In this document: positions 1 to 64,000 of the stretch, piece after piece
Layout of the letters: every line of letters starts with the position of its first letter
How positions within the stretch are numbered: position 1 is the first letter of the stretch
DNA from: a virus
Length of the DNA: 64,000 nucleotides
Direction: 5' to 3' (one strand)
Virus record (IMG/VR): IMGVR_UViG_3300027887_000007
Span: 46,208 to 110,207 of that record
Notes under the pieces: generated by a model
What the model saw: the letters and a program-made list of their open reading frames with translations, nothing else
What the model was told of the DNA's origin: nothing
Database searches by the model: none
Program-made: the position numbers and the translations under genes

Positions 1-3000
1 TGTTAACAGGGGTGGTCGGGCGCTGCTCACCCTCCGGCTTTGACTCTCGGTAGGCGTCGAGAACCTTCTTCAGTTTTCTCGGAGAGATCCCGTATGAAGA
101 AAACACGTTGCTCAGGAACTCGAATAGGGAACTCCCCGTCGGTTCGTGTCCGTGCCATGGGTTTGCGACGTACTGCTCCCATGCTTCCTGCTGTGCCTTA
201 GGAAATCGCTTTGCTGCAAATTGAGCCAGCTCCTCGAATCCAAGTGGAAGGTCAAAGCCTAGGAAATTGCCGTCCCTCAGTATCGGGTACTCATCTAGCA
301 CCTGCTGTGGAACCTCGCGCCCGATGCTGAGAGCCTCTTCCACAGCCTTGAAGTGGTGGTCGTCGTAGAGCTCGTTGTGAAACTGAGCCTCTTCAACCGC
401 AAGGGCGAAGTTCCTGACGGCCTGATGGGCGACGTCCTTCGTCAGCGCGAGCTCGTCCGGGCTAATGTCACGCTCGTCAATGGCCGGATCGTTGAAGAGC
501 TGATCGACCTTGTTGTGCCACAGCTCGAACCACTCGGCGAGCTCGATTTCGCTATCAAGCAGGCCTTCTCTTACCCAACCTCCCAGCAGGTGCATCTCAT
601 CTTCCATGCTGGTGATCGTGTTACGGTACTTGAACGTGTAGAGACCGCGATTCTCCGGCCGCAGGAACTTCGGAGCGACCTGGTGGACTAGCGTCATGCG
701 AAGATCGTCGAGCCCACGCTCGAGGACAGTGGGATCCTCGTGCTGCGGGTAGTCGCTCGCGTCGTACTGCTCCCTAGTCATCTGGTGAGGCTCTAGCTTC
801 TGACTGGGCGGGGCGTTCTCGGACTCAGGCGGCGGTCCCGGCAGACCTCCCTGCGCCGCCTCCGAAACCATTGCGGCTATCTCTTCGGCGGTTCCTACGT
901 GGATCCTGATCGGTGTGAGCGGTTTCCCCTCTTTCGCGTTGAACTCGTTACGGAATGCTTGGACCTGACGCGGGACGTCCCACCTCGGAACGACCGCATG
1001 GCCGGCTACGGTCATCGTCCCGTCAGGATTGACCGCCCATACGATTACGCCTGCGTCGGCGTCGGCGTCCTTGGGGGCAACGATTCCGAGGAGCTCATAG
1101 AGCTTCCCGGCGTCAAGCATCGAACTAATGTCGTCCTCGCTGTACGAGTCCGATCGGTAGACGAGGAATCCGTCCTCGACTTTCGGATGGTCGGAGATAT
1201 CAACCAACCGAAGCGGGGGCATGATGTTCCACAGCTCCAGAGAATCCTTCTCCTCGTCGGTTAGCTTCGCCATCGTGGATGCCGCGATAAACACGGCATT
1301 GCGGCTGCCGTTGGCAAGGTTAGCCAACTGCAGTTTGATGGTGTCGGGATCCTCGGGCAACGTCGGCTGAGTAGCCGTCGGCGGCGCCTCCGTCGTTTCG
1401 GGCGGCGGCGGCTCCCCAACCGGAGCGCCCTCGATTGGCTTGCGAACTATCTTCGACTTGGCGGCTAGGTACCCAAGGTTGTCGTTCGCCTGGAATACAT
1501 ACTTCGCCTCTCCGGTTGTTGGGTCGTAGATCAGCTCGCCGTTCTGGTCGTGATCGTATCCATAGATAGCGCCGGCGAAGGCTCCGATCTTTCCGTTCTC
1601 CAGAACGTGATAGAGCGACTGACCGACTCTCTGGTATTTCAGCCCATCTGTTGTAACGAGCTGGTCGCCTTCTTCCATGACCGCAAGGATCGTATGACCC
1701 TGAGCGACGATCTCTCCCTCTGCCTGCATCCGGGCCGACTCGTCACCGGCTAGTGGCTGGGCTTCCATGATCTCTGTCATGCGACGATCCAGCCACGCCT
1801 GTACTTCCATTTCATCAAGACCGTGAAGCATCCCGACTAGGACAGAATCAGCCGGCGTTGCCGCCTCTCTAGTCTCTGGCGGCTTGGTTAAGCCGGGTTC
1901 CTGCGGAGCAACCGTTTTAGGAAGGAGTCCCCGCTCTAGCCTCTCTACCTCAGAAAGCTCCAGCTGCGAGAATTCCTTGCCGAATAGCCGGCGCGAGATT
2001 CGATCCGGGTCGAGTCCAAGGCGACCCATGATCTCGCTGACTCTGGCTACGGCAGCGGTCATTACCGCATCGCCCGGGTACGGTGTATTCGCCGAAGTCG
2101 GAGGAACGAAGGTTCCGTAGATCGCCCGGTAGGAACGCTCGATAGCCAAGAGAGCGCTCTCCGGCAATGTGCTGGAGTCTATCGAGGCCAGAACCTCGGC
2201 CGGGATCGGGTTTCCTGTCTCGTCGAGGTGTGTCCCAATCTCCTGCGCGATCGTCAGTCTCAGGTTGGGATCCTTGTTGTCCCACCATTCAGCCGCAGCC
2301 TTGATCTGCTCATCGGAAGGACCACCGACCGGTTCATTCGGCTCGAGCTGCCTGCGGATCCAGTCGGAAGGACCGGCCGCATCCATTAGGTCAAGGACCT
2401 CCTGCGGAACCGGGGAGACAGGATTGTCCCTGTACTGCGACAAGGTGTCGGAGGCTTGGCCAAGCCATTCGATCTGTGATTCGACGCGGCTGCGCTCCGA
2501 GGCTCTGTCAATGTTTAAGATCAGGTCCTCGCGTTCCCGGCCGATGCGAGCCACGGCGAAGTCGATCTGATTCGGCGTTGGAACTGGGGGCGCCGGCTCA
2601 GGCGGAACACCCTCTACTGGGGGGACGCCGCCTTCTACTGGGGGGACGCCGCCTTCTACTGGAGGGACGCCGCCTTCTACTGGAGGAACACCGCCTTCTA
2701 CTGGAGGAACACCGCCTTCTACTGGAGGAACACCGCCTTCAGGCGCAGCCGGAGGGGGAGTTTCGGCGGGAGGTGTCGGAGCCGGTACAGTAGGGAGAAC
2801 TCCCTTGTGCTTGTCGAGTACCCCGACCAGCACTTGCCGCAGCTCGAGGATGTTCCACTGCGCGATCTCTTCATCCTTGAAGCCGGAGTACCGGAGGACC
2901 CGCATCACCTCGTCCGTCACTCCATGAGGGTTGCCAGTCTCCGCTTTGGCCGGGGCCCGGCGCATCCCACGTTCGAGTGCGTATATGGCGCCCTTTACCG

Positions 3001-5971
3001 CAGTCGGAACCGAGAACGCCGCGATCTCCTGTCCGAACTGATACAGGAAGTCGTCGATCGCTTCTGCTTTGGCAGACATGGGATCCGTGAAGATCCGGAT
3101 CATGGGAGGAGCCTTGTCCCCCTCGCGCAGCTGCCCAATGAGTGGGAGGTTGATCTCCCGCAGGACATCCCCCATCCGCTCTTCAAACCACTCACCGATC
3201 AGCCCGTGCCAAGCCATCTTCTGCTTGAACTTGTTGAAGAAATCGTCGAGCGTCCTAGTGGGGTCGCGTTTGAGCCAGTCGTAGACGATGGCTGACTTCA
3301 ACGCGCCAAGCTTGTTGATCAGGGGCAGCTTGGCGAACTGCTTTACCCAAGGCTCGATGGCTTCTTTGAGTGCCTTCTGAGCGTATTCACCGGGAAGGCC
3401 CATGCGCTCAGTCCAGTTCTCAATGACTTGCTGAGGTAGAGCCTTTACGAGGGCCGGCATGAAGTCGTCGTCCCATCGCTCCAACTGGTCGCGCAATCTC
3501 TGAAGGTTGCTGGGGTCGCCTATTTGGGTGGGCAGTTGGTTCTCAAGAGTCTGCTGGAGTAGCCTCTGCGGCATGACAAGCGTATGCACGGTAGCCGCCG
3601 CAGCGGAAGTAACGGCGGTTCTCGCGGCCTTCATCGCCGCTTTCCCTGTGACCTTCTCGCCGAGTATCGTTGCTTCCTTCTTGGCTAGATTCTCAACCGC
3701 TCTCCCGGCTACCTTCTTGGCAACCCTCTCCATGGCCTGGTCGAGCAGAAGCTTCGTCCCCGTGTACGCCCCCCCGGTAGTAGCGAACTCCAGCGCGTAA
3801 GCAGGCATGTTGGCCGCAATCTCAGCGGCGCCATAGAGGAAGGTCGTGTCTCTTCGGCCCTCCTCCTGTTCCTGTAGAAATCCTTCTATGACTTGAATGT
3901 CATGCGGGGTCTCCCGGTTGTCTCTGATCGCACGGGCGGCCTCGAGGATTTCCAGAGAGTGTGCGGCATCGAAGAGGGGTCCGACAAACGGGGTCAGCGT
4001 CAATGCCTTGCGGGACGGCTCGAACCTGCTCAGGTTCTCGTTGTACTCGAACATCTCCGCTGCGAATGTCTTCAGATCCTTCGGCCCGGTCCCCTTAGCT
4101 TCAGCGTGAGCCCTTTTAATCGCAGCGTCGATACGGCTCTGCCTTCTAGCTTCCGACTCGAACTGCTTTGGATCCATGTCCCCCAGAAGGTTCTCGATCT
4201 GGACGCGATCCCGATTGGCAGTCAACACCGCATCTTCGGGTTTCTGCGTCAGGTCCATCTGTACCGTCTTACCCGGCACAACCCGCTGCGGGGCTTTCAT
4301 GGCTTCGGCTAGGATGTCCCTGACGTTCCCCTGCTGAGCCCGCATCATAATTGGGATCATGCGGGGATCCGTAGAAGAAGCCAGCTGTATCCCTTGCGTG
4401 GCGCCGAATGCCTGTAGGTCGTCGATCTCCTTCTTCTTCTGCCGAGCCCGATCCGACACTTCTTTGAGGTCCGCCACGAGGGCGCTGTACCTCTTCATTT
4501 CAGAATCGTTGGTCTGATCCGGACCGTCTGGAAACTCCTTGGCGAGCTGTTCGTCTGACAGCTTCATCTCGTCGACTATTGCCGTGAGCTCCTGATAGGT
4601 GGAAATCAGCTGGCCTGCCAGATCGGTCTCAAGCGTCGGCGGTCCAAGAATGGACTTCCCGGTAAGAATCTCTGCCGGTTTCGAGATGTCGATCTTCCCG
4701 CCCTCGAACCACGGCTCCCCGGGCTTTACCGGGGCGACGGGAGCCCTGCCCGGAGGTGCCATGTCAGAGGCAAGGGGGGGCTGCTGCGTCATGTCTACGG
4801 CCGGTGGTTGGACCTCCGGCGCGGTCTGTGGGGCCGGCGGCGCTGCTGGAGGAGTACCCGCGGCGACTTGCGGTGGCGCGAAAGGAGTCGGGGGCTGCGC
4901 CAGTCCGGGCTGCGGGACTGGAGGAGGCTCTGTCTTTGCGAGAGACCCGCCCTCAGCTGCCGTTCCGGGGCCAGCGATGCTGTACTCCGGAAGCTTTCCG
5001 CCCTTCATGACGTAGTTCCAGGCGTTCGTGTACGCCCTGCCGCCCTCCACGGGGTCGTGGACCTGTCCCTTGCGCCCGATGTACAGCAAAAGCTCTAGGC
5101 CCTCGAGGCCGAGCTTCTTCCCCTTTTCGTACCAAGGCTTCAGATACTTCAGTGACTTCGGGATGACGTAGTCAGGATCGAACTGCAGGTCGATGGGCTC
5201 GCCCGTCCCCATGCCACCCGGTTCGTTCCACTGGAAAAGACCGCGGCTAGTTCGACCTTTCCCGCCGTCGTTCTGTCTGACCGCTTTCGGGTTTCCACCA
5301 GACTCGCCCATGATGATTGCTCTGGTGATCTCCCTCGGGATTCCGTACTGATCCGAGTATCGGTCGGCCTTTTCCCAGACCGTCTCTTCCTTGGGCTGCG
5401 TTACTGCGCCGGGGATCTTCTGCCTCTGAACCGACGGTACGAACGGTACCGGCGCCCCGAGCTGAGGCGGCGGCGTAAGGGAAGGCTCTTCCTGCGGTTT
5501 AGCGGCAGGAGCCGGCTTTGGAAGAGCTTCCTTGGGTGTCTCTGTGGTTGGGGATCCCAGCGGCCCTGTGACGTCTGGCAACTTGGATTCGATCCACTGC
5601 CCCCACCCCTTGATCCGCTCGCCAAGGCTCTTTTCGGGCGGTGCCTTTGGCTTGTGTTCCTCGTCCCACTTGGCGTAATACTCTTTCCACGAGTTGTAGT
5701 CTCTGCCAAGTACGTCGTCCTGCACGTCCTTGGGAGCCTTGGCGAACCGCTCAGGTTCGATGATATTTAGCAGGTGCCGCCTAGCCCCCGGCGTCAACCG
5801 ATGGAACTCCTCGTTCAGCAGGAGATCCCTTCCCCGCTTGTACTTCTCACGGAAAAGCCTGTTAGCCTCCTCTCGAGATTCCTGTGGCTTTACCGACTGG
5901 ACGCCGCTGGAGAACGTACTGTCTTCCTGCGAGGGATCTAGCTCCTGCGGGTCAACCGGCTGCGTAGCCAT
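1..5971 (-). CDS. Giant internal virion/ejection protein (>1,990 aa, 3'-truncated by the window edge) with an N-proximal lytic transglycosylase (SLT-like) domain
   Basis: ATG at 5971 behind AGGAGAG. The frame is open wherever translated and has no terminated ORF in the track. Translation MATQPVDPQELD...YGIPREITRAIIMGESGGNPKAV...SRGLFQW matches the SLT ES...GLFQ motifs (~5150-5390). It lies after the other ejection genes. Confidence 0.85.
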   Translation of the reverse strand, partial: MATQPVDPQELDPSQEDSTFSSGVQSVKPQESREEANRLFREKYKRGRDLLLNEEFHRLTPGARRHLLNIIEPERFAKAPKDVQDDVLGRDYNSWKEYYAKWDEEHKPKAPPEKSLGERIKGWGQWIESKLPDVTGPLGSPTTETPKEALPKPAPAAKPQEEPSLTPPPQLGAPVPFVPSVQRQKIPGAVTQPKEETVWEKADRYSDQYGIPREITRAIIMGESGGNPKAVRQNDGGKGRTSRGLFQWNEPGGMGTGEPIDLQFDPDYVIPKSLKYLKPWYEKGKKLGLEGLELLLYIGRKGQVHDPVEGGRAYTNAWNYVMKGGKLPEYSIAGPGTAAEGGSLAKTEPPPVPQPGLAQPPTPFAPPQVAAGTPPAAPPAPQTAPEVQPPAVDMTQQPPLASDMAPPGRAPVAPVKPGEPWFEGGKIDISKPAEILTGKSILGPPTLETDLAGQLISTYQELTAIVDEMKLSDEQLAKEFPDGPDQTNDSEMKRYSALVADLKEVSDRARQKKKEIDDLQAFGATQGIQLASSTDPRMIPIMMRAQQGNVRDILAEAMKAPQRVVPGKTVQMDLTQKPEDAVLTANRDRVQIENLLGDMDPKQFESEARRQSRIDAAIKRAHAEAKGTGPKDLKTFAAEMFEYNENLSRFEPSRKALTLTPFVGPLFDAAHSLEILEAARAIRDNRETPHDIQVIEGFLQEQEEGRRDTTFLYGAAEIAANMPAYALEFATTGGAYTGTKLLLDQAMERVAKKVAGRAVENLAKKEATILGEKVTGKAAMKAARTAVTSAAAATVHTLVMPQRLLQQTLENQLPTQIGDPSNLQRLRDQLERWDDDFMPALVKALPQQVIENWTERMGLPGEYAQKALKEAIEPWVKQFAKLPLINKLGALKSAIVYDWLKRDPTRTLDDFFNKFKQKMAWHGLIGEWFEERMGDVLREINLPLIGQLREGDKAPPMIRIFTDPMSAKAEAIDDFLYQFGQEIAAFSVPTAVKGAIYALERGMRRAPAKAETGNPHGVTDEVMRVLRYSGFKDEEIAQWNILELRQVLVGVLDKHKGVLPTVPAPTPPAETPPPAAPEGGVPPVEGGVPPVEGGVPPVEGGVPPVEGGVPPVEGGVPPVEGVPPEPAPPVPTPNQIDFAVARIGREREDLILNIDRASERSRVESQIEWLGQASDTLSQYRDNPVSPVPQEVLDLMDAAGPSDWIRRQLEPNEPVGGPSDEQIKAAAEWWDNKDPNLRLTIAQEIGTHLDETGNPIPAEVLASIDSSTLPESALLAIERSYRAIYGTFVPPTSANTPYPGDAVMTAAVARVSEIMGRLGLDPDRISRRLFGKEFSQLELSEVERLERGLLPKTVAPQEPGLTKPPETREAATPADSVLVGMLHGLDEMEVQAWLDRRMTEIMEAQPLAGDESARMQAEGEIVAQGHTILAVMEEGDQLVTTDGLKYQRVGQSLYHVLENGKIGAFAGAIYGYDHDQNGELIYDPTTGEAKYVFQANDNLGYLAAKSKIVRKPIEGAPVGEPPPPETTEAPPTATQPTLPEDPDTIKLQLANLANGSRNAVFIAASTMAKLTDEEKDSLELWNIMPPLRLVDISDHPKVEDGFLVYRSDSYSEDDISSMLDAGKLYELLGIVAPKDADADAGVIVWAVNPDGTMTVAGHAVVPRWDVPRQVQAFRNEFNAKEGKPLTPIRIHVGTAEEIAAMVSEAAQGGLPGPPPESENAPPSQKLEPHQMTREQYDASDYPQHEDPTVLERGLDDLRMTLVHQVAPKFLRPENRGLYTFKYRNTITSMEDEMHLLGGWVREGLLDSEIELAEWFELWHNKVDQLFNDPAIDERDISPDELALTKDVAHQAVRNFALAVEEAQFHNELYDDHHFKAVEEALSIGREVPQQVLDEYPILRDGNFLGFDLPLGFEELAQFAAKRFPKAQQEAWEQYVANPWHGHEPTGSSLFEFLSNVFSSYGISPRKLKKVLDAYRESKPEGEQRPTTPVN
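2615..2740 (-). repeat. Six tandem 21-bp repeats encoding (EGGVPPV)6 inside the giant protein
   Basis: Minus-strand unit GAAGGCGG(T/C)GT(T/C)CC(T/C)CCAGTA repeated 6 times. Confidence 0.95.
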
Positions 5972-5984
5972 CTATCAGGCTCTC

Positions 5985-7760
5985 CTACTGAAGATCAGCT
6001 TTGGGGGTAACGGGCTTCTGAGCGCCACCCTTGGTTTCTTTGTCGACAAACTTGTTTGCTTTTTCCTCGTCAGTTGGGGCGGGTTTCCCCTCCTGCATGG
6101 CCATCAACGTATCCAAGTCTGGGAAATTGTTGTCTTGCAGGAACTTGTCGACCCCCTTCCTGACCTCACGCTCGAGTCCCGCTGGATCCGTGGCGGCAAG
6201 TCGCATGAGCTGGAGCGGACCAAGCTGCTCATACGCATTAGCGTGAGCTGCCCGTATGACCGAAAGCCGCTGCGCGAGCGTGATCCTCTTGCCATTCAGG
6301 ATCTCGTTCTTTATGGTCTGAGCTTCGTTCATGAGCTTGGTTCTCTCGTTGCGGAGAGAGGCGTAGGTAAGGTCTAGCTCCTGCTTCCCGACCTTCGCTT
6401 TGATACCGCGGAATCGCTGGTCGGCCAGCTGGTGTCGCGCCTCTTCAACGGATACTCCGTAGTTCGCAGCGTATTGAGCCGCGTCCGCATTCTCTTTCTG
6501 GAACTGAGTTTGGGTTGCGGTCGTAAGTGATGCCGGGTAAGGATCTCCTACGTTTTCTCCGGCTGCAGTTGTGGGTTGAAACATCACAACGCCGCTTGTC
6601 GGATCGAGGTACGTTTTGCCCTTGCCCGGACGGTCCCACGGATCGTAGCTGGTACCGGCTAGTGAGAAGCCTTTTCCGGTCATGATGTTGGCTGTGATTT
6701 GCGCCCTCTGTTGCTCTGAGAGCTTGTTCCATCCGTCGCCCATCTCCTTCTTTAGGTCCTCGAGGTCTTGGCGGGCGTACTTCCGCTGTATCTCGCGGGC
6801 GGCGTCTGCCTTATCGGTGGCATCCTGCATTTCCAGTCGTGTCTTCGTCCAGTTCCACTGACTCGGGTACCATTCTGGCTTTGGCGGCATGGCCGCTGCC
6901 AGCCGGGTAATGCTTGCCTTCTGTTCCTGTCCTGCCGGCGTCTGCCCACCGGCTTGTCCCGCAGGCGGTTGTCCCGTGGGCGCTCCCGGCGGCTGACCCT
7001 GTCCTTCCCGCGGGGGCGCTGTCATCTGTGTCGGGACGGTCTGCGACTCAACCTGTCCCATGGTCGTCGGCTGGCCGTAAGCAGGCCCGCCCTCGCGGGC
7101 CATCGGACCTTCGCCCGCGAATCCTTGGGTCGTCCTTCCGCCGCGGAGCGCGGTATCCACTCCTCCGGTAGGACCCATGGTCGTTGGTCGACCATAGATC
7201 GGAGGTTGCGACTGCCCCCGGCCGGCCAGCGGCCCGGCATTCGTAAACCCCGTGGTCATCACTGGAGTTGATGGACCAGCTCCGGGTTCCATCGACGCCA
7301 TACCCGGAGTCATGCTCTGCTCTGGCGGCGGCGTGTTAATGCTTTCCGGACGCCCCTCCGGCTTGGCCGGCTCTTCGGGCGGCTTTGATAGCCCGGTCCC
7401 CGGCTGCCCGGCCATTTGTGTCACAGCGCCGGCCCTGTCTTGAGGAGAGGATGCGCCCTTCCCCTTGCTACCCCCCCTACCGATTCCGAGAAGAAGCCCG
7501 ACCTTCGCCAGCCCGCCGACCTTCTGATTGATCGCTTTCTCGGCGTCAAATGCGGCCTGATGTGCTTGCGCCTCTAGTTCTCTGGCCAGATCGTCGTTAG
7601 CCATCGGGCCTTTGGCGCGTTCCATCTGGGCGTGTTTCATGTAGTCGTCAGACGCCCGCATGAGCGTGTCAAACTGACGCTGCCGTTCCTGATGGCGTTG
7701 GGCGATGGTATCCTGATAGCCCTTCATGAATCCGCCGAAAGCTTCTCCCCATCCGGGCAT
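5985..7760 (-). CDS. Putative internal virion/DNA ejection protein
   Basis: 591 aa; N-terminal GGFMKGY helix, P/G/Q-rich linker, helical C-terminus; lies between the tail genes and the giant SLT protein. Confidence 0.65.
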   Translation of the reverse strand: MPGWGEAFGGFMKGYQDTIAQRHQERQRQFDTLMRASDDYMKHAQMERAKGPMANDDLARELEAQAHQAAFDAEKAINQKVGGLAKVGLLLGIGRGGSKGKGASSPQDRAGAVTQMAGQPGTGLSKPPEEPAKPEGRPESINTPPPEQSMTPGMASMEPGAGPSTPVMTTGFTNAGPLAGRGQSQPPIYGRPTTMGPTGGVDTALRGGRTTQGFAGEGPMAREGGPAYGQPTTMGQVESQTVPTQMTAPPREGQGQPPGAPTGQPPAGQAGGQTPAGQEQKASITRLAAAMPPKPEWYPSQWNWTKTRLEMQDATDKADAAREIQRKYARQDLEDLKKEMGDGWNKLSEQQRAQITANIMTGKGFSLAGTSYDPWDRPGKGKTYLDPTSGVVMFQPTTAAGENVGDPYPASLTTATQTQFQKENADAAQYAANYGVSVEEARHQLADQRFRGIKAKVGKQELDLTYASLRNERTKLMNEAQTIKNEILNGKRITLAQRLSVIRAAHANAYEQLGPLQLMRLAATDPAGLEREVRKGVDKFLQDNNFPDLDTLMAMQEGKPAPTDEEKANKFVDKETKGGAQKPVTPKADLQ

Positions 7761-7762
7761 AA

Positions 7763-8107
7763 CTACCTCCTGCTGGCCTTCCGGCTCGGCTTACGGGCTT
7801 TTGTCAGGCGTTGGACCTTTGAGACGATTTCGGACGGGATAACAACCTCTCCCTTGTGCAGCTTGTACGCCCCGGTCTTGTTGATGCGTCCGCCCTTGCG
7901 TTTTTCTGGGAGAGGTTCCCGAACCACCCGAGAAGGAATCACGGGACCCTCTTGACCCTCCGGCAAGGGCTCCATGGCTTCCTGAGAGTATCTACTACCA
8001 CCCTTGCCGATAGCCTTTTTGAAGCGATCGACGAGGCTCCCGCCCTTTTCTTTTGCCGCGAGACCGGCCGCGGCGCCGCCGGCTAGTCCACCGAGAAATG
8101 CGCCCAT
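7763..8107 (-). CDS. Small basic virion protein with KGGxxxxTGxxxLHKGExV motif
   Basis: 114 aa; Gly/Ala-rich N-terminus, Arg/Lys-rich tail; motif shared with 29834-30169. Confidence 0.7.
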   Translation of the reverse strand: MGAFLGGLAGGAAAGLAAKEKGGSLVDRFKKAIGKGGSRYSQEAMEPLPEGQEGPVIPSRVVREPLPEKRKGGRINKTGAYKLHKGEVVIPSEIVSKVQRLTKARKPSRKASRR

Positions 8108-8125
8108 AACGCCTCCGATATTGGA

Positions 8126-8641
8126 CTACATCATTGCCACAAGGGAACCGACACCCTGGCCGATACCGGCCGCGTTCTGGGCCCCGAGCTGGGCGAGGTT
8201 GGTGTACATGCCGCCCGCACCTTGGAACTGATTGCCGGCTCCTCCCATCGCCCCGATTCCAGACTGGGTTCCGAACTGGGAGAAGGCGCCAAGGCGTGTC
8301 AGGGCGTCGGACCAAGCTGCATTTGCCATACCGGTTTTGGCTCCGGCCTCAGACAGCCTCATGTCTCGCATACTGATATCGCGCAGACCACCCGGCGGGA
8401 GCTCGTTTTTGATCTTGTTGTAGCCGACACCGAACTGGCCTGTCGCCTGATTCATGGCGGGGGCCATCGCCCGCTGCATACTCTGTCCGCCCTTTACGAT
8501 GTCGGACCACGTTCCGCCGGCAAGCTTCCGATAGGGCGAGGTCTCACCCCAGAGCTCCTTCGCCATCCCGGTCATTTCCTTGCCGATGTTGGCAACGCTC
8601 TCGGCCTGAATCCGGGCCGCGCCCATATCCCCTTTACCCAT
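8126..8641 (-). CDS. Putative DNA transfer/ejection (pilot-like) protein
   Basis: 171 aa, rich in Gly/Ala/Met/Gln with a hydrophobic Gly-rich C-terminus; typical position in podoviruses. Confidence 0.6.
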   Translation of the reverse strand: MGKGDMGAARIQAESVANIGKEMTGMAKELWGETSPYRKLAGGTWSDIVKGGQSMQRAMAPAMNQATGQFGVGYNKIKNELPPGGLRDISMRDMRLSEAGAKTGMANAAWSDALTRLGAFSQFGTQSGIGAMGGAGNQFQGAGGMYTNLAQLGAQNAAGIGQGVGSLVAMM

Positions 8642-8643
8642 GG

Positions 8644-9249
8644 CTAGCTCCTAAGCCCGGAGAAGTAGTCTTCAGACGTAAGCTGGGAGACTACCCCGGC
8701 ACATACCTTGCCCTCGTACGTGGTGTAGCGAGGGATCCGGCAGATTTCCTTGAGGCCAAGCCTCTTTACGAAGAGCAAAGCCGCACGGTTAGGCTCCGGC
8801 GTAAGCCCAACCAGCGTGTGCAACCCCAGAAGGTTGAACCAGTAGTCGAACAGGATTTCGTGGCACGGATCGGTGTAGGCCGGCTTCTGGTAGTTCTTGA
8901 AGAACAGGAACGATCCGATCGCCTTGTTGAGCGTCCCGCCGCAGCAGTTCTGTGTCTCTGACAGCCACGCCATTCCAACGACGTCAACTACGCTGTCCGT
9001 CTGCTCGTCCATCAGCGCAAAAACGCTGAGGAAGGTTCTGGGGCTGGACATGAAGTTCATGAACTGCAGGAGAGTCATCTCCGGGTTCTCGTGAAACACG
9101 ATCTCCTGCAGACCGTCTTGGTGAATTCTGAAGTACAGATCGACTAGGCCCTGCTGCGATGTCGACCCGTCATCTACCCTGTACGGGACCAACGTGAAGT
9201 GGCCCCGTCTGAACTGAAAATCCATCTTCTCGGCAACGGCTCCTTGCAT
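8644..9249 (-). CDS. GNAT-fold (acetyltransferase-like) virion assembly protein
   Basis: LHTLVGLTPEPNRAALLFVKRLGLKE resembles GNAT motif B; usual position between tail tube and ejection genes; RBS GGAGGGGAG before ATG 9249. Confidence 0.65.
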   Translation of the reverse strand: MQGAVAEKMDFQFRRGHFTLVPYRVDDGSTSQQGLVDLYFRIHQDGLQEIVFHENPEMTLLQFMNFMSSPRTFLSVFALMDEQTDSVVDVVGMAWLSETQNCCGGTLNKAIGSFLFFKNYQKPAYTDPCHEILFDYWFNLLGLHTLVGLTPEPNRAALLFVKRLGLKEICRIPRYTTYEGKVCAGVVSQLTSEDYFSGLRS

Positions 9250-9294
9250 ATCTCCCCTCCGGCAAAATCCCGTCACTACCGTAACATATTGAAG

Positions 9295-9498
9295 TCAATC
9301 TACTATCTCGAACAGACCGCTGCTCAAATAGGTCTGGACGTCCTCCCGCTTGACCCTCACCCTCTCACCGTAAGTGCCGAACATCCGGCCCGGCCGGTCG
9401 GGCTGTGGGGAGAAGCTGAAAGGACGAAAGGCCTTGTAAGCCATCGTCACGATGTCAGGAAGGTCTGTAAGCCTCTTCTTCTTTCCGCAGCATCCCAT
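9295..9498 (-). CDS. Hypothetical protein (MGCCG start)
   Basis: 67-aa ORF in operon spacing. Confidence 0.55.
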   Translation of the reverse strand: MGCCGKKKRLTDLPDIVTMAYKAFRPFSFSPQPDRPGRMFGTYGERVRVKREDVQTYLSSGLFEIVD

Positions 9499-9504
9499 GT
9501 CGTT

Positions 9505-9816
9505 CTATGGCGTTGGCGTCGGGAGAGGGGCTTTTCCGCCCTTCATGAGGTTGTCCCTGATAGCCTCTGCCGCCTCCTTGCTCTTGATGTATTCCTTCGT
9601 GACGAATTCGGTTGACGCCGCGGTCTGCTGGTTCGCCGGCCCGTTCAGGATCTTGTGACCCCCCATGTCCATGTTGTTGTGCTGGACGACCGGTCCGTTC
9701 ATCGAGTCTATCTTCTCGATTGCCTCGAAGATCCTCTTCAGAATGAAGTTGAGCCTCTCCCATTTGATCCCGTCGGAACCCTTGGGGTCGTAGGATATCT
9801 GGTAGTACTCTGACAT
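9505..9816 (-). CDS. Hypothetical tail-associated protein
   Basis: 103 aa, RBS GGAGG; MDMGGHKILN...AASTEFVTKEY resembles fibre-shaft motifs. Confidence 0.6.
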   Translation of the reverse strand: MSEYYQISYDPKGSDGIKWERLNFILKRIFEAIEKIDSMNGPVVQHNNMDMGGHKILNGPANQQTAASTEFVTKEYIKSKEAAEAIRDNLMKGGKAPLPTPTP

Positions 9817-9823
9817 AACCCTC

Positions 9824-12800
9824 CTAGTACGTCTGCGGCGGCATCATCTTTTCCTTCCGGTAGCCGTCCTCTGTGTTGACGTCTTTCAGCTCGATGTCGC
9901 TCTTCTCCCAGTGCAGCTCGAAGGCGAACGGAGACGTGAACACGAACCGGAATAGTCGCCCCTTCAGGCCCGCTTTGAAGTCAAGCCGGCGCTTGGTGAA
10001 CGACCGCACGAAGACTTGCTCCATGGGAATCGTCAGGTTCATCCTAAGTTCGTTGTCCACGTACACATCGAGGTTAACGTCCCCATCCGGGTTGAGCATG
10101 GCGACCCACAGGCGCCGAAGAACCTTGAGCCTGTCGAAGCTCATTACCTGTTCCCACGAATCGGATATCGTGGTGTCAGGAACCATTTGGTCAGTGGCGA
10201 ACGACTCCCCGTAGTACCTGAAACACAGTGGCAGGCAGCACTCCGGATCCAGAAACGACTCATCCACCGTCAGGCGCCCGAGCTTCCCGAACAGGTCCCG
10301 GTCAAACGACTGCAGGAACCGCAGCCGCTTCTCTGTCCGTACGGTGAATTCCTGCACGATCACGCCGTCGAGCCAGAAGTAGAACTGAACCGGCCGGTTC
10401 TCCGTGTCGATGTCGATCTGGACGTGTTTCCAGAGCTTACGGAACGGGAAGCCGTTGTCCTGCCAAGGCAACTGCAGGGTATTGATGCAGGGCGGCTCTG
10501 GGATGACCTGAAATTCGTAGTCGTAGACCTTGACCTCGTTGTCCGCAAACGGGACCACCTTGAGCCGGGCCAGCGTCCCCCGGATGTCCGGGTGCAGGCC
10601 GTAGTAGATTTTCGTCTGTCCGTCCGCATTGAGTCCCTGAGTCAAGACCTGGGCGACTGCCTGGTCGATCTGAACCTCGATTGATTCTAGGTCCAGCCCG
10701 AACGTGTCCATCTCGATCCACAGTTCGCGGAAGAACTTAGGACCCGGTTTCCCTTGATCCGACCAGTCCGTGACGAAGGTCTTGTGCCGAGGCGGCTCGA
10801 TGAAGAATCTGTGGACTACCTTGTAGAGCCGTATCGAAGAAGTGGCGTCGACGGCCTGTCTCGCTAGGATCCTGATCGAGGCGCGGGTGGCAAGCTTGCT
10901 GTCACCTTCTCCCAGCAAGATCGGCAGAACCGTACGCTCGCGCCCATTCGTCCTGCAGATCCCAATCGGCTCGTGGGCGGCAGTCTTCGCCTCTTCCCCG
11001 GTCAGGTCGAAGCCCATCTGCACTGTGATCGGGGTGCCTTGCGTGTCGGCATCGACGACTATGTCGATGAAGCGCTTTTCCTGATCCGGCATCCCGAGGT
11101 CGTACTCACGGGTATCTAGGGCCCAGAAGATCCCGCGGTTTCCGACCGGCTCGCTGAGCTGGTCAACGTACCCGTCCTCTAGGTGGAGCGGCCAGATACC
11201 GCCGTAAGCCGCATTGTATGGACGGTTATCGACTATTCCCTCCCATTCGTACAGCTCGCCTCCTACGAGGAAGTTGTTCTCCGGCTCGGTGAACAGGCAG
11301 GAGCAACCGTACAGGTACCAGTGCCACCTTTCGTAGATCGTATCCCAGACGAGGGTGCAGTCCGGGGTGGTCGACGGGTCTGAGGTCGAGCAGTAGCTAA
11401 AGTACAGCTTGTTGTCCCAGAACCCCATGCACCCCTCTGACTCCCTTCCCGGGTAGATCGGGGGGATTTCGTTGGTCGTTTTGACCAACGGCTGCGGGGG
11501 GGCGGGGACAATGCTCAGGTCGATCTCGCCGAAGAATATCTGGTTGATCGGCTCGCTGATCTTGCGGCCGGATGGGAACTCATAGATCCCATCGTAGGCC
11601 TGCATGAACAGAGCCCGAGTTCCCTTGGCCAGCCCAAAGGGATTCTTCAGGCCTTGGTTGACCGCGGTTGAAACCGCACGGTAGTTTCCAGCAGATCCAA
11701 CTACCCGGTAGACTTGAGTCAGGGTGAAAACGAGCAACTCTCCGTCATGTTCCTTGACGCGCTGGATCTTCTCCGACCCGGTCCCAACGTAGATGTAGTT
11801 CGCGGCCGGGAAATGCTCCACATCGACGTTCTTTGAAAAACGCAGCCGGTTGGGCGGCTCCGGAATCTCAACCGGGTATCCGTCCAGCCCGGTAGCTATC
11901 ATCGACCCGCCCCACGTCCAAAGGCGGTTATCAAACAGTTCGACCCCGCGAACCTCGTCTGGGGGCAGCTGGTTGTCGAGATCGGCAAGGTCTCCGAGCA
12001 GGCTGTCCGGAATGTTGTCGTCGTAGGGGTCCGGAATGGTTGTATCGCCTAGGGTCCCTACATACGGAATGCTGTCGACGAGCTGGAACTGCTGAACCGT
12101 CCCCCCCATGCGATACAACCGGATGTAGTCCGGTGCGGCTGCGGGAGCGTCAGTGGCAGCCGTTTGGGGGAAGACTATCTGAAACTGGGCGTATTCTGCC
12201 GGCGCGTTGTAGGGAGTCGCGGCTACCGGGGACAGGTCACTCTCTGTGTTTGTCGCCGAGTTGTAATAGGTGTAGGCCCAGATCAGATTCTCTCCGAACA
12301 GCTTCCCGGTCGTCAGGACAGAGCAATCGTCGAGGTACACCGTCCCATCTGCTGAGGGCGAGTCTACAAGCCGCACAGTGACTCGCATCGCCGTCACTGT
12401 GTCCCAGTTGAGCTCCGGGTGATCGGCTTCCTTGGTCCCTACCCGGCCGAAGTCATCCTTTCGGATCCGGTACCCCTGCCACACACCGACGCCAGCCTGC
12501 ATCGTTTTTGGCTGGCCAAGGGAGTAATCGTTGAAAGCATCCTGATTGGTCTCGGGATAGCTTTCAGCGTAAGCCGAGTCTGAGTAATCTGGGGAGCGGT
12601 ACTTTGACTGAGTGTAACCGTAGGTAGTCTGAGCTCCGTCGACCGAGTCAACGTAGCCAGTGTCGCTTGACGGCTGAGCCGCGGCCGTCAACGCGCTGGT
12701 AGCTACTGCCTTCTCATAGCAGGTGGAAAATGAATCGTCACCCGCAACTAGACTCAACCCGAACGAGATGACGATTTCTTTGACATTGAGCGCATCCGCC

Positions 12801-13582
12801 TCGGTGGGAAACTGGAACCAGAACTCGATGGCTTCGGATCTGTCGTTGTTCCCCAACTCCATGACGTATTCATTGGGGTAGTTGTTCGGGTCGATCATTG
12901 TGATCGTGGCGTACCCGACCTTTGTCCCAGATGCGATTGTGAACGACACTCCCTGACTGTCATCTCTGATGCCATTTGCCACCGCGTCTAGGGTGGCATC
13001 ATTAGCCGTCCACGCATCGTGATCCTCGAAGTCAGCAATCCGGGTGTAGGCATTCGCTAATGTCAGTACGGTGACCGCCTCTGTTGGTGCGGGTATTCCG
13101 ATCCTTCTGCCGGCGGCTTTACCGCCCGGATGCTTCAGGAACTTCTTCCCGTCCGCCATGAAGACATAGGGCTTGCTCTCAAACCCAGAGAGCGTGTAGT
13201 TTGCGAAGAATGCCCGGGGATCCGTGTCGTCCGACAGTGAGCCGCCACCCGGTATCTCGGAGAAGTCGGTCCCGAGCGCCACCGGCCATACGTCTTCGTC
13301 GTTAGGGTCGATGACGGGGGCAACCCACCACTCCCTGTTGGCGATTGCGTAGCGCCACTGGCGACCGTCTCCATCTCTCAGGAAAAACAACGAGTGGGGG
13401 CCAGTGGAGAGACCACCGTTTAGGCGGGAGAATCCCTTGCGGACCGAGATCGAGTTCTCCCGATCGGTTACGACGTTGACCAAGGCCTTGTAGCCGGTCA
13501 GGGGAAGTTCGTCCGGAATGTTGCGTAGGACAATCCCGGTGTTACCAAAGGTGATTGGTACCTGCTTCATCTCCTGTGGCAT
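9824..13582 (-). CDS. Tail tubular/packaged-DNA stabilisation protein (P22 gp10 / T7 gp12-like), 1252 aa
   Basis: N-terminal NVVTDRENSISVRKG, beta-propeller-like segments (DNRLWTWG, NRLRFS, LLVFTLTQVYRV), repeated C-terminal beta modules; follows the adaptor genes. Confidence 0.7.
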   Translation of the reverse strand: MPQEMKQVPITFGNTGIVLRNIPDELPLTGYKALVNVVTDRENSISVRKGFSRLNGGLSTGPHSLFFLRDGDGRQWRYAIANREWWVAPVIDPNDEDVWPVALGTDFSEIPGGGSLSDDTDPRAFFANYTLSGFESKPYVFMADGKKFLKHPGGKAAGRRIGIPAPTEAVTVLTLANAYTRIADFEDHDAWTANDATLDAVANGIRDDSQGVSFTIASGTKVGYATITMIDPNNYPNEYVMELGNNDRSEAIEFWFQFPTEADALNVKEIVISFGLSLVAGDDSFSTCYEKAVATSALTAAAQPSSDTGYVDSVDGAQTTYGYTQSKYRSPDYSDSAYAESYPETNQDAFNDYSLGQPKTMQAGVGVWQGYRIRKDDFGRVGTKEADHPELNWDTVTAMRVTVRLVDSPSADGTVYLDDCSVLTTGKLFGENLIWAYTYYNSATNTESDLSPVAATPYNAPAEYAQFQIVFPQTAATDAPAAAPDYIRLYRMGGTVQQFQLVDSIPYVGTLGDTTIPDPYDDNIPDSLLGDLADLDNQLPPDEVRGVELFDNRLWTWGGSMIATGLDGYPVEIPEPPNRLRFSKNVDVEHFPAANYIYVGTGSEKIQRVKEHDGELLVFTLTQVYRVVGSAGNYRAVSTAVNQGLKNPFGLAKGTRALFMQAYDGIYEFPSGRKISEPINQIFFGEIDLSIVPAPPQPLVKTTNEIPPIYPGRESEGCMGFWDNKLYFSYCSTSDPSTTPDCTLVWDTIYERWHWYLYGCSCLFTEPENNFLVGGELYEWEGIVDNRPYNAAYGGIWPLHLEDGYVDQLSEPVGNRGIFWALDTREYDLGMPDQEKRFIDIVVDADTQGTPITVQMGFDLTGEEAKTAAHEPIGICRTNGRERTVLPILLGEGDSKLATRASIRILARQAVDATSSIRLYKVVHRFFIEPPRHKTFVTDWSDQGKPGPKFFRELWIEMDTFGLDLESIEVQIDQAVAQVLTQGLNADGQTKIYYGLHPDIRGTLARLKVVPFADNEVKVYDYEFQVIPEPPCINTLQLPWQDNGFPFRKLWKHVQIDIDTENRPVQFYFWLDGVIVQEFTVRTEKRLRFLQSFDRDLFGKLGRLTVDESFLDPECCLPLCFRYYGESFATDQMVPDTTISDSWEQVMSFDRLKVLRRLWVAMLNPDGDVNLDVYVDNELRMNLTIPMEQVFVRSFTKRRLDFKAGLKGRLFRFVFTSPFAFELHWEKSDIELKDVNTEDGYRKEKMMPPQTY

Positions 13583-13583
13583 C

Positions 13584-14225
13584 TTACGCTCCCGGGAAGT
13601 CCGTTACCGGAGTGCCGTAGATCAGGCGCTTCGCCAGCTGCACCCCGACGATATACCTCGCATGGGCGTACGCGGCTCTGGCGAGGTCTTGGTTGTCTCC
13701 GTCCCTTGCCAGCGCCAATGCTATCACCTCCCATCGGATGTACGGTTCCCAAGGGTCGGCCACAGCGATCAGTTCGTTGAGGTCGTGGCTATGCTCGTCT
13801 GGGATCAGATCGTAGAAGACTCTGTAGGTGCCTCCTGCTGCCGGGATCTTGTCGAATTCCCATTGCACGATCGGCAGATGGTCCTCGTGGTAGTACCGCG
13901 GGTGACCGACTGTGTTGCTCCTCCAGTCGGGATCCTCTCGCTCGAGATCCCATGACGTTACCCGACGGAGACGCTTGCGGTCGAACGAAAGCCTCTCGAT
14001 ATCACCCATTTGCGCCGTCTTCGTGACCAGAGGGGAACTTCCACCCGGGAGTACAACCGTATCATCCTCTTTGATGATGCCGGTCTGCCGCAAGAAATCC
14101 CGTTCGGCATGGGTGACGTACTCGATCATCTCCTGCTGTGTCCAGACTCCGGCCCCGAAGTTCTCGTCCTCCTCTTGGAGATCGAGAGCAACCCGCTGCA
14201 GCAATTCCCTGACCGTGGTCGCCAT
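13584..14225 (-). CDS. Head-to-tail adaptor/ring protein
   Basis: TVRELLQRVALDLQE...WTQQEMIEYVTHAERDF helical adaptor signature. Confidence 0.7.
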   Translation of the reverse strand: MATTVRELLQRVALDLQEEDENFGAGVWTQQEMIEYVTHAERDFLRQTGIIKEDDTVVLPGGSSPLVTKTAQMGDIERLSFDRKRLRRVTSWDLEREDPDWRSNTVGHPRYYHEDHLPIVQWEFDKIPAAGGTYRVFYDLIPDEHSHDLNELIAVADPWEPYIRWEVIALALARDGDNQDLARAAYAHARYIVGVQLAKRLIYGTPVTDFPGA

Positions 14226-14906
14226 TTACTGTTTCGTCCCCTCTTGCGCCCCGCGCCTCAGGGTAGACTCCGAGGTTACGGCCTCCCTGACATCCCACGA
14301 TGGGAAGCTCCTCAGCACGTTGCGGCCGGAGAGCTGCTGGACAACTTCAATGAACCGGATGTAGAAGGAACCGCCTTGCTGAAACTCCGCACCGCCCTCT
14401 TTGAACATCGCCCGAGATACGATGTAGTCCTCCAAGGCCCTTTCGTACTCAGGCCGGCACGGGAGGGGAAGCCCATCGTCATACACGCGATCGTACTCTG
14501 CCAGACCCTCGACGTAGACAGTCCCGGCCAGTAGCGGGCGCGGGTAGATCAGAATCTTGTTCAAGCCCAACGATGACCAACTGCGGATGTCCCTCCTCAC
14601 CTCGTTCGCAGCTTCCCAGTCGGCTTCGTTGTCCATTGCGTCGACCGGCTGGCGGTGCAGGTAGTGGCTTCCGTGGCGGGCTGATACCGGGGAGATGATT
14701 CCTTCCGGAAGATCGTAGACGTTCTCTGCGTTGGTTACGTCAACCTCGAAAGTATCCTGACTGTCGAAGGCGATCAGGTTGAGTTCGTTCAGGGCGTCGT
14801 TGAGGAATACGACAAGCTCGTCCCTCGTCCATCGGACCGGGGCTTCTGGTAGAAGTTCGTTAAGGCGCCGGAGCGCCTGGTCGATCAGCTCTCTCGATGT
14901 CGCCAT
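14226..14906 (-). CDS. Head-to-tail adaptor/ring protein (paralog)
   Basis: SRELIDQALRRLNE...RWTRDELVVFLNDALNEL, YDLPEG, ALEDYIVSRAMFKE. Confidence 0.7.
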   Translation of the reverse strand: MATSRELIDQALRRLNELLPEAPVRWTRDELVVFLNDALNELNLIAFDSQDTFEVDVTNAENVYDLPEGIISPVSARHGSHYLHRQPVDAMDNEADWEAANEVRRDIRSWSSLGLNKILIYPRPLLAGTVYVEGLAEYDRVYDDGLPLPCRPEYERALEDYIVSRAMFKEGGAEFQQGGSFYIRFIEVVQQLSGRNVLRSFPSWDVREAVTSESTLRRGAQEGTKQ

Positions 14907-14912
14907 GATCCA

Positions 14913-15272
14913 CTAGCTCGTCCTCAGCGTGACGTCCGGGTAAACGACTAGGTATCCAGACGCGAGCGTGTAAATGCTTCCCTGTGAGGTGACCATCTGG
15001 CAATCCCATAGAAGCTGGTGCTTCCCGTTCGTCAGACTGGAGGTATCCGTGGGGGATATCGTCACTGTGAAACGCCCGTTGACCGCAGACGTCACCGATA
15101 TTCCGCTGCCGATCGACTTCTGGAACACCGCGGAGCCGTCTTCGTCGGTGTAGTTCCACTTGGCGGTGAAGTAGATGGCTGCCCCCGTGATGTCGTAGAC
15201 CGCCCCGTTGGCGACGACCGAAGCCAGAAGGCTGACCGTGTCTCCGCGATACATCGTAAACGTATTGGACAT
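14913..15272 (-). CDS. BppU-like Ig-fold virion protein
   Basis: MYRGDT...YDITGAAIYFTAK...GRFTVTISPTDT...WDCQM...TLASG pattern. Confidence 0.65.
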   Translation of the reverse strand: MSNTFTMYRGDTVSLLASVVANGAVYDITGAAIYFTAKWNYTDEDGSAVFQKSIGSGISVTSAVNGRFTVTISPTDTSSLTNGKHQLLWDCQMVTSQGSIYTLASGYLVVYPDVTLRTS

Positions 15273-15276
15273 TTCT

Positions 15277-15759
15277 TCACCTTAGCTGAAATCTGATCGT
15301 AGCGGTTGGCGGCGACTCCTTCGTGAATGTGGCTGTCGGCACACCGAATCCCGTGTCAAACGGAACGCATACGGCATCTCCCCCTCCGGGCTCACCGGGC
15401 TCCGGAGGCTCTTCCCCGGTCGGCTGGACCGTCGCGGAGGTTTCGGGGACCACCCTTACCTGAAAGACGCTCGTCACTACCAGTGTCGTCGGCGGCTCTG
15501 TGGTACCCCAGATGATGACCCCCGCCGTCTGCGAGACGAGCATCAGCGGGTTGTCGCCCTGCACCGCAGCTACTCCGGCCTGTGAGATAAATTTAGTCGG
15601 GTCGTCGCCGTGGATTACTGACGCGCCCAATACCGTATTCCTGACGACTGGGTCATCTCCCTGAATGAGGGAGAGACCGTCCGTCGTGAATCTTGCTACG
15701 GCATTGCCGCCGGAGAGGAAGATCGCGCCGGCTTTGAGGATCCGATTTATCTCGGCCAT
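15277..15759 (-). CDS. Linker protein with repeated beta-strand units
   Basis: Repeats LSLIQGDDP / ASVIHGDDP / AAVQGDNP and ISQAG / VSQTA. Confidence 0.65.
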   Translation of the reverse strand: MAEINRILKAGAIFLSGGNAVARFTTDGLSLIQGDDPVVRNTVLGASVIHGDDPTKFISQAGVAAVQGDNPLMLVSQTAGVIIWGTTEPPTTLVVTSVFQVRVVPETSATVQPTGEEPPEPGEPGGGDAVCVPFDTGFGVPTATFTKESPPTATIRFQLR

Positions 15760-15761
15760 AG

Positions 15762-16874
15762 TCAGCTTGCCAACTGGTACCCAAGCTCAACATCGTTGGC
15801 TTGAGCAACCGTAAAGGGCGATCCCGTTACTGGATCGACGTATAGGAACGACTGGCGCCACAAGAATTCGACGTCGTAAGCGCTCTCGTTGTCGCCATAG
15901 GAGTCCGTTGCAGACCTACGGGCGACAACCTTCAATCCGTGCGGGAGAGAATCCAGCTTTTTCCCCTCAACGCTGATGCCAAGGGCCCTGACGCTGGTCA
16001 AAGCATTCGTGATCACGGCCCCGCCATAGGTGAACGTATCCTTGTTGCCTACGGTATCTGCCGAGTTGTATGAGTTGCTTCCTCCGGTCGACCAGTCAAC
16101 CGGGCTCTCGTTGACCATCGCGTAATTGTCCGTACCCTCGAACGGCGTAAAATCGGAGTAGAATCCGTCCGCCACCGGAGCGACCTCGAGGACCTTGAGG
16201 TCCCCTATGAAGCTCTTCATGTAGGTTCCGGTGGCATCCATGATCACGACGTCGTCAAGAAGGTGGTAGTCGACCGCAGTCGGCCAGCCCATCGAAATCG
16301 GCCCGGTGAAGGTCCCGCCGAACCTAATCTCGTCGATGATCGCACTGGTCCCGGGAACGGCTGAAATGAAGTTTCCCGTTCCAGACCAGTGTATTACTCC
16401 GTCTATCCGACACTCCAACCAACCGGTGCCGGATCCTCCAACCGTGAAGTCGACTTCGACCCAATGCCAAGTCTGCTCTGAAAACTCGTGTGTGCCGTGA
16501 CCGACTAGAACATTGCCGCCGTCGTAGATAAGGATGTTCTTGTTGACAACGTGGACTCCGGCGTGACGGTTGTTGTAGTTCCAGAAGTCGACGAGCGCCA
16601 TCTCTCCGGTGCCGTCGGTTTTGATCCACCGTCCGCATCCGACGATAACCCTCGGTAATCCTCCGAATCCGGCGAGTTCAAGACACCCGCTGCCTGTCAT
16701 CTTCAGGCAGCTTCCGATGCCATGCCGAGCGTAGTCTGCCCCTTCGACACTGAAGTTGCCGGAGGAAACCCAGTAGTAGCCGTTATAGAAGCGAGCGTAC
16801 AGACCCCACGAGGCGGTGGCACCAAGATCGTTATCGTCAGTCAACTCAAAGCCGACAGCCCGAACGACAGCCAT
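15762..16874 (-). CDS. Beta-sandwich (LamG/ConA-like) virion appendage protein, paralog 1 of 4
   Basis: GFE start, WHWVEV, DDVVIMDATG, APVADG, TDNYAMVNE, LYVDPVTGSPFT, shared with 16883, 20216 and 21199. Confidence 0.7.
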   Translation of the reverse strand: MAVVRAVGFELTDDNDLGATASWGLYARFYNGYYWVSSGNFSVEGADYARHGIGSCLKMTGSGCLELAGFGGLPRVIVGCGRWIKTDGTGEMALVDFWNYNNRHAGVHVVNKNILIYDGGNVLVGHGTHEFSEQTWHWVEVDFTVGGSGTGWLECRIDGVIHWSGTGNFISAVPGTSAIIDEIRFGGTFTGPISMGWPTAVDYHLLDDVVIMDATGTYMKSFIGDLKVLEVAPVADGFYSDFTPFEGTDNYAMVNESPVDWSTGGSNSYNSADTVGNKDTFTYGGAVITNALTSVRALGISVEGKKLDSLPHGLKVVARRSATDSYGDNESAYDVEFLWRQSFLYVDPVTGSPFTVAQANDVELGYQLAS

Positions 16875-16882
16875 GGTTCCCC

Positions 16883-17968
16883 CTACGAGTTGATCTTGTA
16901 GCCGAACTCCGCGGCATTCACCGCTGAGCGGGTAAACGGATATCCCGTATTCGGATCAACGTAGATGAGAGATTCGAGCCAGTTATAGGAGCTCGGCACT
17001 GGAACGACTGACCCGACTCCGTCGACTCCGGAAGACCGGCAGATGCCGACGAAGGTGTGACCACCACCGTCGATACAGCGAGCGTAGGCGGTGCAGCCAA
17101 CCGCCGCGATCGTGGTGTTCGGGTTGGTGAGCGGGGTTCCGAATGTGAAGGTATCCTTGTCTCCGACGGTCTGCGAAGAGTTGTAGGTTGTGTCGTCGTC
17201 CGGAGGGACCTCATTGACCATCTCGAAATGGTCGGTCCCAGAGAGCGGGGTGAACTGCGTGTAGTATCCGTCCGCGGTTGGGGAGAACTCACTGACCTTC
17301 CGGTCGCCGATGAAGTCGTTACAGTAAGTTCCCGTCGTGTCCATCACGATCAGGTCATCCCACTGTTGCAGCGTGACGCCTACGGGATTGGCGTCGGATA
17401 GGGCGCCATTCCTCTGACCGCCGATCGCCCATCCGTCCGCGCCCGCCGTCGTCGACGTGATCGTGTTGATACCGGTCAGCGAAAGAATAACCTGCTCGTC
17501 GACTCGCATGACGATTGAGCCGGTCGTTCCATGGAAAACGACCTTGATCTCAATCCAATGCCAAGTCGACTGGCTGACCTCGGTACTCGCCGTTCCCAGC
17601 AGGGTCCCGTTGCCACGGTAGGCTTTCACTGTACGGTTCAGAACCCGGATGTAGCACTGGATCGTCGTGCCGTCGAAGAACTCCGCAATGTTGACGTCGG
17701 TTACCGTGTTGTCGGTCAGGTAGTAGCCGAAAGACAGAATCATCGTCCCAAGGCTTGCGCCAATCCCGTCGCGGATCTCGCACCCACCGCCCGTGTCCAA
17801 AAGACACTTTCCCAGAGCATTCCTCGGGTTGACGTCCGATACGGTGACCATCGACGGAGCTAGGCTGATGGCCCCGAAGCCGTTCCTACGGCAGACCGTG
17901 AAAAGTTTGCTGTTCTTCGCAGCGGTACTGTCCATCAACTCAAAGCCACAATACTTTCGGATAGCCAT
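16883..17968 (-). CDS. Beta-sandwich virion appendage protein, paralog 2 of 4
   Basis: WHWIEIK, DDLIVMDTTGTYC, PPDDDTTYN, YVDPNTGYPFT...NAAEFGYK. Confidence 0.7.
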   Translation of the reverse strand: MAIRKYCGFELMDSTAAKNSKLFTVCRRNGFGAISLAPSMVTVSDVNPRNALGKCLLDTGGGCEIRDGIGASLGTMILSFGYYLTDNTVTDVNIAEFFDGTTIQCYIRVLNRTVKAYRGNGTLLGTASTEVSQSTWHWIEIKVVFHGTTGSIVMRVDEQVILSLTGINTITSTTAGADGWAIGGQRNGALSDANPVGVTLQQWDDLIVMDTTGTYCNDFIGDRKVSEFSPTADGYYTQFTPLSGTDHFEMVNEVPPDDDTTYNSSQTVGDKDTFTFGTPLTNPNTTIAAVGCTAYARCIDGGGHTFVGICRSSGVDGVGSVVPVPSSYNWLESLIYVDPNTGYPFTRSAVNAAEFGYKINS

Positions 17969-17979
17969 CGTTCACTCCC

Positions 17980-18354
17980 CTACCTGATGAACTGAATCTT
18001 CAAAACGAAGCTGATAACCTGCCCGAGGGCGACTGCGTGACCCGGAGAAATGGTCTCGTGGAGAATCAGATTTCCACCGACTAGCGCGTCATAGAGTCCC
18101 CATTCCGTGATGGTTTTGGCCGCATTTGCCGCCAAACTGCCGGAGACTTGGTAGGTGTCACCGGTAACCGAGATCGTGGTGATCTGGCTAACTCCGGCCA
18201 CTCGCGCCTCTGAGGCCTCGGTAAAAAGGGCTAGGTCGTTGGCGCCGGCGGTCCCCGCCCCGGTTCCCCACGCGATGTAAAGCGGCTCGGTGCCGTTCCC
18301 CTTGACTCGGGCAGCGACGATCGCAAGTCCGACGTTGGTAACGATCTTGGCCAT
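17980..18354 (-). CDS. Virion structural protein (fibre-anchor/collar-like)
   Basis: IVTNVGL...YIAWGTG...LFTE...ITEWGLYDA pattern common in phage fibre N-termini. Confidence 0.6.
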   Translation of the reverse strand: MAKIVTNVGLAIVAARVKGNGTEPLYIAWGTGAGTAGANDLALFTEASEARVAGVSQITTISVTGDTYQVSGSLAANAAKTITEWGLYDALVGGNLILHETISPGHAVALGQVISFVLKIQFIR

Positions 18355-18357
18355 AAC

Positions 18358-18657
18358 CTACCTCTCCAGTACGTTGCTCCAGCGAACCTTGAAGTGCATC
18401 TCGCCTGCCGCCTTGCCGTTCCCGGTAGACCAGAACCGGTAGTAGTAGTCCCCCGACAGTTCCACGTCCCTTGAGATTTCGTAGACCCCGACTCCGGTCT
18501 TTTGAACCTCAGGATCGGTTCCATAGACCTTGGTCACCTTCGACCGGTTCGGCAGCCTCATCTCAAATGATACGGTATCCGGGTCAACTGGCTCCCCGTC
18601 CGCATCGACGAAAGTCGCGGAGCAGACGATCCTGTCACCGATGTCGTACGTGTTCAT
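18358..18657 (-). CDS. Small Ig-like virion protein
   Basis: YDIGD...ATFVDADGEPVDP...GVGVY...GDYYYRF. Confidence 0.6.
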   Translation of the reverse strand: MNTYDIGDRIVCSATFVDADGEPVDPDTVSFEMRLPNRSKVTKVYGTDPEVQKTGVGVYEISRDVELSGDYYYRFWSTGNGKAAGEMHFKVRWSNVLER

Positions 18658-19181
18658 GGCATCTTCCTATCCGACAGGCGGGCGTCAACCGCCGTATCTC
18701 TAACTAGGGCCTCCCCGCTTCTAATGCTCACCTGCGCCCTCCACGTTCGCGCAACCTCGCTCGCAGCCCTGTAAACGAGGGTCTCGAGCTCGTAGTCGCC
18801 CAGCTTAGCATCCCACTCCGGGTGATCCCTCAGGATCAAGGTTGCGATCTTCTTAATAACCTCTATGAAGAATCGCTGGAGCGTCTCGATGTCGAACTCG
18901 AGAGCGACTTGAAAGTCGGCCATCGCCCTCGGCGAGAACTCAACCTCGATCGGAAACGCGATCGTAGGATTGGTTATCATCGTTGCCGAGATAGACTCAT
19001 CAACAATCAGGGCAAAGGCGATCTCCCGGGAAGCGTCAAGTGTTACTGATACCGCGTCCTCTGCCTCGAGGCCTAGGGCGACATCCACATTGAAGATCAG
19101 CTGCCCGGGCCAGTAGTTGGTCTCCCAGTAATCGAGATCCCAGAACCCTGACGCGAAGTATCCAACTCCACCTTCAGACAC
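18654..19181 (-). CDS. Hypothetical virion protein with aromatic N-terminus (YF/FW/YW repeats)
   Basis: GYFASGFWDLDYWETNYWP followed by beta-strand-rich sequence. Confidence 0.6.
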   Translation of the reverse strand: MSEGGVGYFASGFWDLDYWETNYWPGQLIFNVDVALGLEAEDAVSVTLDASREIAFALIVDESISATMITNPTIAFPIEVEFSPRAMADFQVALEFDIETLQRFFIEVIKKIATLILRDHPEWDAKLGDYELETLVYRAASEVARTWRAQVSIRSGEALVRDTAVDARLSDRKMP

Positions 19182-19189
19182 TCTAACTC

Positions 19190-19825
19190 CTACGGTGTCA
19201 GCGTCATCGAGGTACGGTTATTGTTGGCATCCGTCACCACCACAGCCCTTGTAGCAACCCCGTTCGGCGTCTTGAACGTCTTTCCGGCATTCGCCGTGAC
19301 GCCAGATAGTACCGACAGCAGAATCGAAAGGATCTGGTCGTAAGTGTAGTTCCCCTGTGATTCTGCAATTCGAGCGCCAAGCGCCGCCGCGATCGTACTT
19401 TCCGTCACCACCTGAAGGTCGAATGCCGTAAGCTGGATTTCCTTCATATTCGGCCCGATGTTCAGTGCCGTGGTCGTGGCCTCGTAAATGTTGATCTGGA
19501 CCTTTGCGGAGGCGTCGGCAGCTCCGAAGATCGTTGCCGAATCGTGGAACTGGATCTCGTACATCCCCGGGAAGTTGGTCGCGTCAACCGCCTTGAACCT
19601 GCAGTACGTCGAGCCCGTGGGCGCCTGGTAGGTCCCGGGAGTCGTGATGTCCTCGATGTTGGCCCCCGTGTAGGTCACGGTTGCCCCCTGCTCCCTCCGG
19701 TAGGCAATCACGAGGTTCGTACTGGCGTTGGTCAGGCCGGTCTTTCCCGCACCTGTCGTACTCGAGTTGTCGGGGATGAAAACCCGAACCATCTGAGATG
19801 TGGCTCCGCGGGTTCTGATGTCCAC
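19190..19825 (-). CDS. Virion structural protein
   Basis: 211 aa Thr/Gly-rich; DATNFPGMYE; C-terminal TDANNNRTSMTL. Confidence 0.6.
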   Translation of the reverse strand: MDIRTRGATSQMVRVFIPDNSSTTGAGKTGLTNASTNLVIAYRREQGATVTYTGANIEDITTPGTYQAPTGSTYCRFKAVDATNFPGMYEIQFHDSATIFGAADASAKVQINIYEATTTALNIGPNMKEIQLTAFDLQVVTESTIAAALGARIAESQGNYTYDQILSILLSVLSGVTANAGKTFKTPNGVATRAVVVTDANNNRTSMTLTP

Positions 19826-20197
19826 CTAAAAGCCCCCTCTCATGGCGCTGAATCCACCGTAGAAGTCCGGGTTGATCAGTAATCCACCGGTTTCCTTGAC
19901 GATGACCTCAAGTACAAACTGCGACACTCTTGGACCCGCGTCTGAGTAGAACACCGTCTCAGTGGCGAACTGTGAGACTCTCGGCGGGTCATCGCTTCCA
20001 TAGATCGTTTCTACCGCTAACTGGCTGACCTTGTTGACCGAATTTTCTAGGACCGAGTACAGCAGAGCCTTTGTGATGTCTATGCCGGCAGGCGGCTCTA
20101 TGACTGACTCTAGTACTCCCTTCGCTACGCCAAGCCCGGTTGTCGGCTCGAGGACCGAGTAAAGTACAGATTTACTGACCTCTACACCTTCAGCCAT
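19826..20197 (-). CDS. Linker protein with 3+3 repeated beta-strand units
   Basis: VSKSVLYSVLEP / VAKGVLESVIEP / ITKALLYSVLEN, then VSQLAVETIY / VSQFATETVF / VSQFVLEVIV. Confidence 0.7.
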   Translation of the reverse strand: MAEGVEVSKSVLYSVLEPTTGLGVAKGVLESVIEPPAGIDITKALLYSVLENSVNKVSQLAVETIYGSDDPPRVSQFATETVFYSDAGPRVSQFVLEVIVKETGGLLINPDFYGGFSAMRGGF

Positions 20198-20215
20198 CTA
20201 ACATCCCCTCGGACT

Positions 20216-21199
20216 CTACGTGGCAGACCTGAAATTGATCTGGGCAGCGTCCAGAAGAGTCGGGGTTATCGCCGCCGCGTTCCACTGCGTCATGTAGCGT
20301 TCGTAGGTTTGCCATCCAGAGGCAAGGGCTTGCCCCGCGTCGACGTCAACCGTCCCGCCGGACTTTACCCCAAGCTTCAGTGTGCCGACTGTTGCCGAAG
20401 ACGTCTTCAATGCTCTGGCGGCAATCTTCGTAGCTATCACGTTCACCGAAGAAGACGGCAGGTTCGACAGCCCAAACTGGGCATCCTGAGCGTCTGAGTC
20501 GACGACGATCAGATCGGCATCGCTGATCGTCGTTTCGTCGATATCCGTGTACGCTCCGGTCCAAGCATTCGCATCCCCGGCGCCGTTGGGGTAGTGCGTT
20601 ACCAGTGACATAGCCCGCGTGTCAGTGGTAGCCACGATCATCTCGGAGAAGTACTCCGTTCCCGAACCGGACAGGTGGGTGTAGATGACTACGATGTCGA
20701 AATCGGATACACCCGAGATCGACGAGTCTCCGGTGAAGGTGAGGGCCAAGACGCCATCGACGTAGACCCTTATTGTGGAAGAGCCCCCGTAGCTCGACAG
20801 CTGCATGTCGATCTTCTGAAGCGTGTTGTTGATAAGCACCGTACTCGCCGATGCCGCAAGCTCAGTTCTCGTGGATCCGTCCCATGTTGCGACACTGACC
20901 TTTCCACCGGAGCTTGTTGCGGGACCAAGGAATATCCCTTTGTCCGTTCCCAGCTTGCCGATCCCTATCTTCATCCGGCCGGCGTTGGCTGTGTCTATCT
21001 TCCACCAGACAGACAGCCAGCAGGACGTTACACCACCGCCAGAGAAGGTCGTCGACTTGTAGTAAACGTAGGGGGAGGCTGTAAACCTCACCGAGCATCT
21101 GCCGTACCCGGAACGGAATGTCGTCGAACCGGTCTCCACCGGAATTGTGCTAGCGTTTGGAAAGTCGATGTCCTCTCCACCGCACCATAGGATCGACAT
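20216..21199 (-). CDS. Beta-sandwich virion appendage protein, divergent paralog 3 of 4
   Basis: MSILWCGGED, IRVYVDG, YFSEMIVATTDTR, PNGAG..NAWTG, LDAAQINFRS. Confidence 0.65.
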   Translation of the reverse strand: MSILWCGGEDIDFPNASTIPVETGSTTFRSGYGRCSVRFTASPYVYYKSTTFSGGGVTSCWLSVWWKIDTANAGRMKIGIGKLGTDKGIFLGPATSSGGKVSVATWDGSTRTELAASASTVLINNTLQKIDMQLSSYGGSSTIRVYVDGVLALTFTGDSSISGVSDFDIVVIYTHLSGSGTEYFSEMIVATTDTRAMSLVTHYPNGAGDANAWTGAYTDIDETTISDADLIVVDSDAQDAQFGLSNLPSSSVNVIATKIAARALKTSSATVGTLKLGVKSGGTVDVDAGQALASGWQTYERYMTQWNAAAITPTLLDAAQINFRSAT

Positions 21200-22251
21200 T
21201 ACGTTTCCCTCTTGTAGCCGAACTCGGCAGCATTAAAGCCGGCCTTGGTGAATGGATATCCCGTAGTCGGATCCACATAGACTGGACTCTGCAGCCAGTT
21301 GTAACTCCCGGCGACTGCCTTTTCCGGGCCCAAGCCGTCGGTTGTGCCGGTTCGAGCAACCCCCTTCACGGAAGCGCCGCCCTCAACCTTGGTGTAGATG
21401 CTGCAAACCACTGCAGAAATCGCAGACGCCGCGGCTAGTTGTGTGACGGAGAAGGTGTCAATCTCTCCGACTGTTTCCGTGTAGTTGTAGGTTGTGTCGT
21501 CGTCTGGGGGGACTTCGTCTACGTTGGCGTAGTTGTCTGATCCGGCACTGCGATCCCATTGCTTGTAGGATCCGTCGGCAGTAGGAACGCACACTTGAAC
21601 GATGCGTGGGCCGAGGAGGGCATTGCAGTACGAACCGGTGGTGTCCATGATGATGATGTCGGACCATCTGGCCGTATTGGCGTCCCAGTCCCCTTCCGTT
21701 CCGGTCCCGTATCCGAATCTGATTTTGTTGCAGTAGGCGTTTGCGGTGTACTGGGTGTCCTGACCGGTGAGATTCAGAACCGTTTGATTGTCGACCTTTA
21801 CCAGAACTGCTCCGACCGAGTTGTCGATCGTTACGTCCACCTCTATCTGGTGCCAAGCGTTTGCCGGCACCGACGCGCCAGACTCTTCACCGATTTTTGT
21901 TCCGACCCCACTGCTGGCACGGTAGGCAGATATCTTCCCATTAGCACAACCTATGGATAGCTGGGCGCCGTACCGCGCATCTCCGTCCGAGAAGGTGACA
22001 AGGGCCGGGATCCCGGGGCCCCACCACTGCGAAGCGTAGAATCCGAATTGAACCAGAATCCGCTGGTAGTTTGCCGGGAGAGCTTTCACGAAGTACTGCC
22101 CGCCGCATTGCGGGTGAATCAAGTACCTCGCGTTTGCGGTCCTGCCCGATCCCGTGCCGATCGAAGGACTGTAGCCCACACCAAACGAGTCGTACCGTTT
22201 GGTGATCAGCGAGATGTCGTATGGGAATCCGTCGACGAACAGGAGGGCCAT
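21199..22251 (-). CDS. Beta-sandwich virion appendage protein, paralog 4 of 4
   Basis: MALLFVDGF, WHQIEVDV, SDIIIMDTTGSYC, PPDDDTTYN, YVDPTTGYPFT...NAAEFGYK. Confidence 0.7.
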   Translation of the reverse strand: MALLFVDGFPYDISLITKRYDSFGVGYSPSIGTGSGRTANARYLIHPQCGGQYFVKALPANYQRILVQFGFYASQWWGPGIPALVTFSDGDARYGAQLSIGCANGKISAYRASSGVGTKIGEESGASVPANAWHQIEVDVTIDNSVGAVLVKVDNQTVLNLTGQDTQYTANAYCNKIRFGYGTGTEGDWDANTARWSDIIIMDTTGSYCNALLGPRIVQVCVPTADGSYKQWDRSAGSDNYANVDEVPPDDDTTYNYTETVGEIDTFSVTQLAAASAISAVVCSIYTKVEGGASVKGVARTGTTDGLGPEKAVAGSYNWLQSPVYVDPTTGYPFTKAGFNAAEFGYKRET

Positions 22252-22254
22252 GGC

Positions 22255-22905
22255 TTAGACGCTCGTCATCGTAATCGTTACCATCACGTTGACCGTGTCA
22301 CCGGATCCAACAATCTTCACCCCACCGGTAAAGTCGCCTTCACCGAGCAGGGTTCCGGTGCTGTCTGCCTTGACTGGATTGTCTACGAGACCGCCGCCGC
22401 GGACGGTCATGTCGGCATTGATGTTGAAAACCGCCTTGGACCCGGAGTTGCTGACGGCCCCGCCAGAGATGGTTCCCGGCGTGAATGCCGGCCGGGTCGC
22501 GTTGCTGTAGGGTTGACCCTCCACCCATCCGCCGTGGGTTGCGAAGGTGTCGGCTGCGCTATAGCCGGTAGTGAACCCCGCGTTGTTGACGAGGAAGACG
22601 TACCAGGCCGGAACCGCAAGCCCGGTCTTCAAGGTGGCATCGAGGTAGGCGTTCAACCCCACGGTCGGGACAAGATTCTCGATCTTGTCGTACCAGATCC
22701 GCTCGCTGCGATGCGGCAGCGGACATTGATCATGAGGGGTGGTGCAGCGGGCCCCATCTTCGTGATAGTGCCGGAAGCACTCGAAGTCGTAAGTCTGCGA
22801 GACTCGGATGTTCTGTCCAGCTCTCATCCGGCCGAGTTCCTTTGCGACAGCCTCGCGGACCTTCGACAGGGACACCCTAATGGTTCCGTGTACGGCTTCG
22901 TCCAT
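22255..22905 (-). CDS. Virion structural protein
   Basis: NLVPTVGLNAYLD...WYVFLV...YSNATRP...GDTVNV pattern of phage structural proteins. Confidence 0.6.
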   Translation of the reverse strand: MDEAVHGTIRVSLSKVREAVAKELGRMRAGQNIRVSQTYDFECFRHYHEDGARCTTPHDQCPLPHRSERIWYDKIENLVPTVGLNAYLDATLKTGLAVPAWYVFLVNNAGFTTGYSAADTFATHGGWVEGQPYSNATRPAFTPGTISGGAVSNSGSKAVFNINADMTVRGGGLVDNPVKADSTGTLLGEGDFTGGVKIVGSGDTVNVMVTITMTSV

Positions 22906-22920
22906 GACACCCCCCAAACG

Positions 22921-23226
22921 TCAGAATTCTTCGTACATGACGTTGGCGATATCTCCGTCCGCAGACGCCAGAACGTAGATCGCGCTCAGGTCGAGACCGT
23001 TCTGCGGCCCGCCGTCAATGTGGAGGATATGCGAATGAGCAGAGGCCACCGGCTTGATGAGTTCGATGCCGTCTAGCTGGGAGATCGTGTCGTCTCCGAC
23101 CATCAGGTATCCGTCGTTGTCCCTCTTGGCCTGAATCCAGACCTGTCGGCACTTGATGGACGTCGGCCAGATCGGGTAGGCGACTTCTTTCGCGGTACAG
23201 GTGACATACACTGATTTGATTGCCAT
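22921..23226 (-). CDS. Small beta-rich virion protein (paralog of 30184-30510)
   Basis: IQAKRDNDGYLMVG...LDLSAIYVLASADGD. Confidence 0.6.
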   Translation of the reverse strand: MAIKSVYVTCTAKEVAYPIWPTSIKCRQVWIQAKRDNDGYLMVGDDTISQLDGIELIKPVASAHSHILHIDGGPQNGLDLSAIYVLASADGDIANVMYEEF

Positions 23227-23235
23227 CGCCCCTCC

Positions 23236-23460
23236 CTAGAAGCCCTGACGGTTGCGCCCGCAACCCTCGGACGGAAGGTCGTCCTCGTCGAGAACGAACG
23301 GTGTGCTGAACTGCCCCCCGGACTTCACCCCGCAGTCAGGCACCTTGAAGGCCATGGCGGGATCGTCGGCCGATCTGCCGTCTGGGATCTTGTGGCCGGT
23401 AGGCGCCTGATTGAACGTGGGATCCGGACGACACTCGTCCCTTGGTATCTCTTTTCTCAT
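23236..23460 (-). CDS. Hypothetical protein
   Basis: 74 aa, RBS GGAGG. Confidence 0.55.
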   Translation of the reverse strand: MRKEIPRDECRPDPTFNQAPTGHKIPDGRSADDPAMAFKVPDCGVKSGGQFSTPFVLDEDDLPSEGCGRNRQGF

Positions 23461-23478
23461 ACGTCCTCCACCGACAGT

Positions 23479-24120
23479 TTACTGTTTCTCTGTCAACACC
23501 CGGTTGAAGTCCTTAGACCCCACCGGTTTTGGCACACCCATCTGGTTGACCTCAAACGATGTATCGCAGTGGATCTTGATCCCGGCTGCCGTGGCAGACT
23601 GGCAGAAGTTGAGGTCGGCAGTGAACTTCTCTTCCTTGTCGTACCAGAACCAAGGCTCCCTCATCTGCCAGAGTATCTCGGTCCGGATCATGATCACACC
23701 GGTCCCTACCCCGTCGCACTCAACGAGTGCGTTTTTGGGGTAGTCCAATATCGGATTCATGCTGCCGTCCGGGGCCCTTTTGAAGAGCAGGGGGGCATGG
23801 TCGCCACCGGACCTGAAGAACAGCGGTGCGACGATGTCCACGTTCCGCTCGAGCAGACGGTCGAACACATCGGCCGTTGGAAGCATGTCATCGTCGATCA
23901 TGGCGACGTGACTGAGACCGTTGTTCTTGGCGATACTGCAGGCTATGTTTCTGGCCTTGGTGATCTTCATCTTGGGGCCGGCAACCATCCACCTGACGAG
24001 GAATCGCCCTTCGGCTTCCGCCCGTCCGCAGGCTCCAGCAAGAACCAGAAAGTGAGAGAATGGTGTTGGTTGGACTCCCCAGTAGGAGGGGACTAGGGCA
24101 AGGATTTTCGCATCTGGCAT
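23479..24120 (-). CDS. GT-A fold (GT2-like) glycosyltransferase
   Basis: ARN...SHVAMIDDDM (DxD), VECDGVGTGVIMIR, PWF, ADLNFC. Confidence 0.75.
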   Translation of the reverse strand: MPDAKILALVPSYWGVQPTPFSHFLVLAGACGRAEAEGRFLVRWMVAGPKMKITKARNIACSIAKNNGLSHVAMIDDDMLPTADVFDRLLERNVDIVAPLFFRSGGDHAPLLFKRAPDGSMNPILDYPKNALVECDGVGTGVIMIRTEILWQMREPWFWYDKEEKFTADLNFCQSATAAGIKIHCDTSFEVNQMGVPKPVGSKDFNRVLTEKQ

Positions 24121-24126
24121 GACACC

Positions 24127-25350
24127 TCAGACATAGCCGTAAACCGAGTCGACGTCGTGGCTCTGCCAGTAGTTCGCACCATGCTGCGTGAACGGATAGC
24201 GAGAGTACGCCCACTGAAGGTTCTGCATGTAGATCGAATCGTCCGCCAACGCCGCGGCTGCATAGTCAGCCTCGAACTGCATCTGGAAGTCCCTCGCCGT
24301 CCCGGGGTCGTAGTAAGGGCTCTTGGGATTGTACTTCAGAACGTCCGCAATCGCACCATTTACTAGGACATGGCTCGGCATTGCCGGTGGCGCCGTATCC
24401 GTATCATCGACGAGGTTGGGGACGGTCCGGTAGGCGAGGTACGGGAACCCCTGCTCCATGGACGGAGCCGGGTAGAGCTCGTACTGAAACCGGCCGATCT
24501 CGTCTGGGATGTAGTCGACCATCATGTAGCAGAAGCCGGTCGTCTGCCGCCAAGTGTCGTAGGTATTGACCACCTCCTGAGGCATGTTGAGCCGGAGGCG
24601 CCAACCCTGCTTGTTGTTCACCACGGACCAGACCATCCGCAGGTTTTGTTCCAAGGAGACGTAGGCCTTCATGATCTGGTAGGCGGATCCGGGTCCGAAT
24701 GTAGCATGGCCCCAAACCAGATCGAGGGTAAGGTACTGACCGGTCACAGCGGGTCCGTGTACCCCTTTGATTCCGTAGAAGGACGTCGTCGTGCCGATTC
24801 TAAACTGCCGGCGGGCTAGCGAGCTCTTCCAGATCGTCTCCCCGGCCGCGTGTGCCTTTGCGGGGATCGCCTTGAAGCTGGTCGCACCAACGCTGATGAC
24901 CAGCATGAACTCCCGCTGAGTCCCTCCGGTCGGGTCGCCTATGGTGTCGCCGCCATCGAACGTCAGCCAGTCCCCGGCCTCAATTCCAGACATGCTGGCC
25001 GGGTAGACGTCCTGCAACTCGTTGACGATCGTGATTGCTGTGCCGAGGGTTGTATTGACGAGGTCGTTGCGGGGCCAAGACGTGGCGACCCCTGTGACGA
25101 GGGCGGACCCCTGCGTAGCTGTGACCGTACCGGTAGTGTAGGCTGCCGGGACTACGATCTGGCCGCGGACTAGCAGGCCGCCCCACATTCGGCGGTCCTG
25201 TAGTTGACGCAGACGGGTATTGATTCGCCGCTTCGCCAGTTGCGGGGGACAGTCCGGGTTGTAGGTCAACACATGGTCGACCATCTGCCGGAAGTTCTCT
25301 TGAACCGCCCCGCCGCCGGCGTAGGGCTGCATCGGGCCGACGACGGCCAT
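24127..25350 (-). CDS. Head-to-tail adaptor-like protein with inserted beta domain
   Basis: NFRQMVDHV...KRRINTRLRQL helical start; YTTGTVTATQGSALVTG insertion; YELYPAP...LVDDTD..P...HVLVNGAIAD C-terminus. Confidence 0.6.
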   Translation of the reverse strand: MAVVGPMQPYAGGGAVQENFRQMVDHVLTYNPDCPPQLAKRRINTRLRQLQDRRMWGGLLVRGQIVVPAAYTTGTVTATQGSALVTGVATSWPRNDLVNTTLGTAITIVNELQDVYPASMSGIEAGDWLTFDGGDTIGDPTGGTQREFMLVISVGATSFKAIPAKAHAAGETIWKSSLARRQFRIGTTTSFYGIKGVHGPAVTGQYLTLDLVWGHATFGPGSAYQIMKAYVSLEQNLRMVWSVVNNKQGWRLRLNMPQEVVNTYDTWRQTTGFCYMMVDYIPDEIGRFQYELYPAPSMEQGFPYLAYRTVPNLVDDTDTAPPAMPSHVLVNGAIADVLKYNPKSPYYDPGTARDFQMQFEADYAAAALADDSIYMQNLQWAYSRYPFTQHGANYWQSHDVDSVYGYV

Positions 25351-25373
25351 AGCACACCCTTTCCGTAGGCTCA

Positions 25374-25397
25374 CCCCGGGCGGGCGCCCGCCCGGGG
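25374..25397. other. Perfect 24-bp GC palindrome after the capsid/cement genes
   Basis: CCCCGGGCGGGC|GCCCGCCCGGGG; no U-tract follows. Confidence 0.85.
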
Positions 25398-25403
25398 CTT
25401 ACC

Positions 25404-25652
25404 TCATGCGTGTCCGATCGCCAGAACTAGAGCGTTCGTCAGACCACCGCTGCAAGCGAAGGTCACTCGTCCACCGCTGTACGTTGCCCCGGTTGTCACA
25501 CCAGAGGTTCCGTTTTCGATGAAGCAGGCCTCCACCTTACCGAGACCAGTGTCCCAGTAATCGGTTGCACCGGCAGACGAGAACGTCGCCAGAACTGCCA
25601 TCCGGTTGCCGAGGTTGAGCTGGATCTTGCTGGCTTCTGTTGCCGCAGCCAT
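25404..25652 (-). CDS. Small capsid-associated protein
   Basis: 82 aa beta-rich, RBS GGAGG, follows the cement gene. Confidence 0.6.
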   Translation of the reverse strand: MAAATEASKIQLNLGNRMAVLATFSSAGATDYWDTGLGKVEACFIENGTSGVTTGATYSGGRVTFACSGGLTNALVLAIGHA

Positions 25653-25663
25653 CCCTTACCTCC

Positions 25664-26200
25664 TTACCAGATCAAGTTCTGGAGAAGAACCGTGTTTGTG
25701 CCGGCCGTGCCGTTGCGAGCTGAAAGCGCAAGGGCATAGACGCAGTCGGTGACGGTTTGCGCTTCGGCGATCCGCGCAAAGATCCCGTCGTTGGTCGAAC
25801 CGGTACACATATCGCCAGCCACGGTCGAAGCCGCGGTCTTGGCTGTGCAGGTTCCACCAACCTGAATCCATGTGTAGTAGCCGTCGGTGACAACGCCACC
25901 GAAGATGCCGGCGACCGCATTCTTGCCGCCGAGTGTGTCGGTCCAGTCCATCGTGACCGTGAAAACGCCGTCGGTGGTAGCCGTCGGCATCGTCAAAGTC
26001 TTCCAAACCGCCACGCCGTACGCAACGCTGGCGACGTTTCCGGATCCGTTGTCAAACTTGACGTACCGGTAAACTTTGCCGTTCCACCGCAGCAATGCGC
26101 CCAAGGGCGCCTTGGCCACAGCGTCGTTTGCTGCACCGGGACCGCTCGCTGGAACCTCGACGGTCTCCAGTGTCCCGTAAGTGAAAAGACCCTCACCCAT
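25664..26200 (-). CDS. Capsid cement/decoration protein
   Basis: PLGA...GKVYRYVK...VAGI...DGYYTWIQVGG; directly after the MCP. Confidence 0.7.
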   Translation of the reverse strand: MGEGLFTYGTLETVEVPASGPGAANDAVAKAPLGALLRWNGKVYRYVKFDNGSGNVASVAYGVAVWKTLTMPTATTDGVFTVTMDWTDTLGGKNAVAGIFGGVVTDGYYTWIQVGGTCTAKTAASTVAGDMCTGSTNDGIFARIAEAQTVTDCVYALALSARNGTAGTNTVLLQNLIW

Positions 26201-26220
26201 GACACTTTCTCCTTTCGAGG

Positions 26221-27195
26221 TTACAGGGAAGTTACCCCAGACAGAACGAAGTTGAGACGCGGGGCCGGGAACAGGAGGTTGCCGGAGAAGAGATACTGAC
26301 CGGCGACGTCATCCGTGTTCTGCGCTTCCTTGAACCCGGTGAACCCGAACTGGTACTTCGGCAACGTGCTGATCCAGAACTGGATGTACTTCGTGTTGAG
26401 ACCGAAGATGTATCCAGACGGAGCGTACTGGTCGACGGTGATGCTGGCGCCGTTCCAGCGCAAGCTCTGGAATCCGATCTTCGCCACGTCCGAGGATTCC
26501 TCAAGGAACCTCTGCTGCGGCTGGACCTTGTTCCAGACCATGTCCCAGATGGACTGAGACGTGACGATGAGGTCGATGTGTTCGTTGCCGAACCATGACG
26601 CACCGTACGCGGTCTGAAGTCCAAGCATCGTGAACGGCTGGAGGGTGTTGACGTAACCGTTGATGCCCTGGTTGTTGGTGCCGTTGGCAACGCCCAGATC
26701 GGAGCGCGTGATGCCCCCGTACGAAGCGTAGGTGTTGCCGTTGTCGAGGGCCTGAAGCATCCCATCGAGGTTGATCGTTGCTGAGTTGACGCCCGTCCCG
26801 TCAAGGAAGAGGTCGGTGCCGAGGAGCTTTGCCATCTTGCCGCTGGCGTTGACCATCTTCGACTCGACGTAGTTCATCGCCGCGTCTGGACCCCGAGCGA
26901 TCACGTTGTCAGTGCCGAACAGCGTGACATTGACGTAGTAGTACTTGGGGTTAACCTCGATCGCGGTGTCGGTCTGGACGTAGGTGATGTTGAAGGTGCC
27001 GCCCCTCTGAAATGCGCCGCCGTTGAGTTCCGCGTACGCGATCGGGTGCCTGATCGTCGTACCACCCTCAAACCGCTCTGCATTTCTGGTTCGGAGGCGG
27101 GTGAAGACTGGCGAGGATTTGTAGACGTTGTCTACCAACCGGGGGACAATGTGCTTATTGACCTTCCCGGTTATGTCGTCCCATGTTAGGGCCAT
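26221..27195 (-). CDS. Major capsid protein (HK97 fold)
   Basis: 324 aa; LVDNVYKSSP, GGTTIRHPI, LFLDGTG...LDG, YGGITRS, GFQSLRWNG...D..AP...GLNTKY; RBS GGAG. Confidence 0.85.
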   Translation of the reverse strand: MALTWDDITGKVNKHIVPRLVDNVYKSSPVFTRLRTRNAERFEGGTTIRHPIAYAELNGGAFQRGGTFNITYVQTDTAIEVNPKYYYVNVTLFGTDNVIARGPDAAMNYVESKMVNASGKMAKLLGTDLFLDGTGVNSATINLDGMLQALDNGNTYASYGGITRSDLGVANGTNNQGINGYVNTLQPFTMLGLQTAYGASWFGNEHIDLIVTSQSIWDMVWNKVQPQQRFLEESSDVAKIGFQSLRWNGASITVDQYAPSGYIFGLNTKYIQFWISTLPKYQFGFTGFKEAQNTDDVAGQYLFSGNLLFPAPRLNFVLSGVTSL

Positions 27196-27413
27196 CTCAC
27201 TGACTCCATTGAAGTTAGGTTACAAGCCGTCCGCTAATGCGGATACTCCGACCGGAACATTACCGATCGGCTGATCTGCACTCGCCTCTGCCTTGTCGCC
27301 TTCCTTCTATGGCTCCCCGCGAGATAGCGGTTCCATTTCGGGCTCGGGCGCTGGCACTTGGGGTCAAGTGCTGCGCGGCCGGCCGGGAACGCCCCGACCG
27401 GCCAGCAGGAGGT
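27196..27413 (-). promoter_or_regulatory. Structured 218-nt intergenic leader upstream of the MCP
   Basis: At least five hairpins visible (27230-27243, 27248-27270, 27309-27336, 27354-27371, 27377-27403). Confidence 0.5.
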
Positions 27414-28235
27414 CTAGAATTTCCCCTCTTGCCTGAGCTCCTGAGCGACCAGATTGGCAAGTCGGCCGGAGCCGTCCGCCATGACGTCCTCAGGAATATT
27501 TCCCGTTTCCTTCTTCTGCAACCGGACTTGGAGCGGTCCCAGATTGGGCTCCCCGCCCCCCTGATCCAGAGGAAGGTTAGAGGTTTTGATTCTTTCAGCG
27601 TACTTCTTCTCGTACTCGGCCTCGATTTCCTGCCGGATCTTCGCTTCTTTGAAGTCCTTGGTCAGGTACTCGTAGGCCCCTTGGAGGTCTCCGTTGCGCT
27701 TCTGCGCTTCCGAGATGAGTTGGTTGCGGTCAAGCCTCTTGCCGTAGGTCTCGAAGCATTCGGTCTGCTTGTCGATCACGTCGAAAATCGCCGCACCGAG
27801 CCCGTCGCCACGCTTGACGAGCTCCTCTTCCATCTTGTCGGCCGTGACGAGCTTACCCTGCTCAAGCATCTGGTCGAACTGGGTAATCCTCGTCTTCGCT
27901 TCTGCCAGTTCAGCCCGTGCTTCCCGCAGTGCTTTGTTCAAAGCCTCGTCCTCGACTCCCGTAAGGTCATCGCCCTTTTTTGCTTCTTCGAGCAGACTCA
28001 CCCGGTTCTTGAGGTCGTCGCGCTCCTTGATCGCCGCCTTGAATTCGGCGTCGGCCTTCTGGTGCCACGACTGCCACTCTTTTTGTTTCGCAGTGAGCTC
28101 GTTCATCCTGCGGCTGTAATCAGACTGCCGCAGGCCGTTCTCGGAGTTCTCCAAGAGCTGCTTCCGTGTTGCTTCTCGCTTCGTTGGATCGGTAATGAGG
28201 CCGACCAACGCCTCGAGTTCCGCTGACAACGGCAT
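27414..28235 (-). CDS. Capsid scaffolding protein
   Basis: 273-aa charged coiled coil with LRQSDYSRRMNEL; immediately upstream of the MCP. Confidence 0.75.
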   Translation of the reverse strand: MPLSAELEALVGLITDPTKREATRKQLLENSENGLRQSDYSRRMNELTAKQKEWQSWHQKADAEFKAAIKERDDLKNRVSLLEEAKKGDDLTGVEDEALNKALREARAELAEAKTRITQFDQMLEQGKLVTADKMEEELVKRGDGLGAAIFDVIDKQTECFETYGKRLDRNQLISEAQKRNGDLQGAYEYLTKDFKEAKIRQEIEAEYEKKYAERIKTSNLPLDQGGGEPNLGPLQVRLQKKETGNIPEDVMADGSGRLANLVAQELRQEGKF

Positions 28236-28303
28236 AACATTCCTTCGCTTCTACCCCTTGGCAAACCCCCAAGTCTGCAAGCGGTAGACCAGCGTTGGAC
28301 TAC

Positions 28304-28687
28304 CTAGCCCATCGGGGGCATCTGCCCGGGTCCGCCCGGAGGCGGTGGTGTTCCGGGCATACCCGGAGGTCCGGTTTCACCCGGGCCACCTGGCCCCTTC
28401 GGGGCTCCTCTTACAGCCGCCACTCCACTGTCGAGAATCGCGGTTGCCCGCGCAGCGAAAGGCGCCATTATCGGTTCTGTCGAAGCCATCTGCTCAAGTA
28501 CCTTCTTTACCGCCTCTACCTGAGCGACGATTGCTCCGTTGGCGTCAGGAGCTCCCGGTGCCGGAGGACCGCCACCGGGTCGCCGAGCCGCCAGAGCGCC
28601 AAGCCCCGGTGGGGGCTCGGGCGGTGTCCCCATCTGACTAGCGACGTCAGGCGGGGGTGCGGGTGGTCGATCCAGTCCCATAGGCAT
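28304..28687 (-). CDS. Pro/Gly-rich head-associated protein
   Basis: 127 aa; P/G-rich ends around a helical core. Confidence 0.65.
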   Translation of the reverse strand: MPMGLDRPPAPPPDVASQMGTPPEPPPGLGALAARRPGGGPPAPGAPDANGAIVAQVEAVKKVLEQMASTEPIMAPFAARATAILDSGVAAVRGAPKGPGGPGETGPPGMPGTPPPPGGPGQMPPMG

Positions 28688-28690
28688 GGG

Positions 28691-28852
28691 TTACCCCACC
28701 TTTCCCTTTTTCCCCGATTCAGACTTCTGGTTGGCCGACGTGGGCTCAGTCGCCAGAGGCACGAACGTACCCGGGCTCTGGATCCCTGCCGGCTGTGTGT
28801 TGTCGCCGTGGCCCTCGAACTTGCCCCCGGCTTCTTTCTTTTCCTCGGCCAT
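28691..28852 (-). CDS. Small hypothetical protein
   Basis: MAEEKKEAGG... behind AAGGAG. Confidence 0.55.
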   Translation of the reverse strand: MAEEKKEAGGKFEGHGDNTQPAGIQSPGTFVPLATEPTSANQKSESGKKGKVG

Positions 28853-28908
28853 GTTGAATCTCCTTTTGCTGGCTTTAGGTGATGTGCAACTCCCGAATTC
28901 CGGCGCCA

Positions 28909-29076
28909 TCAACGCCGGGAACCCTTTCGCCCATTCAGCTTGCGATAGTGTCGCAGCTCTCTGGACTGTTTCTTGGCCTCTTTGTCTAGCTTGTCCGTAT
29001 CCCCGTGCCGCAAAACCTTGACGAGATGCTCATGCTCTCGAACGGCTTCCTTCTTCGGGATACGGACTTCGGCCAT
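28909..29076 (-). CDS. Small basic protein
   Basis: MAEVRIPKKEAVREHEHLVKVLR...EAKKQSREL...RKGSRR. Confidence 0.65.
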   Translation of the reverse strand: MAEVRIPKKEAVREHEHLVKVLRHGDTDKLDKEAKKQSRELRHYRKLNGRKGSRR

Positions 29077-29077
29077 T

Positions 29078-29236
29078 TTACTTCCGGCCAAAACCCCTGC
29101 CGGCCTTTCGGACCTTCTTGCGACCCTTGCCCCGGGATTTTGCCTCGGCCTTTTCCTCAGCCGCGGATTCCTTGCCACCAAACGGCGGCGCCCCGGCGAC
29201 CGGGGCAGCTGCACCCTTGACGAACGGAGGTTTCAT
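29078..29236 (-). CDS. Small basic protein (52 aa, not in the ORF track)
   Basis: MKPPFVKGAAAPVAGAPPFGGKESAAEEKAEAKSRGKGRKKVRKAGRGFGRK*; ATGA overlap with the upstream gene. Confidence 0.7.
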   Translation of the reverse strand: MKPPFVKGAAAPVAGAPPFGGKESAAEEKAEAKSRGKGRKKVRKAGRGFGRK

Positions 29237-29451
29237 CTTCCTCTCCCTCTGGATGATTTTCGTGCTGATTTGCGTCCCTTGCGAGATTGCCCGGATACGC
29301 TAAGTCCGATGGCGATCGCCTGATCTCGGTCCTTTACGATCGGACCCTCGTCTGACCCGGAGTGGAGTGTTCCGGCCTTGAACTTGTGCATCTCCTCGCC
29401 CATTGCAGCCCGTTTCTGCTTCTTCGATGCGGAAGGCGGTAGCTTAGGCAC
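29233..29451 (-). CDS. DUF6496-like small basic protein
   Basis: EMHKFKAGTLHSGS..GPIVKDRDQAIAIGLS; GTG start. Confidence 0.7.
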   Translation of the reverse strand: MPKLPPSASKKQKRAAMGEEMHKFKAGTLHSGSDEGPIVKDRDQAIAIGLSVSGQSRKGRKSARKSSRGRGR

Positions 29452-29719
29452 GGGACGCTCCTCGTGAGGCCTTTCGGTTCGGCTTGCGCTTCGAGGCCCT
29501 TCCCTCGTCAGCCTCATATCCGGAAAGCGCTGAAGCTGCGCTCCTCAGGAGTTCGGCCGCCCGGGCTAGGCGCTTGGGATCCTTGCGGATCTCGGCATGG
29601 CGAATCATGTCGTGGGCATCCTCGCGGGCGCGGAACTCATCGTCCATGCCCAGCGCCGCAGACGGGGTCGGCGGGCTCGGAATCTTTGCAAGGCTGGCCT
29701 TCTTCCCTTTGGTCGCCAT
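29444..29719 (-). CDS. Small basic protein
   Basis: FRAREDAHDMIRHAEIRKDPKRLARA; Arg/Lys-rich tail. Confidence 0.7.
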   Translation of the reverse strand: MATKGKKASLAKIPSPPTPSAALGMDDEFRAREDAHDMIRHAEIRKDPKRLARAAELLRSAASALSGYEADEGRASKRKPNRKASRGASRA

Positions 29720-29833
29720 ATTCGCCTCTCGGGGCGGCCTCGGTTCGAGGAGGGTAGATGTTACCTCTTGCCAAGACCGCCACTTCGGGAGTTTGCCGTC
29801 AGAGATAGGCTACTAAACCCTTGTCAAGCCCCC

Positions 29834-30169
29834 CTATCTCCCTCGGCCTCTGGACCTTTTGCGGTTGCCCTTGCGGACGACCATTTCCCCCTTGTGGAGG
29901 ACCGCGAGGCCGGTATTTTTTACCCGTCCGCCCTTTCGGTACTTCGGCAGCTTCTTGAGCTGCTCCGGATCCGCCTGTCCTCCAGCTCGGCGCTTGGCGA
30001 GGTCTACCACAGCCGAAACGCCCTTCTCGCGGATCGTGTCCGCTGCGGTCCGGGCGGGGGCCGCGGTTTTCTTTGCCGGGCCGACCCAACTGTCAACCTT
30101 CTCTTGGATCTTCCGGCCGGCTGACTTCACCGCCTCGGTGGCTTTGCTCAGTATGCCTTCATCCGGCAT
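29834..30169 (-). CDS. Small basic protein with KGGxxxxTGxxxLHKGExV motif
   Basis: 111 aa; motif shared with 7763-8107; RBS AGGAG. Confidence 0.7.
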   Translation of the reverse strand: MPDEGILSKATEAVKSAGRKIQEKVDSWVGPAKKTAAPARTAADTIREKGVSAVVDLAKRRAGGQADPEQLKKLPKYRKGGRVKNTGLAVLHKGEMVVRKGNRKRSRGRGR

Positions 30170-30183
30170 CTCGCCTCTCCTTG

Positions 30184-30510
30184 CTAGGACACCATGCAGA
30201 TGCAGGTGACCCCATCCCCCGCGGTGTCCGCGTCGATGTAGATCACCGACATGTTGGTCCCGTTCACCTCGATACCTATCCCTGCACTAAATGATGGCTG
30301 AGTCCTGTCAAGCCTCGCCATGATGTACCGCAGGTTTATTCGGTCGTCGGAGGATGAGAGAGTAACGTAGACGTCGCCAGCATTCGACTTGAGACGCTGG
30401 ATCGCAAAACCATGGACGTTTACGGCCAAGGATGGGTCGAGGAGGTTGTTGGTGATCCTCTTCGGGACCCCGGGCGTGTCGATTACGATCTTGCCGAGTG
30501 GTAGAAACAT
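30184..30510 (-). CDS. Small beta-rich protein (paralog of 22921-23226)
   Basis: IQRLKSNAGDVYV...NMSVIYIDADTAGDGV. Confidence 0.6.
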   Translation of the reverse strand: MFLPLGKIVIDTPGVPKRITNNLLDPSLAVNVHGFAIQRLKSNAGDVYVTLSSSDDRINLRYIMARLDRTQPSFSAGIGIEVNGTNMSVIYIDADTAGDGVTCICMVS

Positions 30511-30686
30511 TTGAGTTTCCTCGTGGCGATGATGTACCGCCGCCTGACACTTCCCAACCACCATTCATAGATGGCGGCGAGAACCTTGCTCCTAGGACCA
30601 ACGTAGTCGATCTGAAAGATCGCAGCCCGTTGTTCCACGGCACGGGACGTGAAATCCTCAGGACCCAAGTGATACGCGAACTTCAT
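30483..30686 (-). CDS. Hypothetical protein
   Basis: 67 aa; ATGA overlap with the upstream GT gene. Confidence 0.4.
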   Translation of the reverse strand: MKFAYHLGPEDFTSRAVEQRAAIFQIDYVGPRSKVLAAIYEWWLGSVRRRYIIATRKLKCFYHSARS

Positions 30687-32677
30687 GACGGCACCTCAAG
30701 TACTCCAATGCCCATCGAGGGCCCCGGGCATCCGGGGTACTCGCCCGGGTCGAAAAACTCGTGGTGGACGAATCTCCCCTTTATTTCCTCCCACAGCCGG
30801 CTGACGAAAACCCCAAGGCTGCGGTGATAGTCGCTGTCGAGAATGTCATGGAAGACGATCAGACCGCCTGGTCGAACAGACGGACTGTAGGCCTCGAAAT
30901 CCTGTCTGACACCCTCATAGGTGTGGTCCCCGTCGATAAACAGAACGTCGACCTGTCCAGCCATTTCGGTAGCCCGGTGGATGATCGCCCAGTCGTGGCT
31001 GTCCCCCTCGATCTCGGTAACATGCTTTGCGAGCGGGGTCTCGTCGTACACCTGCCGGGGATAGTAGTGGGCGAGCTCGGTAAACCCGCCCCAGTCGAAT
31101 CTCTGGTCAACCGCATAGACCATGCCATCGTGAGGGGCGACCATCTTGGCCCAAAACATGGCGCTTCCACCCCTGTACACGCCTATCTCAAGTACCTTCT
31201 TGATCTTCCGTGCCGACAGTAGCTTCTGCAACGCCATGAGCTCGCCCGGCTTTTGGGCGCAAGGCCAGTCGATCTTGATGCCGGCGAACCCGTACCGCTC
31301 TCGGATGATCGCCCGGCAGCGCTCGAAATGCTCCGGCGTCATCCAAGAGGCGTGATTCTCTTGGTGAAAGATCGGGAAGTTTCCGATCATCAGGCTTCCG
31401 TTGTTCGGGAGCGGCCCTTCTTTCGGGACCTGAATGGTCTGGTACCCGGCGTCCTGAACCTTGAAGCAGAAGTCCATGTCCTCAAATCCGCCGGGATTGA
31501 AAGTCTCATCGAACAGACCGACCTTATCGAACATGTCCCGGCGAACGGCGGCGCAGAAAAACATGACGAACCAGCGGTCCACGTCCGATGCGTACCCCTT
31601 CAGTGGGCCGGTAACGCCGAAGCGCTTGGTCCTCAGAGGCTCAATCAGTGTCGGCAGCCATAGTCGCGCCGCTTCGGGATTGTTGTTTAGGATCACCGCA
31701 TCATCATTGATGAAGACGATGTACTCTCCACGGGAAGCCCGCACCCCCTCGTTGAGCGCTCTGGTAGCTCCGATCCTCTCTGGGAACCATACCAACCTGA
31801 ATGGATCCCCCAATGTCTGGGCGAAGTAGCGAGCATCCTCCTCCGCTCCATTTGCCACAATGACCACCTCACCGTTGGTCAGATCGGTGGCTGCAACGAT
31901 GCTCGACACGCAGGCCTGCAGATTCCTCGCCGAGCAAGTAGGGATGACTATCGAGAACTCGGCAGTCTTCTCCTTGAATCCGTACCGCTCGCGGAGGATG
32001 TTGAAGTTCCGGGCGAAGGTCTCCTGCCACTTCTCGGCCACCCCTTCGAGGGAATGCACTGTACCTTCGGCCGCATGGTAGATCGGGAACTCCCCCGACC
32101 AGAACTTCGGGTTAATGTTCCCATCCAGCTTATCGTGGGGAACCTGAACGATGCCGTACCCCTTCTGCTTCGCCTTCATGGCGAAGTCCATGTCTTCCCC
32201 GGCGCCCGGGTTGAAGCACTCGTCCAGCAGGCCGATCTCGTAGAACAGGGTGTGCCGGATCATGGCACAGAAGAAGAGGATGAACTCGCAGTTGGTTGCC
32301 GGGCTGCGCGTCTTGAGTGGTCCGGTGATGGCCACTTTCGGGTTCGAGAAAGGCGCCATCATCATGTCGATCCACTGGTTTTTGGACTGCGGGAGCAGGA
32401 TTACGTCGTCGTTCAGCAGGACGATGTACTCTCCGCGGCAGACCTTGATCCCCTCGTTGAGGGCCCGTGTGGCCCCGATCGGCTTGTCATAGTGAAGGTA
32501 CTCTACCGGAACGCCGACCTCGGTAAGTCCCTTGGCGAACCGGCGCGTTTCTTCCCCGGCGCCGTTTGCGACCACAACAATCTCGGTGTCAGTGAGATTG
32601 GTGTACTCAGCAATAGACGCCAGACATTGTTTCAACAGAGATAGGGTACACGTCGGTATGACGATGCTTAACTTCAT
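30683..32677 (-). CDS. Tandem GT2-GT2 glycosyltransferase fused to a class I SAM-dependent methyltransferase (Methyltransf_24-like)
   Basis: Two copies of SIVIPT...VVANG...GATRALNEG...GEYIVxxNDD...GLxDExFNPG.xEDMDF; C-terminal VLEIGVYRGGS, DVLFIDGDHTYEGV, PGGLIVFHD. Confidence 0.9.
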   Translation of the reverse strand: MKLSIVIPTCTLSLLKQCLASIAEYTNLTDTEIVVVANGAGEETRRFAKGLTEVGVPVEYLHYDKPIGATRALNEGIKVCRGEYIVLLNDDVILLPQSKNQWIDMMMAPFSNPKVAITGPLKTRSPATNCEFILFFCAMIRHTLFYEIGLLDECFNPGAGEDMDFAMKAKQKGYGIVQVPHDKLDGNINPKFWSGEFPIYHAAEGTVHSLEGVAEKWQETFARNFNILRERYGFKEKTAEFSIVIPTCSARNLQACVSSIVAATDLTNGEVVIVANGAEEDARYFAQTLGDPFRLVWFPERIGATRALNEGVRASRGEYIVFINDDAVILNNNPEAARLWLPTLIEPLRTKRFGVTGPLKGYASDVDRWFVMFFCAAVRRDMFDKVGLFDETFNPGGFEDMDFCFKVQDAGYQTIQVPKEGPLPNNGSLMIGNFPIFHQENHASWMTPEHFERCRAIIRERYGFAGIKIDWPCAQKPGELMALQKLLSARKIKKVLEIGVYRGGSAMFWAKMVAPHDGMVYAVDQRFDWGGFTELAHYYPRQVYDETPLAKHVTEIEGDSHDWAIIHRATEMAGQVDVLFIDGDHTYEGVRQDFEAYSPSVRPGGLIVFHDILDSDYHRSLGVFVSRLWEEIKGRFVHHEFFDPGEYPGCPGPSMGIGVLEVPS

Positions 32678-33947
32678 GCTTGGCAGGCTCCCGTTCCATC
32701 TTCTTTTCGTAGTCTAACAGACACCCGCGCCGCGGCTTGTTCTCCTTCAGCCAAGTGCGGAAGGCGACCTCTAGGATCCTAAATTCCGCCCGCGACAACC
32801 AGAGAGTATCTACCGTCAGCCCTCCGGTCCCATCCTTGCCAACCTGATAGTACTGATCGAAGTCGCGTGACATCCAAGTGATCCCATACTTCTCCGGGTT
32901 GTCCCACACGGGGGTCCCGGGGTAGGGGACGAAATTGGAGACGAAGTACTGGTCCGGATCGGCGTCGACGATGAACTTCCTCGTCTCCTCGAGCGTATCG
33001 GCGGTCTCGCCCGGGAATCCGATGACGAAGAAGGCCCGGGAGACGATCCCGTATTTCTTCGCCCATTCGATGACGTTGTAGTTGTCCTTGATCTTCGCTC
33101 CCTTGATCATCCGGTCAAGGATGTAGGGCGACCCGGATTCGATGCCCCATGCAACCTGTCGGCATCCGGCGTCGGCCAGCCGGCGGTAGACTTCTTCCGT
33201 ATCCGGCCCGGCCTTCCCAAGGCAGCGGAACGTGATACCAAGCGGCCCGATCAAGTCCAATATCGGAAAAAGTCGCTTCTTGTTCAGGGTGAAGATGTCG
33301 TCTTGGAAGTTGAACGCCCGGATCCCGTACTCGTCGATAACCCGCTTGATCATGTCGCGGACTTGCTCGGGCGTGGCGATTTTCTTGTTTCCGTCCAGCT
33401 TGTGCATCATGTCGAGCCCGCAGAATGCACAGTGGTAGGGACATCCGCGGGCTGTGAGCAGAGGGACCGACTTCTCCCCGTCGACAACCCGGTGGTAGGA
33501 GAAGACGTCCACGAGGTCGAACGCGGGGTAGATACCAGCGTCAACCTTCCCGTCCGACTTGATGATCCTGTGAAACTGCTTCCCGGTCGCAAGCTCAGCC
33601 ATTGGGGTTTCGCCGGCCCCGATCACTACATGATCGGCAAACAGGTATCCCTCCGGCATGGCCGATGGATTAGCTCCCCCGACAACGATCTTGGCCTTGG
33701 GTGAAACCCTGCGGATCTCCCGACACAAAGGCTCGACAAAGTTCATCGAGGTGCAATAGCTGGTGATCCCGTAGAGGTCGGCCTTCCCGATCGTAAAGCT
33801 GGTCAAACCAGACATGTCGTTCACACGCACATCGACATCCGGAACTGCCTTGCGAAGATGCGCGGCAATCATGAGAAGACCCAGAGGCGGGTCCAGCCTG
33901 TCATCTGTGGAGTTTGGGTGCGGCGGATGGATCAGCTCAACCTTCAT
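32607..33947 (-). CDS. Cobalamin-binding radical SAM enzyme (class B methyltransferase-like)
   Basis: PPLGLLMIAAHL and IVVGGANPS B12-binding domain; RGCPYHCAFC (CxxxCxxC); FQDDIF; GIESGS; FVIGFPGET; PYPGTP. Confidence 0.92.
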   Translation of the reverse strand: MKVELIHPPHPNSTDDRLDPPLGLLMIAAHLRKAVPDVDVRVNDMSGLTSFTIGKADLYGITSYCTSMNFVEPLCREIRRVSPKAKIVVGGANPSAMPEGYLFADHVVIGAGETPMAELATGKQFHRIIKSDGKVDAGIYPAFDLVDVFSYHRVVDGEKSVPLLTARGCPYHCAFCGLDMMHKLDGNKKIATPEQVRDMIKRVIDEYGIRAFNFQDDIFTLNKKRLFPILDLIGPLGITFRCLGKAGPDTEEVYRRLADAGCRQVAWGIESGSPYILDRMIKGAKIKDNYNVIEWAKKYGIVSRAFFVIGFPGETADTLEETRKFIVDADPDQYFVSNFVPYPGTPVWDNPEKYGITWMSRDFDQYYQVGKDGTGGLTVDTLWLSRAEFRILEVAFRTWLKENKPRRGCLLDYEKKMEREPAKHEVKHRHTDVYPISVETMSGVYC

Positions 33948-34417
33948 TACCCCCCCTTTGCGACCGTGTCGATCGCGGTGGCTACGGTTTCGGCGTCAAC
34001 CCAACAGTCCTCACGGTACTGTGCGTTGTCCCACCATTCCCAGATATTAGGGCGGATGTACCTGACTCCTTTGAGCAGGTTTACGTTGGCGGGATGACCA
34101 AACACGTAGGGGTCTTGCTGACCGAATACCACAACTCCGCGTTTTCCCTCGTAGGTTGCGAAGTGCTGGAAAAAGTTGTCGACCGACGCCCATGTCGCGC
34201 ATTCCTGCAGGGCTTTCGCAATGAGCTTCAGGCGCAGCCCCCAGCAGAATCCTTGGACGTTAGGAAACCGGTACTCGCCGGCCGCGCCGACCTGAATGAC
34301 ATGGTACCCCATGGCGACCAACAGTGAGATCACCGCCTCCCAGTGCGGGTAGTCCTTCGGGTTTTTCGCCCCGCTGCGGAGCGTCCTCGAGAACGGCGAG
34401 ACCATGATCTTCTGCAT
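33947..34417 (-). CDS. GT9 (heptosyltransferase-like, GT-B) C-terminal domain protein
   Basis: KDYPHW...VIQVG...VDNFFQHFA...GVVVFG..DP. Confidence 0.7.
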   Translation of the reverse strand: MQKIMVSPFSRTLRSGAKNPKDYPHWEAVISLLVAMGYHVIQVGAAGEYRFPNVQGFCWGLRLKLIAKALQECATWASVDNFFQHFATYEGKRGVVVFGQQDPYVFGHPANVNLLKGVRYIRPNIWEWWDNAQYREDCWVDAETVATAIDTVAKGG

Positions 34418-35463
34418 CAGGCAACTCCGTACAGCCGCTTGAACCCTTCAGCGATCGGGATCCTGAGATTCTTGTCACCACAGTACTTGTAGACGTCATA
34501 GTTCTCAAGGTTCCAAATCATCTGGCCTTCGGCAATCGAGATTTCCACGAAGTCCTTCGGTTCGTCCTCGAAGACCTCCGGGTAGCAGTCGGCCATGACG
34601 ATCTTCTTCCCGGTGGCTTTCTCGCGGACCAGCGGCCAGACCTCGTTTTTGAAGATGATGTGGTCGCCGAGGCCGCAGTTCAAGACGATCGGGACAATTT
34701 CAGTGGGATTGACGCCCCAGCGGAGCATACGCTCGACGAACTTCCGCTCGTCCGATGCCCAGTGGGACCCGTCCGTGTAGGACCGGATTCCGCCCTCCGG
34801 GTTGCGAAGGTGCCAAGTCTTGCAGACTGGCTGTATGAGGATCTTCCAGCCGGCGAGCTTCATCTCGTAGGTGAAGATAGTCTCCTCCCGATGGCCGACC
34901 GGACTCAGGTCGGTCGGGTAGTTCGGGGCAGCTTCCTTGCGAAACACAAACGAGCTGTAGAGGTGGTCAACCTCGTACGGCTGCTCGACCGTACTAGGGA
35001 ACCACTGCTCGTTCATGCCGATGTAGATGTCCTCGATCTTGTTCGAGGCGATCTTCGGCTTCCTCGGGATGTAGTTGAGTGGGTCGATGATCAGCCCACC
35101 GACAGCCCCGACCTCCGGCCTCGGGCGAATCACCCGCAGGAGGCACTCGAGGACGTTCGGCTCGGGCGCCTGGTCGTCGTCCAAACGCCAGATGAAGTCA
35201 GTCTTCGCCATGCCGAGGGCCCGCTGGTGGTTGGCGACTTGGCCGATCCGGGCCCCGAAGCTAACCTCCCACTCGATGCCCTTGATGCTCAGCAGTGAGA
35301 ATAGCCCCTTGTAAAGGCCGTTCTCGCGTAGGTCCCTCTGCTCTCCGTCATCGAAGATGATGAGTTTCTTCGGAAGGATGGTCTGGTTGCAGACCGCGGA
35401 GATCATGAGCGGAAGGGTGGTGAAGTACCGGTCCTTCGTGGAAACGGTTGCGGTTACTTGCAT
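34417..35463 (-). CDS. GT2 glycosyltransferase with a C-terminal GT9-like N-domain
   Basis: STKDR, IIFDDG, WRLDDD (DxD), HREET; C-terminal LNCGLGDHII...YPEVF. Confidence 0.8.
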   Translation of the reverse strand: MQVTATVSTKDRYFTTLPLMISAVCNQTILPKKLIIFDDGEQRDLRENGLYKGLFSLLSIKGIEWEVSFGARIGQVANHQRALGMAKTDFIWRLDDDQAPEPNVLECLLRVIRPRPEVGAVGGLIIDPLNYIPRKPKIASNKIEDIYIGMNEQWFPSTVEQPYEVDHLYSSFVFRKEAAPNYPTDLSPVGHREETIFTYEMKLAGWKILIQPVCKTWHLRNPEGGIRSYTDGSHWASDERKFVERMLRWGVNPTEIVPIVLNCGLGDHIIFKNEVWPLVREKATGKKIVMADCYPEVFEDEPKDFVEISIAEGQMIWNLENYDVYKYCGDKNLRIPIAEGFKRLYGVA

Positions 35464-35699
35464 CAGACAGGCACCCCCAGCTCCGTGAGGATCGCCTCGA
35501 TTCCGCCGACCTCCTTCAGGAGCTCAGCCCGCCTGTCCTGAAGCTCTTTGGGGTTGACCTTCTGCCGCTCCGGCATCTGGAGTTCTTCCCCGCTCTCCGG
35601 GTCGAATCGCTTGAAGACCAGCTCGTAGCCCTCCGGTCCGAACTGAATCTTCGCAAGTCCCTTCTCACGCACTCGGTTGAACCGTTTGATGTCGATCAT
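35463..35699 (-). CDS. Hypothetical protein
   Basis: 78 aa; KRFDPESGEE plus coiled coil; RBS GGAG. Confidence 0.65.
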   Translation of the reverse strand: MIDIKRFNRVREKGLAKIQFGPEGYELVFKRFDPESGEELQMPERQKVNPKELQDRRAELLKEVGGIEAILTELGVPV

Positions 35700-36168
35700 A
35701 AAATCTCCCTCCCGGTATCGCTATCCACCGACCGACATTTGCCGGCCAGATCCAATCGTTCTGCACTTGCGCCATATCCCACTTCTTCTTCTCTGCCTCA
35801 ATCTCGTTCTTGATTGACTCTACACTGACGCAGTCACCAGCGGGAAGCTCCCTCACGAAGCGGCAGGATGCGGAAACGCCCCCTTGAACGTAGATCGCCG
35901 GAAACGATCTGCAGACGAGCGGGCGCTTGTTGTAGACCAAGCAGGCTCCATCGCCGTAGTTCGGGCAAGGCCTAGTCACCATTTGGTACGCGGTAGTCAC
36001 AACAGGAAAGCCGACACCGAAGAGAGGTTTTACGCTTTCTGGGGGAAACTGCAGTGTTTCGTCCGGGCTGAGGTAGAGTCCAAACTCCCATCCGAACCTC
36101 GGCTCGACAAGATTCTGCTCCCGGCAGCAATCCCCGCAGTTGGTACACTTGAAGTCAACGGCTACCAT
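35665..36168 (-). CDS. YkgJ/FliB-like CxxCxxCC Fe-S/Zn protein
   Basis: FKCTNCGDCC...CP...CLVYNKRPLVCRSFP...C. Confidence 0.85.
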   Translation of the reverse strand: MVAVDFKCTNCGDCCREQNLVEPRFGWEFGLYLSPDETLQFPPESVKPLFGVGFPVVTTAYQMVTRPCPNYGDGACLVYNKRPLVCRSFPAIYVQGGVSASCRFVRELPAGDCVSVESIKNEIEAEKKKWDMAQVQNDWIWPANVGRWIAIPGGRFYDRHQTVQPSA

Positions 36169-39100
36169 TCAACGCCCCGATCACTGATTCTACAGATTCT
36201 TTCAGTGAGGCGTCCATCTGTTTTACAGCGTTGACCAAAATGAAGACCATCGGGGCGTAGTCGAAGATCAGTACGTCAGTCGGTTCTCCCTCGGCGTAGA
36301 GCTGGGCGTTCTCTATGCGCCAGATCGTCCGCGGGGCGACCGGCTCTACTTCCTGCGCGATGATGCCGACGCGGTCGATGTTGTCGTATCCCGGCTCCCA
36401 AAGCTGGTTGTACTTGAAAAATACGGGGTTGATCTTCTCTACAACCTCGATCCCGTCGGTAAACCGCTCGATCTCACGCTTCAGGCGGATATCGGACGAC
36501 TTTTTGAACCCCGACAGACCACTGTAACCGGAGAACCCAGAACCAGAGTAGCCGCTGTCACCCGAGTAGCCTGACCCGGACGAGTACCCAGAGTAGCCCG
36601 AGTGACCGCAGTACCCGGACATTCCGGAGTAGCCGCTGTAGCCGCTCTGCGGTGAGGAGTAGCCGCTCCGTCCTGAGACCCCGGAAATCCCCGAGTGACC
36701 GCAGTACCCGGATTTGCCTGGGAAGCCTGAGTACCCGCTATCCGTCGAGGAGTACCCGGATGTACCAGAGAAACCGGAATAGCCTGAGTAACCTGACGTT
36801 CCAAGACCAGCGCTTCCATACCCGGAGTAGGAGCTGTAGCCAGAGTACCCCGACACGGCGCTGTAGCCCGAGATCCCCGAATACCCTGATTCCCCGCTGT
36901 AGCCGGAGTAGCCAGACGCCTGACCTCCACCACCACCGCCAGATGTGACGAACCAACTTCTGGGAGATGGCGGGAGGAGACGAGGCGGGTCTTGCTGACT
37001 GCCGAAGTACGACTGGTACAGGCGCCAGACCTCATCGGCTGACAGCGCCCGATTCCAGAACTGTAGGTCTGATGCTCGGCACTCGTTCCACTCGAATGAG
37101 CCATAGTCTCTCGGGAGCCCGACACCGTAGCTCCAAGCTCTTTCACTGGCAAACGCAGTAGCCGAGCCGTGCGTCTGGGAATCCCAAAGCTTGCCGTCCA
37201 CGTAGACGTCTAGGTACCCATTGTCAGACGCGCTCCTGACCACCCAAGTAACTAGGACCCACCTGTTTGTCGGACACGGAGTACCGCCACAGACCATCGT
37301 GTGATCTTCTGTGACATACCCAAAGAAGTAGCCTTCGGTTGAAATTCCGACCACGGCATTTGTGTAGCCACCGGCCGGACCATCAAGAACATCGAACAAT
37401 GAGTTCCATTGAGTGGTCCCAAGATTCAGCACCCAGGCCGATACCGTGTACGCCCCATCCACCGCAATCGGAGTCCGTACGGTGTGAACCGGGGTATAGA
37501 AGTAGTACTGATTGGTGTAGCTGAAGGTGCCACCGAGCTGCGGCCCACGGGCGCCAACCGACCAGTAATCCGGTCCAGCCGGAGCCACGAAAATCTCCGG
37601 ACCTGCTACGTTGTGGAGATAGTTGCCAGATCCCTCGTTGAGAAGCAACCACACCCCAAGCCCTTGGTTGAGCGGGTGGTCTGGATTAGCTTTCCATCCA
37701 GCCCCGACCGGCTTGGTCGGAGGTTCTGATGGTATTGACAGCTTACGGGTGACCGCTTGACTGCCGGATGAAACGAACCACTTGCGCGGCGACGACGGGA
37801 GAAGGCGCGGATTGTCAGGTGTCCCCCACGGGTGCCGCTGTAGGTACAGCATCTCGTCGATGGACAAGATACGGTTCCAGATGGCGGTTTGAATGACCGG
37901 AGCGCTGTAATTGCCAACTCCGTTTGCCTTCCCACCTGCGATGTTGAACATGTCCGCGTCGTAGTCGTTGCGATAGTAGATCGGACCCAGTCCAGTCCCT
38001 ATATTCGCACTACGTCCAACGGCATAGATGTTGACATCCCCAGCGGCATTCCATGTTTGAAATGCAACAAACCCCATGCGTTGCTCAAACTCAGTCATGG
38101 TGAGGTCGGGACCATCCAGAGTGTGGTTGTTAGCCCCCCCATTTGAGTAGTAATCGCATGTCAGCCCATGAAGCGAACCTGTCCAACAGACCAGGCCGTA
38201 TGACGCCGATAGGCTCCCGGCGCCCCTAAATCCGCCAATCGCCACGTTCTGCTCGACAGATCCATAAAACACAAACTCCGTCATGCTCGTTCCTTCTGGA
38301 ACGTCCGAGAGCTGTCGCATCGACGTAGTATGTGGCCCGAAGCCCGTCGATTGTACGGCGTGGATCCCGCATCCTCTCCGCGTCTGGGCCCACCTAACAT
38401 TCATCCCGGTGTCAGGAGCATTAGGAATGCCGTAAAACAAAGTCATCCCAGTGCAATACTCCTTCAGTGACGCCCCGACTCCCTCCAAGAGCGGGTACCA
38501 CAACGTCATTCCATCGTGAACTGGGTGTTCCCTGTTTACCTGAAATTCGCTTCCAACCGGCTTTGTGAGCGTTTCATCGGGGATGATGAATGCCCTAGTA
38601 AGCCCGGAGTCTCCTCCTCCTGCCGAGTATCCGGACGACCCACTCAGTCCAGATCCACCCGAGTACCCAGATGGCGCCGTGTCGCCCGAATACCCAGAAA
38701 TGCCGGAGTACCCCGAGAACCCGCTGTCTCCGAACCCACGGTACCCGGAGAATCCAGAAGGCGCAGCGCCCGAGTAACCAGAAGACCCGTACCCCGAGTA
38801 CCCGGATGCTCCAGAGCATCCCTCCATACCGAACTGGAACACCCAGTTCTGCTCTGGACCTTCCTGAGCGGGGGCGAACCAAACCTCCGGCTGCGCTGGG
38901 ACAAAACGAGGATTTTCTGGGGTGCCAAACGGGTGAGAGTAGAGCTCTAGCCACTCCTCCGAGCTCAGTTCCCTGTCCCAGATTTGAATCCAGTAGATGT
39001 TAGCGCCAACCGTTCTGGTTAGCTGGGCTGCTGAGGCGTCGTTGCCAGCGATGACAAACCTACCCGTGCCACCTGTGTCGTAGTCTATCGTCCCGGCTGT

Positions 39101-39745
39101 CTCTGCGGTGGACTTGACGTTCCTGCCGTTAACCCAGAGACGAACAGACCCGCCATCACCCCATGAACCGCCGACTTGCGTTGGAACCGTAAGATCGCCA
39201 CAGTCGTAGGCGTCAGTTTCGTAGATACCAGCACAGTTGACGGCGAAGCTGACGTAGTTCTGCCCAGCGTACGCTGGATTCACGTTTAGGCAGTACGACG
39301 TGTATGGGAACGCGCCATTGTTGTAGGTCTTATCGAGGATCTTTCCAAGCCAGATGTCGCTCGTGGTCCTGCGGAAGTAAGTGGCGACCGAGATGCCTTT
39401 AGTTGGCTCGCACCAGTTTCCACGCTCGATCCATGTCGCCTGATCCTCGACGGTCGTTCCGGGGTATGCCCGACCCCCACCACGCTCACCAGTCCAGCGC
39501 GGTACAGCCCTAGCCCCCGCACCTCCGATTGTATTGAGCGGGAGCCTGTTGATGAGGCCAATGCCCTCCCCCGCTCCTTCCGTGAAAAGGAAGACCTCTC
39601 TCAGGCCACGATTTAGCGGGTGATCCCAGTTGACACCAACAGCAGAGTGCGGCTTGAAGGTATAGGCCTGAGGAGCCCGCATCCTGACCGGAACCACCGC
39701 GGTGAGAGGCCAGTAGAACGGCAGCAGGTTTGGCCCGAATCCCAT
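36155..39745 (-). CDS. Fibre/adhesin: three LamG-like domains, two SGYSG tracts and a C-terminal intramolecular chaperone (Peptidase S74-like)
   Basis: Three HPL/V..G...L.EG.G to WxRxLSxxE..L...P.G...PR modules; (SGY/F)n tracts; SSDIRLKREI. Confidence 0.8.
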   Translation of the reverse strand: MGFGPNLLPFYWPLTAVVPVRMRAPQAYTFKPHSAVGVNWDHPLNRGLREVFLFTEGAGEGIGLINRLPLNTIGGAGARAVPRWTGERGGGRAYPGTTVEDQATWIERGNWCEPTKGISVATYFRRTTSDIWLGKILDKTYNNGAFPYTSYCLNVNPAYAGQNYVSFAVNCAGIYETDAYDCGDLTVPTQVGGSWGDGGSVRLWVNGRNVKSTAETAGTIDYDTGGTGRFVIAGNDASAAQLTRTVGANIYWIQIWDRELSSEEWLELYSHPFGTPENPRFVPAQPEVWFAPAQEGPEQNWVFQFGMEGCSGASGYSGYGSSGYSGAAPSGFSGYRGFGDSGFSGYSGISGYSGDTAPSGYSGGSGLSGSSGYSAGGGDSGLTRAFIIPDETLTKPVGSEFQVNREHPVHDGMTLWYPLLEGVGASLKEYCTGMTLFYGIPNAPDTGMNVRWAQTRRGCGIHAVQSTGFGPHTTSMRQLSDVPEGTSMTEFVFYGSVEQNVAIGGFRGAGSLSASYGLVCWTGSLHGLTCDYYSNGGANNHTLDGPDLTMTEFEQRMGFVAFQTWNAAGDVNIYAVGRSANIGTGLGPIYYRNDYDADMFNIAGGKANGVGNYSAPVIQTAIWNRILSIDEMLYLQRHPWGTPDNPRLLPSSPRKWFVSSGSQAVTRKLSIPSEPPTKPVGAGWKANPDHPLNQGLGVWLLLNEGSGNYLHNVAGPEIFVAPAGPDYWSVGARGPQLGGTFSYTNQYYFYTPVHTVRTPIAVDGAYTVSAWVLNLGTTQWNSLFDVLDGPAGGYTNAVVGISTEGYFFGYVTEDHTMVCGGTPCPTNRWVLVTWVVRSASDNGYLDVYVDGKLWDSQTHGSATAFASERAWSYGVGLPRDYGSFEWNECRASDLQFWNRALSADEVWRLYQSYFGSQQDPPRLLPPSPRSWFVTSGGGGGGQASGYSGYSGESGYSGISGYSAVSGYSGYSSYSGYGSAGLGTSGYSGYSGFSGTSGYSSTDSGYSGFPGKSGYCGHSGISGVSGRSGYSSPQSGYSGYSGMSGYCGHSGYSGYSSGSGYSGDSGYSGSGFSGYSGLSGFKKSSDIRLKREIERFTDGIEVVEKINPVFFKYNQLWEPGYDNIDRVGIIAQEVEPVAPRTIWRIENAQLYAEGEPTDVLIFDYAPMVFILVNAVKQMDASLKESVESVIGALNGSR

Positions 39746-40536
39746 CAGACGAACCTCGGAACTGTCGGAGTTCCATAGGGGAAGAGGCTGAATTGCCTGA
39801 CTTCATCGTCGGTCAGGCACCTGTTCCAGAGGCAGAAGTACTCGAAGATTCCGTCCCAGACACTATTATTGGTCTGAGTGCCGATCGCCAATGTTCCGGC
39901 TGGGTAGGCTATCGGGTAAGCAGTGGTGTTGACCGTGTTTATGAATACCCCGTCTTTGTAGAACGACGCAAATCCAGTCGTCGTTATGTTCCGCCACGTA
40001 CCACCGAGCGTCACCCACGGGTTGCCACCACCGGGAATGCTGATGAGAGAGACGGAGCTCAGGTACCACCCGTGGATACCATAGTCTGTGCCACAGTAGG
40101 CAAAGCCCAGCTTCCCAGTATCGCCAGGGACAGTGGTTCCCCTGATACCCCATTCATAGAATCCTAAACCTATTATAGTATCCGGAGACCCGATCAGCAT
40201 CCTCGATCCACTTCCGCTGTGGGTATCCAGTTTAACCTTTGCGATTATGGTGTGGTTTTGCACCCGGAGTGGAGAGTTTGCGTTTGCACTGGACGGGAGT
40301 GCGATGTAATCTCCAGCGCTGCCCGCCTTCAGCTCTAGGAAGTAACCCCACCACGCAGTCCCACCAGGCAGAACGCCTTCTATCCCATACGGCGCAGAGT
40401 GGAGGGTGGATCCCCCACCCTCATTCATCGCCCAGAACGCAACTATGCCATTCGACAGAGGATCTGCCGGATTGAGGGATGGACTGCGGTAGGTAGGCTT
40501 CCGCAGTCCGCCATGAGATTGCAAAGCCCAAGGCAT
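39745..40536 (-). CDS. Single LamG-like domain protein
   Basis: DPLSNGIVAFWAMNEGGG...FYKDG...LAIG...WNRCLTDDEV...PYGTPTVPRF, the same module as in 36155-39745. Confidence 0.75.
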   Translation of the reverse strand: MPWALQSHGGLRKPTYRSPSLNPADPLSNGIVAFWAMNEGGGSTLHSAPYGIEGVLPGGTAWWGYFLELKAGSAGDYIALPSSANANSPLRVQNHTIIAKVKLDTHSGSGSRMLIGSPDTIIGLGFYEWGIRGTTVPGDTGKLGFAYCGTDYGIHGWYLSSVSLISIPGGGNPWVTLGGTWRNITTTGFASFYKDGVFINTVNTTAYPIAYPAGTLAIGTQTNNSVWDGIFEYFCLWNRCLTDDEVRQFSLFPYGTPTVPRFV

Positions 40537-40548
40537 TGCCCACCCCCG

Positions 40549-40992
40549 CTAGGCGGCAGGCGCGTATGTCTTCGGCCTCGCCTTGAGTACCCATCCAGCG
40601 GATAGGTTCTGATTGGTCCCGTTCTCGATGCTGAACTTGCACGTTTGCGAGATCGGCACGTTCGGCAGTGGGTAGGACGCAGATGCGCTCTGACCGCTCG
40701 GGATCACGAATGCCCCGACGAACAGGTACTTGTAGGTTGTTGCCGGGGCCGGCGCGTCCTCCGTCCCTCCGACGATGTCGAAATCTTGGCGATAGAGATT
40801 GACCGTGTAGTTGGCTCCCACGGCGGCGCCGAAGTCGCATGTCAGGACCAGATCAGCCAACGGGTAGTCCGAGGCGTTTGCCACCGCAAGCGAGGTGTCG
40901 TCGGCCGCGACGAATGCGTTTGACGCGGCCGATGCCCCGTTGGCCTCGAGAGTAACAGCTGAAGCGTATGTGTACTTTACCTCGTTTGCCAT
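40549..40992 (-). CDS. Beta-rich virion protein
   Basis: MANEVKYTY... behind GGGGAG; 147 aa. Confidence 0.65.
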   Translation of the reverse strand: MANEVKYTYASAVTLEANGASAASNAFVAADDTSLAVANASDYPLADLVLTCDFGAAVGANYTVNLYRQDFDIVGGTEDAPAPATTYKYLFVGAFVIPSGQSASASYPLPNVPISQTCKFSIENGTNQNLSAGWVLKARPKTYAPAA

Positions 40993-41000
40993 TTCTCCCC

Positions 41001-41297
41001 CTAGACAGCGAACGTGTTGACCGCGTTGGTGACGGCAGTGATGATCTGTCCGTCGGTACAACCAGTCGGATTGGCGAGTACGTTCGCATCGGCGATGACG
41101 GCCCACATGATCTTGTCCGTTGCGGATTCCGTATTGATCAGAGCATCCTTCGCCCATGTGAGCCGGGCAGCGTGATTTGCGGTCCCCGGATCCTCCGCGA
41201 GGATGTCGATCGAACACTTCGCTACCGCCGCGATCGTCCGACTCCGAAGCGTCTGGTTGGTGACTTTCGTGTTGTAGGCCTCAAGCAGCGTTGCCAT
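41001..41297 (-). CDS. Small helical fibre-associated protein
   Basis: 98 aa; EDPGTANHAARLTWA...TDGQIITAV. Confidence 0.65.
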   Translation of the reverse strand: MATLLEAYNTKVTNQTLRSRTIAAVAKCSIDILAEDPGTANHAARLTWAKDALINTESATDKIMWAVIADANVLANPTGCTDGQIITAVTNAVNTFAV

Positions 41298-41964
41298 TTT
41301 GTTTCTCCTCTAGCGCCTCATCTCTGAGGGCGTCTTTGTAAGTGTAGTCGTATGACCCGACGTGGATCATGAGCTTAGACAGATCGTGATCCACGTAGAG
41401 CTTGAAACCGGAGTCCATGGCTCGTTGAGAAAAGTAGTAGTCCTGATAGACGTACCGCCGATTCTGCTCGCTGTACCCCATGAGGAACCACGGGTGAGCC
41501 ATCTTCTCGTACACCTCCCGGGCCACCAGCGTTAACCCCTGCGGGAGCAACTTGACCTCCTCAAGCCCGGTTGACGTCTCCTTCGTGATAATCCTTTTGT
41601 CCTTCCCGGCCGCGGTGAACCTCTGACGCTTTCCTTTGTTGGTCGAGTAGTTCGCCCCAACGATCGGAAGCCGATGCCGGGCGAGACGGTGTATGGCGTC
41701 TGGAGGGAACCCCATGTCATCCTCGACGCTGCAAAAGTGCGTCCACCTCACCTGCTTGTCCTCCAAGTACTTTTCGACCAGGCGCTCGTAGTTCTCCGCA
41801 ATCCCGCTTCCTTCTGTCCCGTCGGGGACGAAGTACTGGGTGTCGCAATCCTCAAACACCCTAACGTGCGAGAAGTACATCGCCATTCTGGCGAGGCACA
41901 TCGCATACTTCAGCCGGCACAGACCAGTCGACGGCGTCAAAACGGCAACGGCGAAATCTCCCAT
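41281..41964 (-). CDS. GT-A fold (GT2-like) glycosyltransferase
   Basis: THFCSVEDDMGFP, IVGANY, GLTLVAREVYE..PWF, QDYYF...GFKLYVDHDLS..HVG; similar to 23479-24120. Confidence 0.75.
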   Translation of the reverse strand: MGDFAVAVLTPSTGLCRLKYAMCLARMAMYFSHVRVFEDCDTQYFVPDGTEGSGIAENYERLVEKYLEDKQVRWTHFCSVEDDMGFPPDAIHRLARHRLPIVGANYSTNKGKRQRFTAAGKDKRIITKETSTGLEEVKLLPQGLTLVAREVYEKMAHPWFLMGYSEQNRRYVYQDYYFSQRAMDSGFKLYVDHDLSKLMIHVGSYDYTYKDALRDEALEEKQNGNAA

Positions 41965-41972
41965 ATTCCACC

Positions 41973-42995
41973 TCAAAGCTGAGCGATCGAAGCGAGGAAC
42001 CGTTCTTTGTCTCCCGTAGACTCGAACTCCTCGGATAGACGCTTCAGCTCGAGTATCTTACCGTTCAACTCCTTGATAGCGTTAGTGAGAAGAAAGACCA
42101 GTGGCGCTACGTCGAACAGGATGATCTCGGTCTCCTCGCCCTCTTCGATAAGCTTGCCGGTGACCTTCCGGATGGTGTACGGAGCTAGAGCCTCGATCTC
42201 CTGACCGACGATCCCAACTTGGAGTACGTCGTCGTTCTTGGTCTCCCACAGGCCGTTCCACTTGAACGTGATCGGGTTGATCTTCCTCAGAACCTCTAGG
42301 CCGTCCTTGAATGCGCGGATGTCGCGCTTGAGTCGAATATCGGACGATGCCCCCGAGTATCCCGATCGGCCCGAATAGCCAGAAACTCCTGAAAATCCGC
42401 TTCGGCCCGAATAGCCAGAATAGCCTGAAGTCCCGCAGTACCCCGAAACTCCCGAATAGCCCGAGTAGCCTGAGCTGGAGTATCCCGAGATGCCAGAGTA
42501 TCCCGAGTAGCCTGAGCTGGAGTAACCCGACACCCCGCTGTACCCAGAAAAGCCTGACGTCCCGCAATAGCCGCTGACGCCTGAGAATCCGCTGTAGCCC
42601 GAGCTGGAGTAGCCACTTGTCCCCGAGAAACCAGATCCGCCACTACCGCCCGAGTACCCACTTTCGCCCGAGAAGCCGCTGACCCCGCTAAACCCCGAAA
42701 CCGCCGAGTACCCCGAGATCCCCGAATAACCCGAAGTTCCAGAAAATCCAGAAGTGGCCGCACCTGAGATCCCAGAGTACCCCGAGTATCCTGACGGACC
42801 AGAGTAGCCACTGTCGGTCGAACCCGGTCCGCTATAGCCTGATGGGCCACTGTAGCCGGAATCGCCCCCGCCGCCAGAGTAGCCCGAAATCCCTGAGTAG
42901 CCAGATGTCGACGAGTAGCCCGAATAGCCTGAAACCCCGGAGTACCCGGAGATCCCAGAATAACCACTCATCGACGCAATCTTGTCCCAGCCCAT
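41973..42995 (-). CDS. SGYSG collagen-like fibre protein with a C-terminal S74-like chaperone
   Basis: About 205 aa of (Gly-X-Ser)n followed by SSDIRLKRDI...GIVGQEIE. Confidence 0.85.
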   Translation of the reverse strand: MGWDKIASMSGYSGISGYSGVSGYSGYSSTSGYSGISGYSGGGGDSGYSGPSGYSGPGSTDSGYSGPSGYSGYSGISGAATSGFSGTSGYSGISGYSAVSGFSGVSGFSGESGYSGGSGGSGFSGTSGYSSSGYSGFSGVSGYCGTSGFSGYSGVSGYSSSGYSGYSGISGYSSSGYSGYSGVSGYCGTSGYSGYSGRSGFSGVSGYSGRSGYSGASSDIRLKRDIRAFKDGLEVLRKINPITFKWNGLWETKNDDVLQVGIVGQEIEALAPYTIRKVTGKLIEEGEETEIILFDVAPLVFLLTNAIKELNGKILELKRLSEEFESTGDKERFLASIAQL

Positions 42996-42996
42996 A

Positions 42997-43473
42997 TCAA
43001 CTCAGAAGGTAGACGTCACAGGTGTCAGTGTCTAGGTACAGGTCTCCAGCGACGGCGCCTGGGATCGACCCCGGAGCTCCAGATCCGGTGAACCACTGCG
43101 TTCCCCGAGCGCCCGAGTAGGCGCTGATCCCAGAGTACCCACTGTAGCCCGAGGTCCCCGGACTGGAGTAACCAGAAATCCCACTGTAGCCCGAGGGCGA
43201 GGAGTAGCCTGAGATTCCCGAATAGCCCGACGTCCCAGAGTATCCCGACGATGACGAGTACCCAGAAATCCCTGAGAATCCAGACAGGCTAGAGTATCCC
43301 GAAATCCCCGAATACCCAGAAGGCGACGAATAGCCACTAATTCCCGAGTAGCCCGAACTGGACGAGTATCCGCTGATCCCCGAATAGCCCGATACGCCGG
43401 AGTAGCCGGAGTAACCCGATCGGCCCGAGTAGCCTGAGTATCCGCTGATGTTGCTCTGCTTTGTCCAGCTCAT
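42997..43473 (-). CDS. SGYSG collagen-like fibre protein (short)
   Basis: MSWTKQSNI-(SGx)n-RGTQWFTGSGAP...GDLYLDTDTCDVYLLS. Confidence 0.85.
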   Translation of the reverse strand: MSWTKQSNISGYSGYSGRSGYSGYSGVSGYSGISGYSSSSGYSGISGYSSPSGYSGISGYSSLSGFSGISGYSSSSGYSGTSGYSGISGYSSPSGYSGISGYSSPGTSGYSGYSGISAYSGARGTQWFTGSGAPGSIPGAVAGDLYLDTDTCDVYLLS

Positions 43474-46145
43474 GCGTACTGGCCTCCGGTCGCTGACGTT
43501 CCAGACGAGTCTCCTGGGAAGTAGTTAGCGCCGCCGCCGTTTGTGTTGATCACGCCGTTCAGGGTTACTTGGTACCGGGAACCGGTTGCTGACCCGCTGT
43601 AGGTTGATGATGTGTCCTGAACCACTCCGGCCAAAGATGCGTATGCAAAGGCCGTAAACGCTGGAGTCCCAGTAATCGTCACTGTGTGGGCGGAAGTCTT
43701 GTTCACCCTGCCCTGGCTTGTTGCTACATGGGAGGTCGCACCGCCGCTGATTGCGTAGCTTCCTACGCAAGAGATTATCCCGTTGAATCCAGCATCGAGG
43801 TGGTAGACGGAGCAAGCGCCGAAATCGATGTTCTGGAACTTTATTGATGCAGCTTGAGCCCTTAAACCACCAAGCCCACCAGAGTTCGTGATCTTGAGAT
43901 CCTTGATGAACACAGGATTTACGGTTGGGCAACCAACAACCGCTATGTTGTACGCAGCCGTTGTGTTGATCACGACGTTTGCTGGCGTTGAGGCGTTCCC
44001 CTGAACCGTTAGAGTGGCAGTTCCAAGCCCATGAAGCAGGCCGATCTGCATCCCAGCCGTGTAGGTTCCATCTCCGATTTGTACTGTGACGTTATACCCG
44101 GCGATGTCCAGCTGCATGATCGAGTCAGCAGCCTTCTGCAGAGTGAGGAACGCACCACCGGCCGAGTCTGTCAGCCCATCGTTGCTGTCGTTCCCATCGG
44201 CGCGGACGTAGTAGGTCCGGTCTGCCGTTAGCCTAGTCCTGACGTTCAGCGGGTTGCTCGCCCCGGCCCCCTGCTGGTAAACGTCTCCAGTGTTGAGATC
44301 GAGGTAGAGGTCCCCTGTGGCCTCGCCACTAATCGTGCCTGGCGCTCCATCCCCCGTGTACCAGAATGACCCCCGGACTCCGGATCCTCCCGAGTAGGCG
44401 CTGATCCCAGAATATCCAGATGGGCCGCTGTAGCCAGATGGGCCCGAGTAGCCTGAAAATCCCGAAACTCCCGAATACCCCGAAATCCCCGAGTAGCCCG
44501 ATCGCCCGGAATACCCCGAGTAGCCTGAGTCGGAACTGTAGCCGGAAATGCCCGAGTAGCCAGATCGTCCCGAATAGCCCGAGTAGCCCGAATCTGAGCT
44601 GTAGCCAGATCTTCCCGAGTAGCCAGAATATCCCGAGTCAGAACTGTAGCCGGAGATTCCCGAGTACCCCGACCGGCCAGAATAGCCCGAGTAGCCGCTG
44701 TCGGAAGAGTACCCAGAAATCCCGCTGTAGCCGGAAATTCCCGAGTAAGCCGAAATCCCTGAGTAGCCTGATCGCCCAGAATAGCCCGAGTAGCCTGAAT
44801 CTGAACTGTAGCCCGAAATCCCTGAGTAGCCCGACGTGCCAGAATATCCGGAGGGCGACGAATAGCCGGAGATCCCAGAGTACCCAGAATCAGACGAGTA
44901 GCCTGAGATGCCGCTGAACCCGGAAATCCCAGAAAATCCTGAGTAGCCCGACCGGCCCGAATACCCACTGTAGCCCGAGGCTCCTTTGGCTCCCTGCATG
45001 GCGAACACAAGCATGTCCGCCTTGTTTAGGCCCGGAGTGGCCGCTCCGGACGCCCTGCGGAATCTCAGCTTGACCGTGTAGGTCCCTGCCGGGAGCTCGG
45101 CAGTCCTGTGGGTGATCGCCCCGATTCCGTAGTCGTTCGTTCCGGAGAGGTACCGCTGGTACTCGTCGTAGTCTACCCCGTCGATCTGTATTGCGATCCC
45201 GATGGTAGATGGAGCGCCGCCGCTCTGCGTCCCGATCTCGAAACTTGCCAGCGCGGCAATCTCGACCGCCTCTTCGGTCGTGATTGTCGTCGACATCCCG
45301 CTGACGTCCTCTAGCGTAGCGGACGTAGTGCCAACGGGACTGTCCAGCTCGACGTAAGAACTCGGGAGTTTTCCAGCAACGGCATCCGCGCCGGGAAGCC
45401 CTGAGTAGCCCGAGATCCCAGAGTAGGCGCTAATGCCTGAAAACCCCGAAACGGACGAGTAACCCGAGAGTCCCGAGTAACCCGAGTATCCACTGTCTCC
45501 CGGCCCCGAAAACCCTGAGTACCCAGACTGCCCAGCTCCCGAGTATCCAGAGTACCCTGAAAACCCGGATCCGCCCCCGGGGTCTCCCTTTTCTCCGGAG
45601 TAACCAGAGTATCCCGACGTTCCGGGGCTGGAGTACCCAGAGAATCCAGACTCCCCGCCGGCCGGGCCGGAAAAGCCACTGTAACCGGATGTGCCGGGGC
45701 TGGAGAAACCAGAAGTTCCGCTGTATCCGGAGTAACCCGATGTGCCGGGGCTTGAGTAGCCAGAGAATCCCGAGACCGAGATTCCCGAGTACCCTGAGAT
45801 GCCCGAGTCTCCGCTATAGCCAGAAGTGCCGGGGCTTGAGTACCCAGAAGGGCCGCTGTAACCCGATGGGCCTGAGTATCCGGAGGTCGATTCTCCCGAG
45901 TACCCGGATGGGCCGGAGTAGCCAGAGGTCGAGACCCCCGAGTATCCGGAGTAACCAGAAATGCCGTAACCGGAGTACCCGGAGGTCCCGAAAGTGTACG
46001 GAAGGGCGTTCCAGTTCTGAATGCCGTCGCCGAGCTTGATCTTGCCAGTGTCAAGCTCAACACCAACTTCGCCTTCAGCCAGAAGTGGATTCGCTGCGGT
46101 CCACTCTGCTGCGAGGCCGCGGCGAAGCTGGATGTGGACAGCCAT
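43470..46145 (-). CDS. SGYSG collagen-like fibre protein with an Mtd_N-like N-terminus and a C-terminal beta-helix-like domain
   Basis: IQLRRG.AAEWTAANPLLAEGEVGVELDTGKIKLGDG..WNALPY; two SGx tracts; RTYYVRADGNDSNDGL...AFLTLQKA...IGDGTY. Confidence 0.85.
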   Translation of the reverse strand: MAVHIQLRRGLAAEWTAANPLLAEGEVGVELDTGKIKLGDGIQNWNALPYTFGTSGYSGYGISGYSGYSGVSTSGYSGPSGYSGESTSGYSGPSGYSGPSGYSSPGTSGYSGDSGISGYSGISVSGFSGYSSPGTSGYSGYSGTSGFSSPGTSGYSGFSGPAGGESGFSGYSSPGTSGYSGYSGEKGDPGGGSGFSGYSGYSGAGQSGYSGFSGPGDSGYSGYSGLSGYSSVSGFSGISAYSGISGYSGLPGADAVAGKLPSSYVELDSPVGTTSATLEDVSGMSTTITTEEAVEIAALASFEIGTQSGGAPSTIGIAIQIDGVDYDEYQRYLSGTNDYGIGAITHRTAELPAGTYTVKLRFRRASGAATPGLNKADMLVFAMQGAKGASGYSGYSGRSGYSGFSGISGFSGISGYSSDSGYSGISGYSSPSGYSGTSGYSGISGYSSDSGYSGYSGRSGYSGISAYSGISGYSGISGYSSDSGYSGYSGRSGYSGISGYSSDSGYSGYSGRSGYSSDSGYSGYSGRSGYSGISGYSSDSGYSGYSGRSGYSGISGYSGVSGFSGYSGPSGYSGPSGYSGISAYSGGSGVRGSFWYTGDGAPGTISGEATGDLYLDLNTGDVYQQGAGASNPLNVRTRLTADRTYYVRADGNDSNDGLTDSAGGAFLTLQKAADSIMQLDIAGYNVTVQIGDGTYTAGMQIGLLHGLGTATLTVQGNASTPANVVINTTAAYNIAVVGCPTVNPVFIKDLKITNSGGLGGLRAQAASIKFQNIDFGACSVYHLDAGFNGIISCVGSYAISGGATSHVATSQGRVNKTSAHTVTITGTPAFTAFAYASLAGVVQDTSSTYSGSATGSRYQVTLNGVINTNGGGANYFPGDSSGTSATGGQYA

Positions 46146-46279
46146 TACACGCCCCCACCATCAATCGGGTCGATTCCGCCGTAGACGGAGGTTGGAGTAC
46201 CGCCGTCGACGTCTCCAAAGTTCTCAGACGTCCCCTCGCCGCCGCCGCCACCGATGATGATGCAGCTCTCTATCTCCAT
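46145..46279 (-). CDS. Small DGG-motif protein (44 aa, not in the ORF track)
   Basis: MEIESCIIIGGGGGEGTSENFGDVDGGTPTSVYGGIDPIDGGGV*; TAATG overlap with the fibre gene. Confidence 0.6.
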   Translation of the reverse strand: MEIESCIIIGGGGGEGTSENFGDVDGGTPTSVYGGIDPIDGGGV

Positions 46280-46281
46280 CG

Positions 46282-46686
46282 TCAGAGCGCCTGTCCGTGC
46301 GGCCCGACTAGGCCACCGGGACTATCGGGTTTGACCATTGGAGGAATCAGGTCAATCGGCTTTGCGACTTCGATTTCCCGATAGCACCGGTTACACTTGA
46401 ATGAAACCTGTCCGTCCGTCGTTGCCCCCTTTACGTCGTACATCGACCGCTTGTTGCGGGCTCCGCAGCCGGGACACTCAAAGACGACGTAGTCGGTCCC
46501 GGGTACGCGCTGGTTACTCCGGAGGTACCGCTTGATCGACTTTTTCAGCCTCAATCCTAGCTTTACGGCTTCCTTTGCGAGCTCGCCATCCGGATCAGGA
46601 AGTGGCTCTCGAACGGTCTTTGTCTTATGTCCTCCACCCTTGTTCACTACCTTGACGGCGGTAGTTCTCAGAATAACTCCCGGCAT
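46282..46686 (-). CDS. Zinc-ribbon protein
   Basis: FECPGCG...FKCNRC; likely start MPGVIL at 46686. Confidence 0.65.
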   Translation of the reverse strand: MPGVILRTTAVKVVNKGGGHKTKTVREPLPDPDGELAKEAVKLGLRLKKSIKRYLRSNQRVPGTDYVVFECPGCGARNKRSMYDVKGATTDGQVSFKCNRCYREIEVAKPIDLIPPMVKPDSPGGLVGPHGQAL

Positions 46687-46694
46687 GTTTCCCC

Positions 46695-48584
46695 CTATTG
46701 GATTTGACCTGTTTGCGTTGCAGATGGGCCAGTGGCATTGCTGATTTTCTCCATGGCACCCGGCAACATTCCTCCACCGCCGGCAGCTCCCGCCTGCTTC
46801 TGCCGGATGGCTTGGATGAGGATGTTGGCACCCTCTTCCTCGAGGTTTTTCTTGATCGAGTCGTACAGGCCTCCCAGATCGAGAGACTCCAGCATGTTCT
46901 TCATATCCATGTCGCCCATTCGCCGCAGGTTGAGCATGAGCGCTTGCTGCGGCATTCGGGCCGACTTGAGCAGGGATCCGGGGACCATCATGAACGTAAA
47001 CGCCTTCCAATGCTCCTCGGCAGGCGTCCCGTACGGGACCATCGTCCCGGGGTCCCAGTCGAAGTCCTCCCACGTCAATCCCTCGGACCCTAGAAGCTGC
47101 ATCCTCCGTTTCAGCGTGTAGAACTGGAAGGCGTTGGGGACCCACTGCTGGCCCATCTGTTTCATGAAGTCTTCGATGTACCGTACCTTGAGCCTGACAA
47201 GGGTCTGTTGCCCCTCCTTCAGTTGCTCCAGAGTGTCTCCTGCCGGGACGATACCCCTGCGAGAGATGCTCCCCATGTCCAGAAAACCGCTCTGGCTGTC
47301 TAGTTCCTGCTGGGCGTACAGCATCGTCTGGAAGACGAAGCTGGGCAGGACAGGCGCCGGCCCCCACGTCGGAGCCTGAATCGAAGCCGGGGAGTAGAAA
47401 ATCTTCGCATTCGGCATGTTCGGGTCGAGATTCTTCTTCACCGAAGCGCCGAAGGCGTTGTCCGGAGCAAGGAGTTGCGGGTTGACCGCCTTCTTGACCG
47501 CGTCAAGGATCCCTGCGAGGACGTTGTTCATGACATCCTGCAGCGGGATCTGGTTGCGGAACTCGGACAGTCCCGGGAACTGCCACGGGACCCGGTTCAA
47601 CCGGAGGCACTGGAACGGGAACTGACCGTGGTAGTGCGGATTTGGACCGTCGTAAAGGACAACCGGGCCGCCGAGGATCATTAGCCGGCCGCGAGGATAA
47701 AGCTTCTGGCCAGGCTGGACGGCGTATCCGTACTCCCTCTGCTGATCCCCGACCCAAACTGTTGCGTTTGACGTATTTCTCTGGCTGTCCCTGATCCAGA
47801 ACTCCCGGTAGAGAGCCATCGGTATTGCGGAGTCTCGGGCTTGGCTTGTGGTTTGGCCAAACACTCGGCGCATCTGGGGGGATAGCACCTGCCAAGCCCG
47901 TCCCCACATCCCCGTGCCGGCCTGAGACGGGCCACCAAGGTACTGCGAATACTCCTTGTCGACAGGGACTTTGTAGCCTTTGAGGGGGTACTTCTCCTTG
48001 AACCATGAGATCGGCTTGGGGGCGCGGTAGATGACTCCAAGAGACCGCTGTAGCGTATGGGACGGCCTGATCGGAATCAGGTCCATCGCGCCAAGGGCTG
48101 TCAGCTCCATCTCGCCTTCGCCGTTCTTCAGGTCTGGATTCCAGATCAAACGGCCGTAACCGATCGTGAGAGCCGCGTGGACGATGATCATGGCAAGGGT
48201 CATGTCGATGTCCTCGTTCATGAACCAAGCCCGGACCATCTTGTTGAGGACCTTCGCGTGTTCGTCGTACAGCTTGTTGTTCGCTTTGATCTCGAACGAA
48301 GGCCGGATGTCCGTGAGGTAGGAAATCAGCTGAACTAGGTTAGTCCACAGCCGGTTGGCGACCGGTGCGGCCTTGTAGCTAGGCCGGCGCTCGACCCACT
48401 GCTTCCCCATCAGGTAGTTGATGGCGCGGTCGATCTGGACTACGTCGTCGTTCCGCTCGAGGTCGTCCTTCGCCTCTTCAAAGACGGCCTCACACCACCG
48501 GCTGACCAAGAGATCGTGTGCAGTCTCGTCTAGCGGCCATTGGGTAGCGCTCGGGTCGTACGAGTACCAACCGGGTAAATCCAT
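46695..48584 (-). CDS. Portal protein
   Basis: 629 aa after the terminase; YLMGKQW, RPSFE, LYDGPNP..HGQFPF, PLQDVMN; Q/G-rich tail. Confidence 0.85.
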   Translation of the reverse strand: MDLPGWYSYDPSATQWPLDETAHDLLVSRWCEAVFEEAKDDLERNDDVVQIDRAINYLMGKQWVERRPSYKAAPVANRLWTNLVQLISYLTDIRPSFEIKANNKLYDEHAKVLNKMVRAWFMNEDIDMTLAMIIVHAALTIGYGRLIWNPDLKNGEGEMELTALGAMDLIPIRPSHTLQRSLGVIYRAPKPISWFKEKYPLKGYKVPVDKEYSQYLGGPSQAGTGMWGRAWQVLSPQMRRVFGQTTSQARDSAIPMALYREFWIRDSQRNTSNATVWVGDQQREYGYAVQPGQKLYPRGRLMILGGPVVLYDGPNPHYHGQFPFQCLRLNRVPWQFPGLSEFRNQIPLQDVMNNVLAGILDAVKKAVNPQLLAPDNAFGASVKKNLDPNMPNAKIFYSPASIQAPTWGPAPVLPSFVFQTMLYAQQELDSQSGFLDMGSISRRGIVPAGDTLEQLKEGQQTLVRLKVRYIEDFMKQMGQQWVPNAFQFYTLKRRMQLLGSEGLTWEDFDWDPGTMVPYGTPAEEHWKAFTFMMVPGSLLKSARMPQQALMLNLRRMGDMDMKNMLESLDLGGLYDSIKKNLEEEGANILIQAIRQKQAGAAGGGGMLPGAMEKISNATGPSATQTGQIQ

Positions 48585-48599
48585 GGACCCCTCCGATGC

Positions 48600-48920
48600 T
48601 CAGTCTACTAGGGTTGTGTCAATCCCCGGCTGGGGGGCTCTTTTCTTGGGCGGGGCATCCTTGGGATCCGGGCAGTGAACCACTCCGTACTCGTTGCAGT
48701 ACCGGGAAAGGTCCTTCTGGCGCCCGACGTGGATTTCTCTGCCATCCGGGTCAAGGTTTCTGGTGTTGAAGGCGGCGAAAACCTTGGGGGAGTACCGGCT
48801 GAAGAGACGCTCTCCGGGTCCCCCGCACTTTGGGCAGGTACCGCTGCAATCGGTAACGTGGGGTGAGTACCACTCCCAGATGTGGTCGCACTCGAAGCAC
48901 TGGTCCTCGTAGACTGGCAT
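48600..48920 (-). CDS. FmdB-like zinc-ribbon protein
   Basis: MPVYEDQCFECDH...CPKCGG..ERLFS; RBS GGAGG. Confidence 0.75.
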   Translation of the reverse strand: MPVYEDQCFECDHIWEWYSPHVTDCSGTCPKCGGPGERLFSRYSPKVFAAFNTRNLDPDGREIHVGRQKDLSRYCNEYGVVHCPDPKDAPPKKRAPQPGIDTTLVD

Positions 48921-48930
48921 GATCGCCTCC

Positions 48931-49494
48931 TCAGTAGAACCAGAGGTTGTCGAGACCGTCCTCAACCCGGGAGTTCATGTAGCGCTCAAGCGACATTTGC
49001 CCTGACTTGGCTACGTCTTCGAGCGGCTGGACGTGCCTCTCTGGGATCATCAGGGTAATCGGAACATCTCCACCGATCTTCCTGATCTGGCCAGACAGGA
49101 CTCTGGCCTCTGCCCTCTCGACCCTCTCACGCATGTCCTTCATTTGCTCGTTCATGGCAAAAACGGCTCCGAACAGCGACGAGGAGTCGGTGAATTTTCC
49201 GAGGACGCTCTCGAGGCGAAGGCGGTCGACCTCCTCAATCCTCATTCTCGTATCAGGAGGCGCCGAGGCTTCCTCTTTCGGCGGCTCCGGAACTGGCGGC
49301 GGGGCCGCGGCTCTTCTCGTCCTACCCATCTCGAGCAATGCCGCGGCGAGGACATCGCGGTCCTCCCACTGGTGACCGGCGGTGCAAAAGTGGCTAAACT
49401 TAGCTCCCGGCCTGTAAATTAGGTCGTTTTCGACTCCACCCTTGTAACACTCCGGACACAACTCTCTAGGCTTTGGTTTGTTGGCGACGGCCAT
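48931..49494 (-). CDS. Hypothetical protein with an N-terminal Zn motif
   Basis: CPEC...C..GH; coiled coil; RHH-like C-terminus. Confidence 0.65.
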   Translation of the reverse strand: MAVANKPKPRELCPECYKGGVENDLIYRPGAKFSHFCTAGHQWEDRDVLAAALLEMGRTRRAAAPPPVPEPPKEEASAPPDTRMRIEEVDRLRLESVLGKFTDSSSLFGAVFAMNEQMKDMRERVERAEARVLSGQIRKIGGDVPITLMIPERHVQPLEDVAKSGQMSLERYMNSRVEDGLDNLWFY

Positions 49495-49502
49495 CTCCGC
49501 TC

Positions 49503-51398
49503 CTATAGCATGTAAAAGTCAGGAATTCCCGTCCGATCCTGAGCAATGTTGTCCTTGTCGTAAAGCAATGAGTAATCCGTGTTTTGGAAGTCCTGATTGG
49601 CTGGAATCTTCTCTTCTTCTAACTTGGAGTCCATTCTTGGACGCAACTGGGTGGCGCAGTAGTAGGTGATCATGGCCGACATGATCCCGTCATCGTGCTG
49701 GCCGGCTCTGGCCTCGTACCTCTCGGTCCCCTCCTCTACTTCCACGAAGTCGAACATCTCGTCGATGTCTGCCTCGGCCCGGATGATGACGGTCCACTCG
49801 TCGAGTGCCTGACGGAACCGGCCGATGAGCTCGTTGCGGTTCCTGAAGTTTGTCTGCCATCCGATGAAGTTCGAGTAGGCGTTCCGGGCTTTGTCCTCCC
49901 GCATCCATCGGTACCACTTAGGGTAAAGCAGGACCTTGCAGAGATCCGACACAACGGTCGTGATCGTATTGCATTCCGGGCTGATCTCCGCGGTGTTGTA
50001 CATGTAGCCAAGCGCAGCGAGAACACGGGCGAACTGGCCGGGACCGATCCATCCGTGCCAGCGGGCGACTTGCCGAATGGGCTGATTGATGTCCTCCGGC
50101 ACCGCAAAGACCTGGGCGCAGGCCGGATCGCCACCCTCGACACCCATCGACGGATCGGCCCCGATGTAGTAGTTCATGTTCGCCTTCGGCAGTTCCCAGA
50201 TGCTTAGGCGACCATCCTGAAGCTTGCTGAGCTTGAAGCTGCGGTTATCCTTGTCGTCAAGACGGACCTCTCCGACCCACATGGGCGGCCGGCAGAAATG
50301 GGTGAGCATCTCCTGTAACCGCCGCTTTGAGAACGCGCATCTGCCTGAGGCGATGAAAGCTTCTGCGGGGCTGACCGGAAACTCTTGGCGAAACTTCTCG
50401 GGGTCTCCGTCGGTCGACTCAAACTCGGCCATCTTCTTCCGACGCCACGCCAACTGGGAATCGGTGAGGCCAAACCCGGCGGTCTTCTTTACCTTGTCGA
50501 GCAGAGCTATCTCTTCCGGCGTATGCTCGAAGCGCTCGGGAACGGTAATAGAGTATCCGGGCTCACGGAACCACTCGATGAACACAAAGTCCCAAGGAAG
50601 CTTTCCGGATTCTGCGGCCTTGCAGATCCGGTGCCACGTTCCGCCTCGACCTCTGGCGGTAGACTCCATGATGCCGATAGACCCGGGCAGCTCGACCAGT
50701 GAGCCGAAAATTCCCTCGGTAATGGCATTGGAGTTCCGGTATCTGGCAACCTCGGCCAAGTGGGCTCCGAAAAGCGACTTGGAATAAGCCGCGCCGGAGG
50801 GCTGATTCGCTGACTCAAAGTAGATCTGGGACTGGATTCCGGAGCTCCTTCGGCGATCTTCCTCTCTTGCTCTATCGAATCCAAGCAATCTGCCCCTTGC
50901 GTCATACCTCTTCTCAGGACGCATCCACCAAGGCAAGTACTCATGCGCCGTTCTGGCCATGTTGAAGTTAACATCGGTTCTCTCCTCCTCGTCCGACATC
51001 GTCAGAACGTGCGAGTTCGGGTGGAAGAAGACCAACCAGCACATCAGAGCTACCGAGATTGTCGTCAACCCAAGTTGGCGGGCCTTCAACACGACGATTC
51101 TGATGATGTTGTCTATCGACTGCTGCCGCTCGAAGCTGGCCAGAAAGACTTCCTGACTATCCCAAAACGGCCACAGGGGGACGAGACCAAGCTTTTTGGT
51201 GCGGATGAAATGGTAGTTTTCTAGGTAGTATCGGGGGGACTGGAGGCACTTGGCTATCTCGCCCTCAATGAACTGAATCTCGGTGTCACTGAGCGAGGCA
51301 AGCGCCTTAGCCTGATCGAAATTGGCTTCGAGCAGTCTGGCGTCTAGAGCTTCGAGGGCTTCGTCTAGCTCTTGTTGCTTCCGTCGGAGCAGTTCCAA
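49503..51398 (-). CDS. terL: Terminase large subunit
   Basis: LKARQLGLTT (Walker A), HLAEVA (Walker B), IMESTARG (motif C), FRQEFP..EAF, IGADPSMG and HDD nuclease motifs. Confidence 0.92.
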   Translation of the reverse strand: MELLRRKQQELDEALEALDARLLEANFDQAKALASLSDTEIQFIEGEIAKCLQSPRYYLENYHFIRTKKLGLVPLWPFWDSQEVFLASFERQQSIDNIIRIVVLKARQLGLTTISVALMCWLVFFHPNSHVLTMSDEEERTDVNFNMARTAHEYLPWWMRPEKRYDARGRLLGFDRAREEDRRRSSGIQSQIYFESANQPSGAAYSKSLFGAHLAEVARYRNSNAITEGIFGSLVELPGSIGIMESTARGRGGTWHRICKAAESGKLPWDFVFIEWFREPGYSITVPERFEHTPEEIALLDKVKKTAGFGLTDSQLAWRRKKMAEFESTDGDPEKFRQEFPVSPAEAFIASGRCAFSKRRLQEMLTHFCRPPMWVGEVRLDDKDNRSFKLSKLQDGRLSIWELPKANMNYYIGADPSMGVEGGDPACAQVFAVPEDINQPIRQVARWHGWIGPGQFARVLAALGYMYNTAEISPECNTITTVVSDLCKVLLYPKWYRWMREDKARNAYSNFIGWQTNFRNRNELIGRFRQALDEWTVIIRAEADIDEMFDFVEVEEGTERYEARAGQHDDGIMSAMITYYCATQLRPRMDSKLEEEKIPANQDFQNTDYSLLYDKDNIAQDRTGIPDFYML

Positions 51399-51416
51399 CG
51401 GCTAGGCCGTTTCTAC

Positions 51417-51773
51417 CTACCCTTTGTCTGTTACGGCTTGGCTCATGAACGCCTTGATTTCCTCTGCGGTCATTCCCTGAGCCTCGGCTAGCTTGATCTG
51501 CTCTTGGATGAACATCTCTTCGTCGGTGTTCCCGACGAATTCTCCCTCGGTCGGCTTCATGCGAGCGGCGATAAACTCCCGAAGTTGACCGCCAAGCACA
51601 TTTTCAGTCGACTTTGCCTCTTGCAGCTGTCTCGGCGTAGCCTTGAACTCCCGTAGCAAGGCGGCGTCGACAGAGAGGGCCATCAGTAGGAATCGGTACG
51701 CGACGTAGATGACGGCAGAGAGGGCGGCAAGAAAGAATGCCGCGGCCACAAGCAGGATCGCTAGCTCAATCAT
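51417..51773 (-). CDS. Membrane protein
   Basis: N-terminal hydrophobic helix MIELAILLVAAAFFLAALSAVIYVAY. Confidence 0.6.
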   Translation of the reverse strand: MIELAILLVAAAFFLAALSAVIYVAYRFLLMALSVDAALLREFKATPRQLQEAKSTENVLGGQLREFIAARMKPTEGEFVGNTDEEMFIQEQIKLAEAQGMTAEEIKAFMSQAVTDKG

Positions 51774-52053
51774 CGAGTATGCTTTCACGCTTGGGATTAT
51801 ACTTCTTCGCCTCTGGCAGCCCAAAGGCAAAGTCCCCCTCGCGCTTTTCCTGAACGAGGTTGACGCCGACCAAGTACCCGGCATCGTCGTACTCGCACGT
51901 CACGTACCCGTTGTCGCAAAGAGCCTCCGACCCGGGAAACTGGGCGTGGAACGCGGTCCGACGCCTAGTTGTGGCCGGGTTCAAGTCGATGTGGAAGGCC
52001 TCAGCCTCTAGGATGAGAGGCTCTTTGTCGTCCCGAGTGATGCAGATTTTCAT
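51766..52053 (-). CDS. Hypothetical protein
   Basis: 95 aa, coupled overlaps with neighbours. Confidence 0.6.
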   Translation of the reverse strand: MKICITRDDKEPLILEAEAFHIDLNPATTRRRTAFHAQFPGSEALCDNGYVTCEYDDAGYLVGVNLVQEKREGDFAFGLPEAKKYNPKRESILDD

Positions 52054-52499
52054 AGGTTGTCCCCGTACTTCCGCTCAGGCTCGCCGACGGTCATCCACGC
52101 CCCGCTCTTCAGCCGGCGGACCCTCGGGCTCCCAGACTTGGAGTCCTTGTAGAGGATCCCGTAGAGTGTCTGAATCGGCCGGGTTCCCTTGACCGGCTCC
52201 CCCTGCTTCTCAAGGGCAGCGAGGATGTCGTTGGTCTTCATCGGTCCACGCGAGATGAGCATCGCCATCACCTTGTCGGCGATACTGGCCGGCTTCTTGG
52301 ATCCGACGCCTTTCAAGACCCTCGGCTTGGACCACCTGATCGTCGCCGACATGTCCTCCGCCATCGGCAAGGCATTGCCAGCTCCGTTACTCGACAGAAA
52401 CGATTCCAGCCCCCGAATAGCAAGGTCGATCCTGCCACGTTCCTCCATCAGGATCTTTCTGGACTGCTCAATGCACGTTCTGATATCGCTGAGGTTCAT
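52050..52499 (-). CDS. Winged-helix DNA-binding protein
   Basis: N-terminal coiled coil; GPMKTNDILAALEKQG...TLYGIL...RRLKSGAW. Confidence 0.6.
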   Translation of the reverse strand: MNLSDIRTCIEQSRKILMEERGRIDLAIRGLESFLSSNGAGNALPMAEDMSATIRWSKPRVLKGVGSKKPASIADKVMAMLISRGPMKTNDILAALEKQGEPVKGTRPIQTLYGILYKDSKSGSPRVRRLKSGAWMTVGEPERKYGDNL

Positions 52500-52516
52500 A
52501 TCACTCTCCGGCCGAC

Positions 52517-52546
52517 ACTCTACGACCGGCTAGGGCTAGATGTCAA
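52517..52546 (-). promoter_or_regulatory. Sigma70-like promoter
   Basis: TTGACA-N18-TAGAGT upstream of the 52499 start (RBS GGAGAG). Confidence 0.55.
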
Positions 52547-52806
52547 GCAACCTTCCTCGGCCTGCCGCGGCGACGGGGATGCTTCAACCTGCCCTTCTCC
52601 TGATAGTACTTGGTCGACCGCTCCCTAGAGCAAGCACGGCACACTCTACGCTGGTAGCCCTCTTTTGACTTAGTCAGCAGAAGGTTGTCACCCTCGTACG
52701 GGTGTCCTGCTGGACATGTCGTCTTGAGGCGGTTGTACCAGATCCGCTCTTTTTTGGGTGTCTCCGTTTGATCCGAACTCAATGATGAACTCCTTCCCCG
52801 CACCAA
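52543..52806 (-). CDS. Small Zn-finger protein (HNH-associated KTxCPxGHPY...RxCRxC module); start uncertain
   Basis: KTTCPAGHPYEGDNL...RRVCRAC. Confidence 0.55.
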   Translation of the reverse strand: MVRGRSSSLSSDQTETPKKERIWYNRLKTTCPAGHPYEGDNLLLTKSKEGYQRRVCRACSRERSTKYYQEKGRLKHPRRRGRPRKVA

Positions 52807-52930
52807 GCCGGGTTTTGACTGATTTGTCTCCGAACGACCTGATCAACGTGAGCTCCTGATCGTCGATCGAGTCGCTCGGGATCAGGGAAATCTGGGCCAT
52901 CTTCTTAGTAAATCTGAACTCTACTTCCAT
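52688..52930 (-). CDS. Hypothetical protein
   Basis: MEVEFRFTKK... start at 52930. Confidence 0.45.
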   Translation of the reverse strand: MEVEFRFTKKMAQISLIPSDSIDDQELTLIRSFGDKSVKTRLGAGKEFIIEFGSNGDTQKRADLVQPPQDDMSSRTPVRG

Positions 52931-52937
52931 TTTGCCC

Positions 52938-53138
52938 TCAGTGCTGATGCGGATTGAATTCGAGATCGGCCGGTTCCGGCGAACCAATGTCACAGCTTTC
53001 CAGCGACACCACGGCCGGGACACACCACTGCAGAAGGTAGGCCTTGGCTTCCTTCTCGGCGTCTTCCTTGTCAATGAACGGTCCGTCGACGACCTCTCCG
53101 TCAGCGCCACGGACGAACCACCTGTTTTTGATTGGCAT
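52938..53138 (-). CDS. Hypothetical protein
   Basis: VDGPFIDKEDAEKEA motif; coupled to the upstream gene. Confidence 0.55.
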   Translation of the reverse strand: MPIKNRWFVRGADGEVVDGPFIDKEDAEKEAKAYLLQWCVPAVVSLESCDIGSPEPADLEFNPHQH

Positions 53139-53419
53139 CAGACCGTCCCGCCGCAGATCATCTGATTCGGCGATTTGTCCTCAGAAACCCGTCCGATCGC
53201 TAGTTTGTACCCGGCCTTAACCCCGAGCTCGATGAGCTCAAGAACGTCGTAGACGTGTACAAGGGCCTGTTCGGGGAGGGCGATACGCGAGTCGAAGATC
53301 CTACGTGCGAGGACTTCTTCCTCTGTTATCGGGTCCGGTATCTCCGGAACCGTCCACTGGTTTCTTCCGCCCTCTTCCCTCTGTTTCTGGTCCCTTAGGT
53401 GAAGCTGTAGAGCGTCCAT
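53138..53419 (-). CDS. Hypothetical protein
   Basis: RBS AGGAGG; 93 aa. Confidence 0.55.
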   Translation of the reverse strand: MDALQLHLRDQKQREEGGRNQWTVPEIPDPITEEEVLARRIFDSRIALPEQALVHVYDVLELIELGVKAGYKLAIGRVSEDKSPNQMICGGTV

Positions 53420-53765
53420 ACTCTCCTCCTAGCAACATGGCTCTCTCGTTTGTGGTCAGTGGTTTAGTCATGTCAACCAGACGGTCGAACAGAGATGTCA
53501 TCGGACTCGGATCGGATTTCGGGATCGGGAACTTGATGCCCGCAGCCTCTTCTTTGGTTGGCATAACCACGATTTCTAGATTCTCGCAGATCAGCTTTTT
53601 GAGTTTTGGCTTGGCGCCCTTGAATAAGTTGAAGATCGCCGGGGACACCTGAACAAAGCATCCGAAGTAGTACCCCTTGTTCGATCCCTTCAACGCGCTG
53701 TTTTCGACGATCGGGATGGACTTGAAGAGTTTCGCGTCCAACATGTCTTTCAGCGTTATGTTCAT
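53301..53765 (-). CDS. Hypothetical protein
   Basis: 154 aa; ATGA overlap. Confidence 0.5.
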   Translation of the reverse strand: MNITLKDMLDAKLFKSIPIVENSALKGSNKGYYFGCFVQVSPAIFNLFKGAKPKLKKLICENLEIVVMPTKEEAAGIKFPIPKSDPSPMTSLFDRLVDMTKPLTTNERAMLLGGEYGRSTASPKGPETEGRGRKKPVDGSGDTGPDNRGRSPRT

Positions 53766-54196
53766 TTCATCATAGCCGGGTTGAACCCGTCCGGATCTCC
53801 CGGCTTCTCCTGTGACTCGACGAAGGTGACTGTTGTCTCGACGGTGGTGTCGACTTGCACAGAGCTCTCGCTGCGGTCACGATTCCTGTCCAGAATCTCC
53901 TGACCATCGGCATCGACGTAGAAGATGAGCGGCTTTGTCCTGCTCTGGTATTTGTTGAGCGCCGGGATCATTGCGATGATGCCTTCCTGACTGTGCCAGA
54001 GCGTGTACTCGGTGTAGAGCTGACCGACGATTGGGATGTTGCAGTCGAACGTCGGCGGCTGGATCTCGATCTGGTAGAGCGGTGACTCGGAAGCCATCTG
54101 GGTGATCCTGACAAACAACCTCAGGTCCGCACACCATTTGAAGCCGTACTTGAGGTTCCTGAAAATCTGTCCAAAATACGGGACGGTCTTTGGCAT
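53762..54196 (-). CDS. Hypothetical protein
   Basis: MPKTVPYFG start at 54196 behind GAGGAG. Confidence 0.6.
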   Translation of the reverse strand: MPKTVPYFGQIFRNLKYGFKWCADLRLFVRITQMASESPLYQIEIQPPTFDCNIPIVGQLYTEYTLWHSQEGIIAMIPALNKYQSRTKPLIFYVDADGQEILDRNRDRSESSVQVDTTVETTVTFVESQEKPGDPDGFNPAMMK

Positions 54197-54492
54197 CACT
54201 TCTCCTCTCGGTTCGTTAGTTTGTCCATGATAAGCACCGCACCGCCGATGGACAGCCACAGAACGAAGAAGTCCTTCACGGTCGGCGCCAGAAAGACGGC
54301 CGGCACCAGACAGACCCACAGGCTGAAGCAGAAGAAACAGTTGACCAGTTCGTACAGAGTGAGAAACCCGCGGTTCCAGAGGTACTCCCTCATCCTGTCG
54401 AAGCATCGCCACGGACCAGACTCTCTTGTGACAAGGTGAGAAACCCGGTACGCGGCGAGCGTCCATGCCAGAACCGCCATCCCCTTATTCAT
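54196..54492 (-). CDS. DUF1360-like membrane protein
   Basis: LAAYRVSHLVTRESGP..FDRMR...ELVNCFFCFSLWV. Confidence 0.7.
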   Translation of the reverse strand: MNKGMAVLAWTLAAYRVSHLVTRESGPWRCFDRMREYLWNRGFLTLYELVNCFFCFSLWVCLVPAVFLAPTVKDFFVLWLSIGGAVLIMDKLTNREEK

Positions 54493-54799
54493 CCGGCACA
54501 GCCTTTCCGGCCTTCAAAAGCTCCTCGATCTGCCCGAGAGCCTCCCGGGCCATTGCGGATACCTGTCTCAGCTTGGCGGTCTCCTGACCGCGGCGCCAGA
54601 GGATCAGGGCGTTACGGATCTTGCCGAGGCTCGTCACGGCGATCTGAAACGCCGCCCTAGTGCATTCGATCTCATGGAGCATCCGCTGGCGGCAGAGGTG
54701 GCCTGGCCGGAACTCTTCGCCGCAGTCCGGGCATTGTGGATACGGCGGGGAAGCATCGGCCAGCGGAGGGGTCACTGGACCATCTTGTTCGTCATCCAC
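54485..54799 (-). CDS. Hypothetical protein (CxxC...H.C)
   Basis: 104 aa; start uncertain. Confidence 0.5.
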   Translation of the reverse strand: MDDEQDGPVTPPLADASPPYPQCPDCGEEFRPGHLCRQRMLHEIECTRAAFQIAVTSLGKIRNALILWRRGQETAKLRQVSAMAREALGQIEELLKAGKAVPDE

Positions 54800-54994
54800 G
54801 TTCCCATCTCCCTCAAAATCTCAGCAAACTGGGCCTCGTTCAATCTTGGCGATGGAACCGCCAGACAGCCGGCGTTGCCGTCCACGTTTTTTACGGCGAT
54901 GAGAAACCCAACTAGGGTCATGTTCGGACAATCCTCTTCCAGCCTGTGGACGAAGTCGTTGATCGCAGCGTTGGCAGCGTCAATCTCTGCCTTG

Positions 54995-55267
54995 TCAATC
55001 ACCAGCTGGTTCGCTGTCACGCTTCTTCTCCTCGCCCGGGATCTCTTCTGCTCCGTGGACCCTGTCGTACTTGTAGCCGCGCCGGAACACAAGGTTCACG
55101 AACTTGCCCTTAGACGGGGCATGGACAAACTCTTCCCATTTCTCCGGTGTTACATTGTGGTAAGAGTAGACAGTCCCGTCTGTGAAGCGGACATAGCAGT
55201 CCTGTTTCGCCTCGTCGTACTTCATTCCAATGACGTTAGAGCTGCCGTAAACGGGCATCCAGTCCAT
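54995..55267 (-). CDS. KTSC domain protein
   Basis: SSNVIGMKYD...YVRF.DG.VYSY..V....EEF..APSKGKFVN...Y.Y. Confidence 0.85.
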   Translation of the reverse strand: MDWMPVYGSSNVIGMKYDEAKQDCYVRFTDGTVYSYHNVTPEKWEEFVHAPSKGKFVNLVFRRGYKYDRVHGAEEIPGEEKKRDSEPAGD

Positions 55268-55464
55268 ACTTCAGCCCTCCAGAGGCTCACATGATCTTGT
55301 GCTTCTGCCAATTTTCACCGTAGAGGTCTTCCTTGACGAAGGTGTTCTCCTCAAACTGGATGTCGTAGACGACCTCCTGCTTCTTAGCGTAGATGGCGCC
55401 CGCCAACAAGAGGACGGCAACGGTGCAGAAGACACCCCAAACCCAGTCCGGAGCGTGGAATCTG

Positions 55465-55884
55465 TCAAGGTACAGGTACGCCAGAAGGCCCCACAACAGC
55501 ACTCTTCCCGGGGACACGGGGATCCTCTCGGCGGGAATCACTTTCTTTTTGCTTGCCACAGAGTCGTTCCTCCTCGATAGCGGCCATCTCCCGAAGGGCC
55601 ATACCGCAGATTGACCCCTCGCAGACGAAGTGTCCACACTGGGAGTGGGATGACGCGATGTGGTGGAGCGCCTTCATGGCTATCTTCACCTGCGCCTGAA
55701 GGGCAGACAGCCTCTCGGCATGGTCTAGGGTCTGCTTGAGATCGGCCGGCTTGAAGGCCCCCTCCATCCCGGTGCCGAATACGAGCCACCCGAACTCCTG
55801 CCACTCCTTCTTGTTGTACCCATCCGTTCCGACAGCCTTGCTCCAGAGTCGGTGGTACAGCTCGTCGGCTAACTTGTTCGTCAT
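55465..55884 (-). CDS. Hypothetical protein
   Basis: 139 aa; LWSKAVGTDGYNKKEW motif. Confidence 0.55.
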   Translation of the reverse strand: MTNKLADELYHRLWSKAVGTDGYNKKEWQEFGWLVFGTGMEGAFKPADLKQTLDHAERLSALQAQVKIAMKALHHIASSHSQCGHFVCEGSICGMALREMAAIEEERLCGKQKESDSRREDPRVPGKSAVVGPSGVPVP

Positions 55885-56246
55885 AATTCTCCCTCTTTAT
55901 TCTGACGAAGATCGTTCTTCGCTTTCTCCTTGAGATTTTTGACGAAGTCGCCGATCCGGGTCATCTCCATCCAAAGCAGGGGTTCGTCGGCTTCAATCCG
56001 GCGGATCTCCTCGTCCGTCAGATTCCGCTGGTGGAGCGTCTCGTCGAAGACTAACCACGAGTAGCAGAAGACGCACAGGGAAAGGTCGCCCTGCTTCGGC
56101 TTCCGCTTGTGCGTCAGGTTGGCCGTAGCGGTCAGCCTGTTGTGGCACTTGATACACAAGCTGACCGGAACATCGAGGTCTTCAGCAACTTTCATAATCG
56201 GATCCTCCAACGGCGTCCAATATCCGACGCCCAACCCACCTCGCAC
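55881..56246 (-). CDS. Hypothetical Zn-binding protein
   Basis: CIKC...PKQGDLSLCVFC; true start probably later (MKVAE). Confidence 0.55.
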   Translation of the reverse strand: MRGGLGVGYWTPLEDPIMKVAEDLDVPVSLCIKCHNRLTATANLTHKRKPKQGDLSLCVFCYSWLVFDETLHQRNLTDEEIRRIEADEPLLWMEMTRIGDFVKNLKEKAKNDLRQNKEGEL

Positions 56247-56991
56247 ATGGGACCGCTACGGCGTTTCCGAGTTGCCGGTATCGCTGGCTGTCGGAACTTC
56301 CGGAGGTCCATCCCACAGGGAATCCAAGGGCAATCTCGCACTCCTCGGGAGTGAGTTTTCGATAGTCGCGCCCCTCAAAAGGACCACGGTCCTCTGTCCA
56401 TGCTTGTCGACCCCTTTCCAGTAGTTGCTGTCGAGCCGGGTTCCAATCGTCAGAATCGTCCATCCGGAATCCCTTTGGAATACCGCCAAAGGCCCGCCGA
56501 TCAAACCCGACGATGAATACATGCTCGCGTCTGAGGGGTAGCCCGAACGCGGCTCCGTCCAGCACTCGCCATTCCCCCACATACCCCAAGTTGTCCAGCG
56601 ATGTGATGATTGACGTGAAAAGACGTCCTTCGTCTGCTGTGAGGATACCCGTGACGTTCTCGAGGAGGACAACCTTTGGCCTGACCAGTGACGCGACCCG
56701 AAAAAATTCCCAGTAGAGGCGGGTTCTTTCGCCAAATCCGCGCTTTGACCACCTGCCCCGCATAATTGACGCATCTTGGCACGGAAACCCTCCGGCGAGA
56801 AGATCGACATCTGGGCAGGTTTCGGGGGTGACGCTCTCGACATGACTCAGCTTCTCCGTGTCCTTCCAGTGCTTGTATAGCACGGCTAGACACCGTCCGT
56901 CAAGCTCGACCTGTAGAGCTACTCTACTTCCCTCTCGCTCTAGACCGAGATCCAGACCCCCGATGCCGCTGAAAAGGCTTGCCACTCTCAT
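56182..56991 (-). CDS. DNA (cytosine-5) methyltransferase
   Basis: SLFSGIGG (I), GGFPCQ (IV), LENV (VI), RREHVF (VIII), RKLTPEEC..GFP (IX), RYRQLGNAV (X). Confidence 0.92.
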   Translation of the reverse strand: MRVASLFSGIGGLDLGLEREGSRVALQVELDGRCLAVLYKHWKDTEKLSHVESVTPETCPDVDLLAGGFPCQDASIMRGRWSKRGFGERTRLYWEFFRVASLVRPKVVLLENVTGILTADEGRLFTSIITSLDNLGYVGEWRVLDGAAFGLPLRREHVFIVGFDRRAFGGIPKGFRMDDSDDWNPARQQLLERGRQAWTEDRGPFEGRDYRKLTPEECEIALGFPVGWTSGSSDSQRYRQLGNAVAVPCARWVGRRILDAVGGSDYESC

Positions 56992-57138
56992 CGGCTTTCA
57001 CCGTCCACACCGGCCATCGTTGGTTGTAGGAGGCCAGATATCGCCAGACTGAACCGTCGCGGTCCTTGTAGATCACGGCGTTGTCTCCCTGCCACAGGAT
57101 CTCAGCCGCGTCCTTCTTTACTACTTCGGGGATCTCTT

Positions 57139-57264
57139 TCAACACGCCACCTGAATGATGACCACGGCCAGCGCCAGAATCGCGGGAATGACGACGATCG
57201 CCACGGCAAACAGGCAGCTGGACCAGCTGAACTTCGGACCACAGTCGTACCCGTATGGAACCAT
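57139..57264 (-). CDS. Small membrane protein (41 aa, not in the ORF track)
   Basis: MVPYGYDCGPKFSWSSCLFAVAIVVIPAILALAVVIIQVAC*. Confidence 0.5.
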   Translation of the reverse strand: MVPYGYDCGPKFSWSSCLFAVAIVVIPAILALAVVIIQVAC

Positions 57265-57461
57265 CACTTTTTCCTGAACCGCTGCGCTACCGGACAGGTG
57301 GCCCAGTGAGCCACGCGACCCTCGCGGTCGATCGGAAGCCGCTTGTCATTCGGAGTGATCCACCACTCGACGATCGCCCCACAACCCTTGCACTTCGACT
57401 CCCCGGAGTAGGTGTAGCCGAGGCCGCGGAGCGTCTTCGAGTCGAACTTGGCTTCGGTCAT
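57264..57461 (-). CDS. Small Zn-binding phage protein
   Basis: CKGCGA.VEW..T...KRLP.D...HWATCP.A..F. Confidence 0.65.
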   Translation of the reverse strand: MTEAKFDSKTLRGLGYTYSGESKCKGCGAIVEWWITPNDKRLPIDREGRVAHWATCPVAQRFRKK

Positions 57462-57805
57462 CGGATTCTCTTCAGCCCTCCGAGGATCCCGCGCTGGTAG
57501 ACCTCTTTTTCGGCCGGTTTCTCGACCACCAGAACACGCTCCGGGCTGGATTCCTTTACGGATTTTGCGATCTGGGCCCCGGCTTCGGCAATGGCGAGGT
57601 TGGCGATCGCCTGTGCATCGAGACTCCGCACGATCACCGGATACATCTCCTCAACGTAGCGCTGCGCTACCTTGACGATGATCTCGCGCAGAACAGCCGT
57701 TGCCGTCGACTTGTGTACCATCAGGTCGTCGATCGTCATGTTCACGTCGACAGCCAGACGATCCGCCGGCTTCGAGACGGAGATTTTGATGGGTTCTGCC
57801 ATCAT
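57458..57805 (-). CDS. Hypothetical protein
   Basis: 115 aa, RBS GGAGG. Confidence 0.6.
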   Translation of the reverse strand: MMAEPIKISVSKPADRLAVDVNMTIDDLMVHKSTATAVLREIIVKVAQRYVEEMYPVIVRSLDAQAIANLAIAEAGAQIAKSVKESSPERVLVVEKPAEKEVYQRGILGGLKRIR

Positions 57806-58056
57806 TACCTCCCGACGATCGAAGGCGGATGGACCGGCACGTTCGGCGCCGGCCTGGCCTGAATGATTCGTTTCTCGGAGGGCTTCATCCAGCAGATCCA
57901 GAATCCCTTGTTGGCAACCATGACCAGCTCGTCCATCGAGAGCTCACGGTTGTAAACCCACACCCTGAGGTTCCCCTCGCTATCCACTTCCAGCTTGTCG
58001 GCGTCGAACTCGAGGACGTTCGCAGGGGCCAGTACGATCTGGTATTTCTGCGCCAT
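57805..58056 (-). CDS. Hypothetical protein
   Basis: 83 aa, coupled. Confidence 0.6.
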   Translation of the reverse strand: MAQKYQIVLAPANVLEFDADKLEVDSEGNLRVWVYNRELSMDELVMVANKGFWICWMKPSEKRIIQARPAPNVPVHPPSIVGR

Positions 58057-58275
58057 CTACCACCTTCTTTCTTTTGCGATGAGTGCCTTTGCTTCGCTGT
58101 GCCAATACTTGAAGAACGTCATCGGCCGCGTCAGGTCTCCGTCTAGGAACTCGCACATTTCGTGTACCAGCTCCCTGTAGAGCGGCCCGAGGAAGTAAGC
58201 CGCCAGAGCCAACCGCCGGCTCCAGTACCACGCCTTCAGACGGCCGATCTTCACCGCTATCCACGTTCGCATCAT
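58057..58275 (-). CDS. Hypothetical protein
   Basis: 72 aa, coupled. Confidence 0.5.
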   Translation of the reverse strand: MMRTWIAVKIGRLKAWYWSRRLALAAYFLGPLYRELVHEMCEFLDGDLTRPMTFFKYWHSEAKALIAKERRW

Positions 58276-58551
58276 TTTTTAACCGCCTTGCGATCTTCCT
58301 GATACACCGCATAAGCTCTGCCCGGATGTCCTCGTCCCCGTCTAGGCAATACCACGCCTGCTCGCACAGAGCCGCCGCCATCCTCCGGTCGTACGTTTCC
58401 GCCTTCTTCCTTCGGCTCTTTGGTGAAATCAAGTTCTTTTATCAGGCTCCCGCGGTGCGGGTGCATCTGGATGGCGATTAGAGTAGCCCTATAGAGCCTC
58501 CCGAAATACTCTATGGTGTGATCCAGCGATACGAGAATTCTTCCATCATTG

Positions 58552-58854
58552 TCACCGGGCATCAGGTTTCCACGGGCGCTGGTAATGGTAGTGCTTGCCA
58601 CACGTCCTGCGGTAGTGTTCGCCGTCTGGGAACCCGCACGTCGCCGGCTCCCTGCAGCCCGGCTCGTCGCACCCCATCTCAGGGACAGGATGAGGATCGT
58701 CCCACCCAAGTACGTCGAAGGCCTGCTCGAGGGCAGACAGCCCGCCCGTTGTGATCTTGGGCCCGGAGACCATGTATCCGAACTGGATAGCCATCGCCTC
58801 GATGGCCTCTTTGGCCGCTTCAGAATCGAATCCGCACTTCTGACATTTGGGCAT
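58552..58854 (-). CDS. Cys-rich hypothetical protein
   Basis: MPKCQKC...TGGLSALEQAFDVLGWDDP...CDEPGC...TCGKH. Confidence 0.6.
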   Translation of the reverse strand: MPKCQKCGFDSEAAKEAIEAMAIQFGYMVSGPKITTGGLSALEQAFDVLGWDDPHPVPEMGCDEPGCREPATCGFPDGEHYRRTCGKHYHYQRPWKPDAR

Positions 58855-59007
58855 AGTTTTGTCGGTGGCGGCAGGATCATCCCCCCGGACTACTGCCGCC
58901 GACCGCCCGGCCGGCCAGTCGCAAAAAGGGTCGGCCAAGATTGATGGGGCGGTTTTGAGTCCAATCCGCTTACCCACCGGGACTAAGTGGTGGCGCCCCA
59001 CATTACT

Positions 59008-59283
59008 CTACAGGTACTTGTCGAGCGCAGCGGCGACGGCTGCCATGATGCCTTGCCGCGGATGCTCGGCGTACCACATCTCGATGAGTTGCTCGTCGGT
59101 TGCCGGAACTCCGGTCGCTTCGACTGATTCGAGGTTCTTGTCCTGCGAGAAATCGAGGTATGCCTGAACGACCATGAGCGGTGTGGCGGTCTGATTCGCC
59201 ACATCCTCGGTCCTCCAGTACATGCCCGTCGCCGAGTTCCGCTTGTTCAGGTAGGTGTTCACATACTCCGGATAGGTCAACAT
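59008..59283 (-). CDS. Hypothetical protein
   Basis: 91 aa, strong RBS AGGAGG. Confidence 0.65.
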   Translation of the reverse strand: MLTYPEYVNTYLNKRNSATGMYWRTEDVANQTATPLMVVQAYLDFSQDKNLESVEATGVPATDEQLIEMWYAEHPRQGIMAAVAAALDKYL

Positions 59284-59294
59284 CTCTTCCTCCT

Positions 59295-59581
59295 AAGTGG
59301 CATGGCCGATGATGGCACCGGATTGGGTCACTGTCGCCCCTTGTGCCATTAGGGGCTAACTACCAATCCGCATCGGCCACAACTTATGCCGTCCGTGCTG
59401 CCAGCCCCGTCGCTGCGGGTCAGTACCACACCCCTTTCGGCAGCTTCCCAAGCCCACCCCGGCTCACTCCAGCTACGGTTTCCCGCCAAAGGAGAAGCTC
59501 TCCGGGGACGGACGGCTTCCGCGCCGCCGTGCGGGTAAGCGACCTCCAAGAGCCTACGCACACCCGCTAACCCAGCCACTT
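59295..59581 (-). ncRNA. Candidate ~290-nt structured non-coding RNA
   Basis: Closing stem, multiple nested helices, a GAAA tetraloop and a 7-bp pseudoknot (see findings). Confidence 0.5.
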
Positions 59582-59615
59582 GACGGGGAGACGAGAAGAC
59601 CCGGCAAGACGGCGG

Positions 59616-59927
59616 CTATTTCGGATCCATCTCCGTGAACCTTCCGTTCACGAACGTCACCAGCATCGCAGTGTCCAGAAACACCGGGTTCCCCTGCGGG
59701 AAGAAGCGCATGAAGTACTGCTCCACAGCCCCTCTCGGCAGAGTCTTGAGCTTCTCCAGCCGCGCATCCGGCGGCATCCGCTCGATATCCTCGAACATCG
59801 GATAGTTGCCGGTGAACCGGTTCTCGTATTGCCTCAGGAGCCGCTCCAGTACGAGGGCAACGTCCTGCGGCGGCAGCCCGGTAGCGTCGATCGCGTTTTT
59901 GATGATGTCGTGGAGTATCTGGCTCAT
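59616..59927 (-). CDS. Hypothetical protein
   Basis: MSQILHDII... behind GAGGGA. Confidence 0.6.
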   Translation of the reverse strand: MSQILHDIIKNAIDATGLPPQDVALVLERLLRQYENRFTGNYPMFEDIERMPPDARLEKLKTLPRGAVEQYFMRFFPQGNPVFLDTAMLVTFVNGRFTEMDPK

Positions 59928-60056
59928 GATCCCTCTGGTATGGCCCGCCCGCGGCGTCGACCGCGGCCCTGCTCCCTCCGGGGAAACACGTAACCCGTGG
60001 CGTCCGTCGTCTTTAGGACGGGAGACAGACACCGACAGGGGCAACTTGCACGGGCC

Positions 60057-60266
60057 TCAATGCGGTCCGAAATCGGACTGTCCCTGAACCTTGTACCAGA
60101 CGATTCGGTTGGCCGTCACGCTGAGGGCCACTCCGCTGTCAAATCCCATGAACAGTGTCCCATCGTCCCGCAGAATAGCAATCTCGCACATCTTACCGAC
60201 CAGATGATTGAGCCTCGCCAAGTTTTCCTCGCTGGAAAGCTCCTTGGTCTCATCCGTGCCGGCCAT
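60057..60266 (-). CDS. Hypothetical protein (probably a leaderless transcript)
   Basis: 69 aa; ATG 6 nt after a -10 box. Confidence 0.55.
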   Translation of the reverse strand: MAGTDETKELSSEENLARLNHLVGKMCEIAILRDDGTLFMGFDSGVALSVTANRIVWYKVQGQSDFGPH

Positions 60267-60272
60267 GTAGAG

Positions 60273-60302
60273 TTTATATCCCGTCTAGTAAAACCATGTC
60301 AA
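60273..60302 (-). promoter_or_regulatory. Sigma70-like promoter
   Basis: TTGACA-N18-TATAAA. Confidence 0.6.
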
Positions 60303-60484
60303 TAGAAATTTTTCCCGCCTTCTAGACGGAGGTACTTTACTATACGGTACGGGTCGCGGGGGTGCAGGATCCTGTAGAACACCGAGTAGAAATTCGCGTC
60401 GTGTAGAGTTGGATGGGCGCCGTAGAACCTCCACGGACCCTTCCCGCCCTGTTTCCACTCGATCACCCAGCAGTTCGCCTTCAC
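60299..60484 (-). CDS. Hypothetical protein
   Basis: 61 aa, GTGA overlap. Confidence 0.5.
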   Translation of the reverse strand: MKANCWVIEWKQGGKGPWRFYGAHPTLHDANFYSVFYRILHPRDPYRIVKYLRLEGGKNFY

Positions 60485-60888
60485 GGGTTTTCCCGGGTGA
60501 TGTCGGTCCGCAGGATGAGAGCGATCTGCCCCATCATCTGCTCGAGCTTGGCGCAGCGGTACTGCAGCTCGGTCGGGGATCCCTTCCTCGAGGCAGCGAG
60601 CTCCTCGGCCAGCCGCTCGATGTATTCGTGTTTCTTGACGAGCTCAGCTTTCATGATCTCCCGGTCGGCTTCCATCTTCTCCCGCTGCGCCTTCAGCAGG
60701 ATGATCTCCTCGTCCCGATCGTGAAGCGTCATCGTCAGCTTGTCCAACCCCGTCGCCGCTTCCCTAACCGTCGCCCGGAGACCCTTCACCGTCTCTCCGT
60801 AGTCCCTCAGCTCCGACAGGTACCCCTTCTCCCGCTCTCTGAGCCTCTCGAGCTCTTCTCCTAGCTTCGTATTCTGCCAATCGTTCAT
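60481..60888 (-). CDS. Coiled-coil protein
   Basis: MNDWQN...; heptad-rich. Confidence 0.6.
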   Translation of the reverse strand: MNDWQNTKLGEELERLREREKGYLSELRDYGETVKGLRATVREAATGLDKLTMTLHDRDEEIILLKAQREKMEADREIMKAELVKKHEYIERLAEELAASRKGSPTELQYRCAKLEQMMGQIALILRTDITRENP

Positions 60889-61342
60889 GGTGCGTCTCCA
60901 CAAGGACTTCCCATCTGTCGTATTTCCCCAGCGTCTTTTCCTTAACCGCCAGAAGCTTGAATGCCGCCTCTCTCTCCTCGCGGTTGATTTTCCTGATCAG
61001 ACCCCTCAGTTTATCCGTGGGGATGAACTCGAGCCTCATGTACCCCGGAGGATTAATGCCGGCCCGCCTGTAGCGGCTGAGGCACCGCTTCGGCAAGCCA
61101 AAGATCAACCGGAAATTGCCCACACCGGGAATGTTGAGCTCGCTTCGATCGCCTCTGCGGAGGCCCTCGACCCACGCCCGCATCCAGACCTGAAGTCCAG
61201 TGGCGACTGCGTCGATGCACTGAGCGGCCTGGTCCTCGGTTATTCCGGTCAGATCGGCAATGTGAACCGCGAACCCCCGCTTGGCGAGCCTCCCCTGAAG
61301 GATATATTTGCGGACAATCCTATTCCTCCTCTTCGGTTCCAT
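60764..61342 (-). CDS. HU/IHF-like DNA-binding protein (divergent)
   Basis: FAVHIADLTGITEDQAAQCIDAV...ELNIPGVGNFRL...RLEFIPTDKLRGLI matches the HU fold pattern. Confidence 0.65.
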   Translation of the reverse strand: MEPKRRNRIVRKYILQGRLAKRGFAVHIADLTGITEDQAAQCIDAVATGLQVWMRAWVEGLRRGDRSELNIPGVGNFRLIFGLPKRCLSRYRRAGINPPGYMRLEFIPTDKLRGLIRKINREEREAAFKLLAVKEKTLGKYDRWEVLVETHHERLAEYEARRRAREAQRAGEGVPVGAEGLRRDGEGSPGDG

Positions 61343-61725
61343 CAGGGCTCCCAGAGGTCGTTGTCGATCAGGTTTTGAACGCGGGCCTTTCTCTTCTCGT
61401 AGAACGCCTTGTGCCGATCGCACGGCACATTAGCCGTGCATCCGCACTCGCGCCAGTCCTCGAGGAAGCTCAGGGCCCGACCCAGAAGCGTGTTGAGGTC
61501 TTCGATGTCTTTGGCGTTGAGCTTCTCCTCGAGATGGGGAGGAAGCCGAAACTGCGGCGTCTGCACCATAACGAGCTCGGGTTCGTTCCGGACCCCCATC
61601 AAGTAGAAGAAGTAACCCTTCTTCGTCCAGTAGAACCCGAACCGGCCGCTGAGATGGATCCACCCGGGCTTGCGCCGGAGTTCCATTTCCTTCTCTTCTG
61701 GAGTCAGGATCACTGGATCACCCAC
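61342..61725 (-). CDS. Hypothetical protein
   Basis: 127 aa, coupled. Confidence 0.55.
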   Translation of the reverse strand: MGDPVILTPEEKEMELRRKPGWIHLSGRFGFYWTKKGYFFYLMGVRNEPELVMVQTPQFRLPPHLEEKLNAKDIEDLNTLLGRALSFLEDWRECGCTANVPCDRHKAFYEKRKARVQNLIDNDLWEP

Positions 61726-61936
61726 GCTTCCTGGCCGGCTTCTCCACGAACGTCTCGGGCTCGATCACCCAGTTGCCGCACTGGAACGCCGAGATGATCC
61801 GATCAACAGTCCGCATCATCGTAGGGCGCCGGGTGTACCCTTCCCCCGATTCCGCCACGATCTTCCGCGACCGGCTCTCGATCAGGCGCCACCGCCACTC
61901 CGCGTTCCTTGACTTGTATGTCTGGATTCTGTACAT
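61718..61936 (-). CDS. DUF1508/YegP-like protein
   Basis: YKSRNAEWRWRL...KIVAESGEGYTR. Confidence 0.75.
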   Translation of the reverse strand: MYRIQTYKSRNAEWRWRLIESRSRKIVAESGEGYTRRPTMMRTVDRIISAFQCGNWVIEPETFVEKPARKRG

Positions 61937-62270
61937 CACTGCCCTCCGCATCGAAACAGGCCATGCTGGCCTCAGTGTAAATGAACCCATCCGGCCTCGC
62001 GCCGCGATAGGCAAACGCCACCGGCACGGCGCCGGCGTAGATCACGATCTCCGGAGCGAACCCGACTCCCTTCAGAGGAAGTTCCCGCAGGAACTTCCCG
62101 CTCCGGTCGTAGAACAACGCGACCATCTTGCTTCCCACTCCGATCTGACTCCCGTCCTTCCCCCAGATCACCGCCACATTACTCTTCACCCGCGGGGCCC
62201 CGGGCTCCGGAAGCGCCGCTTCATGCTTCCGCAGGTACTCAGGATCGGTCATTCCTTCCGGCTCACCCAT
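61803..62270 (-). CDS. Hypothetical protein
   Basis: 155 aa; 3' end overlaps the DUF1508 gene. Confidence 0.45.
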   Translation of the reverse strand: MGEPEGMTDPEYLRKHEAALPEPGAPRVKSNVAVIWGKDGSQIGVGSKMVALFYDRSGKFLRELPLKGVGFAPEIVIYAGAVPVAFAYRGARPDGFIYTEASMACFDAEGSDVQNPDIQVKERGVAVAPDREPVAEDRGGIGGRVHPAPYDDADC

Positions 62271-62653
62271 TGTCCCAACCCCTTCATGATCGCTTCCCTG
62301 ATCACACCCAACCCCTCGCCGTAGGTGAAAAACCGCTCCGTCTCCCTCCGCACGGCCCTCTCAATCTCGTCCGCTACCGTTTTTTTGAGCGCTGCCCCAA
62401 GATTCTCGCTGGAGCAGAACTGACGGACGGCTTCCGCCACCTGCTTGTCCATCTCGGTAGAGTAATTCTGCAGGTGCATCAAAATCTGATGCTTCATCGA
62501 CTCCAGCTCGAACTTCACCACCGGCCCCGTCCCGATCATACCCCCTCCCCCACCAAACCACTCCTGCGCCAAGCTCCGCTTCATCTTCTCCCGGTTCCGC
62601 TCCTCAGCCCGCTGAAAGAGCTCCTCCAGACTCCGGCCGAACGCGGCATCCAT
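62249..62653 (-). CDS. Hypothetical protein
   Basis: MDAAFG...; helical. Confidence 0.55.
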   Translation of the reverse strand: MDAAFGRSLEELFQRAEERNREKMKRSLAQEWFGGGGGMIGTGPVVKFELESMKHQILMHLQNYSTEMDKQVAEAVRQFCSSENLGAALKKTVADEIERAVRRETERFFTYGEGLGVIREAIMKGLGQWVSRKE

Positions 62654-62892
62654 CACGGCTCGCCCCCCAACCACTTCCTCAGGTCGGTCAGATACTTCCC
62701 GACGTCGACAAGCCGAATGTCAGGCGGACCGCAGCGCCCCAGCAACCACCGCGCAGACAGACACCGCTCCTCCAGCCGATCGACCTCCCTCACAAGCCAC
62801 AGGAAGTCTTCCTCGCTGACCTCCCGGTACTCCAAACCCTCATCGTCGGTCAGCTTCATCGTGTGGTCGCGGATCATCTCGAGTCTTTTCAT
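62653..62892 (-). CDS. Hypothetical protein (Ead/Ea22-like WLVREVDRL motif)
   Basis: MKRLEMIR... behind GGAGG. Confidence 0.55.
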   Translation of the reverse strand: MKRLEMIRDHTMKLTDDEGLEYREVSEEDFLWLVREVDRLEERCLSARWLLGRCGPPDIRLVDVGKYLTDLRKWLGGEP

Positions 62893-63638
62893 TGATTCCT
62901 CCCCATCCACTCGTCGAGCCGTTGCTTGAGAGCGAAGATTTCGTCCAGCGCAGCTTCGTACTTGAGCTCGTAGTAACCCTTGTGACGGACCGGATGCTGC
63001 CCGCTGACCGGCCTCCCAAGATCGCTCAGAAGAGCATCCCGCTCCGCGACAACCCGTCTGAGCTGCCTTTCCTTCTCGCACAGATGACAGGTACAGTCCG
63101 ACCCAAGCGACAGCCACCTGCAGGCCGGCCAAGCCCGCTTCTCATACTCCTTGATCTTCACGCCGAATTCGTGCTTCGCCGCAACCCAGTCCTGCTCGTA
63201 TTGGTCCGCCTTCTTCCGGAGCCGCTCGTTCTGCAGATGCGACCAGCACACCTCACACCAACCGTTCGGCCGCCCGTAACTGTCCGTGGTCTGCTCGTTC
63301 TCCTCAGCCGGCAACCCCACGAAATGCAGACAATCACCCCGACCGGGCCCGGCCATCAGGCACCCCCGCTCGCACCGGAGCCGCTCAACCTCACACTCGA
63401 CACATTCAGCTGTAGAGCCCTTCTCCTTGTTGTACTGCGGGACAGCCTGATGCTTGATGCAGCGGATAAACAAAACATCGTCGGCGGAAGGCTTGGACCG
63501 CAACCGCACGACTTCGTCTTTGAGCCACTCTACGTCGCCCGCCGTGATCGCCTCCCAGTCGACGCACTCACAGCACGAATGGAACTCCTTGTACTTGATG
63601 TCTTCAAATGGGTCTCTCATGGTGTCCCCTTCAACCAC
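62889..63638 (-). CDS. Cys-rich coiled-coil hypothetical protein
   Basis: 249 aa with several CxxC motifs and EVERLR repeats. Confidence 0.55.
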   Translation of the reverse strand: MVEGDTMRDPFEDIKYKEFHSCCECVDWEAITAGDVEWLKDEVVRLRSKPSADDVLFIRCIKHQAVPQYNKEKGSTAECVECEVERLRCERGCLMAGPGRGDCLHFVGLPAEENEQTTDSYGRPNGWCEVCWSHLQNERLRKKADQYEQDWVAAKHEFGVKIKEYEKRAWPACRWLSLGSDCTCHLCEKERQLRRVVAERDALLSDLGRPVSGQHPVRHKGYYELKYEAALDEIFALKQRLDEWMGRNQ

Positions 63639-63904
63639 TTCCTTACCGATGGTTGGTCGTCACACGAATTCTCCAGCAGTTCCCGCGCCTCCTCGATCCG
63701 CTTGGTCAGGTCTGCAATGTCTTGGTTGTCCTTCTTCACAGCCTCATCCAAACAGCGGATGTACTCCTTCCGGCTGAAAGCCTCCCGCTTGGCGGCGGCG
63801 AGTTCGGCGCGGAGCCGCTCAACCTCCCGCTGCGGACCAACCCCATGCTGAGGACAATAGTGATCGGTTACCCGCGTCTCTTCCATCCCGTACTTGGCAA
63901 TCAT
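63617..63904 (-). CDS. Coiled-coil hypothetical protein
   Basis: 95 aa; EVERLRAEL. Confidence 0.5.
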   Translation of the reverse strand: MIAKYGMEETRVTDHYCPQHGVGPQREVERLRAELAAAKREAFSRKEYIRCLDEAVKKDNQDIADLTKRIEEARELLENSCDDQPSVRKWLKGTP

Positions 63905-64000
63905 GCAGGTGCAGCAATTATCAAATCGGTTGCGGAGCCGCCCAACCTCAACCTCAACTTTGAGCTTGTCGATCTGAATCGACTTTTCGAGGCACTCGCC

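Follow-up and report, generated by a model that had tools for sequence, protein, structure and literature searches.

Strand-repeat proteins encoded beside lectin-like heads as probable fibre ropes of a podophage-like virus

Two gene cassettes in a complete, 110-kb, podophage-like genome each encode two lectin-like head proteins and a protein made up of repeated strand motifs (L1 in the first cassette, L2 in the second), and we consider it rather probable that these strand-repeat proteins are fibre ropes onto which several lectin heads dock by beta-strand addition. L2 is probably a string protein alongside L1. The window analysed is the whole stretch of 64,000 nucleotides taken from IMG/VR record IMGVR_UViG_3300027887_000007 (positions 46,208 to 110,207).

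Gene content of the two cassettes

The original prediction of an order of head, head and strand-repeat protein that occurs twice was borne out, with all six reading frames present as given on the minus strand, which carries both cassettes. The genes in and around them are:

22255..22917, minus strand: 220-aa protein, first gene of cassette 1, match to phrog_8123
21199..22251, minus strand: head A, 350 aa, phrog_2448 at E 1e-28 over its full length
20216..21199, minus strand: head B, 327 aa, phrog_6368 at E 8e-21
19826-20197, minus strand: L1, six strands with a 17-residue period
19190..19825, minus strand: 211-aa protein, immediately after L1
18654..19181, minus strand: 175-aa protein, between the 211-aa and 99-aa genes
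18358..18657, minus strand: 99-aa small protein, weak matches only (YtkA-like, phrog_18294)
17980..18354, minus strand: 124-aa homologue of GP4 fiber I gp80, first gene of cassette 2, PF23140
16883..17968, minus strand: head C, 361 aa, phrog_2448 at E 3e-35
15762..16874, minus strand: head D, 370 aa, phrog_2448 at E 4e-13
15277-15759, minus strand: L2, strand-repeat protein of cassette 2
14913..15272, minus strand: 119-aa Ig-like protein, 3' of L2, phrog_1084 at E 2e-16
13584..14906, minus strand: two tandem SU10-type tail adaptor genes, which match PF24175 (E 2e-15 and 2e-10)

The adjoining tail adaptor genes assign the cassettes to the neck/tail junction. The 119-aa Ig-like protein, which also matches BppU_N below the cut-off (E 6e-4), is a candidate collar or attachment domain, and the 99-aa protein, possibly Ig-like, is a candidate collar or anchor; PF23148 (Gp77) was absent from both, even at E values up to 10. 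Neither the 211-aa nor the 175-aa protein had a match in Pfam or PHROG searches. The 124-aa protein belongs to the gp80 family by its score against PF23140 (28.3 bits, cut-off 27), matches PDB chain 8jou_a weakly and is 52% identical to a 'tail collar fiber protein' of MW202796.1. The 220-aa protein is possibly related at a distance to gp80, which forms the fibre beads of GP4, through a tie to PF23140 that is transitive and weak: a 164-aa homologue in another locus (L009) matches PF23140 (Gp80) at E 6e-4, under the curated cut-off, and BLAST found no direct similarity between the 220-aa and 124-aa proteins.

Head proteins

Heads A, C and D are clear paralogues with pairwise identities of 32-40% (A-C 40%, A-D 32%), whereas head B, predicted to belong with them, shares just 16% identity with head A and is joined to the others by cross-hits between phrog_6368 and phrog_2448; it also matches Laminin_G_3 (Pfam) weakly. 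Each head is composed of a ConA-like jelly-roll N-domain and a better conserved C-domain (phrog_2448 or phrog_6368). The N-domain is a jelly-roll beta sandwich that superposes on known members of the ConA-like lectin/glucanase fold, and structure comparison identifies that of head C as a ConA-like jelly roll. As had been predicted, the C-halves are conserved above the N-halves (majority fraction 0.51 against 0.38, rising to 0.60 in the last 26 residues); the variable, ConA-like N-domains likely bind a glycan or receptor.

The heads had also been described as stopping abruptly, at motifs NAAEFGYK, NDVELGYQ and DAAQINFR, and as lacking a strand. The motifs do lie near the terminus, with the protein ends 3-4 residues beyond, but this is not truncation since the family ends naturally there: the PHROG profile match reaches position 333 of 335, and nearly all of 106 head homologues are 330-365 aa long. 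Nor is the idea of an incomplete fold awaiting a donor strand supported, as head C modelled alone folds confidently (pLDDT 89, pTM 0.90); with each head predicted to reach its full fold unaided, the strand would be dispensable for it. A single-chain phage domain in which an RVSQ strand follows the FGxK strand was not found among the 106 homologues, none of which carries the strand motif at 10 bits or above, and the search for homologues with head and strand fused yielded no longer form.

Strand types and their association with head families

L1 was predicted to hold three strands of one type and three of another, and this is what is seen, with a 17-residue periodicity far exceeding that of shuffled controls and with PSSM scores for each strand. 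Its parts are:

20042..20185, minus strand: type a block of L1, VEVSKSVLYSVLEP, LGVAKGVLESVIEP, IDITKALLYSVLEN; three 14-residue strands (residues 5-18, 22-35 and 39-52), PSSM 21-35 bits
19892..20035, minus strand: type b block of L1, NKVSQLAVETIYGS, PRVSQFATETVFYS, PRVSQFVLEVIVKE; three strands (residues 55-68, 72-85 and 89-102), PSSM 23-27 bits
19826..19891, minus strand: C-terminal tail of L1, GGLLINPDFYGGFSAMRGGF, with the stop codon; a motif common to P0129

The consensus is VSKxxxYxVL for type a and RVSQxxxExx for type b, and residues 54-99 of L1 match phrog_13560, the family of phiCbK gp316, weakly (E 0.033).

The two strand types proved to correspond to the two head families when the cassettes were compared with about 50 IMG/VR loci together with phiCbK and TvV-S20. 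Type a strands were encoded by the gene next to a head B homologue in 16 of 17 IMG/VR loci, the seventeenth having its type a gene 1.6 kb downstream, and type b strands by the gene adjacent to members of the head A family in 28 loci. Genes of the head A/C/D family are thus followed by type b strands only and those of the head B family by type a only; non-duplicate single-family loci comprise 16 with type a alone, 25 with type b alone and none mixed (Fisher p = 1e-11), although p-values here overstate independence as the loci are phylogenetically related. Loci with more head genes in tandem also encode more strands (Spearman rho 0.76, p = 4e-9), on average 3.1 where there is one head, 7.0 with two, 9.0 with three and 10 with four. 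There are about three strands per head gene, a figure which is merely a mode since the range is 2 to 7.

In loci with several heads, similar strands lie in contiguous blocks, roughly one for each head paralogue (3+3, 5+5, 4+4), and permutation of block adjacency gave P < 0.05 in 9 of 13 such loci. One strand sub-type, with an aromatic residue two positions beyond the conserved glutamate, forms a block in five loci, and a distinct clade of heads is found in exactly those five. The gene pairing, type specificity, copy-number scaling and block arrangement support a specific tie between strand-repeat proteins and heads. By the same pattern the partners of head A would be the type b strands of L1 and those of head B the type a strands. 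The predicted display of three copies each of two heads on one chain agrees with the ratio of strands to head genes; its other half, physical binding, we infer.

The ends of the strings bear on where they might reside. Other strings have at their end a conserved hydrophobic tail or a virion domain, for instance a He_PIG Ig domain, and in TvV-S20 the strands lie immediately N-terminal of the baseplate-hub attachment domain PF09931; by analogy, the tail GGLLINPDFYGGFSAMRGGF is a candidate anchor of L1 to the virion. Strings might instead be non-structural assembly factors, staples or chaperones which hold or trimerise the heads and are absent from the mature virion, and free strings of ~65 aa with three strands are indeed common, whilst phiCbK gp316 and gp315 lack the 'virion-associated' note given to their neighbours. 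We regard this as improbable, however, as many strings are fused to the PF09931 baseplate hub, to He_PIG Ig domains or to tail proteins of 500-1500 aa, a structural relative of the heads carries the name 'virion structural protein' in Achromobacter phage AchV4, and the ropes of solved structure are virion components (PMC13730344).

Structure prediction for L1

L1 alone is predicted to be disordered (ESM Atlas, pTM 0.23). An AlphaFold2 read-through model was made of an artificial cis fusion of head B, a 6-residue linker and L1; head B (residues 1-327) has a pLDDT of ~90 and the first type a strand, L1 residues 5-18, forms a 14-residue beta strand at pLDDT ~80, whilst L1 past residue 18 falls to 33-41, and the type b strands are disordered with head B alone. 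The ordering may mean no more than that this strand pairs with the last strand of the head in a trivial hairpin, an effect of the fusion in cis. As all but one strand is disordered in this model, L1 does not appear to be an autonomous solenoid, the fold which would have told against strand donation.

These models also bear on an unlikely but more serious competitor, namely self-assembly of the strings, perhaps into a trimeric beta shaft with each block a module, where the heads dock on the shaft or the tail and not one monomer to a strand. Many phage fibres are obligate trimers which look disordered in monomer predictions, and the low pLDDT of L1 is therefore compatible with self-assembly; the modal block size is 3, and the strand docking in AlphaFold2 may be an artefact of cis fusion. 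Block sizes of 2 to 5 or more are nevertheless a poor fit to a fixed module, fused proteins such as P0111 have type a and type b blocks in interleaved, shuffled order, and the repeat, read from its sequence as one long beta segment with proline-rich linkers, is unlike known beta-spiral or beta-helix repeats. Strand sub-type, moreover, follows head sub-clade, which argues for direct recognition.

L2 and the gp80-like genes

L2 differs from L1 in strand type, and consists of:

15454..15759, minus strand: repeat region of L2, six 17-residue units of a third strand type
15277..15453, minus strand: proline-/acid-rich spacer, C-terminal 45 residues and stop codon, as read from sequence; candidate anchor

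Its repeats exceed shuffled controls, with a lag-17 self-similarity of 0.89 where the null reaches 0.12 at most. The repeats that had been described are thus real, but there are six units rather than about five, and only three end in the proposed GDDP turn (G-D-D/N-P). The strands score negatively on the type a and type b PSSMs alike, and no relatives of L2 were found, the PHROG search included. Gene position suggests heads C and D as its partners; their family pairs with type b elsewhere, yet L2 is not type b, and without either motif its partner could differ from the heads.

L1, L2 or both could be GP4-type ropes for the gp80-like proteins (the 124-aa protein and perhaps the 220-aa one), with the lectin heads elsewhere on the virion, a reading to which we give a low probability, a little below that of self-assembly. 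Both cassettes start with a gp80-like gene and finish with a small Ig-like gene, the order in GP4 is the same (gp80, gp79, gp77), as it is in MW202796.1 (a gp80-like gene, a 429-aa repeat protein and Gp77), and L2 fits neither strand motif. Against this, strings accompany heads in about 50 loci with a gp80-like gene within 5-6 kb only in L009, all six strands of L1 are of the types that track heads, and neither L1 nor L2 resembles GP4 gp79 (phrog_19041). The gp80-rope reading is a live option for L2 only.

Proposed mechanism and its implications

Under the docking model, each 17-residue unit would add one beta strand to the conserved C-terminal domain of one head, so that a single chain holds several heads. 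The strand sequence would set the choice of head, with type a receiving the head B family, type b the head A/C/D family and strand sub-types the head sub-clades. The ConA-like N-domains would then contact the glycan or receptor, whilst the C-terminal tail of the string, or an Ig-like or baseplate-hub domain in other phages, would fasten the assembly to the phage tail. The model would imply that the heads bind physically, one monomer to each strand, that the assembly is part of the virion and that it contacts a receptor; it covers heads and strings, the gp80-like proteins of the cassettes falling outside it.

A broader proposal, to which we would give slightly less than an even chance, is that of an undescribed and widespread 'strand code', in which short linear motifs (types a, b, aromatic b and others) borne by a string or a baseplate protein set which lectin-like head docks, where and in what copy number; the module, separate from the gp80 ropes, also occurs in phiCbK and other cultured phages. 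If true, the rope-and-bead principle would reach a far larger set of unannotated phage proteins; hundreds of head homologues were found, and PHROGs 2448, 6368 and 13560 are currently of 'unknown function'. There would be a readable rule from receptor-binding module to site, improving the annotation of receptor-binding proteins and the prediction of host range. It would also account for phage tail modules in which lectin-like genes stand in tandem, and addition of a head gene with a matching strand block could alter the receptor repertoire.

Comparison with known systems

The missing-strand model of chaperone-usher pili, on which the original prediction drew, was not supported, as the heads are predicted to fold confidently alone and end where their family ends, no fusion was found and the strands are on a separate scaffold. 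Subunits of such pili lack a G strand of their own and each donates its N-terminal extension to a neighbour. The present system would be alike in that beta-sandwich subunits bearing adhesins receive a strand in trans and so form a non-covalent polymer, but differs in that the strands are borne by the separate scaffold and by 0 of 106 head homologues; no pilin fold was found. In the TP901-1 and Tuc2009 baseplates, the receptor-binding trimers are held by the C-domain of BppU, itself folded and trimeric, and not by tandem linear strands, and neither lactococcal BppU-BppL nor evolved Dit with its CBM insertions is related in sequence to this system.

The same kind of two-gene module is present in phiCbK, both products being annotated as 'hypothetical': gp316 (phrog_13560), 69 aa long, combines three type b strands with a hydrophobic tail and adjoins gp315 (phrog_2448), a 362-aa head homologue, and strings of two IMG/VR loci (L025 and L029) match phrog_13560 strongly, as does gp316. 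The literature searched holds no published function for gp316 or gp315. The phiCbK module differs in having a single head and a single strand block, with the string gene before the head, and it closes the tail module of a siphophage, ahead of the lysis genes.

The rope-and-bead fibres of GP4, A1002 and Bas63 are a better analogue than the pili. In these solved structures ropes hold bead dimers by beta-sheet augmentation (PMC13730344, PMC12609058): fiber I of GP4 comprises gp80 dimers, a separately encoded rope and a gp77 collar (PDB 8JOU), A1002 carries 11 gp40/gp41 dimers on the nozzle-rope gp39, and the collar-whisker complex of Bas63/Sf14 is a related chain-like assembly (PMC13730344, PMC12609058). 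As in those fibres, an extended chain of many strands is combined with many globular subunits, although here this is drawn from genes and models; two different bead proteins per rope would recall A1002, whilst the podophage neck/tail location, the gene order, the gp80 homologue and the Ig-like protein after each string recall GP4. The beads are nonetheless unlike those of GP4, being two-domain, lectin-like proteins of ~350 aa (hhalign probability against gp80 0.15%) with no evidence of the dimers which GP4-type beads form. Strand types a and b, and L1 and L2 as a whole, are unrelated to GP4 gp79, which from its repeats and gene position is presumably the GP4 rope and which matches phrog_19041 at E 2e-26, as L1 and L2 do not; likewise, GP4 gp77 and a 105-aa protein of MW202796.1 match PF23148, unlike the 119-aa and 99-aa proteins here. 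The type of strand here, unlike in GP4-type ropes, appears to code for the family of head, and the system thus resembles a rope-and-bead fibre built from unrelated parts.

Genome setting and gene order

The window covers the right-hand 64 kb of a virus record that is complete at 110,207 bp, and all of the window's genes lie on the minus strand. The two cassettes, in transcription order, and the neighbouring genes are as follows.

Cassette 1: 220-aa protein (p220), head A (350 aa), head B (327 aa), string protein L1 (123 aa), then proteins of 211, 175 and 99 aa
Cassette 2: 124-aa protein, head C (361 aa), head D (370 aa), string protein L2 (160 aa), then a 119-aa Ig-like protein
13584-14906, minus strand: tandem pair of SU10-type tail adaptor paralogs (PF24175)
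8644-9276, minus strand: acyl-CoA N-acyltransferase-like gene

Capsid-proximal genes flank the cassettes on one side and the two adaptor genes on the other, beyond which lie a 1,252-aa protein and then a giant ejection protein. The gene order is like that of the Ralstonia podophage GP4, in which the adaptor pair and the acyl-CoA N-acyltransferase-like gene are mirrored and which likewise encodes a giant DarB-like ejection protein. The GP4 fiber I protein gp80 (PF23140) has a homolog in the 124-aa protein; p220 was considered as a direct gp80 paralog and rejected, being without BLAST similarity. A glycosyltransferase-like gene (23479-24120, minus strand; phrog_12406, with weak Anp1/TAGT Pfam matches) is found two genes upstream of cassette 1, amid structural genes.

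The head proteins

The original prediction described the heads as paralogs with conserved C-halves and the linkers as strand repeats, a description that is borne out here. Heads A, C and D share 32-40% identity among themselves, while head B is distant (16% identity) and is linked to the other heads via shared PHROG matches; the C-terminal halves are better conserved than the N-terminal halves. The ends that had seemed abrupt, and had been taken to lack a final strand, are where the family naturally ends, as the phrog_2448 profile ends at 333/335 and the 106 homologs are almost all 330-365 aa in length. The AlphaFold2 model of head C (94 sequences) is confident and has two domains (pLDDT 89, pTM 0.90), of which the C-domain (residues 222-361) belongs to no Pfam family and is a module specific to phages, found also alone or in other contexts. 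Full-length structural relatives of the heads are present in many cultured phages, all of them uncharacterised and one named 'virion structural protein'. A PDB sequence search with head A and a scan of viral contigs with head C returned no matches, and a scan with head D returned distant matches only.

The strand motif was found within none of the 106 head homologs (0/106), and the single-chain arrangement described in the original prediction, with strand following head, did not appear in a search for longer homologs, which is weak evidence against it. One candidate for such a fused form, the natural protein P0127, was rejected, as it is only a truncated head B joined to a string of three type a strands.

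The string proteins

L1 carries three type a strands (VSKxxxYxVL) and three type b strands (RVSQxxxExx) at a strict 17-residue period, far above shuffled controls. A PDB sequence search with L1 found no match, and no homologs were found by word-indexed search or by tblastn against cultured phages; an exhaustive profile-free representative search, however, recovered 32 relatives, thus ruling out L1 as an orphan and showing that both of its strand motifs are widespread. The motifs occur in three settings: free proteins of ~65 aa, each with three type a strands plus a hydrophobic tail; fusions C-terminal to varied beta-sandwich domains; and very large proteins, with up to 20 copies. Two such proteins, P0107 (6,221 aa, 20 L1-like stretches) and P0110 (1,952 aa, 14), show that the motifs extend to giant proteins too.

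L2 has six units with the same 17-residue period as L1 but of a different sequence type, matching neither type a nor type b, even though the family of heads C and D is the one associated with type b. Its relatives were sought in IMG/VR and PHROGs and none were found. The partners proposed for L2 follow from gene position alone, and the gp80-like protein may be one of them.

15277-15453, minus strand: end part of L2, a proline-/acid-rich spacer PTGEEPPEPGEPGGGD after the six units, then a 45-residue C-terminal part

Distribution of head and string genes across loci

Comparative genomics is the main evidence for the relationship between heads and strings. Loci were fetched from IMG/VR, 18 of them containing homologs of head B and 33 homologs of head A, one surveyed locus being cut short, and each ORF within them was scored by position matrices for type a and type b. 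In 16 of the 17 usable head-B loci the next gene has strands of type a but none of type b, usually after a gap of ~10 nt or less, the string of the remaining locus lying 1.6 kb downstream. Among the head-A-family loci, 28 have an adjacent gene with strands of type b but none of type a. No string was detectable in one set of near-identical contigs whose head is 400 aa long. One locus (L021) has the same layout as cassette 1, with one head per family followed by a protein with 3 type a and 4-5 type b strands.

Strand number grows with the number of tandem head genes (means of 3.1, 7.0, 9.0 and 10 strands per locus for 1, 2, 3 and 4 heads; Spearman rho 0.76). In multi-head loci, strands of like sequence lie in contiguous blocks, approximately one block per paralog, and in a tree of the head C-domains one clade is confined to exactly the five loci whose strings have an aromatic residue after the conserved glutamate in one block. 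These patterns would be expected if every strand offered a docking site to one particular head, although the loci are not phylogenetically independent and the p-values therefore set only a ceiling on how strong the evidence is. Each strand is a putative docking site on the string chain, and strand type would likely encode which head docks.

A model of head B with L1

Head B and L1 (19829-21199, minus strand) share one frame, with only two TAG codons between them, five codons apart, and a head-B homolog and its string are in frame in 8 of 16 other loci. Because of this shared frame the head B-L1 read-through product (P0139) was folded, using an alignment of 38 rows, 8 of which are natural in-frame head-string pairs from other loci. 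The head part was modelled with a pLDDT of ~90. Within L1 the sole ordered part is the first type a strand (residues 5-18), a 14-residue beta strand with a pLDDT of ~80 which, P0139 being an artificial fusion and this the strand nearest the head C-terminus, could be a trivial hairpin; after residue 18 the chain is coil (pLDDT 33-41). The model is consistent with each head monomer taking one strand and the non-cognate type b strands staying free. L1 modelled alone in the ESM Atlas has a pTM of 0.23, and the models argue against L1 folding as its own beta-solenoid, one of two outcomes that the original prediction had named together as contradicting it.

Cultured examples and anchoring of the strings

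Strings adjoining head genes are also present in cultured phages.

L056, phiCbK NC_019405.1, 5445-6744: two-gene module gp316/gp315, between tail protein gp317 and the endolysin
L001, 'Tetraselmis viridis virus' S20 NC_020840.1, 7330-8829: 499-aa protein annotated 'tail assembly protein'

The tail module of phiCbK, a model phage that infects Caulobacter, closes with this pair: gp316 (69 aa, phrog_13560), with three type b strands and the hydrophobic tail RPRRLIFMLGA, adjoins the phrog_2448 head gp315 (362 aa). In S20 a head gene is followed by the 499-aa protein, in which four type b-like strands with a 17-residue period are preceded by a LamG domain and followed by a baseplate-hub attachment domain (PF09931 plus PF09356); in this phage the putative docking strands belong to the hub protein itself. 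Some other strings have He_PIG Ig domains. Together, these examples show strands attached to virion-anchoring parts.

The C-terminal tails of the strings from loci L006-L018 and of the proteins P0118-P0137 fall into a few recurring types: [R/Q]-P, then 5-6 hydrophobic residues with G or T at the end (RPVVQVCG, QPIMFVIT); D-F-[M/W]-P-x-L-x-R-F; and LLNPD..GGF..RGGF, common to L1 and P0129. These types may be separate anchoring signals.

Comparison with known fibre systems

The observation behind the original prediction stands and its interpretation is supported in part, in that the idea of docking strands of distinct types is retained whilst the analogy with chaperone-usher pili is not; the defining points of that system fail, as it is a scaffold and not the subunits that carries the strands, and the heads are predicted to fold on their own. 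The bead-chain neck fibre of A-1(L) was also rejected as an analogue, being built of head-to-tail trimers with no rope (PMC10966104).

Closer parallels are known from cryo-EM. In GP4, five gp80 dimers are held on a separately encoded rope which interlocks with an Ig-like collar; in A1002, a rope domain holds eleven dimers of two different proteins by beta-sheet augmentation; and the collar-whisker arrangement of Bas63 is similar (PMC13730344, PMC12609058). In a related uncultured phage (MW202796.1; L002, 9001-10971) a gp80-like gene, whose product is 52% identical to the 124-aa protein of the window, is followed by a 429-aa protein with about twenty 18-residue repeats (xxKAVSKxxxYLSTSxS), after which comes a Gp77-type collar (PF23148), and this is likely a GP4-style rope module, annotated as hypothetical only. 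A Gp77 collar was not detectable in the window, L1 and L2 did not match the GP4 gp79 family, and GP4 gp79 was not found as a sequence in the PDB. The head C-domain was also considered as a gp80 relative and rejected (hhalign probability 0.15% from sequence profiles).

We rate the head/string module as a putative new form of rope-and-bead fibre that is widespread but has gone unannotated. It would work like the ropes of GP4, A1002 and Bas63, yet lies outside that family and, compared with the GP4 ropes, its beads are lectin-like proteins unrelated to gp80.

Follow-up and report, generated by a model that had tools for sequence, protein, structure and literature searches.

Fiber and enzyme genes share one late operon

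What do glycosyltransferases, a methyltransferase, and a radical SAM enzyme act on when their genes lie among the fiber genes of a phage? The question is raised by an uncultured phage with a 110-kb genome, of which we analyzed a stretch of 64,000 nucleotides (the window). The genome carries a 15.5-kb late operon, at positions 30683-46145 of the window on the minus strand. It is a single, tightly coupled unit, with gene junctions of -71 to +12 nt except for two gaps of 136 and 282 nt, and its enzyme genes overlap fiber genes by 1-14 nt. Gene content on the minus strand was determined by ORF calls combined with Pfam, PHROGs, and NCBIfam searches (Table 1), which bore out nearly item by item the gene list of an earlier reading made without database searches (hereafter the sequence-only reading). 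That reading also correctly sited the operon between portal and scaffold; several small genes lie in between. The portal and zinc-ribbon proteins are kept in all relatives, and the scaffold-like protein is 56% identical to its counterpart in one relative. As part of what we consider the best explanation of this locus, the operon is probably an island of accessory genes set within the late structural part of the genome. The window contains no tRNA genes. A second island with glycosyltransferase, radical SAM, and methyltransferase genes is present elsewhere in the same genome.

Table 1. Features of the operon and its boundaries, in order of decreasing window position
Feature	Positions	Strand	Evidence or remark
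Portal (SU10/P22 portal)	46695-48584	-	Pfam and PHROG matches; upstream boundary of island
Zinc-ribbon protein	46282-46698	-	Conserved; upstream boundary of island
col891	43470..46145	-	Pfam Collagen E 1.5e-29, Mtd_N E 4.9e-14
col158	42997..43473	-	Pfam Collagen E 3.5e-12; PHROG tail-fiber families
col340	41973..42995	-	Pfam Collagen E 5e-19; Peptidase_S74 E 3.8e-10 at 218-272
gt231, small GT-A-like	41281..41976	-	phrog_1574 E 1e-10; 4-nt overlap with col340
p149, small protein	40549..40998	-	ORF could start at 41217
lamG263, single concanavalin-A-like lectin domain	39745..40536	-	Pfam Laminin_G_3 E 3.4e-9
col1196	36155..39745	-	Laminin_G_3 E 7.8e-14, Collagen E 2.9e-7, Peptidase_S74 E 1.2e-9
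YkgJ/FliB-type CxxCxxCC metal-binding protein	35665..36168	-	PF03692 34.7 bits, cut-off 23
p78, small protein	35463..35699	-	One homolog, in L022
GT2 fusion, 348 aa, core cassette gene 1	34417..35463	-	Pfam GT2 E 1.8e-7
Stand-alone GT9-type C-lobe, 156 aa, core cassette gene 2	33947..34417	-	AF2, Foldseek, profile
B12-binding (class B) radical SAM	32607..33947	-	PF02310 58.5 bits, PF04055 81.3 bits, above cut-offs
GT2-GT2-methyltransferase, 664 aa	30683..32677	-	PF00535 two stretches E 1.3e-29; PF13578 E 5e-21; PF04989 E 3e-15
p126, small head-module genes, scaffold-like, and capsid	26221..30564	-	Downstream boundary
Scaffold-like gene, 273 aa, coiled-coil	27414-28235	-	Conserved; just upstream of capsid gene
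Major capsid gene	26221-27195	-	phrog_9953 major head protein, E 2e-33

Of the two small proteins in the operon, p149 has no family match in Pfam and PHROG searches and no counterpart in relatives. The homolog of p78 (32% identity over 75 aa) adjoins S74-bearing Gly-Tyr-Ser proteins.

The fibers carry proline-poor Gly-X-Ser tracts

Pfam matches and triplet statistics agree with the sequence-only reading that four proteins of the operon contain Gly-X-Ser tracts and that two of these end in S74 chaperones. In col891, an Mtd_N domain is followed by a first tract (residues ~60-255), a globular insert, a second tract (385-582), a short W..G.G.P..GDLYLD..TGDVY motif, and a C-terminal domain common to relatives; the last 290 aa share 37-38% identity with proteins of relatives that bear Pro-type collagen. 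col158 has a 10-aa N terminus, a Gly-X-Ser stretch of ~110 aa, and, at its C-terminal end, a 35-aa motif that in the relatives L010 and L021 sits after canonical GEKGDKGDPGERG collagen. In col340, the Gly-X-Ser rod (residues 11-217) leads directly into an S74 intramolecular chaperone, and in col1196 the tracts lie between LamG-type modules, with an S74 chaperone at the C-terminal end. Both S74 domains (Pfam Peptidase_S74, 40.3 and 38.8 bits, cut-off 22) start with SSDIRLKR, and this SD.R.K start may represent the Ser-Lys cleavage dyad. Head fibers, as proposed in the sequence-only reading, found no support here; Mtd_N, LamG, and S74 are domains that receptor-binding fibers typically carry.

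Runs of at least four Gly-X-Y triplets add up to 232 triplets, of which 211 (91%) have Ser at Y. At X, Tyr leads with 113 (49%), ahead of Ile, Phe, Val, Thr, and Arg; Pro makes up a few per cent. The periodicity is far beyond chance. Residues 385-582 of col891 form 66 triplets in one register, with Gly (58), Ser (7), or Ala (1) at position 1 and Ser at position 3 in 65 of the 66. Gly thus recurs at every third residue as in collagen (PF01391), with Pfam Collagen matches at E 1.5e-29 to 2.9e-7; the tracts are marked neither by Pro/Hyp-rich X and Y positions nor by the charged or Thr substitutes of bacterial collagens. Because Ser replaces Gly in register about every 4-9 triplets, a canonical triple helix would be weakened. 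Recent tandem expansion was considered as the origin of the tracts and rejected, DNA units of 36-108 nt matching only 66-84%.

The core cassette encodes a GT2 fusion and a separate GT9-type lobe

The GT2 fusion comprises a GT-A domain (residues 1-255) and a short Rossmann-like lobe (256-348). It matches Pfam GT2 (PF00535) with 31.7 bits (cut-off 23.3), and in the family alignment FDD and DDD motifs are invariant, as are G264, G266, and D267. The AF2 model (pLDDT 90) predicts a three-strand beta-alpha lobe at 256-348, in which the invariant GLGD motif follows strand 1, like MGD13 of WaaC. The GT-A domain matches the structures of GalNAc-T1 (Z 18.6) and SpsA (Z 18.5), which are tied and represent generic GT-A folds; it also filled the matches of a wide structure search (VIA-align), which thus bears on the GT-A domain and not on the lobe. 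A PDB profile search with the whole protein returned SpsA alone (E 0.18), and the C-terminal 95 aa gave no match in profile searches against PDB, WaaC, and WaaF. The GT9 N-domain that the sequence-only reading saw fused to GT2 is thus partly supported, by a predicted beta-alpha lobe with a GLGD motif and not by sequence profiles; because the lobe profile searches found nothing, the label rests on motif and position only.

The assignment of the 156-aa protein as a GT9 C-domain, on the other hand, was confirmed. Its AF2 model has a pLDDT of 94, and the top Foldseek matches are WaaF (1psw), WaaC (2gt1), and TibC (4rb4), with TMq values of 0.62-0.69. As a single sequence it has no Pfam or NCBIfam match, and its family profile matches WaaC at E 1.3e-4. 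In this alignment, the DDKHWP and SVDTG segments of WaaC line up with K21 and D80, the Lys and Asp of nucleotide-sugar binding, both invariant in the family. Model and profile mark the protein as the nucleotide-sugar-binding half of a GT-B enzyme. In every locus examined, the GT2 fusion and the GT9 C-lobe are adjacent ORFs in different frames, and the two proposed lobes of a GT9-type enzyme are accordingly not found in one polypeptide. An NCBIfam scan gave no match to TIGR04414 (the BAHT model) at E <=0.01 for either protein.

Further enzymes join the core cassette

Two further enzymes recur with the core cassette, in support of the sequence-only reading. The radical SAM enzyme belongs to class B and has invariant C169, C173, and C176 (CxxxCxxC); its NCBIfam matches are all far below cut-offs, the best being PhpK (133 bits versus a cut-off of 600). 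Its gene lies directly before the glycosyltransferase genes in 13 of 17 viral loci in an alignment-based scan, which was needed since a single-sequence scan led to one locus. It is an optional member of the cassette. The 664-aa protein scores 103.7 bits with PF00535 over two stretches, its C terminus is of the Methyltransf_24/CmcI type, rhamnosyl O-methyltransferase-like, and in 45 fetched loci homologs of this protein lie beside the core cassette.

The product of gt231, which is translationally coupled to col340, has no Pfam match. Its structural neighbors in the ESM Atlas (TM 0.79-0.90) are viral clusters, of which some have GT2 or Anp1 domains, and it is probably a member of a virus-only GT-A-like family. 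A gt231 paralog shows a very weak TAGT match (E 0.039).

All enzymes lack a transmembrane segment; membrane-bound enzymes were considered and rejected, the borderline hydrophobic stretches lying within well-modeled buried elements. No nucleotide-sugar synthesis gene was found among the genome ORFs scanned (part of all ORFs), so the donor sugars would have to come from the host.

The cassette accompanies Ser-type, not Thr-type, collagen

A DNA pattern scan of viral contigs, blind to Ser versus Thr codons, identified 63 Ser-type and 50 Thr-type loci. After dereplication, done at 80% DNA identity only so that shared ancestry inflates the statistics to some degree, the GT2 fusion or the GT9 C-lobe was present in 28 of 59 Ser-type and in none of 49 Thr-type clusters (Fisher p = 1e-9). 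In loci of at least 6 kb, the counts were 20 of 36 versus 0 of 36. The comparison with other collagens that the sequence-only reading had called for is therefore strongly positive. Among the best 80 GT2-fusion loci, 39 have at least 8 Ser-type triplets within their flanks, and no Pro- or Thr-type tract was seen in any of the 80. The cassette directly adjoins Gly-X-Ser genes in most positive loci, and in many the two are 466-900 nt apart.

In the DNA fetched, from records that are mostly 7-52% complete, the cassette is missing from about half of the Ser-type loci, and a Ser-type tract from a similar share of the cassette loci. Two of five long cassette records without a nearby tract have Gly-X-Ser genes elsewhere, and one of five records that seemed to contain fibers only has the cassette elsewhere; one record that is 77% complete contains the cassette and no Ser-type tract. 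No TibC-type enzyme (TIGR04414) was found in five fiber-positive, cassette-negative records (18-52% complete).

These comparative genomic data back the view that the enzymes and the Gly-X-Ser fibers form one functional unit. The sequence-only reading is partly supported overall: the functional unit gained support, and the inclusion of the YkgJ-like gene did not. Neither the fetched loci nor the viral-contig scan yielded a relative of this gene, and we do not count its product as part of the system.

Serine is the constant feature of the cassette-linked fibers

Across 79 cassette-positive loci, Ser occupies position 3 at a median of 86%, and Tyr makes up 6-63% of position 2; the median for Pro is 0%. 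Ser at Y thus appears to be the invariant of these fibers and Tyr at X dispensable, which favors Ser as the acceptor.

It is rather unlikely, in our view, that virion proteins are modified in some other way, i.e. on Tyr, through a chain started by the GT-A domain, or on another structural target with which the fiber genes merely travel. Tyr is the acceptor in some S-layer O-glycans and is the commonest X residue here, yet in several cassette-positive loci, of the Gly-Thr-Ser, Gly-Ser-Ser, or Gly-Phe-Ser type, it makes up only 6-15% of X, with Ser at 75-100% of Y. A start by the GT-A domain would suit its top structure match, a mucin-type polypeptide GalNAc-transferase, which is however tied with generic GT-A folds. 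Another target would suit both the cassette loci with no Gly-X-Ser tract nearby, roughly half of all, and the mycobacteriophages, whose capsid and tail-tube subunits are glycosylated (Freeman et al. 2023, as described in PMC12619734), and is harder to reconcile with the direct adjacency of cassette and Gly-X-Ser genes in most positive loci.

The cassette is essentially viral and independent of phage lineage

Cassette loci span a GC content of 24-67% and many phage types, and the association with Ser-type fibers is thus lineage-independent. Relatives of the GT2 fusion were found in at least 587 viral contigs versus 8 MAG contigs among 185,579 species genomes, i.e. the cassette is essentially viral. 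Within the family of this phage, loci with a 66-82% identical portal have Pro-type collagen fibers in the same slot and with the same flanking domains, canonical Pro-collagen being set in the same protein architecture. No cassette was found in the fetched flanks of these loci. It is absent genome-wide from four relatives that are 96-100% complete (this genome serving as positive control), three of which, taken whole, have no counterpart of the operon.

These distributions bear on the possibility that the enzymes target the host envelope (its LPS core, O-antigen, or capsule), which could block superinfection or stop progeny from sticking to debris, their place among fiber genes being due only to an accessory-gene hot spot. 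Such is the published view of glycosyltransferases in fiber-region islands of aquatic phages (PMC7029224, PMC10202952). GT9 enzymes are classically LPS-core heptosyltransferases, the GT2 matches include exopolysaccharide enzymes (all far below cut-off), and the island sits in a variable slot. An envelope target, however, predicts neither the partition between Ser-type (28 of 59) and Thr-type (0 of 49) clusters nor that relatives with Pro-collagen in this phage family should lack the cassette. The near absence of the enzyme family from 185,579 cellular genomes, a range of GC contents and phage types that leaves no single host envelope as common factor, the lack of membrane segments, and expression coupled to late fiber genes all speak against it as well, and we consider it unlikely.

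A reading in which the fibers are unmodified, Gly-X-Ser being a compositional variant of phage collagen, and the enzymes have DNA or a small molecule as their substrate is very improbable: phage glycosyltransferases do often modify DNA (reviewed in PMC12619734), and the second island and the TAGT match of the gt231 paralog could be read in this sense, but the Ser-specific, lineage-independent linkage would be left unexplained and the folds are of GT2 and GT9 types, not of known DNA glucosyltransferase families.

A proposed model for fiber modification

Because the cassette travels with Ser-type, never Thr-type, fibers in many unrelated phages, its enzymes most likely sugar-coat the Gly-X-Ser fibers. 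The operon probably encodes proline-free (Gly/Ser)-X-Ser fibers together with the soluble enzymes for their modification, which would take place in the host cytoplasm before or during assembly. The GT2 fusion and the separate GT9 C-lobe may associate into a bifunctional enzyme, in which the split heptosyltransferase-like GT-B half would put the first sugar on exposed position-3 serines, a step akin to that of TibC or Aah, modifying serines rather than threonines of repeat adhesins. The GT-A domains (the fused one, the two in the 664-aa protein, and perhaps gt231) could then extend the glycan, the CmcI-like domain could O-methylate it, and the B12 radical SAM enzyme may perform further tailoring, for which C-methylation of a sugar is the likeliest reaction. 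Trimeric rods with a sugar at up to every third residue would result. Two of the rods would be folded by the S74 chaperones, subsequently cleaved off, and the rods would join lectin-like LamG and other end domains serving adsorption.

In its most specific form, the proposal is of a glyco-collagen of the phages' own, in which every position-3 Ser of the proline-free (Gly/Ser)-X-Ser rod would be O-glycosylated, yielding a proteoglycan-like bottle-brush. Chains would be started by a virus-only enzyme in which GT2 is joined to the N-half of a heptosyltransferase-like GT-B that is naturally split and specific for Ser; they would be extended by GT2 domains and then O-methylated, with B12 radical SAM tailoring in some lineages. 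All of these parts together are a tentative proposition, possible but somewhat improbable as a whole. An initiating enzyme specific for Ser and not Thr would account for Gly-X-Ser and Gly-X-Thr phage collagens being separate worlds.

Comparison with known glycosylation systems

Collagen-like, hair-like Gly-X-Thr proteins that are O-glycosylated in the repeat are known from BclA of the Bacillus anthracis exosporium and BclA3/SgtA of C. difficile; such systems use dedicated glycosyltransferases and contain methylated deoxy-sugars. BclA differs in that its acceptor is Thr in Pro-rich GPT repeats, whereas the repeats here are Pro-free with Ser and the enzyme families are unrelated. Thr-type phage collagens never occur with this cassette (0 of 49 clusters). 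For the serine-rich repeat adhesins of Gram-positive cocci, a two-protein GT-B, GtfA/GtfB, initiates glycosylation and a string of GT-A enzymes follows, decorating hundreds of serines in a repetitive fibril of the same locus. These differ in their GT4-type families, in a substrate that is a secreted bacterial adhesin, and in having no Gly periodicity, and we detected no homology.

The closest solved protein-modifying relative of the 156-aa protein is TibC, a GT9-related enzyme that heptosylates Ser, not Thr (PMC4358343). The E. coli pairs TibC-TibA and Aah-AIDA-I (PDB 4RAP/4RB4) consist of a soluble GT-B related to GT9 heptosyltransferases that hyper-glycosylates numerous serines, and no threonines, of a repeat-rich surface protein encoded next to it. 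Besides its place near the top of the structure matches for the 156-aa protein, TibC has an N-lobe that is a reduced, non-classical Rossmann lobe (PMC4358343). In contrast to these pairs, the GT-B proposed here is split over two genes, its N-part is fused to GT2, and there is no TIGR04414 match, so that the likeness is in fold and proposed chemistry only. The substrate proposed here is a viral Gly-X-Ser rod rather than a beta-helix adhesin, and further glycosyltransferase, methyltransferase, and radical SAM enzymes are attached.

In mycobacteriophages, phage glycosyltransferases encoded among structural genes modify virion proteins (Freeman et al. 2023, PMC10527164, as cited in PMC12619734). 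The targets there are the C termini of capsid and tail-tube subunits, whereas we propose Gly-X-Ser fibers, and no collagen-like substrate, GT9-type enzyme, or radical SAM enzyme is known to take part.

Our literature search found no paper on collagen-like or Gly-Tyr-Ser phage fibers paired with these glycosyltransferases. To our knowledge, the documented cases of virion glycosylation are so far confined to giant viruses and a few mycobacteriophages. If the fibers are glycosylated, this would be a widespread (at least 587 viral contigs) and essentially virus-confined protein O-glycosylation in bacteriophages, and chemically a new way to make a collagen-type rod that lacks proline. Functions would also be provided for a large unannotated family of phage glycosyltransferases, now read as LPS- or DNA-modifying, and for a family of orphan B12 radical SAM enzymes with more than 1,700 members. 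There would be consequences, too, for how environmental phages adsorb, how stable their virions are, and how immune or defense systems recognize them.

A cultured phage carries a minimal cassette

Methylophilaceae phage P19250A (KX815270) is the only record with a GT2 fusion (41% identity) among 50,697 GenBank phages. Its genes 0023-0026 encode a 1201-aa protein, followed by a methyltransferase, the GT2 fusion, and the GT9 C-lobe. The 1201-aa protein contains 281 Gly-X-Y triplets, with Ser in 225. P19250A differs from the phage described here in its size (38.7 kb), in the lack of the radical SAM enzyme, S74, and LamG, and in the position of its fiber gene, which lies behind the tail genes and whose product bears the annotation of a tape-measure protein. 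It thus represents a minimal cassette in a cultured phage-host pair, the host being a freshwater Methylophilaceae strain, which makes the idea directly testable.

Organization of the fibre operon

The source record (110,207 bp, a single record judged 100% complete, with the window as its bases 46208-110207) carries genes for a large terminase and an SU10/P22-type portal; its major capsid protein is only ~28% identical to the counterpart in Myxococcus phage Mx8. This makes it an uncultured tailed phage without a close cultured relative. Every gene of the fibre operon is on the minus strand, with junctions of -71 to +12 nt, except at two places, where gaps of 136 nt and 282 nt occur. Among the loci examined, this is the fullest form of the system, with four fibre genes, five glycosyltransferase (GT)-type domains, an O-methyltransferase, a radical SAM enzyme, and a PF03692 protein. 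Relatives of the last were looked for in the fetched loci and in viral contigs, and no other locus has one. The gene directly 3' of the portal gene encodes a small zinc-ribbon protein with two CxxC pairs, and all relatives have this protein.

Coordinates and content of the features discussed (window positions unless marked genome; numbered rows in order of transcription; gt231, p149, p78, and p126 are small proteins of the operon or its flank)
Feature	Coordinates	Strand	Content
Operon	30683-46145	-	fibre genes and enzymes
1	46282-46698 (zinc-ribbon)	-	portal, zinc-ribbon protein
2		-	col891: Mtd_N, two Gly-X-Ser tracts, C-terminal domain
3		-	col158, col340 (Gly-X-Ser rod and S74 chaperone)
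4		-	gt231, p149, LamG protein
5		-	col1196: LamG modules, Gly-X-Ser tracts, S74 chaperone
6		-	PF03692 (YkgJ/FliB-type) protein, p78
7	34417-35463; 33947-34417	-	GT2 fused to short Rossmann lobe (348 aa); 156-aa protein
8	30683-32677 (fusion)	-	B12-binding radical SAM enzyme, GT2-GT2-methyltransferase fusion (664 aa)
Downstream of operon		-	p126, several small head-module genes, conserved coiled-coil scaffold-like gene, capsid gene
gt231 paralogue	23479-24120	-	213 aa; phrog_1574 / phrog_12406 glycosyltransferase
Structural-region block	15277-23263	-	about nine genes, 160-370 aa, including phrog_2448 and phrog_6368
Long ORF	2-5971 (genome 34320-52178)	-	5952 codons
Second modification island	genome 13223-18946 (outside window)	+	GT2, 221-aa protein, 330-aa non-B12 radical SAM, methyltransferase, 294-aa protein, GT2_4, GT2_3-like gene
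Integrase-family gene	genome 12496-13086		short 196-aa phage-integrase-family protein
P19250A_0023	KX815270, 4753-8358 of fetched locus L222		1201-aa Gly-X-Ser fibre

Serine dominates position 3 of the fibre repeats

The four collagen-like fibre proteins (col891, col158, col340, and col1196) together contain 232 Gly-X-Y triplets, counting runs of at least four triplets. Ser fills Y in 91% of these triplets; at X, Tyr leads with 49%, ahead of Ile, Phe, Val, Thr, and Arg. Pro is rare. Residues 385-582 of col891 form 66 triplets in a single unbroken register, in which position 3 is Ser in 65 whereas position 1 is Gly in only 58, indicating that serine is kept more strictly than glycine. In-register Ser-Asp-Ser or Ser-Pro-Ser triplets recur every 4-9 units; these regular Gly-to-Ser replacements bear on any structural model and would loosen a canonical triple helix. 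At the DNA level the repeats are old, with units of 36-108 nt matching one another at only 66-84%. An SSDIRLKR motif, which we take to be the S74 cleavage dyad, is present at the S74 domain of col340, a protein that after the expected self-cleavage would be almost purely rod (~207 residues). These proteins need not sit on the head; domains such as Mtd_N, LamG, and S74 are characteristic of fibres that bind receptors.

The cassette accompanies Ser-type but not Thr-type fibres

Viral contigs were searched with a DNA pattern for Gly-Tyr-Ser or Gly-Tyr-Thr repeats. At least 120 stretches match; of the loci formed by those listed, 63 are Ser-type and 50 are Thr-type, so that the same search supplies its own control. 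Once the loci had been dereplicated (80% DNA identity), the core cassette (the 348-aa GT2 fusion or the 156-aa protein) is found in 28/59 Ser-type and 0/49 Thr-type clusters among the matches listed (Fisher p = 1e-9), bearing out the co-occurrence of enzymes and fibres proposed by the sequence-only reading. When only listed loci of at least 6 kb are considered, the counts are 20/36 and 0/36. Within loci L024-L141 (e.g. L104, L118, and L133) there is another large class of collagens from phages and giant viruses that are poor in proline, built on Gly-Tyr-Thr or Gly-Pro-Thr, which among the matches listed is as frequent as the Ser type and never has the cassette alongside.

An alignment search with the GT2 fusion reached at least 587 viral contigs. 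In the best 80 of these, 39 loci have at least eight Ser-type triplets in their flanks, in many cases at a distance of 466-900 nt, and none has Pro- or Thr-type tracts there. Many cassette or fibre records are fragments. Two of five long cassette records scored as tract-negative carry Gly-X-Ser genes 7-35 kb away (a control pattern gave zero matches), and one of five fibre-positive records lacking the cassette in the fetched stretch has it elsewhere, the other four being 18-26% complete.

The cassette encodes a putative split GT-B enzyme

The 156-aa protein has no match in Pfam, PHROG, or NCBIfam. The best matches of its AlphaFold model, built from 12 homologues (pLDDT 94), are the C-terminal lobes of two GT9 heptosyltransferases, WaaF and WaaC, and of TibC, a heptosyltransferase acting on an adhesin. 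The family profile reaches WaaC by sequence as well (E 1.3e-4), and the invariant Lys21 and Asp80 align with the DDKHWP and SVDTG segments of WaaC. The label of GT9 C-domain previously given to this protein is thus correct. A GT-A domain makes up residues 1-255 of the 348-aa protein, and its FDD and DDD motifs are invariant. Its top structural matches, polypeptide GalNAc-transferase T1 (Z 18.6) and SpsA (Z 18.5), score no better than other GT-A folds tied with them, and specificity is not readable from them. In the model, the last 95 residues form a beta-alpha lobe of three strands, the first of which is followed by an invariant GLGD; the MGD13 catalytic loop is placed likewise at the beginning of WaaC. 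The earlier assignment of the lobe as a GT9 N-domain is plausible; profile comparisons with PDB, WaaC, and WaaF gave no significant similarity. In every locus examined the two genes sit side by side in different reading frames, so the split between them is an old one that has been kept.

The 664-aa protein combines two GT2 domains with a CmcI / rhamnosyl-O-methyltransferase-like domain. The radical SAM enzyme has a B12-binding domain and a CxxxCxxC cluster and reaches no characterised subfamily at NCBIfam cut-offs; its family has >1,700 metagenomic members. At 13 of its 17 viral loci the order is fixed (radical SAM, GT2 domains with or without methyltransferase, GT2 fusion, 156-aa gene) and Gly-X-Ser tracts flank it at 10 of the 17, making it an optional yet genuine cassette member. 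gt231 is part of a family confined to viruses, whose predicted fold is GT-A-like. None of the enzymes has membrane segments. The 213-aa gt231 paralogue, with weak Anp1 and TAGT matches, lies inside the structural module; since it is 42-47% conserved in relatives without Gly-X-Ser fibres, it must have another target.

The operon is absent from the relatives compared

Twenty related loci with portals 66-82% identical were fetched. Their portal-to-capsid interval is 3-8 kb, compared to 19.5 kb here. Where fibre genes occupy this slot, the C-terminal domain of col891 (37-38% identity) and the C-terminal motif of col158 are shared, but the stalks are canonical Pro-rich collagen and the flanks fetched contain no cassette. 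A genome-wide search of four relatives (96-100% complete) found no cassette, while the present genome, used as positive control, gave a match. When three of the four were compared gene by gene, the whole block 30683-46145 had no counterpart.

A proposed model for fibre glycosylation

We consider it probable that these soluble enzymes, made with the late fibre genes, glycosylate exposed position-3 serines in the cytoplasm. The split GT-B would start the chain on fibre serines and the GT-A domains would then lengthen it, the CmcI-like domain would O-methylate, and the B12 radical SAM enzyme would tailor a sugar, most likely via C-methylation. The exact order of steps and the donor sugar are much less certain. 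Of the solved relatives of the GT9-type lobe that modify proteins, the closest is TibC, which puts many heptoses on serines, not threonines, of an adjacently encoded repeat adhesin (PMC4358343). This choice of acceptor matches the Ser-not-Thr fibre pattern of the phage cassette, and we propose initiation by the split GT-B for this reason.

There is a small chance that tyrosine is the acceptor, that a GT-A domain initiates, or that another virion protein is the target. Across 79 cassette-positive loci the median of position-3 Ser is 86%, while position-2 Tyr can be as low as 6%, in Gly-Thr-Ser and Gly-Ser-Ser types, and as high as 63%; serine, not tyrosine, is thus the conserved partner of the enzymes. 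Modification of the host envelope, the usual published view of such genes (PMC7029224, PMC10202952), has a slimmer chance, as it explains neither the Ser-specific, lineage-independent linkage nor why cellular genomes almost lack the enzyme. Among one genome each from 185,579 prokaryote species there are eight cassette loci, all on MAG contigs, two of which show large Gly-X-Ser genes beside the cassette; the GT2-fusion family is almost purely viral. L260 and L261, with radical SAM and GT cassette on contigs binned as Aenigmatarchaeota and Anaerolineales MAGs, are most likely mis-binned phage contigs. That the enzymes modify DNA is unlikely.

There are precedents for virion glycosylation, for glycosylated collagen-like proteins, and for serine-heptosylated repeat proteins, each on its own. 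The cassette enzyme family, the Gly-X-Ser substrate class, and the combination of the two are not known from earlier work; we found no paper on Gly-Tyr-Ser phage fibres or their tie to glycosyltransferases. Among 50,697 GenBank phages, the cassette occurs only in Methylophilaceae phage P19250A, where a methyltransferase, the GT2 fusion, and the 156-aa gene follow P19250A_0023. The latter, with 281 Gly-X-Y triplets (Ser at Y in 225), is annotated as 'tail length tape-measure protein', which looks like a mis-annotation. A neighbouring 'PE family protein' is Gly-rich, yet not of the Gly-X-Ser type.

Other regions of the genome

Every gene of the second modification island except the last is absent from three complete relatives, so that the part they lack spans genome 13223-18290. 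Weak homologues of its GT2 and radical SAM genes occur in a single further contig with the cassette (L173). The adjoining integrase-family protein is 55-57% identical in relatives; the phage may be temperate, or the protein may serve another recombination step. The structural-region block, which has no counterpart in the three complete relatives, is probably a second host-range island. The 5952-codon ORF, only partly conserved in relatives, presumably encodes a giant virion or tail protein.

Follow-up and report, generated by a model that had tools for sequence, protein, structure and literature searches.

A knob domain split between neighbouring genes as a probable joint in a collagen-like phage fibre

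Three adjacent genes in a 64,000-nucleotide stretch of viral DNA (the window; positions 46,208 to 110,207 of IMG/VR record IMGVR_UViG_3300027887_000007) encode proteins of 891, 158 and 340 aa that probably form consecutive Gly-Tyr-Ser collagen segments of one fibre, joined non-covalently by a small knob domain split between a protein and its downstream neighbour (Table 1). The gene boundary would fall in the turn between beta strands 3 and 4 of the knob, such that the upstream protein would end in strands 1-3 (the socket), and the downstream protein, once its methionine is removed, would open with strand 4, which carries the Trp (the plug), and enter its own collagen helix from residue 11. A trimer of the 158-aa protein would dock in the 891-aa knob and a trimer of the 340-aa protein in the 158-aa knob, each piece having its own C-terminal trimerisation nucleus, namely a knob or, for the 340-aa protein, an S74 chaperone which would later be cleaved. 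Since the 891-aa chains run beyond their knob into a beta-helix module, the fibre would branch at the first joint. The analysis shows the motifs, a conserved cut site, the homology of fused and split knobs and the fold predicted for the fused form; physical binding, branching at the 891-aa protein, removal of the methionine and the stoichiometry are what we infer from the features described below.

The three open reading frames on the minus strand were confirmed, and the motifs on which the original prediction had been built are present in them as described. The 891/158 junction is an ATGA overlap, with the 158-aa gene starting at -1 nt and GGAGG lying 9 nt upstream of its ATG, and the 158/340 junction is TGA-T-ATG, with the 340-aa start codon 4 nt downstream of the first TGA base; the genes are therefore in different frames. 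Their order is that of an initiator (acceptor only), an extender (donor and acceptor) and a cap (donor only), the initiator being atypical. All three proteins match Pfam Collagen (PF01391; 102, 46.3 and 68.3 bits, with a cut-off of 27.2), and their Gly-Tyr-Ser composition, which lacks Pro, is unusual for what is a predicted triple helix. Acceptor motifs number exactly two in the whole 110-kb genome, as do collagen-linked M-x-W donors, and all four fall within these three adjacent genes; this clustering, with its recurrence elsewhere, is far beyond chance. The genes around the fibre locus are phage structural and modification genes, and the portal protein gave distant matches only against the phage collection.

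Table 1. Features of the three-gene fibre locus, in coordinates of the window.
Feature	Position	Strand	Basis
891-aa fibre protein, proposed initiator	43470..46145	-	ORF; Pfam Mtd_N 5-41 + Collagen
Mtd_N-type N-terminal domain, residues 5-41	46023..46133	-	Pfam PF18454, E 4.9e-14
Knob 1, residues 591-626, proposed open acceptor	44268..44375	-	regex + alignments
C-terminal right-handed beta-helix module, residues ~635-891	43473..44243	-	homologues, AF2, Foldseek
158-aa protein, proposed extender	42997..43473	-	ORF; Pfam Collagen
Putative donor 1, MSWTKQSNISG	43441..43473	-	fits 50-donor consensus
Knob 2, residues 123-158, terminal acceptor	43000..43107	-	Nocardia phage identity; tree
340-aa protein, proposed cap	41973..42995	-	ORF; Pfam Collagen + Peptidase_S74
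Putative donor 2, MGWDKIASMSG	42963..42995	-	Nocardia KYD2/NBR1 junction; cis-strand likeness
Peptidase_S74 chaperone domain, from SDIRLK	41976..42344	-	Pfam PF13884, E 3.8e-10

The knob belongs to a large family for which Pfam has no model: profile A5 matches 8,879 clusters (50% identity), and a single protein can have as many as 27 copies. The 150 knob proteins listed from this search are all multi-knob fused proteins, and in 716 of their 787 internal knobs a Trp lies 6-7 residues past the Tyr and is followed by xxxxN[IL]xG, so that the single-chain motif given in the original prediction is real. In single chains a cis Trp strand nearly always comes after the knob and is followed by collagen again, and the Trp is kept at the equivalent position in fused homologues (it is invariant in alignment A3). 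An AF2 model of a fused knob (pLDDT 86.9) is a confident four-stranded sheet of about 40 residues with strands WYEG, VYLN, DVYKRA and AWTLTGN, of which the Trp strand is last and lies in the sheet at pLDDT >90. The knob, which is found between collagen stretches in thousands of fibre proteins of phages, probably trimerises and registers the collagen triple helix. A PDB profile search for a solved knob structure gave only a marginal match to SGIV VP88, an iridovirus anchor protein (E 1e-3, 32 residues), and Foldseek with the knob returned nothing at E <= 0.001; the best VIA matches are the N-terminus of Geobacillus virus E2 ORF18 (Z 5.3) and multiplexin trimerisation domains, and none of the VIA and PDB-profile matches is strong enough for the fold to be named. 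That the knob is a copy of Mtd_N, as a similar-looking pattern had suggested, was considered and rejected, hhalign of A3 against the 891-aa N-terminus giving a probability of 0.1 and a Pfam scan of 21 knobs finding no Mtd_N.

The same cut at the beta3/beta4 turn is seen in about 30 IMG/VR viral contigs, in Nocardia phages NBR1 and KYD2 and in Corynebacterium phage EmiRose, which together constitute our operational definition of a split-knob cassette family. Genes for the cut knob terminate in Y-x-L-S-stop, and the gene after them, in any frame, begins M-(small)-W. A three-residue tail with Leu at +2 is present in 45 of 57 distinct terminal acceptors, and for 50 of the 57 the gene that follows, at -1 to +23 nt, begins M-(A/P/G/S)-W, the consensus from 50 donors being M-(A/P/G/S)-W-x-x-x-(G/A/S)-N-(I/L)-x-G. 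The junctions have mixed relative frames (21/15/12), all three stop codons and frequent TAGGAG-type ribosome sites, and we therefore regard the split genes as separate cistrons and not as products of recoding. The Tyr-to-Trp spacing of fused and split homologues agrees within one or two residues, and the cut falls exactly at the beta3/beta4 turn of the modelled four-stranded domain, both of which argue for the proposal that an N-terminal Trp strand completes the preceding knob. The dominant layout elsewhere is three genes, an initiator, one extender and a cap, in keeping with the roles originally proposed; longer fibres have additional genes or additional knobs per chain, and caps are diverse (63-573 aa, with differing folds). 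On the knob tree the split state is clustered (6-7 changes, compared with 22 when labels are shuffled) and is thus inherited and maintained, and the acceptors of initiators differ in sequence class from those of extenders. At loci L046-L048 the knob is seemingly complete in cis and yet a donor-type gene follows, so that the N-terminal donor motif may do more than fill a vacant slot. No donor/acceptor specificity code was seen by eye in 15 phages.

The 158-aa protein consists of a donor strand, about 110 aa of Gly-Tyr-Ser collagen and a C-terminal acceptor knob, and the 340-aa protein of a donor strand, about 205 aa of similar collagen and an S74 intramolecular chaperone. The former ends RGTQWFTGSGAPGSIPGAVAGDLYLDTDTCDVYLLS-stop, i.e. 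GDLYLDTDTCDVY-LLS-stop (DVY-LLS-stop), which is the arrangement typical of split cassettes, strands 1-3 with a short Y-x-L-small-stop tail. Its knob shares 57-69% identity with terminal knobs from Nocardia phages and clusters with split extender knobs on the tree, and the DVYLLS-stop / M-A-W-D-K-V-A junction of Nocardia KYD2 and NBR1 is near-identical to the 158/340 junction in the window. Donor genes are recognised by a start within about 25 nt, M-small-W, N-[IL]-x-G occupying residues 8-11 and a collagen stretch that begins at residue 11; the 158-aa protein has all of these in MSWTKQSNISG-YSG..., with Trp at residue 3 and Gly11 opening the collagen register, as does the 340-aa protein in MGWDKIASMSG-YSG..., except that residues 8-9 are S-M instead of N-I. 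The latter donor resembles the cis strands WEKIANFKG and WEKISNIKG of fused proteins. Peptidase_S74 is matched at residues 218-272 of the 340-aa protein (40.3 bits, with a cut-off of 22), an SDIRLK cleavage motif can be read off the sequence, and by analogy with its family the domain is expected to be cleaved off after trimerisation. No knob or donor was present in any of 120 search matches to the 158-aa protein, all of which are Gly-Tyr-Ser collagens. Completion of the 158-aa knob by the 340-aa strand is strongly supported at the level of sequence, because the cut recurs in other phages and the fused form has been modelled; the same proposal for the 891/158 pair is weaker.

The 891-aa protein is composed, in order, of an Mtd_N/HylP-like N-terminus, a first Gly-Tyr-Ser collagen, a globular insert, a second collagen, knob 1, a linker and the beta-helix module. 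Residues 3-84 match the N-termini of phage hyaluronidases in the PDB (6x3m and 2c3f), and the Mtd_N-type domain is likely the virion-attachment end. The original prediction cast this protein as an acceptor-only anchor; acceptor-only it is, but the anchor role is weakened by a knob that is internal, unlike a terminal acceptor with its strands 1-3 and short tail, by the beta-helix that follows, by a fused-type descent and by an arrangement found in no relative. Strands beta1 (WYTG), beta2 (LYLD) and beta3 (VYQ) are present and the fourth is absent in cis: RGSFWYTGDGAPGTISGEATGDLYLDLNTGDVY (residues 591-623) is followed by QQGAGASNPLN and a domain of about 255 aa, with no Trp strand. The beta-helix module (AF2 pLDDT >90; weak Foldseek matches to pectin methylesterase and tailspike folds) has >614 homologues, each on a different shaft and joined at RExLTAxRTYYVR, and judging from these it is shuffled widely among tail fibres as a tip module and normally forms their end. 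A knob lies directly before the module in none of 120 homologues, and a search with the 891 knob-plus-module region gave modules but never a knob. It is possible, if rather unlikely, that only the 158- and 340-aa proteins are joined, the 891-aa protein being a self-contained fibre (anchor, shaft and beta-helix tip) with its knob the remnant of a fused fibre, and the 158-aa donor attaching elsewhere or being idle. The placement of knob 1 in a supported clade of fused knobs would fit, as would the completeness of the tip module and the fact that knob, module and donor gene occur together in no relative. However, the genome holds no other acceptor for the 158-aa donor, and the 158-aa gene overlaps the 891-aa stop codon with a good ribosome site ahead of it. 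Moreover, the 891 knob is the sole one among about 790 internal knobs in the matches listed to lack both the aromatic strand and N[IL]xG, and AF2 shows no cis replacement, its three strands being modelled at pLDDT 81-84 and the linker after them at about 61 without a confident strand. Fused-knob descent, the beta-helix that follows and the lack of a cis strand together suggest a branched 891/158 joint. Three beta-helix lobes at such a joint may clash with the coaxial 158-aa trimer, and a knob minus one strand might be unstable alone.

The knob and Trp sequence at the gene ends could also serve chiefly for recombination, as a linker through which fibre modules are swapped, and would then not join the proteins physically. 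This is improbable as a full account, even though the 158/340 boundary has 73-77% nucleotide identity to otherwise unrelated Nocardia phages, caps vary widely in size and fold, and the 891 module has evidently been grafted at this exact point; it leaves unexplained why the cut always lies in one beta turn, why Trp3 and the small residue 2 are conserved and why the Tyr-to-Trp spacing stays so near that of the fused domain, and the roles of linker and joint are compatible. The original prediction further held that copies of the 158-aa protein can bind one another, donor to acceptor, and so form by head-to-tail polymerisation a pilus-like fibre of variable length. Donor strands do look generic, those of extender and cap being near-identical at locus L020 (MAWSKLSNLKG and MAWSKIGNLKG) and likewise at L025, so that sequence is no obvious bar to self-binding, but the donors in the window have only 5 of 11 residues in common and initiator and extender acceptors are of distinct classes. 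A polymer also needs an excess of extender, whereas translational coupling of the three genes favours equimolar output, and most cassettes have one extender, lengthening being achieved by extra genes or knobs. We find no support for such a polymer and consider it very doubtful, and would give as little credence to a form of it in which the extender accepts itself, the extender/cap ratio sets the length and the 891 knob is a branch point with three enzyme-like beta-helix lobes. Because translational coupling is tight and near-universal and cassettes mostly have a single extender, the stoichiometry is most likely fixed, as 1:1:1 trimers. Small frame changes at the boundaries would suffice to restore a single gene, which sequencing errors or decay might have broken, or which might be read as one protein through frameshifting or readthrough; but the same boundaries occur in finished genomes of isolates and in more than 30 independent contigs, with three stop codons, three relative frames, gaps of -1 to +23 nt and start codons and ribosome sites of their own, and we reject this explanation as extremely improbable.

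The same initiator-extender-cap trio is encoded by Nocardia NBR1 and KYD2 (Orf16-18) and by EmiRose (gp24-26), where it is annotated as hypothetical, tail fiber or minor tail proteins; these have ordinary Gly-Pro-rich collagen, short initiators (76-97 aa) with the knob as their last element, and globular caps, whereas the locus described here has Gly-Tyr-Ser collagen, an 891-aa initiator with an internal knob and beta-helix, and an S74-ended cap. Single-chain phage fibre and minor tail proteins with uninterrupted collagen-knob-collagen repeats have the same knob sequence family in the same place between collagen stretches, but carry the fourth Trp strand in their own chain, whereas here and in split cassettes the next gene encodes it. 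Presumably among them are the 'collagen-like linker + 3-beta domain' tandems of the Tal extensions of Streptococcus thermophilus phages (PMC9437275), whose '3-beta domain' would be the knob. A solved precedent for a composite domain formed by a beta element of another adhesion protein is that of Lactococcus phage Tuc2009, in whose crystal structure the C-terminal hairpin of BppU completes the BppA beta-sheet (PMC4742702). It differs in having a titin/Ig-like fold, a C-terminal hairpin as donor and no collagen fibre, and homology is not claimed. In chaperone-usher pili (Fim, Pap) the N-terminal extension of a subunit fills the missing beta strand of its neighbour, much as an N-terminal strand would complete the adjacent subunit in the proposed joint. 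Pilins are monomeric Ig-like subunits that polymerise via a periplasmic chaperone and usher, unlike the units proposed here, which would be trimeric rods of collagen with another small fold, no known chaperone or usher and a number that is most likely fixed; no pilin is among the listed matches in fold searches with the modelled knob. The collagen XV/XVIII NC1 domain and T4 fibritin foldon are, like the knob, small beta domains that close a triple helix, but they have no sequence similarity to it and are not split between polypeptides; multiplexin (collagen XV/XVIII) matches the knob in VIA at Z 5.0 (rmsd 4.2, 54 residues) and Z 4.6 (rmsd 3.4, 50 residues), in the range of common arrangements, and at Foldseek E-values >1. 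The T4 long tail fibre, in which gp34, gp35, gp36 and gp37 are joined end to end in fixed order, shares the multi-gene build but differs in its folds and joints, and we know of no T4 fibre joint that is a single domain split over two chains.

Multi-protein phage fibres are already known; our search of the literature on strand complementation in tail fibres and on collagen-like fibre joints found no description of the split knob as a fibre joint. To our knowledge, how the pieces are joined in most multi-protein phage fibres is not known. The proposed joint is a simple one that can be read from sequence, in which a small domain is cut at a fixed turn and the C-terminal part of a protein would make up one fold with the N-terminus of its neighbour, and it recurs in actinobacterial phages and in many uncultured phages. 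If confirmed, it would allow annotators to merge neighbouring 'hypothetical' genes into one fibre, would explain the exchange of distal, host-recognising pieces as whole genes, and would provide a natural plug-and-socket for the assembly of trimeric collagen rods.

The collagen-like initiator, extender and cap proteins of the window (891, 158 and 340 aa) are encoded by adjacent genes, and the sequences quoted for them in the original prediction are exact. All three products match Pfam Collagen through their long Gly-Tyr-Ser repeats, an Mtd_N domain occupies residues 5-41 of the 891-aa protein and Peptidase_S74 occupies residues 218-272 of the 340-aa protein; in PHROG they match families of tail fibre and collagen-like minor tail proteins. 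The stop codon of the 891-aa gene overlaps the start of the 158-aa gene as ATGA, with GGAGG 9 nt upstream, and the next stop and start are arranged as TGA-T-ATG, such that each of the three genes is in a frame of its own. The window belongs to a single 110,207-bp contig, all of which was scanned for motifs; the contig contains exactly two acceptors (knob strands 1-3 without the Trp strand) and two collagen-linked M-x-W N-termini, the proposed donors, all within these three genes.

Features of the window and of the corresponding gene trio in Nocardia phage KYD2
Feature	Position	Strand	Remarks
Major head protein	26221-27195		
Modification-type genes	30683-36168; 41281-41976		interspersed with fibre genes
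1196-aa protein	36155-39745		
340-aa protein	41973-42995	minus	ORF, downstream of portal gene
158-aa protein	42997-43473	minus	ORF, downstream of portal gene
Knob 2 (in 158-aa protein)	43000-43107		
891-aa protein	43470-46145	minus	ORF, downstream of portal gene
Tandem DNA repeats in second collagen stretch of 891-aa gene	44416-44831		
Portal gene	46695-48584		precedes the three fibre ORFs on the minus strand
KYD2 gene 1			97 aa; C-terminus GDYYIDTSTGTIYRLGD then stop
KYD2 gene 2			193 aa; N-terminus MAWSITGNIQGPEG, C-terminus GDMYLDTGTGDVYLLS then stop
KYD2 gene 3			126 aa; N-terminus MAWDKVAVLSP

The knob, a small beta domain between collagen stretches, is found in two states among the 56 loci recovered by scanning IMG/VR with the knob alignment. 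Downstream of internal (fused) knobs, at a distance of 6-7 residues, is W-x-x-x-G-N-I-K-G, after which the collagen continues; terminal (split) knobs are followed by a stop codon. Among 57 distinct terminal knobs, the tail is three residues long in 45, position +2 is Leu in 51, and for 50 the next gene begins M-(A/P/G/S)-W; 48 of these 50 donors have their Trp as residue 3, and the collagen starts at residue 11. At the 48 junctions scored, the distance to the start codon, counted from the first base of the stop, ranges from -1 to +23 nt, and the relative frames are divided 21/15/12. The terminal knobs end in TGA (29), TAG (20) or TAA (8), and TAGGAG-type ribosome sites are frequent at the junctions. 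The spacing, the spread of frames, the use of all three stops and the ribosome sites thus identify the split-knob genes as separate, coupled cistrons, and rule out frameshift or readthrough products. We found no description of a split knob in the literature, and its nearest published relatives are the small three-stranded domains with collagen-like linkers in streptococcal phage Tal proteins (PMC9437275) and the Tuc2009 structure in which a BppA sheet is completed by a BppU hairpin (PMC4742702).

Several loci have other layouts. At L010:72-3120, and also in L004, L006 and L007, donor genes outnumber acceptors, the L010-type order being one initiator acceptor, two donor-only genes and then a gene with both donor and acceptor; this suggests either that alternative caps compete for one socket or that different donors share the slots, three in number, of one trimeric knob. 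At L046:2557-4727, L047 and L048 the knob has a cis Trp segment (RWSAATATWGAFRGTAA, then stop), yet the overlapping next gene starts MSWTSETNIKGPAG, which does not fit a simple vacant-slot picture. A rare plug variant is present at L033:2330-3129, where donor-type genes start MMAALVGNIRGPQG and MATLLGNIRGPEG and Leu replaces Trp.

A natural fused knob of 69 aa, modelled with AlphaFold2 from an alignment of 21 sequences, has a mean pLDDT of 86.9, rising above 93 over the domain, and contains four strands (WYEG, VYLN, DVYKRA and AWTLTGN); in the split forms the cut is at the two-residue turn that joins strands 3 and 4. The donors have a small residue next to the initiator Met, which implies that this Met is probably removed; the new N-terminus would then meet the C-terminus of the upstream protein at the former turn site. 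Structure searches gave no clear solved-structure match for the knob, the strongest being to the N-terminus of Geobacillus virus E2 ORF18 (Z 5.3), with the collagen XVIII/XV trimerisation domains at Z 5.0 and 4.6. The knob was also considered as a copy of Mtd_N, for which profile support is absent. SGIV VP88, an inner-membrane anchor protein of a fish iridovirus, matches the knob profile (PDB 8hif chain y4, residues 355-386, E 1e-3) and is also the top Foldseek match, a weak one; the resemblance could be due to chance or to very distant relationship.

Searched against 1.84 billion representatives, a profile of strands 1-3 matches 8,879 clusters (E <= 0.001), a family for which there is no Pfam model. 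The top matches have 4-27 knob copies per protein, and the family includes giant proteins (4,000-6,000 aa) in which as many as 27 knobs are present. In the 150 proteins listed, Trp is present at the expected spacing after 716 of 787 internal knobs, and most of the others have Tyr in its place or a longer loop. The donor of the 340-aa protein, WDKIASMSG, is similar to cis strands such as WEKIANFKG and WEKISNIKG. On a 74-knob tree, built from few columns and with many unresolved forks, knobs cluster strongly by state (split or fused), with 6-7 changes required compared with ~22 when labels are shuffled.

The two joints in the window are unequal in support. That between the 158-aa and 340-aa proteins is, judged by its sequence, a canonical split; knob 2 groups in the tree with split extender knobs, and the junction sequence is common to the window and Nocardia phages. 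Knob 1, in the 891-aa protein, is in contrast nested in a supported clade (96/83) of fused knobs, and is followed by QQGAGASNPLN and then by a module starting RTRLTADRTYYVR. This module is present in >614 proteins, on many different shafts, but none of the 120 homologues inspected has a knob before it, and our search found no relative with both a knob and the module. AlphaFold2 predicts the module to be a right-handed beta-helix (pLDDT >90) and models the three strands of knob 1 at pLDDT 81-84, with no confident fourth strand in the linker that follows (pLDDT ~61). The simplest history would be that of a formerly fused fibre into which the module was grafted at the beta3/beta4 turn; the original fourth strand and the collagen after it would then survive as the 158-aa gene. 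If the 158-aa trimer still plugs in, the 891/158 joint would be a branch, with three beta-helix lobes arranged round a continuing collagen rod, a reading to which we give slightly better than even chances. The beta2/beta3 turn of knob 2 is DTDTCDVY, in which Cys replaces the Gly of nearly all other knobs (TGDVY); a trimer would place three such Cys close to its axis, where they might be linked by disulfides or act as metal ligands; alternatively, the change may be neutral.

Each piece would carry a trimerisation nucleus at its C-terminus (knob 1 in the initiator, knob 2 in the extender and an S74 chaperone in the cap), an arrangement that fits C-to-N zippering of the collagen helices. As in other members of its family, the S74 chaperone presumably self-cleaves at SDIRLK, leaving a bare collagen rod, and from residue counts the collagen parts combined are estimated at ~200 nm (0.29 nm per residue). 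The original prediction was of a length-variable, pilus-like filament polymerised from the 158-aa protein. Donor strands are generic in appearance, those of extender and cap being nearly identical in some phages, and the sequence therefore does not forbid the 158-aa protein from binding its own knob; positive evidence for such a filament was not found, however. One extender is normal per cassette, and longer fibres gain genes or in-chain knobs; the acceptors of initiators and extenders form distinct classes in the tree, the genes are translationally coupled, and the two donors in the window are identical at only 5 of 11 residues. Together these argue for a defined 1:1:1 fibre over a polymer.

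The position of the major head gene places the fibre genes, together with a glycosyltransferase/methyltransferase block, between the portal and head genes. One gene there encodes a 664-aa fusion whose PHROG matches are galactosyl transferase and methyltransferase; the neighbouring modification-type enzymes may act on the Ser/Tyr-rich collagen. The 1196-aa protein, with Laminin_G_3 domains, two Gly-Tyr-Ser stretches and its own S74 chaperone, has no knob, donor or acceptor and is a second, independent fibre. The collagen of this protein and of the trio (41973-46145) is Gly-Tyr-Ser with Pro almost absent. A search with the 158-aa protein gave 344 proteins at E <= 0.001, and the 120 of these listed, from many metagenomes, abound in repeats of Gly-Tyr-Ser or of a similar Gly-X-Ser type; none of the 120 has a knob or donor, and the Gly-Tyr-Ser collagen and the split knob are thus independent features combined here. 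The DNA that encodes the second collagen stretch of the 891-aa gene contains imperfect tandem repeats (44416-44831; periods of 9-108 bases). Recombination at these repeats could vary fibre length between phage lineages, by a genetic rather than an assembly route.

The same cassette is present in isolated phages. With blastn, Nocardia phages KYD2 and NBR1 match the region precisely where the 158/340 boundary lies (42975-43113), at 73-77% nucleotide identity. The KYD2 trio consists of three adjacent genes with the major tail protein on one side and the tape-measure region on the other; NBR1 has the same arrangement, and gp24-26 of Corynebacterium phage EmiRose are the same trio. This identity extends over a gene boundary in phages that are otherwise unrelated. 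The joint may also be a site of recombination, through which distal fibre genes are exchanged.
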